Shown here: positions 1 through 42,875 of the stretch, one piece after another | Layout: every line of letters begins with the position of its first letter | How positions within the stretch are numbered: position 1 is the first letter of the stretch | Assembly (NCBI GenBank): GCA_963712115.1 | Contig: CAVQGX010000045.1 | Span: 1 to 42,875, forward strand | Length of the DNA: 42,875 bases | From: an uncultured delta proteobacterium | GTDB lineage: Bacteria; Desulfobacterota; Syntrophobacteria; BM002 | Reading direction: 5' to 3' | The notes under the pieces: model-generated | Seen by the model: the letters and a program-made list of their open reading frames with translations, nothing else | The model's database searches: none | Told to the model about the DNA's origin: nothing | Made by a program: the position numbers and the translations under genes

Positions 1-69
1 CGAACCCGCACGAGGCATGGCCTCAAGGGATTTTAAGTCCCTTATGTCTACCAGTTCCATCACCCAGGC
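1..69 (-). tRNA. tRNA-Leu(TAA), 3' end cut off by window edge
   Basis: Reverse complement reads GCCTGGGTGATGGAACTGGTAGACATAAGGGACT-TAA-AATCCCTTGAGGCCATGCCTCGTGCGGGTTCG: D-loop GG, anticodon stem AGGGA/TCCCT, long variable arm GAGGC/GCCTC, GGTTCG T-loop. Confidence 0.95.
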
Positions 70-92
70 ACAGCCGAATATCATCTAGAGTG

Positions 93-121
93 AATCTAGA
101 AGTTTTGGCCGAAGTTGTCAA
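93..121 (-). promoter_or_regulatory. sigma70-type promoter for the tRNA
   Basis: TTGACA-17 nt-TAGATT on the minus strand, just upstream of the tRNA 5' end. Confidence 0.65.
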
Positions 122-140
122 TTGTTAGGTGGAGAGTTGG

Positions 141-319
141 GATTGTAGATTTTAGATTGCAGATTGGAGATTTGAGATAGGAGATGTGGGATGGGGATGT
201 GTCAACGATTCGCAGAGCGCATAGCGAAAAGGCATGGAGGATGGGCCCGGGGCATAGGGAGGCAATTTCGAATTTCGAATTGCAAAATGCGAAATGATAA
301 ATCCGCAATGCGCAATCCA
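141..319. repeat. Inverted degenerate heptamer arrays (GATTNNA x5 ... AAT-periodic 7-mers x8) with inner GCGCATA-like units
   Basis: GATTGTA GATTTTA GATTGCA GATTGGA GATTTGA at 141-175; AATTTCG AATTTCG AATTGCA AAATGCG AAATGAT AAATCCG CAATGCG CAATCCA at 264-319, abutting the radical SAM stop. Confidence 0.75.
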
Positions 320-1471
320 TTAATAATCTCGTCCGAGTAAATGCAGATTGCCAATATGGACTCTTTTCAAGCCGGCGTTTTCGGCAATCTCCTTGCAGCG
401 AAGGGCATGGGTGCGGGAGGTGGTGGGAAGATCTTGCAGATGAAAATGAGGATAGAAGGCCAAGAGACTGTAAGGAATTTCCGGGTTAAGTTCGGCTATA
501 TAGCTGGCGATTGCTGCGACTTCCACCTCGTCCACATAGCCCGGCACCAGGAGGGTGCTGGCAATGAGAAAAGGTGGCTCCGGCCTTCGCTTGACCAATT
601 TGCTCAACACTTTGAAATTCTCTAGGGTTTTTCGATTGGTCACTCCGCAGAGACTATAGTGAACGCTTTCATTCCAGGCCTTGAGATCGAACTTAATCAG
701 TCCTCCCGTGGCAAATGACAGATCTGCCATTTTGCCAAGGAAAGGCTCCTCCACCGCCCCGTTGGTCTCCCAGCACACCCTAAGGACACGTCCAGAGGTT
801 CGCTGCACGGCAAGTTTGGACGCTTTGATGGCATGGAGAATCTGCGGCGTGGGATCTCCCCCAAAATAGCAAATGCAGGTGGTATTGTGTTTCACTGCCC
901 CAGCCAACTGTTTGGCCGTTATTAACTGAGTCGAGCGAGTTCGATCTTTGAATTGATGATTTTGACAATACAGACAGTTGAAGGAGCAAGCGTGATAAAA
1001 GACGGCTAGATTGTTATGACCATGCTCGGGTCCGTCGGATAAAGCATACTTGGGATAGCCACACCCGGTGCCGCCGGCACAGACAAAACTGCCGACGCAG
1101 TTGCAGGGTAGGGGGTCATAATAATAAGAAAGATTCCCCTCGTGGGGGCGACCTCCGATTATCTTGCCGTCCACAACTCGACGGAGTCCACAAAAGCCAA
1201 CGGTGCCCTCAGGGATTTTACATTGGTGCAGACAAAGGTGGCAGGCAACCCCGGACTCAGCTCGGGGAGGATCTTCCGGCAGACCGTAGGGTTTACGGGT
1301 ACGAGAGTGAACCTTCTTGATCTCAGGCCAGACTTCCTCAAAGTGTGCCCGGATGCATTCTGCACAGAAGCCTATTACGTTTGAGATGATCGGACTGCTC
1401 TCACCGCACTTTTGGCAAGAGCCCATGCGAAGGTGGTCGTATTCAAAAAATCCTTTTCCACTGCCGGTCAT
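320..1471 (-). CDS. Radical SAM protein (PflA/AmmeMemoRadiSam-like) with extra N-terminal Cys clusters
   Basis: CSFNCLYC CxxxCxxC motif, YFGGDP, WETNG, FDLKA motifs; extra CQKC, CAEC, CHLCLHQC. Confidence 0.85.
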   Translation of the reverse strand: MTGSGKGFFEYDHLRMGSCQKCGESSPIISNVIGFCAECIRAHFEEVWPEIKKVHSRTRKPYGLPEDPPRAESGVACHLCLHQCKIPEGTVGFCGLRRVVDGKIIGGRPHEGNLSYYYDPLPCNCVGSFVCAGGTGCGYPKYALSDGPEHGHNNLAVFYHACSFNCLYCQNHQFKDRTRSTQLITAKQLAGAVKHNTTCICYFGGDPTPQILHAIKASKLAVQRTSGRVLRVCWETNGAVEEPFLGKMADLSFATGGLIKFDLKAWNESVHYSLCGVTNRKTLENFKVLSKLVKRRPEPPFLIASTLLVPGYVDEVEVAAIASYIAELNPEIPYSLLAFYPHFHLQDLPTTSRTHALRCKEIAENAGLKRVHIGNLHLLGRDY

Positions 1472-1515
1472 GAGCCTGTCTCAGAAAAAGGTTTATATTT
1501 TGTTGGAGCGACTAA

Positions 1516-1585
1516 GGTTTCAGTGTTCAGGTTTCAGCCTTTGTTCTTCTCCTTCCTGATACCTGAAACCTGACACCCGACACCT
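1516..1585. repeat. Inverted heptamer arrays (GGTTTCA/GTGTTCA ... CCTGAMA)
   Basis: GGTTTCA GTGTTCA GGTTTCA then CCTGATA CCTGAAA CCTGACA CCCGACA; same unit family at 23596 and 32309. Confidence 0.8.
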
Positions 1586-1588
1586 TTT

Positions 1589-2095
1589 TTATAGCTGAAG
1601 CTTTTCGAAGAAAAGCTGCAAAGCAGAATCCCGGGTTTTTTCAGATATGGAAACCAGAATAACATCATCTCTATTTTTTATCTTTTGGATAAAACGATCG
1701 CCCTTTATGGCAATTGAACCAACGACCTGGTTTTCTGCAGATAGTACCCTGAGAAGGGTTTCCTTGAAAAGGCGAGAGAAACACTCCATTTTCCCAATCT
1801 CATCAATCACCACGATCTGATCGTCCGTGGAGGGGAGCATGGATGGAACTGCAATTTGGTCAAGATCCTCGATATTTACTCCATATTTACCCACCCGGTA
1901 ATTACTTTTGATATTTTGATGGGCCAATAACCCTGTTTTTCCGTCAAGTGTCTCTATAAGGAAACCCACCCGTTTACCTTTTTCTCGAAGTTCTCTGGTG
2001 AAGAATCCAGTTGCTGGTCTTTTGACCCTTTTGATCACCTTTTCGATTAGAGTGGATTTTCCAGATTGGGGCGGACCGGTAAGGAGAATGTTCAT
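1589..2095 (-). CDS. Nucleoside-triphosphatase (THEP1/NTPase_1 family)
   Basis: Walker A GPPQSGKS, GFFTRE, VGKYGV, VVIDEIGKME; start placed at MNILLTG. Confidence 0.9.
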   Translation of the reverse strand: MNILLTGPPQSGKSTLIEKVIKRVKRPATGFFTRELREKGKRVGFLIETLDGKTGLLAHQNIKSNYRVGKYGVNIEDLDQIAVPSMLPSTDDQIVVIDEIGKMECFSRLFKETLLRVLSAENQVVGSIAIKGDRFIQKIKNRDDVILVSISEKTRDSALQLFFEKLQL

Positions 2096-2273
2096 GGCTG
2101 GCACCTGAATTCTCTGATGTTGGCTTGCCTTATCTTTGCTATTAAGGCAAAAAGAAAAGGTGAAATTCAATCAGAGAGTGATTAAACTATTATAGCTGAA
2201 TGCGAAAAAATACTCGGAAAAATTGGTCATTTTACATAAAATGCGACTCTTCCGGGATTTGCTTGGATGCCAT

Positions 2274-2300
2274 AATTAAATGATATTATTATATTTAATT
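2274..2300. promoter_or_regulatory. AT-rich inverted repeat, candidate Fur/PerR-family operator
   Basis: AATTAAAT-gatattattat-ATTTAATT upstream of the rubredoxin/rubrerythrin/DVU0772 cluster. Confidence 0.35.
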
Positions 2301-2325
2301 TTATAGAAATCAGTCTGCTTTATGT

Positions 2326-2340
2326 TGGCATGAATCTTGG
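2326..2340 (+). promoter_or_regulatory. Possible sigma54 (-24/-12) promoter
   Basis: TGGCATG-aatc-TTGG has correct spacing versus TGGCACG-N4-TTGC, with a mismatch at the -12 C. Confidence 0.35.
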
Positions 2341-2463
2341 TCTATAGAAATGGAAATGCGTAAAAAGCTGTTACCCTGTAGTGCTAAATAAACATTTTTT
2401 AAGACCAACTTCATGGTCCAAAGATAATCGAGCCGGGCCTAATATTTCGGAGGAATTATTATC

Positions 2464-2640
2464 ATGACACAACAAAAACTTGCAGCCGGTACCGAGGCAT
2501 CTGAAGGAATTTACAGGTGCAATGCTTGCGCTAAACAAATTGACCTGACAGAAAAGGAGAAGTTGCCTCAGTGTAGTGCCTGCGGTGGTTTTTCCTGGAG
2601 GACGACTCGGTTTTACAACAAAAAAGCTTCGACAAAATAG
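2464..2640 (+). CDS. 58-aa zinc-ribbon protein (not in ORF track)
   Basis: MTQQKLAAGTEASEGIYRCNACAKQIDLTEKEKLPQCSACGGFSWRTTRFYNKKASTK; two CxxC pairs; GGAGG RBS upstream. Confidence 0.8.
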   Translation: MTQQKLAAGTEASEGIYRCNACAKQIDLTEKEKLPQCSACGGFSWRTTRFYNKKASTK

Positions 2641-2649
2641 GAGGAGAAA

Positions 2650-2850
2650 ATGAGTAAGAAAAGGTATCAGGTAAGGGCAACATGTCCAAACTGCGCTTGT
2701 GGAACGGTATCCGATATGAGTGCTGAAGAGATTAAGGCGAGGACAATTGATGGGGACAATCTGGAGATCAATTGTCCTGAGTGCATGGAGGTGCACAAAG
2801 CCAATATTAGATCGGTCTGCCCTGATTATGCAGATGAGTGTCATCTATAA
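2650..2850 (+). CDS. 66-aa Cys-rich small metal-binding protein
   Basis: CPNCAC, CPEC, VCP...EC; GGAGGAG RBS; operonic spacing. Confidence 0.8.
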   Translation: MSKKRYQVRATCPNCACGTVSDMSAEEIKARTIDGDNLEINCPECMEVHKANIRSVCPDYADECHL

Positions 2851-2875
2851 GAATAAGCATTAGGAAGGAGCTGAA

Positions 2876-3085
2876 ATGGCCAAGCCGGAAGACATGTTCC
2901 AGTGTCAGATGACTAGTTGTGGTTGTCTGTATGATCCGGACCGAGGAGACAGACGAGGAAAGATACCCAAAGGGACAGATTTTGCTGATTTGCCTGAGGA
3001 TTGGAAATGTCCTGTCTGTGGTGCTGGAAAGAAAATGTTCAGACCTCTCAGAGGTCCAGGTTCGGTTGCCGAAGAAGGATCTTAA
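2876..3085 (+). CDS. Rubredoxin (CxxxxC N-terminal variant)
   Basis: [37 protein letters not shown] rubredoxin signature. Confidence 0.92.
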   Translation: [69 protein letters not shown]

Positions 3086-3125
3086 AACTACTTTGGTGGG
3101 TACTCTAACAAAAAGGCTAACCGTT

Positions 3126-3340
3126 TTGAGAGCTTGCAGCGAAACCATAAAAAAACGCTTGATATAGTGCAAAACATGCTGAAACTTGCGGACGAGGGTG
3201 ATGCTGTGCGCGAGGATGTGGGATGCGGCATACTCTACGCTGTTCTGCGTGATTCGGCCTATAAGATAAAAAAGCTAGCCGAGGCGGAGCGCGTAGCTCA
3301 TGTCAAGAAAGGCTGGTGGGGAGAAAAGGAGGTACAATAA
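3126..3340 (+). CDS. Small conserved-looking hypothetical protein (LADEGD..REDVGCGILY), start ambiguous, possible -1 slip at an A7 run
   Basis: Main frame 3134-3340; an upstream TTG at 3126 (MRACSETIKK) joins it if one A is added at 3149-3155. Confidence 0.65.
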
Positions 3341-3447
3341 TGGCTACTTTTAAGTGTAAAACCTGTGGTCATGAGAAAGAGGGAAGATGTAAACCCCAAA
3401 AGTGTCCGGGGTGTGGCGAGAAGAAGACATTTGAGAAAAAGGGTTAG
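3340..3447 (+). CDS. 35-aa RCKP-type rubredoxin-like protein (not in ORF track)
   Basis: MATFKCKTCGHEKEGRCKPQKCPGCGEKKTFEKKG; AGGAGG RBS; TAATG overlap with the upstream stop. Confidence 0.88.
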   Translation: MATFKCKTCGHEKEGRCKPQKCPGCGEKKTFEKKG

Positions 3448-3465
3448 TGGCAGGTGAGCAACCTT

Positions 3466-3624
3466 ATGCGAATGGGACCCATAGACCTGTACAAAATACT
3501 GCCAAAGACCAACTGCGGCGAATGTGGCCAACCATCTTGTCTGGCTTTTTCCACCCAGGTCGTGGGATATGGCAAGTTTAACCTTTGTGGCAGAGAAACT
3601 GGCGGAAAATCTAATTTCAATTGA
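3466..3624 (+). pseudogene. Short ORF with a putative Fe-S domain (LPKTNCGECGxPSCLAF), probably an internally deleted gene remnant
   Basis: MRMGPIDLYKILPKTNCGECGQPSCLAFSTQVVGYG then diverges, lacking the usual CP fourth ligand; AGGTGA RBS. Confidence 0.65.
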
Positions 3625-3637
3625 AAGGAGGAATTTA

Positions 3638-4132
3638 ATGTCTAAGACAGAACAAAATTTGAGGGATGCATTTGCTGGGGAATCTCAAGCTAATAGGAAG
3701 TATCTCGCTTTCGCCAAGAAGGCCGAGAAAGATGGATATCCTCAGGCTGCTAAACTGTTTCGCGCCGCGGCTGAGGCCGAAACCGTCCACGCCCACGCTC
3801 ACCTAAGGGCTCTTGGTGAGATCGGCTCCACTCTAGAGAATCTCAAGGTGGCTGTTGCTGGTGAGACGCACGAGTTTAAGAGCATGTATCCTGATATGAT
3901 CGAGGAAGCCAAAGAGGAGAGCAACAAAACAGCGGAGAGAAGCTTTGTCTTTGCTAATGAGGTGGAGAAGGTCCACGCGGAGCTTTATCAGAAGGCGATA
4001 GACAATCTAGACAGCCTCGAAGAGGCTGATTATTATGTCTGCAGTGTATGCGGTATGACCGTTGAGAATGAACCGCCGGATAAATGTCCGGTATGTGGTG
4101 CCAAAGCCAGCGCCTTCTTCAAAGTAGACTAA
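3638..4132 (+). CDS. rbr: Rubrerythrin
   Basis: AFAGESQANRKY, AEAETVHA, GETHE, EKVH diiron ligands plus C-terminal CSVCG...CPVCGA; AGGAGG RBS. Confidence 0.95.
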   Translation: MSKTEQNLRDAFAGESQANRKYLAFAKKAEKDGYPQAAKLFRAAAEAETVHAHAHLRALGEIGSTLENLKVAVAGETHEFKSMYPDMIEEAKEESNKTAERSFVFANEVEKVHAELYQKAIDNLDSLEEADYYVCSVCGMTVENEPPDKCPVCGAKASAFFKVD

Positions 4133-4251
4133 ATGTTGTAAGGGATCCAACAGATGGATTCACTTGGTGAATCTATCTACTGGGTCCAAAACATTTAATT
4201 ATGTACATTCCATCTGCCGCTTGCAGTAGCTTCTAGAAAAGGAATTAGACG

Positions 4252-4611
4252 ATGCTGAGCATGGAAGATATAAGGGAAAACGGGGAGATCATGGACTGCC
4301 TGAATTTGGAGATGACTTCGGAAAAGGCGGTGGCCCTTTATCTGGAATGGGGGTCATCTTGGGCCCATGGCAGGGACTTCGCCCGATCTGCCAGCGACGT
4401 TAGCTGCTATTTCATCGTTGATGCCTGGAAGACGCCGGCAAAGATTGTTCTAGTCAGGCAGAGCATGGCAGAAGATGAAATTTTAGGCGAGGTGGCAGTA
4501 CCGCCTGATCTTCTTGCAAGGGAAGTTGAATCCTGGGGCGGCAGGAAGGGTACATACGGGATCAGTGAAGAGCTTAAAGGCTGGATTCGCAATAAACTGG
4601 ATCTCAGCTGA
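4252..4611 (+). CDS. DVU0772-family protein
   Basis: EMTSEKAVALYLEWG...YFIVDAW...LVRQ pattern; located in a rubrerythrin cluster. Confidence 0.75.
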   Translation: MLSMEDIRENGEIMDCLNLEMTSEKAVALYLEWGSSWAHGRDFARSASDVSCYFIVDAWKTPAKIVLVRQSMAEDEILGEVAVPPDLLAREVESWGGRKGTYGISEELKGWIRNKLDLS

Positions 4612-4667
4612 CACAGCCAAGGTGGCCCCAAGGCGGTTAGTATCTTTAGCCCATGGCTGCAGGTGAT

Positions 4668-4712
4668 GAGCAAAAGCCAGTCTCTTTGGGGGGACTGGCT
4701 TTTTGCTCTTTT
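4668..4712 (+). terminator. Intrinsic terminator ending the oxidative-stress cluster
   Basis: GAGCAAAAGCCAGTC-loop-GACTGGCTTTTTGCTC hairpin with T-runs. Confidence 0.8.
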
Positions 4713-4799
4713 CTGATTAATAAATCTTGACGAATTCTGACTGGAAAAACTATTATTTAGCCTGGATATTTAACTGTAGGCAACTGCTGGAGGTTAGGC

Positions 4800-5657
4800 A
4801 TGAAAAAAGAAGAACTGATTGCAATGTTGAATAAAGACATGGCTGAAGAGCATGCAGCCATCCTGCGTTATCTGGTTCATAGCTATCTGGAAGGGGAGGA
4901 CACACCCCTGGGAGCCAGCCTGCTCTCGCGAGCCAGAGAGGAAATGTGGCACATGCACTGGTTGGGTATGGTTGTCGGGAATTTGGCAGGGGAGCCCAAT
5001 ATGACTCCGGCCCCTTACCCCTTTGACCCCACCAACCGGGCGACCATTTTTAAATCATACGTTGATTATGAGCTAAAGCTGGTACCCCATTATATGGGTG
5101 AGGCTGAGAGAGTGGATGATCCTCACATCAAAAGGGTCCTGCAGAGAGAGGCTTGGGAATCCGAGTACCATGCAAAAAAGTTTCAGCGAATCCTGGACAA
5201 GCTGACGCCCGAACTAGCTGAGGGACTCCCGGGCGAGGAGAACGAGCTCCCAGAGGGATTTGTGGAGCGTTTGCAGGGACTGGTGGCAAGTAAATACACA
5301 GAGATGTTACAGCACATTCGTAGTTCCTGGGTTTTTCAAAAAGAAGGCATGCTTGGCTGGCAAATGATGGACTTTGCTATGACCAAGATGAAGCAGCTTG
5401 CTCACCTGGCCGAGGGAGTGGCTGAAAACGGCATTAATCCTCGCTTTGAGGCAAGTAAACTGGAGAAGAACGATTCTATTGGAGCTGCTCTTAAAAAGGG
5501 ACTTAAGGATGTGCGAGCAGCTCGGGAGGAACACCTAAAATTTCAGGGAGAAAGTGAAACCCGGAAACACGCCGGCCTCTTGTTATCACTGGACCTTGCC
5601 CTGAAGCAGGAAGGGTACGAGGCCGCGGAGATAGAAGATTGGGCCAAAAAGAGTTGA
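4800..5657 (+). CDS. Ferritin/bacterioferritin-like protein with two tandem four-helix domains
   Basis: LNKDMAEEHAAILRY, REEMWH, EAWESEYH diiron pattern in domain 1; degenerate second repeat; upstream TTGACG-18-TATTAT. Confidence 0.75.
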   Translation: MKKEELIAMLNKDMAEEHAAILRYLVHSYLEGEDTPLGASLLSRAREEMWHMHWLGMVVGNLAGEPNMTPAPYPFDPTNRATIFKSYVDYELKLVPHYMGEAERVDDPHIKRVLQREAWESEYHAKKFQRILDKLTPELAEGLPGEENELPEGFVERLQGLVASKYTEMLQHIRSSWVFQKEGMLGWQMMDFAMTKMKQLAHLAEGVAENGINPRFEASKLEKNDSIGAALKKGLKDVRAAREEHLKFQGESETRKHAGLLLSLDLALKQEGYEAAEIEDWAKKS

Positions 5658-5692
5658 GCTGATAAAATCGGCACAAAGGGGAAAAACAGGTC

Positions 5693-6169
5693 ATGGAAGG
5701 GGGGCGGAGCAAGAGAAAGAGTTTGCGGGTGCCAGTCAATCTGGATGTACGTTTTGATCTGGCTGACGGATCCAGCCTGAAGGCCAAGATTATCAACCTC
5801 GGCACCGAGGGGATTTTTGTTAAGTCAGCCGAACCACTGCACCCTGGAGAGAGTGTAAGTCTCGAGTTCCTGTTACCGGGGACCCTCAATTCGATCGAAC
5901 TGGTTGGAGAAGTAATGTATTCTCGTACTAACGAAGAAGAACAAGGCGAGGATGCAGGTTACCATGTGGCGGGTATAAAGTTCTCCGATCTTCAAGAGCC
6001 TTATCACGGAATGATCCGGGATTACACCCTAAGAATGCTGGACAACGAGGAACTGTTGAGGGACGGAGGGATCCTCCTGGTTCTCGATGATCTTCGCAAT
6101 CTGCCCCCCGAAGACAGATTAAAGGGTTATCATATCTTAATCAAGAAAGGTAGGGGTCCGATACTCTAA
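5693..6169 (+). CDS. PilZ-domain protein
   Basis: KRKSLR (RxxxR) and NLGTEG (D/NxSxxG-like) c-di-GMP motifs, GIKF strand. Confidence 0.85.
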   Translation: MEGGRSKRKSLRVPVNLDVRFDLADGSSLKAKIINLGTEGIFVKSAEPLHPGESVSLEFLLPGTLNSIELVGEVMYSRTNEEEQGEDAGYHVAGIKFSDLQEPYHGMIRDYTLRMLDNEELLRDGGILLVLDDLRNLPPEDRLKGYHILIKKGRGPIL

Positions 6170-6170
6170 T

Positions 6171-9089
6171 CTATAACAGCTTAAAAACCTCCAGCCAGCC
6201 TTTCTTTTGAGCAGCTGTGCTCTCAATAGCACTGGCAGAGCCTATTATTTTCACCAATCCGCTCTCCTTGACCGCATCCAGAACCTGGGCGAAATTTTCG
6301 AAGTCTGCTGGTGAAGTGTTGAGCACTTCTTCTCGGAGAACTTGTCTATCCTCCTCGTTGTCATTGGTAAGATAGCGCACCATTGAAGTATATCCCTTGG
6401 CATCAGGAAGAAGATGGTTATCTATGTCGCCAATGGTTCCAATGATACCCTTGGTGATTTCCTCATCAGTCAACTGACCGGACCGGAGGAATTTAACCGT
6501 TTCATCGAACACCTCTATTGTCTTCGTGAGGTTGGGGTCGCGGTAAGAGACGAAGGTGAAGGTGCCGGATAAGTGGTTGAAGATAGAGAAGGCACCGTAA
6601 GCTCCCCCCTGAACACGAACTTGGTCCCATAACCAGCCTGTCCTAATATAACGAGAGATTACCTGAACCGAGCCGTGTAACCGATAGCCAAGCTGATAGA
6701 GATTTGCCCCCTTGCCCACATAGTTGACCTGGGCGGGGATTATCATTCCTTCAAAAGCTGGTATTTTCTTAGGTGACCACTTGAATATATGGACAGGAGC
6801 ATAGGGCAACTCCTCCAAAAAGCCACTCAAGGGCGGATTAAGCTCAGCCCAACCCTGCTCATCGCAAGTAATGTTCACCAACATGTTTTTCCTGTTGACC
6901 AGAGTTTTCTTTAGGTGCTCTAAAGTGGTCAGTACACCAGGCCAGTCTTCATCGACTTTTCGGTTAAGCTCTCTGAGGAATAAGAGATAGCTTACCCCTT
7001 TCATCTGTTCTGCAGCCCAGTCGGCCTCATTGAAATGGGAGCGCAAGCGCAAATTGACCACCTGGTGACCTTCCGGAACAAGCTTCTGCTCTTGTCGGGC
7101 TTTCTCCTCCATTACCATCTGCTGAAAACGCTCTTTGTTGTCCAATTTGACTTTTAGTAGAACATCTCTCAAGATGCTCATGAGTTCATGACTTTGGGCC
7201 AGCATGACTTTGCCACGTAGAAAGAGCCAACACGCGCTTCCCTGCTCCCCTCTGACAGCTGAAGAGAAGGACTGAGAATAAATTCCTCCTGTCTCGCGGC
7301 CTATGCGTTGCGTGAGGGCAACAAAGTCTTCCTTCTCTGTGCCTAACTCCACCAGAGAGCGGCCAAAAAGCGGTACGTATGGCAAATATTCTTGCTCGAT
7401 GGCCCGCAGGTTAAAGCCCACATCCACATATGCAATGGAGTTGGTGGCCAGGTCATGAAAAAGAATCTTTGTCTTCTTCTCTTCGGTGATTTCCAGGGGT
7501 ATCGTCCTGTTTTTTCTCTCCAGGTCGCTGAGCTTCAAAATTGGAATTGCCTTCAAGGCCTCGGGTGGATCAGGGGTTTGTTGGATTCGCTTGAGTTCCT
7601 TGGTCAGATCAATCGTGCTTTGCAGTTCTTCATGGTTCATGGTCAATCGAATTTGCTCCAATCGCTCCCGCTCTTTTGCCTCTTGTTTTTCGGCAAGGGC
7701 TGGGTCAGGCTCAAGGATGAGGGTGACCCGGTGAGAGTTGCTCAAAAAATACCGCTCGATCATGGTTTCGAATAGCGAGGGATTGGCTGCCAACTGAAAT
7801 TTAACTTTGCTGAGGGGAGTTTCGAAGGCGAGTAAAGCCAAGGGATCAGCGTCGTAGAGCCAGGTAGTGAGACTGCGCAGCATGAGCAACAAACCTTGGG
7901 GGTAACCTCTCGAGTTGTTCTCTCTGAGGCGAAATTCCAAGGTGTTCAGGGCTGCTTCCACGGTTGCTGGTTCAATGCCATCTCTTGCCAGACTCTCTAA
8001 TGTTTGGAGAACAAGTTTTTCGATACGTTCTCCATTTCCTATGTCGATACCTTTAAGTCCGGTTGAAAAATACATCTGATGGAGCTCATCCTCGAGGCCG
8101 ACCCCGGCTAGATCCTCGCCTAGGCCGGAGTCAATCAGCGCTTTGCGCAATGGAGAACCGGGCATGCCGAGCAGTATGTAGTTGAGTATTCTCAAAGCGA
8201 GATTTGTGTCTGCACTTGAAGTCTCGGTGAGGAGCCAGTTGAGAGTGATCATTCCCTTTGGTTCGCCGGCGGTATCTGATCCAGCAGCAAAAGAGCGGAC
8301 AATCCGTTTGGGTCCATCAAATAAGGGCTGTAGAGGAATGGCCGAATCGATCACCTGCCGTTCAAAGTTTTTGAGATAATCATTCACTAAGCGGAGCCGT
8401 TGTTCCGGGTCATCGTCGCCGTGGAAAAAAATGCGGGCATTGGAAGGGTGGTAGTATTTTTGGTGAAATGCTTGGAACTGTTCAAAGGTGAGGTTGGGGA
8501 TTTGTTTGGGCTCTCCTCCCGAATCGAAACCGTAAGGGTTGTCAGGGAAAAGTGACTGTTGGCTGTATTGGGCCAGAACCCTTTCAGGGGACGAATAGGC
8601 GCCTTTCATCTCGTTGAAGACGACCCCTTTGTAAACAAGCGGTTTATCCACTGCTTCCACTTCGAAGTGCCACCCTTCTTGTTGAAGAGTGAATGGGGTC
8701 AGCCGGGGGTATAGGACCGCATCTAGATAGACATCTATGAGGTTGTAGAAGTCTCGGAGGTTTTGACTTGCTACTGGATAACAGGTCTTGTCTGGATAGG
8801 TGAAAGCGTTGAGAAAGGTTTGCAGGGAGCCTTTCATAAGTTCGACAAAGGGTTCCTTCACTGGATACTTGCGGGAGCCGCAGAGCACGGAGTGTTCCAG
8901 AATGTGAGCCACACCAGTTGAATCCTTGGGAGGCGTACGAAAGATAATGCCAAAAACCTTATTTTCGTCTTTATTGATAAGGGAGAGTAGTTGCGCACCT
9001 GTTTTCTTGTGGCGATAGACTTCGGCTTTGGTGTCCAATTCAGCAAGTCGCTTCTCAGTGATGCGCTCGAATCCATGGATAATTTGCAT
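6171..9089 (-). CDS. Presequence protease-like M16C (insulinase) peptidase
   Basis: HILEHSVLCGSRKYPVKEPF (HxxEH), LNAFTYPDKTCYP, RVQGGAYG, SYRDPN; GGAGG RBS before ATG 9089. Confidence 0.95.
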   Translation of the reverse strand: MQIIHGFERITEKRLAELDTKAEVYRHKKTGAQLLSLINKDENKVFGIIFRTPPKDSTGVAHILEHSVLCGSRKYPVKEPFVELMKGSLQTFLNAFTYPDKTCYPVASQNLRDFYNLIDVYLDAVLYPRLTPFTLQQEGWHFEVEAVDKPLVYKGVVFNEMKGAYSSPERVLAQYSQQSLFPDNPYGFDSGGEPKQIPNLTFEQFQAFHQKYYHPSNARIFFHGDDDPEQRLRLVNDYLKNFERQVIDSAIPLQPLFDGPKRIVRSFAAGSDTAGEPKGMITLNWLLTETSSADTNLALRILNYILLGMPGSPLRKALIDSGLGEDLAGVGLEDELHQMYFSTGLKGIDIGNGERIEKLVLQTLESLARDGIEPATVEAALNTLEFRLRENNSRGYPQGLLLMLRSLTTWLYDADPLALLAFETPLSKVKFQLAANPSLFETMIERYFLSNSHRVTLILEPDPALAEKQEAKERERLEQIRLTMNHEELQSTIDLTKELKRIQQTPDPPEALKAIPILKLSDLERKNRTIPLEITEEKKTKILFHDLATNSIAYVDVGFNLRAIEQEYLPYVPLFGRSLVELGTEKEDFVALTQRIGRETGGIYSQSFSSAVRGEQGSACWLFLRGKVMLAQSHELMSILRDVLLKVKLDNKERFQQMVMEEKARQEQKLVPEGHQVVNLRLRSHFNEADWAAEQMKGVSYLLFLRELNRKVDEDWPGVLTTLEHLKKTLVNRKNMLVNITCDEQGWAELNPPLSGFLEELPYAPVHIFKWSPKKIPAFEGMIIPAQVNYVGKGANLYQLGYRLHGSVQVISRYIRTGWLWDQVRVQGGAYGAFSIFNHLSGTFTFVSYRDPNLTKTIEVFDETVKFLRSGQLTDEEITKGIIGTIGDIDNHLLPDAKGYTSMVRYLTNDNEEDRQVLREEVLNTSPADFENFAQVLDAVKESGLVKIIGSASAIESTAAQKKGWLEVFKLL

Positions 9090-9505
9090 AAGTGCCTCCA
9101 AATTATTTAATCGCAAAAAACCTGGTCCTCTGGGCCCGGATTCTTTACTTTTGCTTGTTTCCTCATAAGGTAAGATCGTATTTTAGCTTGTCGACCCCTC
9201 TGCTGCCAATGGTCGGCGCCAGCAAGGTGTCCATTTCAAAGAGTCAGAGTTCATCGCGCTGCAACTGTATTGCTTTTCATGCTTGAGTCTGTTTTAGTAA
9301 TTTTCCCTGTTGAAGTTGATATTAAAATCATACCAGGTTGGTATATCTTAATCCATAATGTTGGAACTAATTCCTATTTGTCATCGTTGATCCAGATGAT
9401 TATTCGGCAAACTGCTGTCTCGGAACTCGTTAAAGCTACACTTGTCCCTATGTCATCTGTATAGTTGGAGATAGTTAATTTAGTAAGACGCAAGCAGTGA
9501 TGCTT

Positions 9506-9525
9506 TTATGTCATAATTGACATAA
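9506..9525. promoter_or_regulatory. Palindromic operator upstream of the fdh promoter (ModE-like)
   Basis: TTATGTCA-taat-TGACATAA with perfect 8-bp arms, 10 nt upstream of the -35. Confidence 0.6.
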
Positions 9526-9535
9526 CCGTTTGTTC

Positions 9536-9563
9536 TTGACAGTGCTATCTAGTGTGCTATTGT
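9536..9563 (+). promoter_or_regulatory. sigma70 promoter for the fdh operon
   Basis: TTGACA-16 nt-TATTGT with extended -10 TGc. Confidence 0.6.
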
Positions 9564-9761
9564 GTGAAGAATATAGCAAAGCTTTTCAGCTACTTCGGTT
9601 TCTTATCTCATAAGAGACGCTGAGGTGATTCCACCATCTTGAGGTAGGGCCTCAGTTTGCTTCATGTCTGTTATCTCGTTGAGTCTTATCAGAAAAAGTA
9701 AATTGTTCATATTTGTAAAAGCTTTATCAGGACCAAGAGCGAATAGATGAAACTGCTTGAG

Positions 9762-9880
9762 AATCTCCGGAGAGAAATATGCCGGAGACTGGTGTTAGGT
9801 CAATTGGTAAAGTTTCAGGAGAAACTCGGATCAAATAGATAGAGGTCTGTGGTAAGCCTCTAAAGGAGGAAAGGGGGTGC
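9762..9880 (+). ncRNA. Candidate Moco/Wco riboswitch-like structured leader
   Basis: 5' CTCCGGAG, internal TAGGTCAATTG, 3' GCCTC..GGAAAGGGG resemble Moco-motif landmarks; hairpins TCTCCGG/CCGGAGA and TAGAGG/CCTCTA; upstream of a Mo/W enzyme. Confidence 0.35.
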
Positions 9881-9946
9881 ATAGAACCAGGCTGAAAAAT
9901 GATCGAAGTGCACCGATATTTCATGAAAGGAGGGCTAATTAGACCC

Positions 9947-12900
9947 ATGCAGATTACAAGAAGAGATTTCATGAAAATCTCTGGTGCCGCAGTAGGTGGC
10001 CTTGCACTCGGTGGGTTGGGTTTTAACCTGGCGCCGGTGAAGGCGCACGCCCAGACGCTTAGAATCCGCTGGGCCAAGGAAACCACCACCATTTGCCCCT
10101 ACTGCGCGGTTGGTTGTGGGCTCATTGTCCACACCGCCAGAGATGGATCGGGCAAGGTGATCAACACTGAGGGTGATCCGGACCATCCCATCAATCAAGG
10201 TTCACTCTGCGCCAAAGGCGCGGCTCTGTACCAGTTGATCACAAGTGAGGATCGCATCAAGAAACCTCTCTACCGTGCCCCTTACAGTGATAAGTGGAAG
10301 GAAGTATCCTGGGATGTGGCCCTTACGGAGATTGCCAAACGGGTGAAACGCAGCCGTGATGCCAGTTTCACGCCGAAGAACGGACAGGGCCAGGTGGTAA
10401 ACCGGACCAATGGTATCGCTCATGTCGGCAGTGCCGCTCTCGACAACGAGGAGTGCTGGGCGCTGCAAGCGATGATGAGGGCTCTCGGTCTCGTTTACAT
10501 CGAACACCAGGCCCGTATCTGACACAGCGCCACAGTTGCGGCTCTGGCAGAGTCGTTCGGACGCGGCGCAATGACCAACCATTGGATTGACATTGGTAAC
10601 AGCGATTGCATCCTGAGTTATGGGTAGCAATGCAGCTGAAAACCACCCGATCTCCATGAAGTGGGTTGGTAAAGCCATGGAGAATGGGGCAACTCTCCTT
10701 AGTGTCGATCCCCGTTTTACTAGAACCTCGGCCAAGGCGGATTTCTACACTGCCTTGCGCTCAGGAACAGACATCGCCTTTCTCGGCGGGATGATAAACT
10801 ACATAATCCAAAACAACATGTATTTCAAAGAGTACTTAGCCTATTACACAAACGCCAGCTTCATCTTGGGCAAGAATTACTCGTTCAAGGATGGCCTGTT
10901 CTCTGGCTACAACAAAAAAACCAAGTCCTATGACAAGTCTCAGTGGGCCTTTGAGAAGGATAAGGACGGTGTCCCCAAGAAAGACTATAACCTGAGAGAT
11001 TCACGCTGCGTGTTTCAGCAACTTAAGAAACATTTTTCCCGTTACAGTCTTGACAAGGTTTCCCAGATTACTGGAACACCCAAGGAAGACCTGCTCAAGG
11101 TTTACCAGGCTTACGCGGCCACTGGCCAGAAGGGCAAGGCCGGGACCATCATGTATGCCATGGGCTGGACCCAGCACACCGTGGGAGTACAAAACATCAG
11201 GACCATGGCCATCATCCAGTTGTTGTTGGGCAACATGGGAGTTGCCGGTGGTGGGGTCAACGCCCTGAGGGGTGAGTCAAACGTCCAGGGCTCAACGGAC
11301 CACTGCTTGCTTTTCCACATCATTCCCGGGTACATGGCCACTCCGAGCACCACGTGGCCGACACTTGCCGACTACCTCAAGAGGAGGCCAGCGAGCAAAG
11401 ACCCGATGAGCGCTAACTGGTGGCAGAATGAGCCCAAATACATGGTAAGTTTTCTCAAATCCATGTTCGGGGAAAACGCTACGCCGTTCAACGGCTTCGG
11501 CTATGATTGGATGCCAAAGCTGGATGCCGGCAAGCCTTATTCCTGGCTCCATATCTTTGATGGTATGTTCAAGGGTGAGTTCACCGGCTTCTTTGCCTGG
11601 GGTCAAAATCCGGCCTGCTCCGGCGCTAATGCGGGGAAGAACCGAGAAGCCATTGCCAAGCTGGACTGGATGGTAAACGTCAATCTCTTCGAGAACGAAA
11701 CAGGTTCTTTCTGGATGGGACCTGGTATGGATCCCAAGAGTATCAAGACCGAGGTCTTCTTCCTGCCCTGCGCTGCTTCTGCGGAGAAGGAGGGATCCAT
11801 TACCAACAGCGGCCGTTGGAGTCAGTGGCGCTATAAGGCGGCGAATCCTCCCGGGGATGCCAAGCCCGACGGTGACATTATGGTTGAGCTCTTCGATAAG
11901 ATCAGAGAGCTTTACCAGAGGGAGGGAGGTGCTTTTCCTGAGCCCATTCTGAACCTCAAGTGGGACTACACTACCAACGGGAACTACGATGCTCACAAGG
12001 TGGCCAAGGAGATAAACGGCTACTTTCTGGCAGATGTCACTATCAAGGACAAGACCTACAAGGCCGGAACCTTGGTTCCCAGTTTCGCCTTTCTGCAGGC
12101 CGACGGTACAACTTCATCGGGAAACTGGCTCTATTGCCAGAGCTACACTGAGAAAGGCAATATGGCAGCTCGCCGTAACCCCGTTGATGAATCCGGAATT
12201 GGCCTGTACTCTGAGTGGGCCTGGTGCTGGCCGATAAACCGGCGGATTATTTACAACCGTGCTTCGGTTGACCGCTACGGCAAGCCATGGGATTCACGGC
12301 ATCCGGTGATCACCTGGACCGGCGAAAAATGGGTAGGCGATGTGCCGGATGGTGGCTGGCCGCCCATGCTTACCGCTGACGGCAAGATGAATGAGAAGAC
12401 AAAATACCCCTTCATCATGAAAACAGAGGGCTTTGCTCACGTGTTCGGACCGGGCCGTGCTGACGGACCCTTCCCAGAGCACTATGAGCCCCTTGAGTGT
12501 CCCATTGAGAAGAATTTGATGAGTGGGCAGTTCGTCAATCCCACCATCAAGGAATTCGGCACAGCCGCAGACGCCCGGGCCACCTGCGACCCACGCTATC
12601 CCATTGTTGGTACCACCTATAGGGTAACCGAGCACTGGCAGACTGGTGTTATGACCCGTTGGCAGCCATGGCTGTTGGAAACGCAGCCCCAGTCGTTCTG
12701 TGAGATGAGTTTGGAGCTAGCCAAGCTCAAGGGCATCAAGAATGGTGATCGGGTAGTTGTGGAGTCGGCGCGCGGAAAGGTGGAGGCGGTGGCAATTGTT
12801 ACCATGCGTTTCCGCCCATTTCAGATTGCCGGTACCACAATACATCAGATTGGCTTGCCCTGGTGCTTTGGCTGGGTCACTCCTAAGGATGGCGGTGACA

Positions 12901-12989
12901 GCTCTAATCTGCTCACTCCTTCCATCGGTGATCCTAACACTCTAATCCCGGAAACCAAGGCATTCATGGTGAATGTGAGGAAGGCCTAA
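9947..12989 (+). CDS. fdnG: Formate dehydrogenase alpha subunit (FdhA/FdnG type), selenocysteine at TGA 10520-10522, +1 frameshift at 10616-10617
   Basis: Tat signal ITRRDFMK, CPYCAVGC 4Fe-4S motif, EHQARI-U-HSATVAALAESFGRGAMTNHW continuing to NSDCIL, then MGSNAAENHP in the +1 frame; about 1013 aa if repaired. Confidence 0.95.
10539..10555 (+). promoter_or_regulatory. SECIS hairpin for fdhA
   Basis: CGGCTCT-GGC-AGAGTCG stem-loop with a G-first loop starting 23 nt after the in-frame UGA. Confidence 0.75.
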
Positions 12990-13006
12990 AAGGAGGTGAG
13001 AGCTGT

Positions 13007-13753
13007 ATGGCTGACAAATCGTTTTTCGTAGACACAACCAAATGTACGGCCTGCCGAGGGTGCCAGGTAGCCTGCAAAGAATGGAACAAACTGCCGGCCA
13101 CCGGGACCTTCAATTGGGGTAGCTACCAGAACCCAGCAGATCTCTCCTTCAGTACCTTCAAGTTGGTACGGTTCCGGGAGGTGATGTCCGGAGGCAAGCT
13201 CAACTGGTACTTTTTCCCCGACCAGTGCCGGCACTGTCTCGAGCCACCGTGCAAGGATACTGCCGAAGGCTACGTTGAAGGAGCCGTTGTTCAAGATGGT
13301 GCCACAGGTGCGGTTATTTTTACCGGCAAGAGCAGTAAGTTGAGTCCGTCGGCCTTTGAGGAGGTCCGGCAATCCTGCCCTTACAACATACCCCGGCAGG
13401 ATCCTGTTACTAGACAAATGGCCAAGTGCACCATGTGCATAGACCGGATATCCAATGGTCTTTTGCCTGCCTGTGTCAAAGTCTGTCCAACAGGTACTAT
13501 GAACTTTGGCGATCGGGGTATGATTCTGGATATGGCCAATACAAGGGTGGAAGAACTCAAGAAGAAGGGTTATACGAAAGCACAGCTTCTGGATGCCGAT
13601 TCCATCCGCACAGTTTTTCTGGTGGTGGACGATCCTATGGTCTACCACAAATTTGCGGTGGCGCAGAATGAAGTTGGCATCAGTCGCAAGTTGGCTCTGC
13701 GTAAACTCTTACGGCCTGCCACTGACCTGATTACAGGCATGGCCAAGGTGTAA
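13007..13753 (+). CDS. fdnH: Formate dehydrogenase beta (iron-sulfur) subunit
   Basis: CTACRGCQVACK, CRHCLEPPC, SCPYNIP, CTMCIDR...ACVKVCP; AGGAGG RBS. Confidence 0.93.
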   Translation: MADKSFFVDTTKCTACRGCQVACKEWNKLPATGTFNWGSYQNPADLSFSTFKLVRFREVMSGGKLNWYFFPDQCRHCLEPPCKDTAEGYVEGAVVQDGATGAVIFTGKSSKLSPSAFEEVRQSCPYNIPRQDPVTRQMAKCTMCIDRISNGLLPACVKVCPTGTMNFGDRGMILDMANTRVEELKKKGYTKAQLLDADSIRTVFLVVDDPMVYHKFAVAQNEVGISRKLALRKLLRPATDLITGMAKV

Positions 13754-13788
13754 AAGAAACCTCGCGATCTAATCAAGATCGCCCAAGC

Positions 13789-13819
13789 AACGGGAGGGAC
13801 TTTAGTCCCTCCCGTTTTT
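13789..13819 (+). terminator. Intrinsic terminator after fdhB
   Basis: AACGGGAGGGAC-ttta-GTCCCTCCCGTT followed by TTT. Confidence 0.88.
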
Positions 13820-13950
13820 GTGTTAGTTTGGGGAAACTGATCAGCTAAAAAATATTGACCGTCAACATCATCTGGTATTATGAGACATTGACCTTGGCGA
13901 AAAGTATCAAAGGAAAGCCGTCCTTGACCAGTTACAGGGAGACTAACTTT

Positions 13951-14835
13951 ATGTTTGCAGAAATGGATGATTTCTATCAGCGGATGAAAAATAGGCTTGA
14001 GCAATGCAGGAAGGACAGAAGTGAGCTTGAGGAAATTTTGGCCTTCTACGACAAAGTGTTGGGTGCTCAGCGTGAAACGCAAGAAGAAACACCAATACCG
14101 GAGATTGACCTGCCGGCAGAACGGATCAAACTGAAGATAGAGGAAGGCTTTCCCCTAGTCGACCCCGGGAATTTTTTAGTGGATAAAGACTCCTCAGAGC
14201 GTCTTTTTCGAAGGCTTTGCCAACTCTCAAAGGAAGAAAATCCTGTTCTTGCCTCAGCCGGTAAGGCTTTGCTTGAAGCGGTAGACTCTGGTGCGCTTGA
14301 AGCTGCGGAGCTGAGCAAGGCAGTGCTGCAGAACCATGGAGAGACCATTGAGGGATATGCCAAGGATATGGAGGTATCATTACCTGTTCTTCAGGCCCTG
14401 ACGAAACTCAGTCTACAGCCTTCATTGCTGGCCACTGTCGCAAGTGTGGCAAAGGCCACTGATTTAGATAGGTGGCGATACGGGTACTGCCCCATCTGCG
14501 GAGGACTACCGGCAATTGCTGCCCTAGTTGGTGAGGAGGGAAAGAGGGAAGCGCTCTGTTCATTCTGTGGGCATCTCTGGAAATTACCCCGCCTGGGTTG
14601 TCCATTCTGTGATACCGACAAACAAGATGATCTTCGTTATTTCTTCGGTGAAGGCGATGACCTTTACAGGGTACAGGTCTGCGAACAGTGTAAGGGTTAT
14701 TTAAAAGTGGTAGATACCCGAGAAGGTGGTGATCCTAAGGCCTTGGCAGTCGATGATGTGGTCACTGCCCATCTTGACCTGTTAGCGGAAGAGGAGGGTT
14801 ACCAGCGCAAGGCTCCTCGACTTTGGGGGATCTAA
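13951..14835 (+). CDS. fdhE: Formate dehydrogenase maturation protein FdhE
   Basis: CPICG, CSFCG..W..PRLGCPFC, CEQCKGYLK, DDVVTAHLDL. Confidence 0.92.
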   Translation: MFAEMDDFYQRMKNRLEQCRKDRSELEEILAFYDKVLGAQRETQEETPIPEIDLPAERIKLKIEEGFPLVDPGNFLVDKDSSERLFRRLCQLSKEENPVLASAGKALLEAVDSGALEAAELSKAVLQNHGETIEGYAKDMEVSLPVLQALTKLSLQPSLLATVASVAKATDLDRWRYGYCPICGGLPAIAALVGEEGKREALCSFCGHLWKLPRLGCPFCDTDKQDDLRYFFGEGDDLYRVQVCEQCKGYLKVVDTREGGDPKALAVDDVVTAHLDLLAEEEGYQRKAPRLWGI

Positions 14836-14856
14836 AGCCATCGCTGAAGCTCTGGC

Positions 14857-14955
14857 GATTGTAGATTTTAGATTTGAGATTTCAGATTGATCTACATTGC
14901 AGATGTAAGACGCCAGAATCTACAATCTACATTCTGCAATCCGCAATCTAAAATC
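14857..14955. repeat. Inverted heptamer arrays between convergent genes
   Basis: GATTGTA GATTTTA GATTTGA GATTTCA GATTG ... AATCTAC AATCTAC ATTCTGC AATCCGC AATCTAA; left arm starts identically to 141. Confidence 0.85.
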
Positions 14956-14959
14956 GTCA

Positions 14960-15580
14960 TCACTTGTCCAGCTTTTGTAATTCCTTTACTAAAACCTCCA
15001 GCCGTGGTCTATCATTGATGTCGTGCACGTCTATATAGCGGATGATTCCCTCCTTGTCGATGACAAAAAGAGCTCTCTCGCTGACACCGTCGGTGCGTAG
15101 GACCCCGTATTTTTCAGCTACTGCTCCATGGGGGTAAAAGTCTGAAAGAACGTTAAACCACAGCTTTCCACCACCCATGCACATCTGATTGGTCCAAGCA
15201 TACAAGGTGGGGATGTTATCCACAGTTATGCCCAAGAGAATGGCGTCACTTTGATCGAAGAACTCCTGGGCTATATTGTATCCGGGCCACTGGTCTGAAC
15301 AAACAGGTGTCCAGGCAGCTGGGACGAAAGATATAACTACGTTCTTCTTGCCCCGATACTGACTCAAAGTCACTTCGCCCCCTCTAACCGCCGGGAGAGT
15401 GAAGTCTGGAGCTCGGTCACCCAGCTTTACTTTCAGCACACTGTCTGTGGGCTTCAGTTTTCCCACTTGGAAGATATTTTGCTTGAAATCAGGAGATTGG
15501 CCATTTGCTGCTGAAATCCAGATAAAAACGACCAATAATCCCAGTATAAACTTTAGTGAAAAATGTTTTTTTATTGTCAT
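14960..15580 (-). CDS. Exported peroxiredoxin (AhpC/TSA, AhpE-like)
   Basis: Signal peptide, GDRAPDFTL, FVPAAWTPVC (PxxxTxxC), LSDF, ERALFVID. Confidence 0.9.
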   Translation of the reverse strand: MTIKKHFSLKFILGLLVVFIWISAANGQSPDFKQNIFQVGKLKPTDSVLKVKLGDRAPDFTLPAVRGGEVTLSQYRGKKNVVISFVPAAWTPVCSDQWPGYNIAQEFFDQSDAILLGITVDNIPTLYAWTNQMCMGGGKLWFNVLSDFYPHGAVAEKYGVLRTDGVSERALFVIDKEGIIRYIDVHDINDRPRLEVLVKELQKLDK

Positions 15581-15595
15581 GGTTTTTCCTCCCGC

Positions 15596-16180
15596 CTATA
15601 GACCGGACGATTTGACCATCAAATCCAGAAACTTATTTGCATTGCTAAAGCCTCCCAGCTTGGAATAGAAAACCTCAGCGCTGCCATCACCTTTAAGCCT
15701 GACACCAATAAAGTATGGTGTTCTTACCTCGCCAATTGCTTTGTGGATAGAGTAGTCCTCATCTGAGAAGAGGGGAAAGGGGACCTCGTACTTCTTGCGG
15801 AAAAAGTCCACTTCAAAATCACTGTTGCCAGTACCAATACCGATGAGTTTTATTTTGCCCTTAAGGTCTTTCCGCGCTTCAATGGCCTGATACAGTTCGT
15901 TCACCCGGAACGCTTCTTTCTGACAAAATGGTCAGTACATATTAAAGATTTCAATGACAACCGCCTGTGCCTCAATCTGAGGGATGGTAAAATGCTTACC
16001 CCCAGAAAGCCCCAAGTAGCTCTTGGCCTGAGGATCGTCAGGAACGAAGAGCTTGATTGATGGCAAAGTGGTTCCTACGGCTGGGGGTTGCTCGGCGGCC
16101 AGGGCCGGAGAAAGCAGAAGGCAACAACAAGTGACCGAGATCAATAGCAAATAGGTTAGTTTCTTGAACTCTATTAACAT
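15596..16180 (-). CDS. Exported TlpA/redoxin-fold selenoprotein, UPFC active site (194 aa)
   Basis: Two ORF-track fragments are in frame across TGA 15932-15934: VVIEIFNMY-U-PFCQKEA; N-terminal signal peptide; FPLFSD and VRTPYF thioredoxin-fold motifs. Confidence 0.88.
15898..15912 (-). promoter_or_regulatory. SECIS hairpin for the UxxC redoxin
   Basis: CGTTC-CGGGT-GAACG stem-loop; loop starts 24 nt after UGA with G at loop position 2. Confidence 0.72.
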
Positions 16181-16358
16181 GGATAGTCCCTCCCTGGATT
16201 TCCCGAAGGCGAAGTCGGGTGTTGTTGTTGATCTTGTGGAGGTTTAAAATTAATTCTACTCGAGATAATAGAACAACTGTTTCATGCTTTGTCAAGTCAA
16301 ACCCAAATCCACCGTCTAATTTAGTTATCAGGACTGAAATCAGCGGCTTATGGAGTAT

Positions 16359-16509
16359 TCCTGATCACCAGCAAGGTATTAGATGCAAGGCGCCGAGGAG
16401 CGACGACTGAGGCGTATGGGGCAATACGCCGCAAACATGCCCCCGCGCAGGCGGGGGGAGGAGCGATCGAAGGCAACGCCGCAGATGATGCATTGATGGT
16501 GGATCAGGG
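16359..16509. mobile_element. ~150-bp palindromic non-autonomous element (MITE/REP-like)
   Basis: Ends CCTGATCACCA / TGGTGGATCAGG; central GAGGCGTA...TACGCCGCA hairpin like the three TIR elements; extra CCCCCGCGCAGGCGGGGG hairpin. Confidence 0.6.
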
Positions 16510-16596
16510 TCAAACGAGGGACCTTGACCCTCTCAGTGGTATGGATTAGGATTGAGCACGTGTTTCCTCCCAAACCAGAATACAGGTGCCAGGAAG

Positions 16597-16785
16597 ATGA
16601 AGATTCTTGTAGATCGAGATAGTTGTAGCGGTTCGGGTGAGTGCGTGAAGGTTTGCCCTCAAGATGCAATTTCCCTAGAAGATGGTGTTGCCACCGTAGA
16701 TGAGTCCAAATGTGATTTCGACGGTATTTGCATTCCGGCTTGTCCTCACGGGGCCATAAGTTTTTCGGAAGAAAAGGTTGAATAG
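16597..16785 (+). CDS. Dicluster-type ferredoxin with non-Cys second ligands
   Basis: CSGSGECVKVCP and CDFDGICIPACP. Confidence 0.88.
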   Translation: MKILVDRDSCSGSGECVKVCPQDAISLEDGVATVDESKCDFDGICIPACPHGAISFSEEKVE

Positions 16786-16788
16786 CAT

Positions 16789-17418
16789 CTAGGCTCCATG
16801 GTCTTTCAAATAGGCAGTCAGTAAAGACTCAAGTTTTCCTGTGTATCCCAGGTAAAAATGGTCGGCGCCATAGATTATTTCCAGGTGCGCCCTAGGATTC
16901 CAGGTAGGCAGCATGTTCTCGATTAGTTTTGGCGGTGCTATCTGGTCTTGGCTGCCAGCAACGACAAGCTGGATTTGTGGGGTCAATCCAACCGAGTTAA
17001 AGTCCATAAACGCCACCGGAGGTGAAATCATAACCATCCTGTCAACAGTGTCCACCTCGGAGATAGCGAGAGCATTGACCCAAGAACCAAAAGAGTACCC
17101 AGCGAGGTCTAGGACTTTCTTCCCTCTCTGGCTAAGGTAGTGCAGGGCAGCCTTCACATCTTCCTGTTCCCCTATACCATTGTCGTATTCTCCCTCGCTA
17201 GACCCGACGCTGCGGAAATTGAACCGTAGTGTAGTGTACTCAGCAAGTTGATAAATTCGAACCAGCGATTCCACTACATTGTTGTACATATTGCCGCCAT
17301 AGAGAGGATGGGGGTGGGTAATTACCACACCCTTATCTCCCGGCATCAAGCGGAACAGCCCCTCGATTTTGATATTTATTGCCTCAAAATGCACCGGTTC
17401 TTCGACCATAGCCCTCAT
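16789..17418 (-). CDS. Alpha/beta hydrolase
   Basis: HPHPLYGG, RFNFRSVG, AGYSFG nucleophile elbow, GADHFY. Confidence 0.92.
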   Translation of the reverse strand: MRAMVEEPVHFEAINIKIEGLFRLMPGDKGVVITHPHPLYGGNMYNNVVESLVRIYQLAEYTTLRFNFRSVGSSEGEYDNGIGEQEDVKAALHYLSQRGKKVLDLAGYSFGSWVNALAISEVDTVDRMVMISPPVAFMDFNSVGLTPQIQLVVAGSQDQIAPPKLIENMLPTWNPRAHLEIIYGADHFYLGYTGKLESLLTAYLKDHGA

Positions 17419-17420
17419 CC

Positions 17421-17909
17421 TTATTTGTACTTTTCAAAGAGCTCCATCATTTGCATCTTGAAATTTTCAGGGAAGTCTTTAAGTCTATCTGCACTCAATA
17501 TGGCAAAGTCAGCTTCTCCCTTAGCCAAGACGTTCTCCTTGTGATCTTGAAGCAGAGCTTCGGCCTGACACCTGCGCTGTCCTTCATCTGAGGTTATCAT
17601 ACCTTTGACAGTTAGAGGGACTTCCACAGGCACAGGCCTCAGGTATCGCACCCCCATCCGCCGGGTCACGGAAAAACATTTCTTGAAATAGATTACAGTC
17701 CAGGACATAACCTCATCCAGAAGGGTTGATATGATTCCGCCGTGGGCCATATTTTGCCAACCAACGTGGTTCCGGGTCAAAATCACATTTGAGCAGATAT
17801 AGCTATCCTGTCGATAGAATTTTAGTTTCAGGCCAATGGGATTATTGGTGCCACAAGCGAAACAGTCATGACCTTCCAGGATAGGTATGGGGGTTTGGTT
17901 CGGGTCCAT
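17421..17909 (-). CDS. PaaI/hotdog-fold thioesterase
   Basis: CFACGTNNPIGL, AHGGIISTLLDEVM, YLRPVP. Confidence 0.92.
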   Translation of the reverse strand: MDPNQTPIPILEGHDCFACGTNNPIGLKLKFYRQDSYICSNVILTRNHVGWQNMAHGGIISTLLDEVMSWTVIYFKKCFSVTRRMGVRYLRPVPVEVPLTVKGMITSDEGQRRCQAEALLQDHKENVLAKGEADFAILSADRLKDFPENFKMQMMELFEKYK

Positions 17910-18126
17910 ACTTTAACCTCTCTCTTCAGTGCAGGATTACTTGAGTGTTGGAGTTTTGGGTAAATACTTTCTACCCCATGAGAGTTATTCATGCAAGATA
18001 GTTACTTAATCACCCCTTGTATAAGCGTTACTAAAAGATTAGTCTAACCATTAAATATGGGTAGGTTAAGATTAATTATCGCCTGCTGACCGCTGATCAC
18101 TTAGGGCTTCTAAAGGATGAACCGCC

Positions 18127-18837
18127 ATGGCCTTGTCAGCACCCAAAAATGTTTTAGAGTTGCCTGAACTCCGTGACCGGATAGCTGTTTTTCGTGACCG
18201 TGATCATGGGGGAGAAATACTTGCTAAGATGCTCACGGACTACACCGGTGGTGATGCCACTATTATTGCCATTCCCGCGGGAGGAGTGCCGGTGGCGAAG
18301 GTAATGGCAGAACGATTGAACCTTCCATTGGACCTAGCGGTGGTGAGCAAGATCACTCTACCATGGAACACGGAGGCCGGCTATGGGGCCGTGGCCTTTG
18401 ATGGAACTGTGCGGTTAAATGAGAATCTAGTGGCACGGTTCGGGCTTACTAAAGAGCAGACTCAAGAGGGAATAGATAAAACCTCGCAAAAAGTTGCAAA
18501 CCGGGTGAAAGCTCTTCGGGGTGCAGGAACCTGGCCGGGTTTATCTGGACAGCAGGCCATACTGGTAGACGATGGTCTTGCTTCAGGTTTTACCATGCTT
18601 GTGGCTATTGAAGCCCTGAAGAAGGCAGGTGTAGACAGCCTCAATGTAGCAGTGCCCACTGGTCATGAGAGTTCGATAGTGAGGATATCCAGTGAGGTGG
18701 ATACCCTCTATTGTGCCAACATTAGGGGCGGCTTTAGCTTTGCGGTGGCTGACGCCTACATGACATGGTCTGATGTTAGAGAAGGTGAGGTAGCCACTTT
18801 ATTGGCAGATTTTCAGCGGGAGTACATGAAGGACTAG
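18127..18837 (+). CDS. Phosphoribosyltransferase-family protein
   Basis: FRDRDHGG, IPAGGVPVA, ILVDDGLASGFTM PRPP-binding loop. Confidence 0.9.
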   Translation: MALSAPKNVLELPELRDRIAVFRDRDHGGEILAKMLTDYTGGDATIIAIPAGGVPVAKVMAERLNLPLDLAVVSKITLPWNTEAGYGAVAFDGTVRLNENLVARFGLTKEQTQEGIDKTSQKVANRVKALRGAGTWPGLSGQQAILVDDGLASGFTMLVAIEALKKAGVDSLNVAVPTGHESSIVRISSEVDTLYCANIRGGFSFAVADAYMTWSDVREGEVATLLADFQREYMKD

Positions 18838-18966
18838 GCAGAGGCCTAAAAAGCGGATAGGATTCAAGGTCTGTTGCCGCTACGCAAGTGAAGTATTACT
18901 GGGGGTTCAAATACTCTAAGGCGGGTATGAAGACCGAAGTGCTCTGCTTTTCTTCATGAGGAAACC

Positions 18967-20781
18967 ATGCACCACCTAAGGTTAGTGGACCTTTTTCCTT
19001 TTCTGTCGTGGATTCGGGGATACGGCCGACGCCATGTTAAAGCGGATCTAGTCGCAGGTCTGACTGTGGCTGTGGTTGCGGTACCTCAATCCATGGCCTA
19101 TGCACTCATCGCCGGTCTGCCGGTGCAGTACGGTCTCTACGCCTCCATTGTTCCGGCGATTGTTGGCTCCCTCTGGGGTAGTTCTGCTCATCTGATCACC
19201 GGTCCCACAACAGCCACCTCTTTGGTAGTGTTCAGCATTATTGCAGGACTGGCACAGCCGGGAAGTCCCGACTACTTCCAAATGGCCTTCTTGCTTGCCC
19301 TTATGGCGGGTGGGATTCGGCTCGTCATGGGACTGGCGCGGCTTGGGAACTTACTGAACTTTGTATCCTACTCGGTTATCTTAGGTTTTACTGCTGGTGC
19401 CGGGGTGCTGATCGCCTTCAATCAGTTGCCGAGCCTCTTTGGTCTGCACGTGGAGAAGAGTAGCATCTTTGTGAAGTCGCTGCTGAACACCATCTCTCAT
19501 CTCGATGAAACCCATATTATAACCTTGATACTCGGGATCACGACCACTGCCATTATTTTGCTGGTGAAGAGGTTTCGTCCCTCCTGGCCGGGAACTCTGA
19601 TCGCTCTGGTAACCGTGGGTTCCATAGTGGCAGTCTTTAAACTTGGTGGGCGTGGTGTGGCAGTGGTAGGGACTCTCCCTCGTACTCTGCCTCCAGTCCA
19701 ACTACCTGGAATCTCCCGTGGAGTGGAGATTGGCAACTTGGCCCCCGGCGCTCTTGCAATTGCTCTCCTTGGGCTGATGGAGGCTGTATCAAGCGCGAAG
19801 GCCATTGCCGGTCGGACCCATCAACAGCTCAACATAAACCAAGAATTTATCGGTCAGGGCCTTGCCAATGTGGCGGCTTCAATGTTCAGCGGCTATCCGG
19901 TAAGCGGTTCCTTCACCCGCTCGGCACTAAACTTCCGCACCGGCGGCAAGACACCTATGAGCGGCGTCTTCTCCGGTATTGCCGTCGCTGTGGTCCTCTT
20001 GATCGCAGCCCCCCTGGCCGCGGTGCTGCCTGTTGCTGCACTGGCCGGAGTACTCGTGGTGGTGGCCTATGAGATGGTGGATAAAGAGGGGATCATGCGG
20101 GCCATGAGAGCCACCCGAGCCGACGGTTCGGCACTTCTGGTAACCTTTCTGTCCACTCTTTTTCTCCAAGTTGAGTTTGCCATCTACGTTGGTGTTCTAC
20201 TCTCCATTGGTCTCCATTTGGCCGAAACGTCTCATCCTCGCATTCACTCGGTTGTGCCGGATCTGAGCACGGGTAAAATGGTAGGCTCGGCCCGCGGTAA
20301 AATCTGCTGTCAGATGGATATGGTTACGGTGGAAGGCGCTGTGTTCTTCGGTTCGGTAACCTTTGTCTTGGAAGACCTTCAGCGACGACTCAAAAACCAT
20401 CCCCATATGGCTAATCTTTTGATTAGGTTACATCAGGCGAATATATTGGACGCCAGCGGCATACACGTTCTGGAGATCCTGCTGGAAGAGGTGCGAGAGA
20501 GGGGAGGTGGGTTGTACTTCGCCGGGGTCAAGCCGCGGATTTTTCAGGTATTCAAGAATTCCGGCCTACTCCGTGAAGTGGGAGAGAGCCATTTCCGCAC
20601 TGCTACCGGTTCCGCCATTCGGCAAGCCATGCGGGAATCTTTCTGCCCGGCAATTTGTGCAACTTGTGAATACATGGTATTCGTCGAGTGTCCGGAGCTC
20701 AAGCGGGGAAATTGGGAAATATTGGGTGAAGGAGTGCTACCGCGGCCGTGTAGAACACCCAAGGCAAAGGACGGAGGCTGA
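18967..20781 (+). CDS. SulP-family anion transporter with STAS domain and Cys-rich tail
   Basis: DLVAGLTVAVVAVPQSMAYALIAG, NQEFIGQG, SGSFTRS, LDASG STAS motif; tail CPAICATC...ECP. Confidence 0.93.
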   Translation: MHHLRLVDLFPFLSWIRGYGRRHVKADLVAGLTVAVVAVPQSMAYALIAGLPVQYGLYASIVPAIVGSLWGSSAHLITGPTTATSLVVFSIIAGLAQPGSPDYFQMAFLLALMAGGIRLVMGLARLGNLLNFVSYSVILGFTAGAGVLIAFNQLPSLFGLHVEKSSIFVKSLLNTISHLDETHIITLILGITTTAIILLVKRFRPSWPGTLIALVTVGSIVAVFKLGGRGVAVVGTLPRTLPPVQLPGISRGVEIGNLAPGALAIALLGLMEAVSSAKAIAGRTHQQLNINQEFIGQGLANVAASMFSGYPVSGSFTRSALNFRTGGKTPMSGVFSGIAVAVVLLIAAPLAAVLPVAALAGVLVVVAYEMVDKEGIMRAMRATRADGSALLVTFLSTLFLQVEFAIYVGVLLSIGLHLAETSHPRIHSVVPDLSTGKMVGSARGKICCQMDMVTVEGAVFFGSVTFVLEDLQRRLKNHPHMANLLIRLHQANILDASGIHVLEILLEEVRERGGGLYFAGVKPRIFQVFKNSGLLREVGESHFRTATGSAIRQAMRESFCPAICATCEYMVFVECPELKRGNWEILGEGVLPRPCRTPKAKDGG

Positions 20782-20782
20782 G

Positions 20783-21721
20783 GTGAAGATTCTTATTTAC
20801 TTGGATGACAAGACTGATACCGAGGGAGTGCTAAGCATTGGAACTGCTCTTTCGGTGAACCTCGAGGCTGAGATAACCTTTCTTACAGTGCGCAGCACCA
20901 CTCCTGCAACTGAGGAACCGCCACCAGTGGGTGTAGATCTGCCCATGGAAAGATGGCACGAGCTCCAGCCGGGAATCCAAGTTCTCACCCAGGCGATGAA
21001 TGAGCTAATAGGCGTGGGCTTTCTTTTGCCCCAGAGTATTAACATTCGTGCGGTGCGGAATGGTTATCTATTTTTGGCTGAAACACCCTCTGGGAGCCGG
21101 GTGCCATTTTACGAACGCTATGGACACCTGACAGAAATTTTGAATCACGAGGTGGATGAACACCGTCACGATATGGTGGTTATAGCTGCTCCCCGGCGCA
21201 GTGGTTTGGGACGATTTGTTCCAGGGGATAGAGCGCGCAGGTTAGTTCTGGATTTACATGGTTCTGTCTTTCTGGTGCGGGGGGGTGACTTAAACAGCAG
21301 ATTTCTGGTGTGTGCAGACGGTTCTTCTTCCGCTAGAAGGCTATTTCCTCTGTTGAAACAGCTTTTACCTGCAACCCAGGAGCGTGTAGACTTGATTTGG
21401 GTTAGACAGTCCGGCCTCACCGACGAAGAAGTTAGGCAAGGCAAGGAATATCTAGAGGGAGCAAGGGCTTGGCTAGATCGCTGCGGAAAAAAAGGTGATT
21501 TACTCCTGCGGGAGGGAGATCGCCCCCAAGAGGTGATAGTTGAAGAGGCAGGTGTTGACTCTGTGGTCGTAATGGGGGCCAGCTTAAAGCATGATGTACA
21601 TCATCGAGTGCGCGGCAGCCTGCCACTTCAGATACTGTCTAAGACTGAATCCAGTTTGTTGTTAGCCAAGTTACCACCTGAATTAGGTATTGATTTTTTT
21701 CAAGATCTAGATACCTGCTAG
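20783..21721 (+). CDS. Universal stress protein (tandem USP domains)
   Basis: KILIYLD and RFLVCADGSSSA strands, GDRPQEVIV, VVMGAS; GTG start with GGAGG RBS right after SulP. Confidence 0.8.
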   Translation: MKILIYLDDKTDTEGVLSIGTALSVNLEAEITFLTVRSTTPATEEPPPVGVDLPMERWHELQPGIQVLTQAMNELIGVGFLLPQSINIRAVRNGYLFLAETPSGSRVPFYERYGHLTEILNHEVDEHRHDMVVIAAPRRSGLGRFVPGDRARRLVLDLHGSVFLVRGGDLNSRFLVCADGSSSARRLFPLLKQLLPATQERVDLIWVRQSGLTDEEVRQGKEYLEGARAWLDRCGKKGDLLLREGDRPQEVIVEEAGVDSVVVMGASLKHDVHHRVRGSLPLQILSKTESSLLLAKLPPELGIDFFQDLDTC

Positions 21722-21748
21722 GTCTATGCTGGGATAACTTTAGGGTTT

Positions 21749-21919
21749 ACTGGACACTAAGCGCTAGATAATAGGCGCTACGAACTAGACACTAAGCACT
21801 GGACACTGAGCAGAGCTCAGAGGGAGAAGTGCGAGACGGGCGAGACGAGGAATCAATTTTATCTTTAACAATGGCATTTTTCTCCCGCCCTCTCGTCTCG
21901 CTCGACCTCCAGTCTCGCG
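21749..21919. repeat. Stacked arrays: ACTRRRC heptamers plus inverted GCGAGACG-type 8-mers
   Basis: ACTAGAC ACTAAGC ACTGGAC ACTGAGC at 21784-21811; GCGAGACG GGCGAGACG ... CTCGTCTCG..GTCTCGC. Confidence 0.65.
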
Positions 21920-21964
21920 GTTGAACGCGCTTTGCTCTGTGCCGAGAGCAAGGAGGTGACGGCT

Positions 21965-22453
21965 ATGGAGATTTATCTGATGCAGCATGGCCCCAATCTT
22001 TCGAAGGATGAGGATCCTGAAGAACCGCTGAGTCCAGATGGGAAGAAACAGCTCTCAAAAGCAGCCAAAGCTATCAAAAGAATGGGGCTTCAATTTGATG
22101 TAATCATTGCCAGTCCCAAGAAGCGTTCCCTACAGACTGCGGCATTAGTTGCTAAGGCTGTGGGGTTTCCCGTTGAGGGGATAGTGGAAACGGAAAAGGT
22201 CAAGGCCATGACGCCGGCCGAAGAAGCTATTGCTTATCTCGCCCAGTTTGATGACAAGGACTCGATACTAATTGCAGGGCATCTGCCATCTTTAGCTGAG
22301 GTAGCTTCGGCCCTGCTCACCTCAGGGTCTAAGGCTACAATTCAGTTCGAAAGAGGTGGCATTGGCAGGATCGATGTGGACAAACTTCCCACCAATGAAG
22401 GCAAACTTCGCTGGTACCTGACTCCGGCACAGCTGGAGCTTATGGCGGACTAA
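21965..22453 (+). CDS. sixA: Phosphohistidine phosphatase SixA-like
   Basis: IYLMQHG (RHG variant), SPKKRSLQTA, LIAGHLP. Confidence 0.82.
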   Translation: MEIYLMQHGPNLSKDEDPEEPLSPDGKKQLSKAAKAIKRMGLQFDVIIASPKKRSLQTAALVAKAVGFPVEGIVETEKVKAMTPAEEAIAYLAQFDDKDSILIAGHLPSLAEVASALLTSGSKATIQFERGGIGRIDVDKLPTNEGKLRWYLTPAQLELMAD

Positions 22454-22493
22454 AGCCCCAAGAATTGGGAAAATAGAGAAAGCTATTTGCTGG

Positions 22494-22663
22494 CAGCGGT
22501 CAGAAATTAGAGATCGGAGGTCGGAAGTCAGAGGTCAGTGGACAGGGTTAAAGCTGATCTCTGACATCCGACTTCTGACCTCTGAGATAGACGACTTCAA
22601 AGGTTGCAAATATCTACATATTGCCTGCCAAAACCCTATGCGCTATGCTCTTTGCCCTATGCT
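22494..22663. repeat. Inverted CAGAGGT/ACCTCTG heptamer arrays plus a CCCTATG array
   Basis: CAGCGGT CAGAAAT TAGAGAT CGGAGGT CGGAAGT CAGAGGT ... CTGATCT CTGACAT CCGACTT CTGACCT; CCCTATG CGCTATG CTCTTTG CCCTATG. Confidence 0.82.
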
Positions 22664-22682
22664 CAGATTAGGAGAGGAACAG

Positions 22683-23543
22683 ATGACAGCAGAAAAGACA
22701 GACCTAGCCTATCCAGTCATCCCAGCAGACAGGGGAGACGACCTGCATAACCTGGAACTTGCCGATTCCGCCGATTTGGTGCTTTTTGTGGCTGGGAACC
22801 AATTCATGGTAATGGGAGAATTGCTGGGAGCATTTCAGAGCCAATATCCTGGTATCAATAGAATGTTTTATGAAACTCTGCCACCCGGACTAGAATTGAA
22901 GCAGATCCTGGCAGGGGGGGCGCTTTTCATAGACAAACTCATAGATGTGCGGCCAGATGTGTACGCATCTGTATCCGAGGCAGCTATGAAGCAGCTAGAA
23001 GCAAAGAATCTCATCTCTGCTGAGGACTACTTCCTCTATCTGCACAACCGGATAGTTTTAATGGTCCCCGAAGGAAATCCCGCCAGGATAAATTCAGTCC
23101 AAGACCTTGGCCGATCAGAGGTGCGAATTTCCCAACCTAATCCGGAATACGAAGACATCGCCTTCCACATTATGGATATGTACCGTGATGCAGGGGGTGA
23201 GACTCTGGTTCACCGCATTATGGGGGAAAAACGAGCAGAGGGAACCACCATCCTGACAACTGTTCACCACAGGGAAACTCCCCTCAGGATAGAAAAAAGA
23301 GAGGTTGATGTTGGCCCGGTGTGGGCCACTGAGATCAAGCATGCCCAGCAGAACAATTTGCCGGTGGATGTGGTCGACCCGGGTGAAGGTCTGGATCAAA
23401 GAGAAAAGATAAACTACTACATTTGCCCATTAAAAGGTTCAGCCAATCCGGAAAATGGGGAAAAATTTCTGAAGTTCATCCAGTCTTCTAAAGCTCAAAG
23501 TATCTACGAAAAATACGGTTTCGTTCCCCATTTTTCTACCTAG
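22683..23543 (+). CDS. ModA-like oxyanion-binding protein (class II SBP), no signal peptide, no permease nearby
   Basis: AGNQFMV, ETLPPG, VPEGNPARINSVQDL, VDVGPVWATE, FIQSSKAQSIYEKYGF. Confidence 0.78.
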   Translation: MTAEKTDLAYPVIPADRGDDLHNLELADSADLVLFVAGNQFMVMGELLGAFQSQYPGINRMFYETLPPGLELKQILAGGALFIDKLIDVRPDVYASVSEAAMKQLEAKNLISAEDYFLYLHNRIVLMVPEGNPARINSVQDLGRSEVRISQPNPEYEDIAFHIMDMYRDAGGETLVHRIMGEKRAEGTTILTTVHHRETPLRIEKREVDVGPVWATEIKHAQQNNLPVDVVDPGEGLDQREKINYYICPLKGSANPENGEKFLKFIQSSKAQSIYEKYGFVPHFST

Positions 23544-23595
23544 TAGTGTCAATAGTCCATTGTGGTACTTGCTTTCAATGATTATCTTTTTCTTT

Positions 23596-23627
23596 CCTGA
23601 CACCTGAAAACCTGAAACCTGACAGCT
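23596..23627. repeat. CCTGAMA heptamer half-array
   Basis: CCTGACA CCTGAAAA CCTGAAA CCTGACA just before the rhomboid start. Confidence 0.7.
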
Positions 23628-23638
23628 AAAACCCTAAG

Positions 23639-24484
23639 ATGACGGAAAATCTAAGAAAATCAATGCTTTGCCCCAATTGTAATAAGCTGATCAGTGCTGA
23701 TGAGCCGGTTTGTCCTTATTGTGGTGTGTCGAGACCGGGGGTTTGGTGGAAATCCTTACCGGTAACCAAGGGGCTTTTCAGTGGCGAGCGAATTATCAAG
23801 ACCATTATATATACCAACGTGGGGATGTACTTGCTCTCTCTTTTAATGAATCCAACCAGGATGGGCTTGTCAACCAATCCATTTACCTTTCTCTCACCCT
23901 CAAGCAATGCCCTTATATTGCTGGGATCTACGGGAACAATCCCCATAGATCAGATGCACCGCTGGTGGACCCTTATCTCCGCCAACTATCTCCACGGTGG
24001 TATTCTCCATATTCTATTCAATATGATTGCTTTGTACCAGATCGGTCCATTAGTCCTCCGGGAATACGGAGCTGGCAGACTTATAAGCCTTTACACTCTG
24101 GGTGGTGTTATTGGTTTCCTCGCGTCATATCTCGTTGGGATCCGCTTTACCTTAGGGGCCTCTGCGGCAGTTTGCAGTCTCATAGGTGCCAGCCTTTATT
24201 ATGGTAAAAGCAGGGGGGGCAGCTACGGACAGGCGGTTTACAAACAAATTAGTGGATGGGTACTGGGGATTTTCCTCTTTGGTTTTCTAGTCCCTGGTAT
24301 CAACAACTGGGGCCACGGCGGTGGGATTGTGGGAGGTATTATTATCGGCTACTTATTGGGTTACGAGGAGAAAAAAAGGGAAAATCTAATTCACAAAAGC
24401 CTGGGTGGTATCTGTATTGTCTTGACGGTGGCTGTTTTGGCTTGGGCTGTGTCATCTTCTTTTTACTATAGGTTTTTTGCTTAG
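23639..24484 (+). CDS. Rhomboid intramembrane serine protease with N-terminal zinc ribbon
   Basis: CPNC...CPYC, LHGGILHILFN, GASA, NWGHGGG. Confidence 0.92.
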   Translation: MTENLRKSMLCPNCNKLISADEPVCPYCGVSRPGVWWKSLPVTKGLFSGERIIKTIIYTNVGMYLLSLLMNPTRMGLSTNPFTFLSPSSNALILLGSTGTIPIDQMHRWWTLISANYLHGGILHILFNMIALYQIGPLVLREYGAGRLISLYTLGGVIGFLASYLVGIRFTLGASAAVCSLIGASLYYGKSRGGSYGQAVYKQISGWVLGIFLFGFLVPGINNWGHGGGIVGGIIIGYLLGYEEKKRENLIHKSLGGICIVLTVAVLAWAVSSSFYYRFFA

Positions 24485-24555
24485 TGTCCGGATGCACAGA
24501 GCAAGAGGTTTATTGGTCGACAGTTATCTTTTTTGATATATTTATAAATCTTGCC

Positions 24556-24809
24556 TATCCCGGATATTTCATGAATTGCTGTCGCGAGACCGCGAAGATG
24601 GGCGTACCACCTGGCAATCGTCCCGCGGTACCGCGGGATTGGTTCCGAGGCGCACCTGAACGGTACGTCGCAGGGACCGGCACCCGAGGACGCCAGGAAG
24701 GACGGCCATATTATTCGCGCTCGCTGCGCTCCGCTCAGTCCCGCAAGCGGGTTCCCAGTTTCGTGGTCGCAGTCACGCCAGGGCGTGAATTCATGAAATA
24801 TCCGGGATA
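24556..24809 (+). mobile_element. MITE-like TIR element, copy 1 (254 bp, with nested insertions)
   Basis: Perfect 22-bp TIR TATCCCGGATATTTCATGAATT including terminal TA; interior aligns to the copies at 31408 and 41523. Confidence 0.88.
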
Positions 24810-24838
24810 ATCAATGTCTGAAGAAAGGGGAGGTAGAG

Positions 24839-26785
24839 ATGGCAAAGAACCTCGCACACAAAATTCTAGAAGCACATTTGGTAGAAGGACGTCTCATTCC
24901 AGGTGAGGAGATAGGTATAACTATCGACCACACACTATTGCAAGATGCCACAGGAACTATGGCTATGCTGGAATTCGAGGCCCTGGGTCTTGACCGGATT
25001 AGGGCCGAGCTTTCAGCCCAGTATGTGGATCACAATTTGCTGCAAACCGATAACAAGAACGCTGATGACCACGTGTACCTGCAAACCGCATGTGCGAGGT
25101 ACGGAATTCATTTCAGTCGTCCCGGCAACGGTATTTCGCACCAAGTTCACATGGAACGCTTCGGAGTGCCGGGCAAAACAATGTTGGGCGCAGACAGTCA
25201 CACCCCCGGTGCTGCCGGTGTTTCCATGCTGGCCATGGGTGCGGGAGGTCTGGACGTGTCTCTGGCAATGGCGGGCAGACCCTATTATTTCCCCTGCCCG
25301 ATAATCCTGGGGGTGAAATTAACCGGTGAACTTCCCGACTGGGTCAGCGCCAAAGACGTCATTCTCGAGATGCTGCGGCGCTATGATGTCAAGGGATGTG
25401 TGGGGAAGATCATTGAATACTACGGTCCGGGCGTAAAGAGCCTTTCTGCTACCGACCGCGAAACCATAGGCAACATGGGTACAGAGTTGGGTGCTACCAC
25501 TACGATTTTTCCGTCAGACGAAAACACCCGGACTTACCTGGAATCCGAGGGAAGGGGAGAGGTCTGGGTGGAATTCTCTGCCGATGAAGGTGCTGAATAT
25601 GATGAGTATGTGGAGATCGACCTCTCCAGTCTGGAACCATTGATCGCCTGTCCCTCATCTCCTGGCAATGTGGTCCCCGTCCGCGAGGTGGCCGGGATAA
25701 AAGTGCAGCAGACAATTGTGGGCAGTAGTGTCAACTCTTCTTTTCGAGATCTCATGGTAGTGGCGGAGATCGTCAAAGGACGTATCGCCCATCCGGATAC
25801 TTCTTTTCACATCAACCCGGGCAGCAGACAGGTGCTGGAAAACGTGGCTGCGCGGGGCGGAGTTATGAATCTGCTGGCAGCCGGAGCCCGGATCCACCAA
25901 TCCGGTTGTCTGGGATGTATTGGCATGGGTCAGGCTCCTGGCACCGGACAGGTGAGCCTGCGCACTTTTCCCAGGAACTTTCCAGGTCGTTCGGGAACGA
26001 AGGACGACAAGGTCTATCTTTGTTCCCCGGAAACAGCAGCAGCAGCAGCCCTGAAAGGGGTGATAACAGATCCCCGGGACTTGGGCAAAGAGATGGACTA
26101 TCCTAGGATTAAACACCCGGCGCAATACATCATCGACAAGTCTTCCATTATTTTTCCCTCAGAGGAAGGCCATAAAACCGAAGTCGTACGAGGTCCAAAC
26201 ATAAAGCCTTTCCCACAACTGGTTTCCCTTCCTGAAACACTTGCGGCAGAAGTGGTGCTCAAAGTGGATGACAATATTTCCACCGACACCATTATGCCGG
26301 CAGGAAATACGGTCCTACCTTTGCGATCCAATATTGAGGCCATAAGCGAGTTCGTCTACTATCAAATCTCGCCGAATTTTCATAGTGAGGCAAAAGAGAA
26401 GGGTGAGGTCGTGATTGTCGGCGGCGAAAACTACGGCCAGGGATCGAGTCGGGAGCATGCCGCTTTGGCGCCGCGATACCTGGGGGTACGAGCCAAGGTG
26501 GCCAAGAGCTTTGCCAGAATACACAAGGCCAATCTGTGCAACTTCGGTATCCTGCCTCTCACTTTCAAGAACCCGGAAGACTACCAGGGACTGAGCAAAG
26601 GAACCAAGGTGGTCTTCCGTGAGATAAGAAAGCGGATAGAGCAAGGGGAGACTGAAATTCCCATTGAAGTTAACGGGAAGCAGATTGTCACCCTGCTGGA
26701 TGTGTCCCAGCGTCAGCGTCAGGCTCTACTGGCAGGGGGAACTCTGAACTTGGTCAAAAAAGAACTACAATCACAAAAAACCTAA
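24839..26785 (+). CDS. Aconitate hydratase (short, ~650-aa type)
   Basis: LLQDATGTMA, GADSHT, GSSVNS, GCLGCIGMG, RTFPRNF, NISTD, NYGQGSSREHAA, FARIHKANL. Confidence 0.93.
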   Translation: MAKNLAHKILEAHLVEGRLIPGEEIGITIDHTLLQDATGTMAMLEFEALGLDRIRAELSAQYVDHNLLQTDNKNADDHVYLQTACARYGIHFSRPGNGISHQVHMERFGVPGKTMLGADSHTPGAAGVSMLAMGAGGLDVSLAMAGRPYYFPCPIILGVKLTGELPDWVSAKDVILEMLRRYDVKGCVGKIIEYYGPGVKSLSATDRETIGNMGTELGATTTIFPSDENTRTYLESEGRGEVWVEFSADEGAEYDEYVEIDLSSLEPLIACPSSPGNVVPVREVAGIKVQQTIVGSSVNSSFRDLMVVAEIVKGRIAHPDTSFHINPGSRQVLENVAARGGVMNLLAAGARIHQSGCLGCIGMGQAPGTGQVSLRTFPRNFPGRSGTKDDKVYLCSPETAAAAALKGVITDPRDLGKEMDYPRIKHPAQYIIDKSSIIFPSEEGHKTEVVRGPNIKPFPQLVSLPETLAAEVVLKVDDNISTDTIMPAGNTVLPLRSNIEAISEFVYYQISPNFHSEAKEKGEVVIVGGENYGQGSSREHAALAPRYLGVRAKVAKSFARIHKANLCNFGILPLTFKNPEDYQGLSKGTKVVFREIRKRIEQGETEIPIEVNGKQIVTLLDVSQRQRQALLAGGTLNLVKKELQSQKT

Positions 26786-26802
26786 CGCTCTGCGGAGTAA
26801 CA

Positions 26803-27753
26803 GTGGAAAACAAAATACGTTTGGGCATAAGTACCTGCCTTTTAGGCGAGAATGTTCGTTATGATGGTGGGCACAAACGTGATCGATTCATCATCGAGAC
26901 ACTTGGACAATTTGTCGAGTTTGTTCCGGTCTGTCCCGAAGTGGAGTGTGGTCTCCCCGTACCCCGCGAATCAATGCATCTGGCGGGTAATCCAGAGTCA
27001 CCCAGGTTGGTTACCACTCGCAGCAAAATTGATCACACCGAGAGAATGTTGAACTGGGCGAGAAAACGCGTGGGGGAACTGGAAAAGGAAGACCTTTGCG
27101 GTTTTGTTTTCAAGAGTAACTCTCCAAGTTCGGGAATGGAGCGGGTTAAGATCTATAACGAACATGGAGTCCCTCAAAAGACAGGGGTTGGCATGTTTGC
27201 TCGGGCCTTTATGGATCATTTTCCTCTCATTCCAGTTGAAGAGGATGGGCGACTACACGATATCAGGTTACGGGAGAATTTCATCGAGCTTATCTTTGCT
27301 CTCAAAAGATGGCGAGAGCTCCTGGACCACAACCAGAGTAGAGGAAAGCTCGTCGCCTTCCACACGCAGCACAAGCTGCTCATTCTGTCTCATAGCCAGA
27401 AACATGCACGCGTTTTGGGTAAACTTGTGGCAGAAGCTAAAAACATTCCGGCGGAACAGCTCTATTCTCAGTACCAAATGTTTTTTATGGAAGCACTCAG
27501 ACTTAAGACCACGATCAGGAAAAACATCAACGTGTTGCAGCACATGATGGGCTATTTCAAAAAACAGCTCTCAGCCGACGAAAAACGAGAACTCTTGGAG
27601 ACAATAGATCAATATCGGGATGAATACATCCCCCTGATCGTGCCTGTTACGCTGCTTAAGCACTACGTTCGAAAATACGAACAGCACTATCTGAAAGAGC
27701 AACTGTATCTGAACCCTCATCCCATTGAGCTTAAGCTCAGAAACCACGCCTAG
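26803..27753 (+). CDS. ybgA: YbgA-family protein (DUF523 2-thiouracil desulfidase-like + DUF1722)
   Basis: GISTCLLGENVRYDGGH, VCPEVECGL, SPSSG, HMMGYFK, IPLIVP. Confidence 0.9.
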   Translation: MENKIRLGISTCLLGENVRYDGGHKRDRFIIETLGQFVEFVPVCPEVECGLPVPRESMHLAGNPESPRLVTTRSKIDHTERMLNWARKRVGELEKEDLCGFVFKSNSPSSGMERVKIYNEHGVPQKTGVGMFARAFMDHFPLIPVEEDGRLHDIRLRENFIELIFALKRWRELLDHNQSRGKLVAFHTQHKLLILSHSQKHARVLGKLVAEAKNIPAEQLYSQYQMFFMEALRLKTTIRKNINVLQHMMGYFKKQLSADEKRELLETIDQYRDEYIPLIVPVTLLKHYVRKYEQHYLKEQLYLNPHPIELKLRNHA

Positions 27754-27791
27754 TCTGTCTACTAGGCGAGTTAGTTGGTATGTGGCACTTT

Positions 27792-27993
27792 AAATTCGAA
27801 TGTCGAATATCTAAATTGTCCTTCGGACTCCCACCCTTCGGGCGGGTTCCCAGTTTCGAAACAAATCCGAATGTTCAAAATCCCAGATGCCAGACGACTG
27901 AATTGAGAATTTGAAAGAGTACATGAAGTTTTGGACGTTTGAATTTTGAATTTGGGATTTGTTTAGCATTTCGTGCTTGGGATTTAGGATTTG
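27792..27993. repeat. Long inverted heptamer-periodic element (AAATYCG family) with a nested 39-bp insert
   Basis: Left arm AAATTCGAATGTCGAATATCTAAAT..TCGAAACAAATCCGAAT; right arm ends GTGCTTGGGATTTAGGATTTG, identical to 30432-30452. Confidence 0.8.
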
Positions 27994-28053
27994 GTAAATA
28001 TAGGTAGGGCGGCTCTCTGCAGCCGCCAGATTAGTTTCGAGGAACAACTGTAT

Positions 28054-28500
28054 ATGTCTTCTTGGTTAGAAACCTATAAGCCCGTCGCCTCCAGCCGACT
28101 GCAACTTTTGCTGGCGGGGTGTACTTGGAGCACCGTGGGAATGGGATTGATTTGTGTGGGCACCTACTGGGTGGTGAGCACTAATAGTTACAATATTGGC
28201 TTGCTGGTAATTTCGCTGTGTCTAGGATTTGGCAAATCACTTCTAGTTTTAGACCGAGTAGCAAAGCGAATTATAGAACGCATTGAGCTACGGGGTGAGG
28301 GTCGATGTTTGGCAAGTTTTTATTCTTTGCGAGTCTGGGCCATTGTAGTGGTTATGATGCTAATGGGTCGAATACTTCGTGGCGCGGGTATATCTTATTC
28401 CCTCCTGGGTCTCATTTACGCGGCCGTAGGCACCAGCTTACTTATGTCCAGCCGGTCCATTTGGCGGGCGTGGAAAGACCATCCCCAAGCCGATTTATAG
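28054..28500 (+). CDS. Hypothetical integral membrane protein (about 4 TM helices)
   Basis: Four hydrophobic segments; start placed outside the repeat at MSSWLETYKP. Confidence 0.75.
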   Translation: MSSWLETYKPVASSRLQLLLAGCTWSTVGMGLICVGTYWVVSTNSYNIGLLVISLCLGFGKSLLVLDRVAKRIIERIELRGEGRCLASFYSLRVWAIVVVMMLMGRILRGAGISYSLLGLIYAAVGTSLLMSSRSIWRAWKDHPQADL

Positions 28501-28660
28501 GGCTGAAGCTGTGGGGGTTTGACTTTCAGCTTTTTCCAATATTCCCAAAAGATTTCAGTTGAATCTCCTTGCCTGGTGCAAATTTGTGCTTATCTTTAAG
28601 GATAAATTTTTATTCACCAGCGAATGATAGCTCTCGCATATGTGGAGAGGAGAATACGAC

Positions 28661-29095
28661 ATGAAAGATAAGCGTAATTTGCACCTTGAGGTGCAAGAAC
28701 ACCTAGACTGTTTTGCCAATACAGATCCACTCAAAGAGATGTCCGAAATCACCAAGGACAAGGACAAAGATCAGGCTGCCCTAAAATGGCTGGCCTTGGC
28801 AGTCTTGCATGGCATCAACTTCAATGCCAAGAAAATCTCAATCAAGACGGCAGCCGATGGTACTACAACGGTGCAGGCTAAGTATCGCGAGACAGAACTT
28901 CCATCGCCGGGCGGAGAGATTGGCCGGAACATAGTTGAGGCCATACGTCGGATAACTCATTTTGAGGGCGAAAAAGGTAAGGGACCTCTCGCGCTCGGCC
29001 TTCGCAATGACAATCTTGAGATTGGTATCAAGGTTAAACGGGACGAGCATGGGGAGACAGTTACTTTGAAGTTCCCCAAATCAAATAACAGGTGA
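28661..29095 (+). CDS. Hypothetical protein, weakly resembling the GspE/PilB N-terminal domain
   Basis: GAGGAG RBS; AVLHGINFNAKKISI...KYR...LPSP...IVEAIRRI pattern; no Walker motifs. Confidence 0.65.
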   Translation: MKDKRNLHLEVQEHLDCFANTDPLKEMSEITKDKDKDQAALKWLALAVLHGINFNAKKISIKTAADGTTTVQAKYRETELPSPGGEIGRNIVEAIRRITHFEGEKGKGPLALGLRNDNLEIGIKVKRDEHGETVTLKFPKSNNR

Positions 29096-29224
29096 TGGGA
29101 AGCACCTATTTATCTGAGGTAGTGGCCCATTTTTGTGGGAGTGGCTTGGAAGTCACTCCCACAATGTGTGATCCGCATCAGGTATACACCTGTATTTGAG
29201 AAATTTATCTCGAAAGGAGAAAAG

Positions 29225-29755
29225 ATGAGTAGCTCGACGGAAAAGCGTATAGAAGCCTTGGAGATGGCCCTTAATAACGAGTCGAGGGAGAGAGATTTCT
29301 ATCTGAAGCATGCAGAGAGAACGAGCAACTCTTTCGGTAAGTTGATGTTTCAATCCATCGCCAAAGATGAGGACGAACACTACCAAAAGATCCTGGAGCT
29401 GCACAAGAAGCTCAAGGAAAAGGGTAAGTGGCCAGAAACCATACCCTTAAAGGTCAAGGGGGTGGATATGAAAGCGGTGCTCAAGAAGGTCATTGCCTCT
29501 GTAGACACTTCCGCCAAAGTTGACACCGATGACATGGAAGCTGTGAAGATCGCCATAGATTTTGAGTCGAAAGGAGAGAAGTTCTATAGCGATCTCCGCG
29601 ACTCGGTTGACGACCCTATGGAGAAAGAATTCTATGGGATATTGGCTTCCATGGAGCGGGAGCACCGCCTTTCCCTTGAGGATACCTATGATTATTTTAA
29701 AGACCCTGAAGGGTGGTACCGGATGAAGGAAAAACGTCATCTTGACGGTGGCTAA
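29225..29755 (+). CDS. Ferritin-like (rubrerythrin diiron domain only) protein
   Basis: ALNNE..ERDFY, DEDEHY, AIDFESKGEKFY, MEREH; AAGGAG RBS. Confidence 0.9.
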   Translation: MSSSTEKRIEALEMALNNESRERDFYLKHAERTSNSFGKLMFQSIAKDEDEHYQKILELHKKLKEKGKWPETIPLKVKGVDMKAVLKKVIASVDTSAKVDTDDMEAVKIAIDFESKGEKFYSDLRDSVDDPMEKEFYGILASMEREHRLSLEDTYDYFKDPEGWYRMKEKRHLDGG

Positions 29756-29768
29756 ATCTCTGAATCAA

Positions 29769-30194
29769 TCAATCTTCCCGGGAAACCTTCCAACCCCTTT
29801 CCCGTTTTAAATGACCCCGGTGCTTCTTGTGGGCAATCCGCTTTTCCTTTGCTGCGGATGGTACTTTAATTGGCTTTCGTCCAGGCCTCAGTTCCAAAGC
29901 TTGCTGCAAGAGCTCAACAAAGCGCTCCAAGGCCACCTCCCTGTTAGCGGCCTGACTGCGAGTTTTCTGTGAGACAACCCGCAGCACTCCTAGCTTATTG
30001 ATTCGAGTCGGTAGTCGCTCTAGCAAAAGCTGTTTCTGATCTGGGCTAAGGCTGGGTGAGTTGGCCAGGTCAAACCTGAGCGTTACTCGAGTGCTGGCCT
30101 TATTGACGTGTTGACCTCCTGGGCCACTGCTACGCGAAGCGGTGAACTTGATTTCTTCCTGCGGAATCAAAAGTTGGTCGGTTATGCGAATCAT
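29769..30194 (-). CDS. arfB: Alternative ribosome rescue factor ArfB (peptidyl-tRNA hydrolase)
   Basis: RSSGPGGQHVNK, RSQAANRE, basic C-terminal tail. Confidence 0.95.
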   Translation of the reverse strand: MIRITDQLLIPQEEIKFTASRSSGPGGQHVNKASTRVTLRFDLANSPSLSPDQKQLLLERLPTRINKLGVLRVVSQKTRSQAANREVALERFVELLQQALELRPGRKPIKVPSAAKEKRIAHKKHRGHLKRERGWKVSRED

Positions 30195-30272
30195 GGAGAG
30201 AATATAGCATATTCGCTCCCCCATCTCACTCGGTTATCCAATTGTACGCCTCATCTATGGCGAATTAGATGT

Positions 30273-30452
30273 AAAATTCGAATATCTAAATCCGAAATCC
30301 TAAACAAGTCCAAAATTCCAAATCCAAATGACCAAAACATCTACTATACCTTTATGCATGCGAATTGAATCGCCAGATGCGTTACCGTTTTTAATTTTGA
30401 ATTTGGAAGATTTGAATTTGTTTGGAATTTGGTGCTTGGGATTTAGGATTTG
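30273..30452. repeat. Long inverted heptamer-periodic element, second copy
   Basis: AAAATTCGAATATCTAAATCCGAAATCCTAAACAAG... / ...TTTGGAATTTGGTGCTTGGGATTTAGGATTTG; contains the EamA stop codon. Confidence 0.82.
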
Positions 30453-31396
30453 TCTTCTGGAGGATTGCCTTTTGGGGTGGCTTGGGCGCGAATCAGCTCG
30501 GGTGTCAGTTCGTCTTTCTCACTTCGTAATTGCAGCAACACTATTGCTGTAATCACCAATATACCACCAAGAACCTGAAAGGGTTCAAGGGTCTCACCAA
30601 GAAAAAGGTAGGCAATGAAGCCGGCTGAGATGGGTTCTAAGGTGGCCGTGATCGAAGCACGGGTTGATCGGATGTAATTTATGCCGACGAAATATAGGCC
30701 AAAAGGAATAGCGGTACCCAGGAATGCTATGTACAAGAGCCCTGTCCATTGGGACCAGGTGAATCCTGCTACCAGGTAATGAAAGGGAGGATAGAAAATG
30801 TACCAGGGAATGGCTGAGAACAACAGGGAATAGAAGAGTACGGTCCAGGGGGAGTAACGATGCATTGCCCTTTCACCAAGCAAAGCATATGAAGCATAGC
30901 AAACTGCCGAGGCCAGGCCCCACAATATTCCTGCGCGGTTCAGTTGCAGAAGTTGGAGGTTGTATCCTCCAACCACCAGGTAGCAGCCGATAAAAGATAA
31001 AAACAGGGATAGCAACTTGAACACGGTTAAGCGCTCTCTCCAAAAACAAACTGAGTAAAAGGCCACCAGAATTGGAGCCAGATACTGAAGGAGTATGGCT
31101 GCCGCCACTTGAATTTTGCTGATGGCGGTGAAGTAGGTCAACTGAACTAGGGCCATGACCACGCAGCCCAGGAAAGCCAGAAACCAGAAGTCTTTGCCTT
31201 GGATTCGAAAAAGATGTCTGGCGCGGATTCCGAAGAATAAGGCAAGGAGGAGGGATCCAAATGTGGCCCTGACCTGGACAACATCCAGGGGCGTAATTCC
31301 ACCTGCAAAAAGTCCTTTTCCCACTGTGCCAGAGGCAGCCCACAGTATGGCTGCGCTTATCACACAGAGATATCCTTTAGTTGAGCTGGTTGTCAC
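30443..31396 (-). CDS. DMT/EamA-family transporter
   Basis: About 10 TM helices, two EamA repeats, LQYLAP and TLEP motifs. Confidence 0.92.
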   Translation of the reverse strand: MTTSSTKGYLCVISAAILWAASGTVGKGLFAGGITPLDVVQVRATFGSLLLALFFGIRARHLFRIQGKDFWFLAFLGCVVMALVQLTYFTAISKIQVAAAILLQYLAPILVAFYSVCFWRERLTVFKLLSLFLSFIGCYLVVGGYNLQLLQLNRAGILWGLASAVCYASYALLGERAMHRYSPWTVLFYSLLFSAIPWYIFYPPFHYLVAGFTWSQWTGLLYIAFLGTAIPFGLYFVGINYIRSTRASITATLEPISAGFIAYLFLGETLEPFQVLGGILVITAIVLLQLRSEKDELTPELIRAQATPKGNPPEDKS

Positions 31397-31407
31397 GGCG
31401 ATGCCCC

Positions 31408-31591
31408 CAGCCCGGATATCTCACGAATGGCCGTCGCGAGACCGTGGAGAAGGCTGTGCCACCGGGCAACCGCAGGGGGTTGGACCCGAGGCGCACTTGG
31501 AAAGTACGTTGCAGGGTCCGACACCCGAGGACGACCGGGAGGACGGTCATAACCACGGTCGCAGTAGGCCATTCGTGAAATATCCGGGCTA
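31408..31591 (+). mobile_element. MITE-like TIR element, copy 2 (184 bp)
   Basis: AGCCCGGATATCTCACGAATGGCC ... GGCCATTCGTGAAATATCCGGGCT. Confidence 0.88.
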
Positions 31592-32287
31592 ATAACTCCC
31601 ATAGGTTCGACGGATTTGCTTAAACAGGGGATTCATGTCATACATGTAGGATTGTTTCTCCAACCTGTCCAATTTATTCAACCACTTTTGCCGGTAAACT
31701 TCCTGCCCTTTTCTAAATCGTACTGAGGTTTGTTTCCAGCTGGGATGGTCCATTTGCGTCTTCAAGGCGTCCAGCTCGAAGAGGATAGGAAATAATCCCC
31801 TGAGCCTGACCTCGCTATTTTCGCTGGTATCGACATTTTCTAAATAGTTTAACTCTGCCGTGGCCCAGAATTTGGCGTGTGCTCCTTCATGTTGAACAAC
31901 GCTTTGGAAATCGCCATAAGTGAAGGCGGGGTGGAACATCTTCGGGCCAAAGGTCATTCTAGAAGGATAGCCCCGGCCAATAGCAAGGGCATGGCTAGTG
32001 GTACGATAGCTTCCATTTTGAGCCCTCACCAAAGGGTTGGTAACGGCAAAGACCTTTACTTCGCTAGAATATAGGATCTCCAGTACATAATCCGGTAGCC
32101 CCTCCCGTTGCACGTACGATTCGATGAAATTGTTGCGCAACTGCGGTTCTCTCTGAGCCTGGAAAAAAAACTCTCGGAGGTCATTGGTTTGGCCCGTGAC
32201 CTTGTCGATGCAAGGCGGTAGGAGGGCAATCATCAGAACAGTGACGAAAAGCCTATAGATTTTAATGTTCGAATGGCTACCTTGCAC
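31589..32287 (-). CDS. Hypothetical exported protein with an HExxH zinc-peptidase-like motif
   Basis: Hydrophobic N-terminus; QHEGAHAK followed by FELDAL (possible third Glu ligand). Confidence 0.6.
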   Translation of the reverse strand: MQGSHSNIKIYRLFVTVLMIALLPPCIDKVTGQTNDLREFFFQAQREPQLRNNFIESYVQREGLPDYVLEILYSSEVKVFAVTNPLVRAQNGSYRTTSHALAIGRGYPSRMTFGPKMFHPAFTYGDFQSVVQHEGAHAKFWATAELNYLENVDTSENSEVRLRGLFPILFELDALKTQMDHPSWKQTSVRFRKGQEVYRQKWLNKLDRLEKQSYMYDMNPLFKQIRRTYGSY

Positions 32288-32308
32288 TGCACAGACCTGC
32301 TGACTGTA

Positions 32309-32395
32309 GTGTTCAGGTTTCAGTGTTCAGAAAAGGAAAAATCAGGGTGCAAGTTTAGCCTCTGTGTTTCTACTCCTGAACACTGAAACCCGAAA
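32309..32395. repeat. Inverted GTGTTCA/TGAACAC heptamer arrays
   Basis: GTGTTCA GGTTTCA GTGTTCA ... CTGAACA CTGAAAC CCGAAA. Confidence 0.78.
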
Positions 32396-32423
32396 TCTTA
32401 CATCAATTTCAATCAGACCGGGG

Positions 32424-34538
32424 TTAAACCGAAGCAAACTGCAATTGGTGCAAACGGTAATAGAACTCTCTGCGTGAGAGAAGATCCTCTTGAGTGCCGT
32501 GTTCGACAATCCTTCCTTTATGTAAGACCAAAATCCGATCAGCTTGGCGTATGGTGGAAAGCCTATGGGCTATAACCAGGGTGGTTCTTCCTTGAAAAAG
32601 GCGTTGCAAGGCCTGCTGAATCAGGTACTCTGTCTCACTGTCAATGTTTGCTGTGGCCTCATCGAGAATTAGTACTTTCGGGTCATAAGCCATAGCCCGG
32701 GCGATGGCGAGGAGTTGACGCTGCCCAGTGGAAAGGGTGACGCCACCTTCCTGCACCTCCGCATCCAGTTGGCCGGGAAGGCGGGAAACCAGATCTTCCA
32801 GGTGAGCCAGGCGAGTAATTCTCTCAAGCTCTCTTGAGGATATGTGGCGATTTAAGGCGATATTTTCCCTCAACCTTCCGGCAAAGAGAAATACATCTTG
32901 CATTATCAGTCCAACCTGAGACCTGAGCCAGGACAGGTCCAGATCTCGAATATCTCTCCCATCAAGAAGAATTCTTCCCCCCTGTGGTTGGTGAAATCTT
33001 TCTAAGAGATGCATCAGAGTGGTTTTGCCGGCGCCGGTGACACCCACAATCGCAAGGGTTTCGCCACTCCGGACCTTGAAAGAGATATCTTTCAAAACCG
33101 GTTCGTCGTGGTGATAGCCAAAAGTCACCTGTTGAAACTCTATTTCACCCTTCAGCGAGTGAGGTTTGGCTTTGCCGGAAGTGTATTTCTCTTTCTCCTT
33201 GTCGTCCAGAAGAAGGAAGATGCGCTCGGCAGAAGCCATGGCGGACTGCATAATGCTGTATTTTTGTGAGACATCTCGAATGGGTCCAAAAAACATTCGC
33301 AGGTAAGAAATAAAAACCACGAGAGCGCCAAGAGTCAGACTATCAGACAAAACCTGCCTGCCCCCATACCAGAGGAGCAATGCGATGGTGGTAGTGGCCA
33401 GTAATTCAATACAGGGGAAAAAGACTGCTTGGATAGTTATTTGTCTCACGGTGGCGTTGTAGTAACTATGGTTGAGAGCTTCAAAACGACTCAAGGTCGC
33501 CCTCTCTTGGCGAAAAATTTTGATTACCCTGATGCCGGAAAGATATTCATTTAGAACAGCATTGATCTTGGCCAATTTGGCTCTAATCTCTCGGTAGGCG
33601 GAGCGAACCTGGATACCAAAAGCACGAAAAAGAACCGCTATGAGGGGAATAACGGACAGGGTGACCAGAGTGAGAGTCCAACTGAGGTTAAAGAGAATCA
33701 CTAGAATACCAAAAAGCAGTACCGCATCTTTTAAAAGGGTCATCACCACGGATCCGAACATCTCGTCCAGGTTTTGGATGTCATTGGTCAGACGGGTGAC
33801 CAGTCTTCCAACCGGATTTCGGTTGAAGAAGGAGAGAGACATTTTTTGTAGATGGCTAAAAAGCTGCATACGCAAGTCGTGCATCATGTGTTGGCCGGCA
33901 TAGACCATCAACAGATTCTGGCCAAAGGTACAAGCTGCGCTAAGGAGAAGAAGCGAAACAAAGATGAATCCCAAACGGTAGAGCCCGGAGATGTCGTGTC
34001 TGCGCAAGGCAACGATCTCAGCGGCTGAGAGTTTGGCCTGATCTCGGTAGTTAATGTAAGTAATTCCATTGGCACTGTGAAAAAGGCTGGGATGGGCCAG
34101 AACTACTTCTTTTTGGGCTGCGGTTTGGATGGAAGTGAAATAGAAACGCTGGGGGGTAATCACGCCCTTTTCTTCAAGCCATCGAAGCAGGCGAGGATCC
34201 ACCTGGGTCAAAGTTTGTCCGCTTATGAAGAATTGTCCAGGTTCCGGGCCCAAGTTTAACTTTCCACGGACCTGGTTGAGAAAGCTTGTGAGTGGTGGCT
34301 CCGCCGGGGCTTCCGGCACCATCACTTGTCGGGCAGAAGGCAAAATGTATCTGTCTATACCTACCTTGAGCAAGTAAGGTAGGGCGAGGTCGAATCCGGT
34401 TACTAACAAGATGAGCACGCAGCTCAAGCCGATAACTTTGAGGTAGGCTCGTGCATAGCCGGCCAGACGACGCCAGAGCGGCCAGTCATATGGCTTTCCT
34501 AACTTCCCTTCCTCAAAGTAGCCGTAATTACCGTGCAT
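32424..34538 (-). CDS. ABC exporter permease/ATPase, MdlB-like half with a large insert between TM1 and TM2
   Basis: GVTGAGKT, LSTGQRQ, ILDEATA, IAHRLST. Confidence 0.93.
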   Translation of the reverse strand: MHGNYGYFEEGKLGKPYDWPLWRRLAGYARAYLKVIGLSCVLILLVTGFDLALPYLLKVGIDRYILPSARQVMVPEAPAEPPLTSFLNQVRGKLNLGPEPGQFFISGQTLTQVDPRLLRWLEEKGVITPQRFYFTSIQTAAQKEVVLAHPSLFHSANGITYINYRDQAKLSAAEIVALRRHDISGLYRLGFIFVSLLLLSAACTFGQNLLMVYAGQHMMHDLRMQLFSHLQKMSLSFFNRNPVGRLVTRLTNDIQNLDEMFGSVVMTLLKDAVLLFGILVILFNLSWTLTLVTLSVIPLIAVLFRAFGIQVRSAYREIRAKLAKINAVLNEYLSGIRVIKIFRQERATLSRFEALNHSYYNATVRQITIQAVFFPCIELLATTTIALLLWYGGRQVLSDSLTLGALVVFISYLRMFFGPIRDVSQKYSIMQSAMASAERIFLLLDDKEKEKYTSGKAKPHSLKGEIEFQQVTFGYHHDEPVLKDISFKVRSGETLAIVGVTGAGKTTLMHLLERFHQPQGGRILLDGRDIRDLDLSWLRSQVGLIMQDVFLFAGRLRENIALNRHISSRELERITRLAHLEDLVSRLPGQLDAEVQEGGVTLSTGQRQLLAIARAMAYDPKVLILDEATANIDSETEYLIQQALQRLFQGRTTLVIAHRLSTIRQADRILVLHKGRIVEHGTQEDLLSRREFYYRLHQLQFASV

Positions 34539-34543
34539 GTCGA

Positions 34544-34778
34544 AAAATGCCTAAAGTGAACTAAAGTGAGCTAAAATGCCTAAAATTAACCATCGTTGCA
34601 GTCGTTCAAATCGTAAAGGCTCAAGGAGCCAGAATGGAAGAATGCTCTTTTTGTTTTTGCCTCCTGGATTCTGAATTCTAGCTCCTTAATTCTTAAATAA
34701 TTTGGTGCCTAGTGCTTAGTTCCTAGTACCTAGTTTTCATTGCTGCAGCTGTCCTCTGCCCTCCGACCTCTGCCTCCT
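34544..34778. repeat. Four different tandem-unit arrays stacked in one spacer
   Basis: AAAATGCCT/AAAGTGARCT 9-10-mers (34544-34587); AGGAGCC..ATTCTGA inverted heptamers (34624-34686); TAGTNCY (34703-34734); CTGNCCT (34749-34778). Confidence 0.75.
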
Positions 34779-36534
34779 ATCCAATCGTTGCTTCCTCGTA
34801 TAACTCTTCCTCCAATTTCTGGCGGCGGTACAAGGCAGCATAGAGCCCACTTTGCGCCATAAGCTGATCGTGATTTCCCTGCTCCTGCAAGCGCCCCTGG
34901 TCAAAGACAAAAACCACGTCAGCAGCGCGCATGACCTCTAAGCGGTGCGAAGCGATAATGGTAGTTCTGTTCTGGAAATAGCGGTTGAGATTGCTGAGAA
35001 TGGCCAGTTCTGTTTCAAAATCCACTGAAGAGAAGCAGTCGTCGAGAATTAGCAAAGGCGCAGACAACAACAGCGCCCTGGCAAGAGTGAGGCGCTGCTT
35101 TTGACCACCGGACAAAGTAACGCCACGTTCTCCCAGGAGGGTATCGAACTGCTGGGGCAGGGCGAGGATTTCCTTGAGTAGATGTGCCGCCTCAGCAGCT
35201 TTTGTAATCTCTTCCATGCTGGCGCTCGGATTCCCGAAACAAATGTTTGCTTTAACCGTGTCTGCAAAGATAAAAGGATCCTGGGATACCACCGCGATGG
35301 CTCGCCGAAGCTCCTCCAGAGGGTAGCGATGTATTTCCTCTCCATCAAGGAAAAGCTTGCCGTAAGGTATATCGTAGAGGCGGGGTAATAACTGGCAAAG
35401 AGTGCTTTTCCCAGCACCTGTGCGGCCGACTATCCCCACCACCTGTCCGGGTTTGATTCTCAGATGGACATTCTCCAGAGCCGGCAATTTGAAACCGGGA
35501 TATGTAAAGCTAATCCCCCTACCTTCAATATCGCCATGGGTAAGGGGTTGATTGACTACTTCTGACTCATCATCGATTTCGGCAGGGGTGTCCAGAATTG
35601 TTTTAATTCTGCCTAAAGAGGCCGATCCCCGTTGAAATAAATTTATCATCCACCCAAGGGCCATCATGGGCCAGGCGAGGATGAGCAGATAGCTGTTAAA
35701 GGCAACGAAGTCACCGGTAGAAATTGTGTTTAGAATGGTAAGCTTGCCGCCGACCACAAGGACCAAGGCCATGCTCAGGTTTGTAAATAAAAGACTCATG
35801 GGGGAAAAGAGGCCGCCAATTTTAACCATACCGAGATTTTCTGCGATATATTCCCTCCCGGTTTGATCAAAGCGTCTGGCTTCCGCCTCTTCCTGGGTAT
35901 AGGCCTTTATTGCGCGTATGCCGGCGAGATTCTCTCTGGCGCGCTCTGTCAGGCGGGAGAAGGAGGCCTGCACTTGTCGGAAGCGCTCGTAGAAAGTCTT
36001 ACTTATGGTACGGGCGAAAAGGGCGATGAAAGGCATGGGCAACAGGGCAATAAGGGTAAGAGCGGGATTAATGTATAGCATGAAGCCAATCGCAGCAGTT
36101 CCCAGAACCAGGGTATCTGTAAGAGCTACCAGCCCCATACCGGTTGCCAGCTGCACCGCTTGGATGTCATTGGTGGCGTGAGCCATAAGATCCCCGGTGC
36201 TAGCCCTGTCAAAGTAAGAGAAAGGAAGAGTTTGTAAGTGGGCAAAAAGACGATTCCGCAGAGCCTCTTCAACTTGACGGGAATGGCCAAAAAGGCACCG
36301 CCTCCACACGAAGCGGAAGACTACGATGCCCAAGGCCAAGGCCAGAACCATCCCGGCATAGGCTAGAAGTCTGGAGCTAGTGGCCTGGTAGCGAGTGAGG
36401 TCGTCCACAGCCAGCTTGATGACCCTTGGAATCAGGAGCTGCAAAAAATCCACCAGTAGCAGCGAGCCGACTCCCATGACAATTATGCTAAGATTCTGGC
36501 GAAAATATGGAAGAAGAATACGATAGTGGGTCAT
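34777..36534 (-). CDS. ABC exporter permease/ATPase, MdlA-like half
   Basis: TGDLMAHATND, GRTGAGKS, LSGGQKQR, degenerate ILDDCFS. Confidence 0.93.
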   Translation of the reverse strand: MTHYRILLPYFRQNLSIIVMGVGSLLLVDFLQLLIPRVIKLAVDDLTRYQATSSRLLAYAGMVLALALGIVVFRFVWRRCLFGHSRQVEEALRNRLFAHLQTLPFSYFDRASTGDLMAHATNDIQAVQLATGMGLVALTDTLVLGTAAIGFMLYINPALTLIALLPMPFIALFARTISKTFYERFRQVQASFSRLTERARENLAGIRAIKAYTQEEAEARRFDQTGREYIAENLGMVKIGGLFSPMSLLFTNLSMALVLVVGGKLTILNTISTGDFVAFNSYLLILAWPMMALGWMINLFQRGSASLGRIKTILDTPAEIDDESEVVNQPLTHGDIEGRGISFTYPGFKLPALENVHLRIKPGQVVGIVGRTGAGKSTLCQLLPRLYDIPYGKLFLDGEEIHRYPLEELRRAIAVVSQDPFIFADTVKANICFGNPSASMEEITKAAEAAHLLKEILALPQQFDTLLGERGVTLSGGQKQRLTLARALLLSAPLLILDDCFSSVDFETELAILSNLNRYFQNRTTIIASHRLEVMRAADVVFVFDQGRLQEQGNHDQLMAQSGLYAALYRRQKLEEELYEEATIG

Positions 36535-36642
36535 GGTTGGATATTATCATAAAGAGGCTGGAGAGTTTAGGTCTGCTTGTGGCGCATTGAAGAGCGAGAC
36601 GTCTCGCCGTGTAGTTCCTAGAGCTGACCGCTGTCCCCTGGA

Positions 36643-37860
36643 TTACAGCATACTCTTTTCGCTTTCTTCAATGGCTTTGTCTACTTTTGCTTGTAGCTCC
36701 GGGGGCAACCCTTCGATTTGCACATTCAAAAAACCCCTAACAATTGTGGCGGTGGCTTCTTCCTCGGAGAGCCCGCGGGCCATCAAGTACTCAATTTCCT
36801 CTTCAGCGATTTTACCCACCGCCGCCTCGTGCGACATTTCCGCCCCGGACCTGTGAGCTTCCAGCTCCGGTATGGCGTGGATGATGCCTTCATCAGCAAG
36901 GATAAGCCCGTGGCATTCAAGGTGAGCCTTGACATTCGGCTTCAAGCCTATTAAATGACCCCTCGCCTTGATCAATCCTCCGGTTGTAATAGCCCTAGAG
37001 ACTATCTCAGCCCGGGTGTTGGAGGCTTCCAACACCACCCGAGCGCCTGTGTCAAGCTCACACCCTGGAGGAGACAGCAGAATTGAGTGAAAGCGAGCCA
37101 CCGCCCCAGGCCCTATTAAGCGAGTGGTGGGGTACATTTGCAGCGAGCGCACGGGCCTTAAGCTCACATAATTGGAGAGAAACAAGCCATCCTCTTCAAC
37201 CACGATACCCGATCGGGGTCTTACCATTACCTCTTCAGCCCAATCGTGAATCATGGTGAAAGTGAGTTTCGCTCCTCGTTTAACGTAAAATTCAGAGATA
37301 CCTATATGAATACCTGTTTGTAGACTAGGGGCTGTGGCGCAACCGGTGATTATATTGAGTTCAGAACCTTCTTCGGCGATTATGACGTTATGAACATTCT
37401 GGGCCGTATTGTCATGTTTCATATAGAGGCAGGCTTGAATGGGAGTGGTGACACGTTGTCCCTCGAGAGCCCGGATAAAGTAGCCGTTTTGAAAATGTAG
37501 TTCAGCCTGTGCTGTGTATTTGTCAGCATCCACTGGGACGGCCTGCCAGTAGAATTCTTCCAGCCAAGGATGCTCCTCCATGGCCTGAGCCATGGGGAGT
37601 ACTTCTAACCCCGGCTGCTTGACCGCGCAATGGACAATTCGATTGTCTGCCTGCAAGAAAGTCCCGGCCCTGTTCTGCTCATCGAGATCAACGCCCGATT
37701 GGATGATCTTCGCTCGGTCTTCTTGAGTTAGTCCCTCAAGGTCTAGGGGATCAGTTTTATCGTCCGAAAGTAGCTGGTACTTAAGCAGGTCAATATCTGT
37801 GCCAAAGGCAGCCTTCTTATCTTTAGCCTGTGCTGCTTGGGTTTTTCTCACCTTTGACAT
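36643..37860 (-). CDS. sufB: SufB/SufD-family Fe-S scaffold (SmsB-type)
   Basis: IITGCAT, GISEFYV, QMYP, AHLECHGL, IPELE, SHEAAVGKI, YLMARG; AGGAG RBS before ATG 37860. Confidence 0.9.
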   Translation of the reverse strand: MSKVRKTQAAQAKDKKAAFGTDIDLLKYQLLSDDKTDPLDLEGLTQEDRAKIIQSGVDLDEQNRAGTFLQADNRIVHCAVKQPGLEVLPMAQAMEEHPWLEEFYWQAVPVDADKYTAQAELHFQNGYFIRALEGQRVTTPIQACLYMKHDNTAQNVHNVIIAEEGSELNIITGCATAPSLQTGIHIGISEFYVKRGAKLTFTMIHDWAEEVMVRPRSGIVVEEDGLFLSNYVSLRPVRSLQMYPTTRLIGPGAVARFHSILLSPPGCELDTGARVVLEASNTRAEIVSRAITTGGLIKARGHLIGLKPNVKAHLECHGLILADEGIIHAIPELEAHRSGAEMSHEAAVGKIAEEEIEYLMARGLSEEEATATIVRGFLNVQIEGLPPELQAKVDKAIEESEKSML

Positions 37861-38570
37861 TTGAGACACTCCTGGTATCCGTGTCGCTGGATTCCTTTGA
37901 AAAGCTCGCGAGGATTACCACGGCAGTGGATACGGCCGTCCAAGAGCACGTAGCCAGCGTCTGCTTCTATATAGTTGAGAATGAAACCCAAGTGGGAGAT
38001 GACCAGACCTGATTTGGCCCGTTTACGCCAGAGATACTTTTCCAGCAGCTTATTTATAGCTTTTCCCAGGATTTGAAGATTCTCCAAGTCAACTCCAGAT
38101 TCAGGCTCGTCCAGCATCACCAACTCAGGGTCCTGGAGGAGTAGCTGTAGTAGCTCAGATTTTTTCATCTCACCGCCGGAAAAGCCAACATTTAGTTCTC
38201 GTTCTAAGAGACCCGAAAAATTAAACTTATCTGCCAGGTCATCACATGATACCGCATTGATGTTGCAGACGTTGAAAACGTCACGGGTCTTGACCCCCCG
38301 AATACTAGGTGGACGTTGGAATGCCATACCGATTCCCATTTTTGCCCGTTCATCAATGGGTAATTTGGTGATATCCACACCTTTAAAAGAAATTCGGCCC
38401 TGTCGCACCTTGTACCTGCGGAAACCCATAATGGTCATGAGGAGGGAAGATTTGCCCGAACCGTTCTTGCCAAAAAGGATATGGGTTTCGCCACTAGGGA
38501 TGGTCAGGTTGACGCCTTTTAAAACCTCTTTACCGTTGACATCCACCCAAAGGTCATTTATTTCCAACAT
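37848..38570 (-). CDS. sufC: SufC-family ABC ATPase (SmsC-type) with C-terminal CxxC
   Basis: GKNGSGKS, GFSGGE, LDEPESGVD, GYQECLKC. Confidence 0.92.
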   Translation of the reverse strand: MLEINDLWVDVNGKEVLKGVNLTIPSGETHILFGKNGSGKSSLLMTIMGFRRYKVRQGRISFKGVDITKLPIDERAKMGIGMAFQRPPSIRGVKTRDVFNVCNINAVSCDDLADKFNFSGLLERELNVGFSGGEMKKSELLQLLLQDPELVMLDEPESGVDLENLQILGKAINKLLEKYLWRKRAKSGLVISHLGFILNYIEADAGYVLLDGRIHCRGNPRELFKGIQRHGYQECLKCQR

Positions 38571-38587
38571 GTGATAATCTCCCTCTA

Positions 38588-38715
38588 GGAAATTGAGGAA
38601 TTAGGGATTGAGGAATTGATAATGATTAAGAGAACCTTTGGATTTGCCATGCCCTAATCCCTTAATCCCTAAATTCCTGAATCCTAAATTATCCCTATTT
38701 CGAAATTCGAAATTG
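38588..38715. repeat. Inverted 8-mer arrays (GGAATTGA / AATCCCT) plus ATTTCGA units
   Basis: GGAAATTG AGGAATTA GGGATTG AGGAATTG ... CCCTAAT CCCTTAAT CCCTAAAT TCCTGAAT. Confidence 0.78.
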
Positions 38716-38751
38716 CTCGGGCCGCTTCTAGCGGGCTAAAAATGCGTGCTT

Positions 38752-38780
38752 ACCATAACCGATAGCGTATGAAAATGCAA
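38752..38780 (-). promoter_or_regulatory. Possible sigma70 promoter for sufCB
   Basis: TTGCAT-17 nt-TATGGT on the minus strand. Confidence 0.4.
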
Positions 38781-38810
38781 TAAATCCCATGGCGCAGAGC
38801 GGTTGCTCAG

Positions 38811-38894
38811 ATTTCGCATTTATCAATTTTCATTTTCCATTCTCAAAGCAAAAGTACCAAAGCTAATCAATAAATGATAAATGATAAATGAGAA
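38811..38894. repeat. Inverted ATTTTCN / AAATGAT heptamer arrays
   Basis: ATTTCGC ATTTTATC AATTTTC ATTTTCC ATTCTCA ... AAATGAT AAATGAT AAATGAG. Confidence 0.72.
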
Positions 38895-39011
38895 ACGTGC
38901 GGTGGGCACAGCCCACTGAACAAAGCTTGCTCTACCCAAGCAAAAGTGTTACGGTAACGATCTTCACAGGTTTTGCTTGCACTATGTAGATCCAGGAGCA
39001 TTGAAACAGTT

Positions 39012-39200
39012 ATGGGTGCTGGCTCTATCTTTTTGATGAGGATGGGTTTAGGCATTCTCTTTGCCTTTATTTTAGTGAAGATATTTCACCTCGGCGGCGG
39101 TATCTTGACAATGGCAGGTTTTGCAGTCTTTTTTGTAGGGCTTGCATATCTACTCGCCCATTTGCGGGAAAGAAGACAGAGTCAAGAGCGACTGAGGTGA
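39012..39200 (+). CDS. Small 2-TM membrane protein (62 aa)
   Basis: AGGAG upstream; two hydrophobic helices and a basic tail. Confidence 0.65.
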   Translation: MGAGSIFLMRMGLGILFAFILVKIFHLGGGILTMAGFAVFFVGLAYLLAHLRERRQSQERLR

Positions 39201-39366
39201 TTGTTGACAGTTGCAGAAATGTTTGGTCATATTTATTATTAACACTGCTGCCATGTTTTTGGTGAAATATTTATCAGTGTTTCCAGCTTTAGGGTTTCGT
39301 TTTGATTTTTGTTTCGAAGTCAGCCGTTATCCCATTGTTGATACAAATCTAATATGAGGTGATCAA

Positions 39367-40416
39367 ATGAGTCCAATGGACTGGAAAGGGCCACCGTCGC
39401 GAGGCCCCGGGGGCATAAAAGATTTCGAAGAAATTCTGCAAAAGATCCGCGAAAAATTTCGAGGCAGGTTTCGCTTGGGCGGCTCCTTGTGGCTCTTCAT
39501 TCTGGCGGCGCTCATTGTTGCCGCTGGCTATGCCAGTGTCTATACCGTGGCCCCAGAAGAGACTGGAGTGATTCAGCGTTTCGGTCGCTATGTGCGGTTA
39601 ACCGGTCCGGGCCTGCATTTCAAGCTGCCTTTCGGTATTGAGACGGTGGGCAAAGTCAAGACAGGTCGAAATTTCCAGATGGAGTTCGGCTACAGGACGG
39701 TAGAAGCTGGGGTTCGTTCACGCTTTACTGAAAGGGGTTTTAAAGAAGAGTCACTCATGCTGAGTGGTGACCTCAACGTGGTCGATCTTCAGTGGACCGT
39801 GCAATACAAGATCGGGGATCCAAAGGATTTTCTCTTTCAGGTGAAGGATGTGGATAGTGCCATTCGAGATATGTCCGAATCGGTCATGCGGAGGGTGGTT
39901 GGAAACCGGCTTTTCGACTTCGTCCTTACAGTAGGACGTGCCGAGATCGCCGACAGAGTTAAAATGGAAATGCAAAAGGTTCTGGACTCCTATCGCACCG
40001 GCATCCAGGTGGTCAACGTCAAGATGCAAAATGTGACTCCGCCAGAGCCGGTGGAGGCTGCCTTCAATGAAGTGAACGAAGCTGAACAGGAAAGAGAGTC
40101 AAAGATCAACCAGGCTCAGGGCGCCTATAATCGGGAGATCCCTAAAGCTAAAGGTAGTGCTTTGCAGACCATATCACAGGCCGAAGGCTACGCTTTGGAA
40201 AGGGTGAATAAGGCGGAGGGCGAGGCGAAACGTTTTCTCGACGTGCTTAAAGAATATCGCCAGGCAAAGGATGTTACCAAAAGACGTCTTTATTTAGAGA
40301 GCATGAACCAACTGCTCGACAAGGTAGATGAAATCTACGTGATTGACGCAGACCAGAAGGGACTAGTTCCCCTGCTTGATCTCCAGAAAGCGCGAGGAAA
40401 GACAAATGAAAAGTAG
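39367..40416 (+). CDS. hflK: FtsH modulator HflK
   Basis: SPFH domain, GVIQRFG..TGPGLHFK, MLSGDLN, PPEPVEAAF, AEGEAKRF, RRLYLE. Confidence 0.95.
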   Translation: MSPMDWKGPPSRGPGGIKDFEEILQKIREKFRGRFRLGGSLWLFILAALIVAAGYASVYTVAPEETGVIQRFGRYVRLTGPGLHFKLPFGIETVGKVKTGRNFQMEFGYRTVEAGVRSRFTERGFKEESLMLSGDLNVVDLQWTVQYKIGDPKDFLFQVKDVDSAIRDMSESVMRRVVGNRLFDFVLTVGRAEIADRVKMEMQKVLDSYRTGIQVVNVKMQNVTPPEPVEAAFNEVNEAEQERESKINQAQGAYNREIPKAKGSALQTISQAEGYALERVNKAEGEAKRFLDVLKEYRQAKDVTKRRLYLESMNQLLDKVDEIYVIDADQKGLVPLLDLQKARGKTNEK

Positions 40417-41362
40417 AGCAATGCAGGTACTGCTTGCCCTGATTGTAGTCGCCGCTATAGTTTCCACGGGCGCATTTTATGTGGTAAATGAAGGCGAACA
40501 GGTGGTAATCACCCAGTTCGGCAGGCCCGTGGGAGCTGCTGTCAAGGATGCCGGTCTTAACTTCAAAATACCCTTCATTCAAGCGGTGAACCGGTTTGAG
40601 AAGCGTCTTCTTAACTGGGACGGTAGCCCCAACCAGATTCCTACCAAGGACAAGAAGCTCATCTGGGTGGACACGACTGCTCGCTGGCGTATCAGTGATC
40701 CGCTACTGTATCTGACCCGGGTGACCACCATTACCACCGCACTTTCGCGGCTGGATGGTATTATCGATTCTGTGGTCCGGGACGCTGTTTCAGAAAACGA
40801 TTTAGTGGAACTTATACGCAGTGAGGGCTGGGCGGGTGAGGTGGGTGCGCAGGTAAGCGATGCTGGCTACGCTCAGAAGGAAATGGAGGAAGTGAGTCGT
40901 CCTCTGAAAGTGGGCCGTGAAAAGATCACCAGGGCAATGCTGCTGTCTGCTTCGAAACTTACTCCCGAATTCGGCATTGAACTGGTGGATGTGCGGATCA
41001 AGCGGATCAATTACGTGGATAGCGTTTTGAAGAAGGTTTTTGAAAGAATGATCTCCGAGCGTAAACGAATCGCTGCCCAGTATCGCTCAGAGGGTGAAGG
41101 TGAGGCGGCGAGAATCAACGGGGAGATGCAAAAGGAGCTGAAACGAATCTCCTCGGAAGCCTTTCGCACAGCACAGGAAATTCGAGGGAAAGCTGATGCC
41201 GAGGCCACAAAAATCTATGGCAGCGCCTATAACCAGGATCCGGGATTCTATTCCTTTTCCAAGACCCTAGAACTCTACCGGGAGCAGGATTACAACAAAA
41301 CGAGGATGATATTGACCACAGATAGCGATTTTTACAAATATCTGAAGGAAATTCCTCGTTAG
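40406..41362 (+). CDS. hflC: FtsH modulator HflC
   Basis: VITQFG, GLNFKIPFIQ, TKDKK, FERMISER, RSEGEGEA, IRGKADA. Confidence 0.95.
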   Translation: MKSRAMQVLLALIVVAAIVSTGAFYVVNEGEQVVITQFGRPVGAAVKDAGLNFKIPFIQAVNRFEKRLLNWDGSPNQIPTKDKKLIWVDTTARWRISDPLLYLTRVTTITTALSRLDGIIDSVVRDAVSENDLVELIRSEGWAGEVGAQVSDAGYAQKEMEEVSRPLKVGREKITRAMLLSASKLTPEFGIELVDVRIKRINYVDSVLKKVFERMISERKRIAAQYRSEGEGEAARINGEMQKELKRISSEAFRTAQEIRGKADAEATKIYGSAYNQDPGFYSFSKTLELYREQDYNKTRMILTTDSDFYKYLKEIPR

Positions 41363-41465
41363 GAGAGAAAGAAAGAAAAAAAATGATAAAATACGAATTT
41401 TTCGTATTGTGCTTTAATGCAATTTGTGTATAGTGGGGAAAGGTCTGCGCGGTTCGTACCGTGTT

Positions 41466-41510
41466 GCCCCTAACGGTGTTTGATACAAACATCGCTGGGG
41501 GCTTTTTTTT
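41466..41510 (+). terminator. Intrinsic terminator downstream of hflC (or of a small RNA)
   Basis: GCCCCTAACGGTGTTTG-ata-CAAACATCGCTGGGGGC followed by T8. Confidence 0.75.
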
Positions 41511-41522
41511 GGCAGGTGTTTC

Positions 41523-41705
41523 TAGCCCGGATATTTCATAAATGGCCTACTGCGACCGCGGATATGGTCGTCCTTCCTGGCGTCCTCGGGTCACGCCCCC
41601 TGCGACGTACTGTCAAGTACGTCTCGGGTTCGAGTCCCTGCGGTTGCCAGGTTGCAAGCCCATCTTCACGATCTCGTGACGGCAATTCATGAAATATCCG
41701 GGCTA
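41523..41705 (-). mobile_element. MITE-like TIR element, copy 3 (183 bp, opposite orientation)
   Basis: TAGCCCGGATATTTCATAAAT ... ATTCATGAAATATCCGGGCTA; reverse complement of the interior matches copies 1 and 2 (CCCGAGGACGCCAGGAAGGACG). Confidence 0.9.
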
Positions 41706-42680
41706 AAGCAACTCGGAATACAAATCTTCGATACCCTCTATCTCCTCCTGCAGATAAGACCTAATCTTCTTGGTGATTCTAACTTGTATCTGCCGCACGC
41801 GCTCGCGGCTGATTCCGTAAACGTCCCCAATTTCTTGCAGAGTAAGCGGTTCTTCGGCTATTAGTCTGTTGTCGAAAATAAATCTCTCTTTCTTCGGCAG
41901 AGTGGTTCTGAACTCGGCAAGTTTTTCTTTGAGGATTTCTCTTCTTTCGAAGTCTGCGAGTTGTTCGTCTGCGCCGATCTGATCGGAAGGGATGAAAGAT
42001 TGGTGGTCGCTCTCCGAGCCTTCTTTGATAGGAGCATCAAGAGACACCTCCCAGCTACCCAGCCGCTGATCCATTTCGATTACTTCAGATTCTTTTACAT
42101 CCAACCGCTCAGCCAGCAACTTAGGTCTCGGCTCATATCCCATGGCCAGCAAGTTTTCTTTTTCTTTACGAAGATTGAAAAAAAGCTTGCGCTGGGCCTG
42201 GGTGGTACCGATCTTGACAAGTTTCCAATTGTCCATGATGAATTTGATGATGTAAGCCTTGATCCAGAAAGAGGCATAGTAGGAGAGTTTAAAACCGCGG
42301 TATGGGTCGAATTTTTTTACTGCCTGCATCAATCCAATATTACCTTCCTGAATCAGATCCATTAGATTACGCATCCAGTGGCGCTGAAAGCTCAGGGCAA
42401 TTTTCACGACCAATCTAAGATTCGAGGTGATGAGCCGGTAGGCTGCTTCCATATCGCCCTTTTCTTTATAACGAATGGCCAGCCTCTGTTCTTCTTCTCG
42501 GCTCAGAAGGGGATACCTCTTTATCTCCATGAGATAGTGTTTGAGGGGATCATAAGTGACGAGGGAGTCTGAAGAGTAACTCTTCAGGGGCGCAATTTCG
42601 CTCTCGTCGAAATCGAAGTCGAAATCTTGATTGTGATTTTTCTCCTCTTCCTTTGCTTTTTTTGCTCTTTTCTCTGCCAT
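41703..42680 (-). CDS. rpoH: RNA polymerase sigma-32 factor RpoH
   Basis: NLRLVVKIA, DLIQEGNIGL, YASFWIKA, RpoH box QRKLFFNLR, SRERVRQI. Confidence 0.92.
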   Translation of the reverse strand: MAEKRAKKAKEEEKNHNQDFDFDFDESEIAPLKSYSSDSLVTYDPLKHYLMEIKRYPLLSREEEQRLAIRYKEKGDMEAAYRLITSNLRLVVKIALSFQRHWMRNLMDLIQEGNIGLMQAVKKFDPYRGFKLSYYASFWIKAYIIKFIMDNWKLVKIGTTQAQRKLFFNLRKEKENLLAMGYEPRPKLLAERLDVKESEVIEMDQRLGSWEVSLDAPIKEGSESDHQSFIPSDQIGADEQLADFERREILKEKLAEFRTTLPKKERFIFDNRLIAEEPLTLQEIGDVYGISRERVRQIQVRITKKIRSYLQEEIEGIEDLYSELL

Positions 42681-42748
42681 CTTGCAGTTTTCCCTTTTGC
42701 TTAACTGTCCTGCGGAGTGTGGATATAAGCAACCACAGAGAAACAATC

Positions 42749-42777
42749 AAAATACCCTAGGTATGTTGTCATGTCAA
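42749..42777 (-). promoter_or_regulatory. sigma70 promoter for rpoH
   Basis: TTGACA-17 nt-TATTTT on the minus strand. Confidence 0.6.
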
Positions 42778-42835
42778 GCTGACCTTGATTGCATGACCAT
42801 TTAACCTTGGTAAATGATACTTGTTGCTGTCTTTT

Positions 42836-42875
42836 AAATGATAATTGAGAAATGCGAAATGGGAAATGAAAAATG
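42836..42875. repeat. AAATGNN heptamer array running off the window
   Basis: AAATGAT AATTGAG AAATGCG AAATGGG AAATGAA AATG. Confidence 0.75.

Follow-up and report, generated by a model that had tools for sequence, protein, structure and literature searches.

What are the degenerate tandem words that recur in the intergenic spacers of this genome, often as a left arm and its reverse complement around a loop? The DNA analysed here, referred to as the window, is a stretch of 42,875 nt from an uncultured delta proteobacterium (Desulfobacterota; Syntrophobacteria; BM002; assembly GCA_963712115.1, contig CAVQGX010000045.1).

Abundance and location of heptamer arrays

A preliminary description had placed imperfect tandem arrays of mostly 7-nt units in about a dozen spacers of the window, and at every locus it listed such an array was present, both by TRF and in the sequence itself. 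TRF returned 38 rows for the window, 18 of them with period 7 where about 0.7 are expected from a third-order Markov control; genome-wide, the period-7 rows number 2115 against 79 in this control. The heptamer arrays are real and far in excess of chance. Only one period-7 row of the window (7629) lies inside a long ORF, and periods of 8, 10, 14 and 21 occur as well (rows at 38591, 38655, 34544, 21784 and 141). Across the genome, 1693 of 2059 merged arrays are intergenic, the intergenic share of the genome being about 20% when estimated by an ORF proxy. Hundreds of distinct words are used (274 consensus units). Co-directional and convergent spacers contain about 2.0 arrays per kb, divergent ones 1.0, and the median distance from an array to a stop codon is 48 nt.

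Inverted arms and dispersed hairpin families

Inverted left and right arms around a loop, as proposed earlier, were found in eight of the ten window spacers tested; the arms are 70-89% complementary and can often pair in several alternative registers spaced by 7 nt. Eight window elements fold with z-scores between -2.1 and -8, and the arrays at 23590, 34540, 34690 and 21745 gave no hairpin folding. Of 2025 arrays in the genome, 530 lie within 250 nt of an inverted partner, compared with 132 in a control and 81 in direct orientation; hence, about three quarters of the arrays have no detectable partner and are either solo or too degenerate for scoring. Among close neighbour arrays (n=598), inverted pairs outnumber direct pairs by 142 to 9. 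Arm-to-arm co-variation was not evident: when the partner of an arm was compared with same-family arms from other loci, the own partner was the more complementary one in only 27 of 121 cases. The sense-strand RNA had no stability advantage (54 vs 51 of 112) and thus gave no direct sign of selection for an RNA stem. No T-run follows the window stems at 22494, 32308 and 14857.

The arrays might serve the host, either as sites for a global regulator or nucleoid protein or as hairpins at mRNA ends (terminator, stabiliser, REP-like) that are kept for expression. The proximity of arrays to stop codons, their halved density in divergent spacers and the good folding of many of them are compatible with this model. 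Moreover, paired heptanucleotide sites of Geobacter metallireducens with the similar word MTYCTGA are annotated as putative global-regulator sites in the relevant section of PMC2700814, and heptamer repeats of Nostoc affect expression of recO and recF according to the account in a preprint (10.1101/2022.06.06.494920). We nevertheless regard a host-serving role as fairly unlikely given the hundreds of words, the stems without T-run, the absence of sense-strand bias and, as described below, orthologous spacers whose content is replaced or absent in relatives and likewise in a haplotype of 98% identity.

Conservation had been described as periodic rather than linear. This view was not borne out: 46-59 homologous genomic loci (80-96% identity) were found for window hairpins, and the hairpin of about 85 nt at 22494 exists in 31 copies that agree in their loop, in the order of their units and in a non-repeat 3' tail. 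Several arrays are members of dispersed families with linear homology, beyond periodic look-alikes. Their units are degenerate, and unit order is copy-specific yet heritable. The statement that the arrays fit neither microsatellites nor MITEs was too strong: slippage of units does occur, and the gene-less hairpins behave as MITE-like multi-copy derivatives.

Association with cargo genes

The genome contains 13 loci encoding four-helix-bundle (4HB) proteins (PF05635/TIGR02436) and five encoding GxxExxY proteins (PF13366/TIGR04256). None of them lies on the window's contig, in agreement with the preliminary description. Inverted word arrays, judged by eye, bracket all 13 4HB loci and at least three of the five GxxExxY loci. 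The predicted enrichment of such genes between paired arms was found: an inverted-flank score of at least 16 is reached by 8 of 14 cargo ORFs but by only 13 of 1514 other small ORFs, and in relatives by 16 of 19 4HB loci. The cargo gene is co-oriented with the upstream gene in 15 of 18 cases. Across species the arm word co-varies with the 4HB subfamily, MAKFRFQDL proteins being paired with GCATRGR words, M(K/Q/R)LEDLQ with GTCATTA and MNP..MK with GATTGCR.

Five of twelve window spacers match 4HB cassette arms, with homology that extends into the ORF start and the unique tail. A tblastn search for coding relics in the window gave none (best match E 0.02, inside unrelated genes), and among the cassettes examined there was no gene-carrying member for the CCTGAMA and ACTAGGC families. 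No 4HB ORF is present in the 23S gene and no rRNA insertion in this genome; no mobility enzyme of the word elements was identified, and no word hairpin showed a target-site duplication or had a clean empty counterpart. In ten relatives, cargo counts do not follow local array density (4HB: 1, 9, 4, 1 and 11 in array-rich, 0, 2, 2, 0 and 8 in array-poor genomes; GxxExxY: 1, 5, 1, 0 and 1 versus 0, 0, 0, 2 and 4).

The 4HB cargo is related, at sub-cut-off profile scores, to Avd of diversity-generating retroelements (bAvd PF22296, 38.3 bits vs 40; DivGenRetAVD, 32 vs 80), which is a point in favour of the earlier idea that repeats are added from a template, be it by a reverse transcriptase or by a telomerase-like activity. 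However, profile searches found no RVT_1 match in this 94.4%-complete genome, a template-like locus was not seen, degenerate units in heritable order do not fit, and recent changes consist of whole-unit slippage and block replacement. We therefore consider templated addition exceedingly improbable.

Elements of the window

The first array (130..201; TRF rows 130, 141 and 183) is G-rich, with about nine units drifting from GATTNNA to GATGTGG, and its word order is found again in spacers of relatives (L001 and L018). Its weak partner is an AATTTCG / CGAAATG / AATCCGC array (264..316; TRF rows 264 and 276); the arm-pair scan gave no pair at the thresholds used, and the fold of 125-320 has z-scores of -2.1 (+) and -2.6 (-).

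Hairpins are more distinct elsewhere. The one at 1514..1586 (TRF rows 1515 and 1555) has CCTGAMA-word arms that are 79-82% complementary in three registers, a minus-strand fold z of -3.7 and 46 homologous loci across the genome. Between convergent genes, TRF and the arm scan located a hairpin with GATTNNA / AATCTNC arms (14857..14955; 81-89% complementary; z -3.7). The hairpin at 22494..22600 (TRF, arm scan; z -8.0) consists of CAGAGGT-word arms, the loop GGGTTAAAGCTGATC and the non-repeat tail GAGATAGACGACTTCAA; the alignment with the 4HB cassette at C30:124460-124834 covers both its arms and its tail. The GTGTTCAG / CTGAACAC arms of the hairpin at 32308..32394 (TRF, arm scan; z -7 to -7.7) differ from haplotype C43 by 15% divergence and a 13-nt deletion over a background of 1.1%, and both arms carry matching changes. 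At 38587..38714 (TRF, arm scan; z -4.1), a hairpin of 8-nt words (GGAATTGA / TAATCCCT) is followed by a TTCGAAA array, with one unit (8 nt) more and one unit (7 nt) fewer relative to C43. Another hairpin (38811..38895; TRF row 38870) is built from AAATGNN words, its arms being 88% complementary.

Three elements are gene-less counterparts of 4HB cassettes. BLAST matched the CGAGACG-word arms at 21824..21918, whose fold z is only -1.6, to both cassette arms at G000 C30:122789 (E 1.8e-5 and 5e-5). The AAATYCG-word element at 27790..27990, with arms at 27859-27882 and 27941-27964 (arm scan), is similar to the left and the right arm of the cassette at C30:121568 (E 5e-11); in orthologous spacers there is different content or just 18 nt, and in contigs from two metagenome runs position 27751 is joined to 28027. 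A second AAATYCG-word element (30273..30450; TRF, arm scan), in the opposite orientation, matches the same cassette's arms (E 1.8e-17) and reaches into about the first 25 bases of its ORF; the entire spacer is swapped in the 98%-identical haplotype (C43:980-1327).

The remaining arrays are solo. That at 21749..21812 (ACTAGACACTAAGC, period 14, ACTRRRC words; TRF row 21784) does not fold into a hairpin (z -1.3 and -0.1). A CCCTATG array (22634..22662; TRF) touches the start of the ORF at 22638-23543, and its word is that of the right arms of 4HB cassettes C59:7301 and C14:38471. Immediately upstream of a rhomboid gene lies a CCTGAAA array (23596..23633; TRF, no fold) that in relatives differs in unit number (L011), is interrupted (L013) or is absent (L009), and metagenome contigs carry one-base deletions at 23607/23609. 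The array of 10-nt units AAAATGCCTA (34544..34586; TRF, no fold) matches arms of both C42 4HB cassettes (E 1.5e-10). A GTGCCTA array is followed by a right-arm fragment of the CAGAGGT family (34705..34776; TRF row 34705, no fold), of which 34748-34776 matches the arms at C30:124490 (E 0.001). The AAATGNN array at the contig end (42836..42875; TRF) stops at the window end in haplotype C43, where no partner arm follows.

Turnover in haplotypes and relatives

Two haplotypes of about 98% identity differ by whole-spacer replacements and by single-unit gains and losses. Over haplotype pairs (about 220 kb, at least 94-95% identity), replacements or insertions of word arrays account for 12 of 16 alignment breaks. 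Of the 19 indels that are 6 nt or longer, at least 9 add or remove, as judged by eye, one or two complete units within word arrays (7, 8, 9 or 14 nt). Slippage changes the number of whole units in word arrays, and near-identical haplotypes differ by the replacement of entire spacers; the recent events have the appearance of replacements. Orthologous spacers of relatives contain other word families or none, so that the arrays are fixed neither across relatives nor in the 98%-identical haplotype and show the presence/absence variation expected beforehand.

The whole-unit change, being the commonest small one, would suit heptanucleotide repeats born by slippage in place, with no mobility or link to genes, and heptanucleotides reportedly form the commonest class of long SSR in many prokaryotes (Mrazek 2007, summarised in PMC4679880). 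Such an origin is very unlikely: unit order, loop and non-repeat tail are common to copies at 30 or more loci, close neighbours are paired far more often in inverted than in direct orientation, and cargo genes are strongly enriched between arms. These three observations contradict slippage as the sole explanation; it remains the mechanism for unit-number change.

The spacer of the lexA-imuB-dnaE2 operon, compared in four species, exists in four states: a complete cassette with AGCGCAT arms, the same arms around no more than a gene remnant (its 3' ~130 nt), relic arms enclosing other arrays, and relic arms enclosing a different (CGAGACG-arm) cassette. Filled, truncated, gene-less and nested states are thus seen at orthologous sites of relatives. 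Loss of most of the gene can leave the arms of a cassette in place, and newer elements can sit within the arms of older ones. Along with the flank enrichment and the window-arm matches, these alleles support the proposal that a small mobile cassette, linked to 4HB and GxxExxY genes, left the arrays behind as scars or empty sites.

Conversely, the hairpins may have come first, as an independent self-propagating repeat class into whose loops 4HB and GxxExxY genes inserted or were captured. About 2000 arrays stand against 18 cargo loci, gene-less hairpins far outnumber cassettes, one loop is common to 31 hairpin copies, cargo counts are independent of array density in ten relatives, and at lexA-imuB a cassette lies within relic arms of another word. 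We judge this order of events unlikely, however, as arm word and 4HB subfamily go together in different species, the arms extend over the ORF start, and the truncated gene within intact arms at one orthologous site represents decay from full to empty.

Origin of the arrays

On balance, the arrays probably derive from selfish, IVS-like cassettes with hairpin ends in intergenic spacers, and represent forms without the gene or solo arms. In a complete cassette, tandem words of 7-10 nt form the left arm and their reverse complements the right arm; between the two are a G-rich ribosome-binding box and one small gene for either a 23S_rRNA_IVP/Avd-like four-helix-bundle protein or a GxxExxY PD-(D/E)XK-like protein. 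Its usual place is just downstream of a co-oriented host gene. The window holds gene-less forms only, that is, pure hairpins multiplied as such in a MITE-like manner and solo arms. We speculate that the arms are co-transcribed with the host operon and form long imperfect stems which RNase III may cleave, by analogy with rRNA intervening sequences. Because pairing is possible in several registers, word-built stems would tolerate unit slippage. Spread may be mediated by the cargo proteins or by some host function. Unexplained bacterial heptamer repeats would thereby be tied to a selfish element resembling rRNA intervening sequences.

Relation to known systems

Like MITEs and REP/BIME, the elements are multi-copy, non-coding, palindromic and intergenic, vary in presence between strains and plausibly originate from gene-carrying relatives through internal deletion. 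In contrast to these, no transposase-bearing parent or target-site duplication was seen, and the arms are variable-number tandem words rather than fixed terminal repeats. The genome also has a true MITE with 20-nt TIRs, present in three window copies, and a RAYT-like gene with GC-rich REP; both look very unlike the word elements.

Heptanucleotide repeats of cyanobacteria reportedly bear the name STRR and were described in 1990. These repeats, TAACTGA of Beggiatoaceae (PMC4679880) and the repeats of Nostoc (10.1101/2022.06.06.494920) are likewise intergenic tandem 7-nt units, portrayed in these sources as forming several families per genome, lying near gene starts and ends, and having an unexplained function. 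The Nostoc repeats are listed in both orientations (TTTTGAA and TTCAAAA; 10.1101/2022.06.06.494920). However, as characterized there they are mainly one-word direct repeats, and the portions of these reports dealing with them describe no tie to inverted arms, dispersed hairpin families or 4HB genes.

In the related lineage of G. metallireducens, class 3 'global regulator binding sites' consist of five tandem heptanucleotides MTYCTGA on opposite strands (PMC2700814). Such opposite-strand pairs of variable spacing are intergenic as well, and their word is one base from the CCTGAMA family of the window. They are read as protein-binding sites, whereas cargo genes, turnover and hairpin families are not described in that section of the report (PMC2700814).

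Another close parallel is provided by the S23p-type 23S rRNA intervening sequences (IVS). The present elements differ from them in occupying spacers between protein-coding genes instead of rRNA helices, in forming hundreds of mostly gene-less and sometimes nested copies with many words, and in that a PD-(D/E)XK-like gene takes the place of the four-helix-bundle gene in some cassettes; cleavage by RNase III is presumed here. For the IVS of Coxiella burnetii, the account in PMC4990558 gives an S23p ORF, tandem GACAGAT heptamers, a 28-bp terminal stem and RNase III cleavage. Shared features, as far as that account extends, are a small element with terminal inverted repeats forming a long stem, an internal ORF of the 23S_rRNA_IVP four-helix-bundle family (PF05635), tandem heptamers in the 5' part whose unit number varies by strain, and an ORF that decays while the RNA element persists (PMC4990558).

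Results

The source genome (G000; 4.9 Mb in 70 contigs, 48.9% G+C, 94.4% completeness, 6% contamination) contains many more tandem heptamers than expected by chance. Genome-wide, TRF returned 2115 rows of period 7; rows of period 14 numbered 455 and those of period 21 numbered 94. When the contigs were simulated with a third-order Markov model, 79 period-7 rows resulted. After merging, 1693 of 2059 arrays proved to be intergenic, although only about one-fifth of the genome is (gene boundaries here and throughout are ORF proxies, not gene calls). The arrays comprise 274 distinct canonical consensus units, with a median of 3.9 copies per array. The window, which spans the whole of contig C45, gave 38 TRF rows, 18 of them of period 7 and all but one located outside long ORFs; its genes are those of anaerobe housekeeping (radical SAM proteins, rubrerythrins, a molybdopterin oxidoreductase set, an aconitase-like protein, Suf, ABC exporters and a sigma factor), and one of them has its nearest public relatives in uncultured Desulfobacterota or Syntrophobacterales-type MAGs. 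An imperfect tandem array is present, by sequence and TRF, at each locus named in the preliminary description, whose expectation of a period-7 excess also holds genome-wide. The arrays thus display the features of STRR/LSSR-type repeats, namely tandem 7-nt units, several families, many intergenic loci and excess over chance. The first 75 nt of the window look like what remains, at the 3' side, of a minus-strand tRNA gene truncated where the contig ends; neither ARAGORN nor Rfam gave a hit for this stretch.

Arrays are frequently arranged as inverted arms. An inverted-repeat search detected arm pairs in 8 of the 10 window spacers tested, with arms of 17–37 nt that are 70–89% complementary, several of which match in multiple registers offset by 7 nt; long-stemmed terminal inverted repeats of this kind are also a feature of rRNA intervening sequences (IVSs) with an S23p ORF. 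Folding z-scores ranged from −2.1 to −8 for eight window elements, and the same test gave no hairpin fold for the arrays at 23590, 34540, 34690 and 21745. When two adjacent arrays are separated by under 50 nt, they share words in inverted orientation in 142 of 598 cases and in direct orientation in 9 (random pairs, about 3% each). A more sensitive search, which allowed distances up to 250 nt, assigned an inverted partner to 530 of 2025 arrays as compared with 132 in the control. The inverted arrangement put forward initially is therefore real but not universal, the majority of arrays being solo arms, i.e., unpaired arrays, or too degenerate for scoring.

Hairpins near gene ends might simply be intrinsic terminators. 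Judged by reading of the sequence, however, a T-run on the transcribed strand is lacking: none follows the stems at 22494–22584, 32308–32394 and 14857–14955, and the flanking genes are encoded on the other strand from the T-run that comes after 1586. Nor is there a sense-strand bias in RNA stability relative to host transcription (54 versus 51 of 112 stems). Copying of one arm from the other, or a stem compensated locus by locus, is likewise unsupported because an arm is more complementary to its own partner in just 27 of 121 comparisons and to same-family partners in 94.

The preliminary description regarded conservation as periodic rather than linear and took the arrays to fit neither slippage microsatellites nor ordinary MITEs. 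The first part of this view has to be abandoned. The 22494-type hairpin occurs in 31 copies, 30 of them distinct, that have in common the order of units, the loop AGGG(G/T)TAAAGCTGATC and the non-repeat tail GTGATGGACGACTTCAACG, and four other window elements each have 46–59 linearly homologous loci in the genome at 80–96% identity. As seen by eye, most 22494-type copies even agree in their surroundings, with a GCAGCAGG array to the left and a AACGATTT array to the right, which means that the recurring blocks exceed a single hairpin. In copy number and linear homology these elements do resemble MITEs. They differ from them in that no related autonomous transposase element was found, the gene-carrying relatives encoding only PF05635 or PF13366 proteins and none of the ORFs placed between arms by the inverted-flank score being a transposase. 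In haplotype and ortholog comparisons, elements were seen to be replaced or absent; a clean empty site showing a target-site duplication was not seen.

A MITE of ordinary type, whose terminal inverted repeats measure 20 nt (AGCCCGGATATTTCATGAAT; 6 matches in the window versus 0 expected), is located at 24557–24808, 31409–31590 and 41524–41704. The last copy is inverted in C43, the contig of a 98%-identical haplotype; contigs of three public runs skip 31398/31404–31589/31599; and the copy at 24.5 kb has a depth in public runs about 200-fold above its surroundings. The small ORFs at 24484–24810 and 31393–31602 are probably artefacts of this MITE. Elsewhere, C20:238078–238593 encodes a 171-aa Y1 (IS200-like, PF01797) transposase-like protein with a GC-rich palindrome (GGGGCGGGGTTTATCCCCGCCC) upstream, an arrangement resembling a RAYT/REP pair that is distinct from the word arrays. 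A tie between this gene and the arrays was considered and rejected, the flank being an ordinary GC-rich REP.

Genes enclosed by inverted arms belong to two families, four-helix-bundle proteins (4HB; PF05635, 23S_rRNA_IVP) and GxxExxY proteins (PF13366, PDDEXK_3). In a profile search of the genome, TIGR02436 matched 14 times, at 13 loci, and TIGR04256 matched 5 times; the contig of the window had no match to either. By eye, inverted word arrays bracket all 13 4HB loci and at least three of the five GxxExxY loci, each lineage with its own word. With an unbiased inverted-flank score, 8 of 14 such cargo ORFs reached at least 16, as did 13 of 1514 other ORFs shorter than 200 aa, in support of the statement in the preliminary description that arms of this type often flank both families. 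Five relatives provide a comparable picture, 16 of 19 4HB loci scoring at least 16 (the other three are an N-masked locus, a locus truncated at a contig end and a weak one). We refer to a left arm, small gene and reverse-complement right arm as a cassette. Of 18 cassette genes, 15 follow a gene of the same orientation.

The arm word tracks the 4HB subfamily across species. In G000 and relatives, GCATRGR goes with the N-terminus MAKFRFQDL, AGCGCAT with MSKIKFRFQDL, GTCATTA with M(K/Q/R)LEDLQ, GCAGCAG with MIKTFKDL, GATTGCR with MNP...MK, AAATCCG with MSK(A/I)(Q/R)NSKQYD and GAGGTCA with MRINSAKEL. This match fits co-inheritance of gene and arms and would fit specific recognition as well. No clear relation between cargo gene counts and array density emerged among ten relatives, a weak test since density was taken from a single ~22-kb locus in each genome. 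A box, RGGGGCRC, is frequent 3–12 nt before the ATG in the two cargo families, unrelated though they are (e.g., C18:8227, C52:9521 and C31:168175). By eye, GGGGCRC precedes about 10 of 18 cassette genes; its occurrence at 139 places overall, including ahead of three response-regulator genes, shows that it is not exclusive to cassettes, and it is probably a ribosome-binding variant rather than a cassette mark.

Five of the 12 window spacers match the flanks of G000 cassettes (BLAST, E ≤ 2e-5): spacer 21722 matches the cassette at C30:122789, spacer 22454 that at C30:124490, spacers 27754 and 30225 both match that at C30:121568, and spacer 34539 matches both cassettes of C42. Homology of the AAATCCG type spans the arm and the first ~25 bases of the ORF. 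In the CAGAGGT type it comprises both arms and the unique 3' tail; across the loop, right arm and tail of the hairpin, 51 of 66 positions are identical, and there is an internal gap of 38 bases. Coding remnants of either cargo family were not detectable in the window, which thus lacks the internal PF05635/TIGR02436 ORF of an IVS, an ORF present at 13 loci elsewhere that use the same arm words. The proposal that the window contains empty sites or scars of a small cassette is supported by these matches, and the view that its elements represent gene-less relatives of cassettes appears, from sequence comparison, to be largely right.

Filled, decayed and nested alleles were found upon comparison of a lexA–imuB-like–dnaE2-like operon (C30:121529–124834; locus L102) between G000 and three relatives. 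In G000 each of its three spacers contains a 4HB cassette, and the arm words differ. The lexA–imuB spacer of one species has a full cassette with AGCGCAT arms; another species keeps these arms around a gene reduced to its last ~130 nt; in a further one, relic AGCGCAT units surround other solo arrays; and in G000 such relic units surround a complete cassette with CGAGACG arms. Two species have a cassette with GAGGTCA arms in the imuB–dnaE2 spacer, the third has one with AGCGCAT arms there and the fourth has none, and the spacer 5' of lexA has a full AAATCCG cassette in G000 and the same arms without gene in one relative. The imuB-like frame enters the left arm of the third cassette, which supplies its stop codon. 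Nesting is known from individual examples, one site in this operon and two events among haplotype alignment breaks; a nesting statistic on TRF-defined arrays recovered one pair of pairs only.

Turnover is visible even between haplotypes. C43:1–13741 duplicates window positions 29249–42875 at 98.2% identity, with a mismatch background of 1.1%. Against this background, spacer 30229–30447 is wholly replaced by other word families (220 versus 347 nt), hairpin 32288–32423 differs by 15%, the changes on one arm being matched on the other, and between window and C43 an 8-nt unit is gained at 38654 and a 7-nt unit lost at 38699. The assembly contains ~220 kb of duplicate contig stretches at 94–99% identity (also C37/C68, C43/C70, C30/C65, C34/C35, C50/C57 and others), which are useful as natural allele pairs and most likely stem from the joint binning of two strains, which agrees with the contamination estimate. 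At least 9 of the 19 indels of 6 nt or more in these duplicates add or remove one or two entire units in word arrays (7, 8, 9 or 14 nt; assigned by eye). Of 16 alignment breaks, 12 are replacements or insertions of word-array blocks and the remaining four ordinary MITE or REP-like insertions.

In related species, orthologous spacers contain other word families, have other lengths (18–405 nt) or lack an array. Those of L015, L018, L008 and L017, orthologous to window 23544–23638 and 30225–30442, contain another ~200-nt repeat (GTCATACCGGACACGGCGAAG...CGGAATGACGG) unrelated to the word arrays. Contigs from two public runs of different studies join 27751 to 28027; the element there is absent or replaced, and the joint may reflect replacement. 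Assembled contigs of public runs contained no clean excision joints for word hairpins. Public RNA-library contigs cover 32235–33335 and 21088–21768, which by itself does not indicate processing. Arrays fixed across relatives, which the preliminary description had named as evidence against its own reading, are not what we observe, since presence/absence variation is seen both in the C43 spacer replacements and among orthologous spacers.

Discussion

Within one genome, the same word families occur as complete cassettes, as truncated ones, as hairpins amplified without a gene and as solo arms, and its haplotypes point to very fast turnover limited to spacers. We consider the cassette interpretation largely right. 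The alternative of templated repeat addition is not: no RVT_1 match was found in the genome at its 94.4% completeness, which is evidence against this process. Likewise, a diversity-generating retroelement was not recognized, with no reverse transcriptase beside an Avd-like gene and with bAvd and DivGenRetAVD scores below cut-offs. No mobility enzyme was found for the word elements.

The Coxiella IVS, as published (PMC4990558), has an S23p ORF and GACAGAT heptamers whose number differs between strains; it also has a terminal stem and is cleaved by RNase III. The G000 stems show neither strand bias nor an own-arm complementarity advantage; by analogy with that IVS we infer a step in which word hairpins would form RNA stems cleaved by RNase III. 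Arrays are situated near stop codons and are half as dense in divergent spacers, and both properties, together with co-oriented upstream genes, would be compatible with such a step. It is tempting, if rather unlikely, to think of the word arrays as addresses read by the cargo proteins, each 4HB or PD-(D/E)XK-like lineage having its own 7-nt word and promoting the entry of its cassette into, or next to, hairpins already present. A pentameric Avd-like 4HB protein would then contact roughly one word per subunit; the solved PF05635 relatives 2RLD and 2GSC were each deposited with five chains. If true, this would define an unrecognised class of mobile elements without conventional transposase and a general origin of bacterial heptamer repeats (STRR). 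Own-arm binding by cargo proteins, stems as RNase III sites and the mode of movement are now testable. On the practical side, assemblies break at word arrays, one of which forms the end of the window, and the arrays yield spurious ORFs and false gene starts.

Bacterial tandem heptanucleotide repeats have been known for decades and have, to our knowledge, no accepted origin or function. As far as their accessible text goes, two reports treat them as a known, unexplained class (PMC4679880; 10.1101/2022.06.06.494920), the latter still calling their interacting partner unidentified, and the G. metallireducens genome is reported to have heptanucleotide sites that come in pairs, one on each strand, with a word similar to that of the window (PMC2700814). 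In the searchable full-text literature outside subscription journals, the Coxiella rRNA IVS was the only link between heptamers and S23p, and no paper tied PF05635 or PF13366 cassettes outside rRNA to dispersed intergenic heptamer hairpins. The 23S gene of G000 (C2:49082–52088) has, in the first part of its alignment, a 30-nt expansion near model position 583 and no S23p-type IVS; contig C2 is without TIGR02436 match.

S23p-type IVSs are known from rRNA, where they interrupt a helix of the 23S or 16S molecule, whereas the elements described here lie between protein-coding genes. They are best filed, in kind, as IVS-like cassettes together with STRR-like repeats, and are unusual in their abundance, modular build and speed of turnover.
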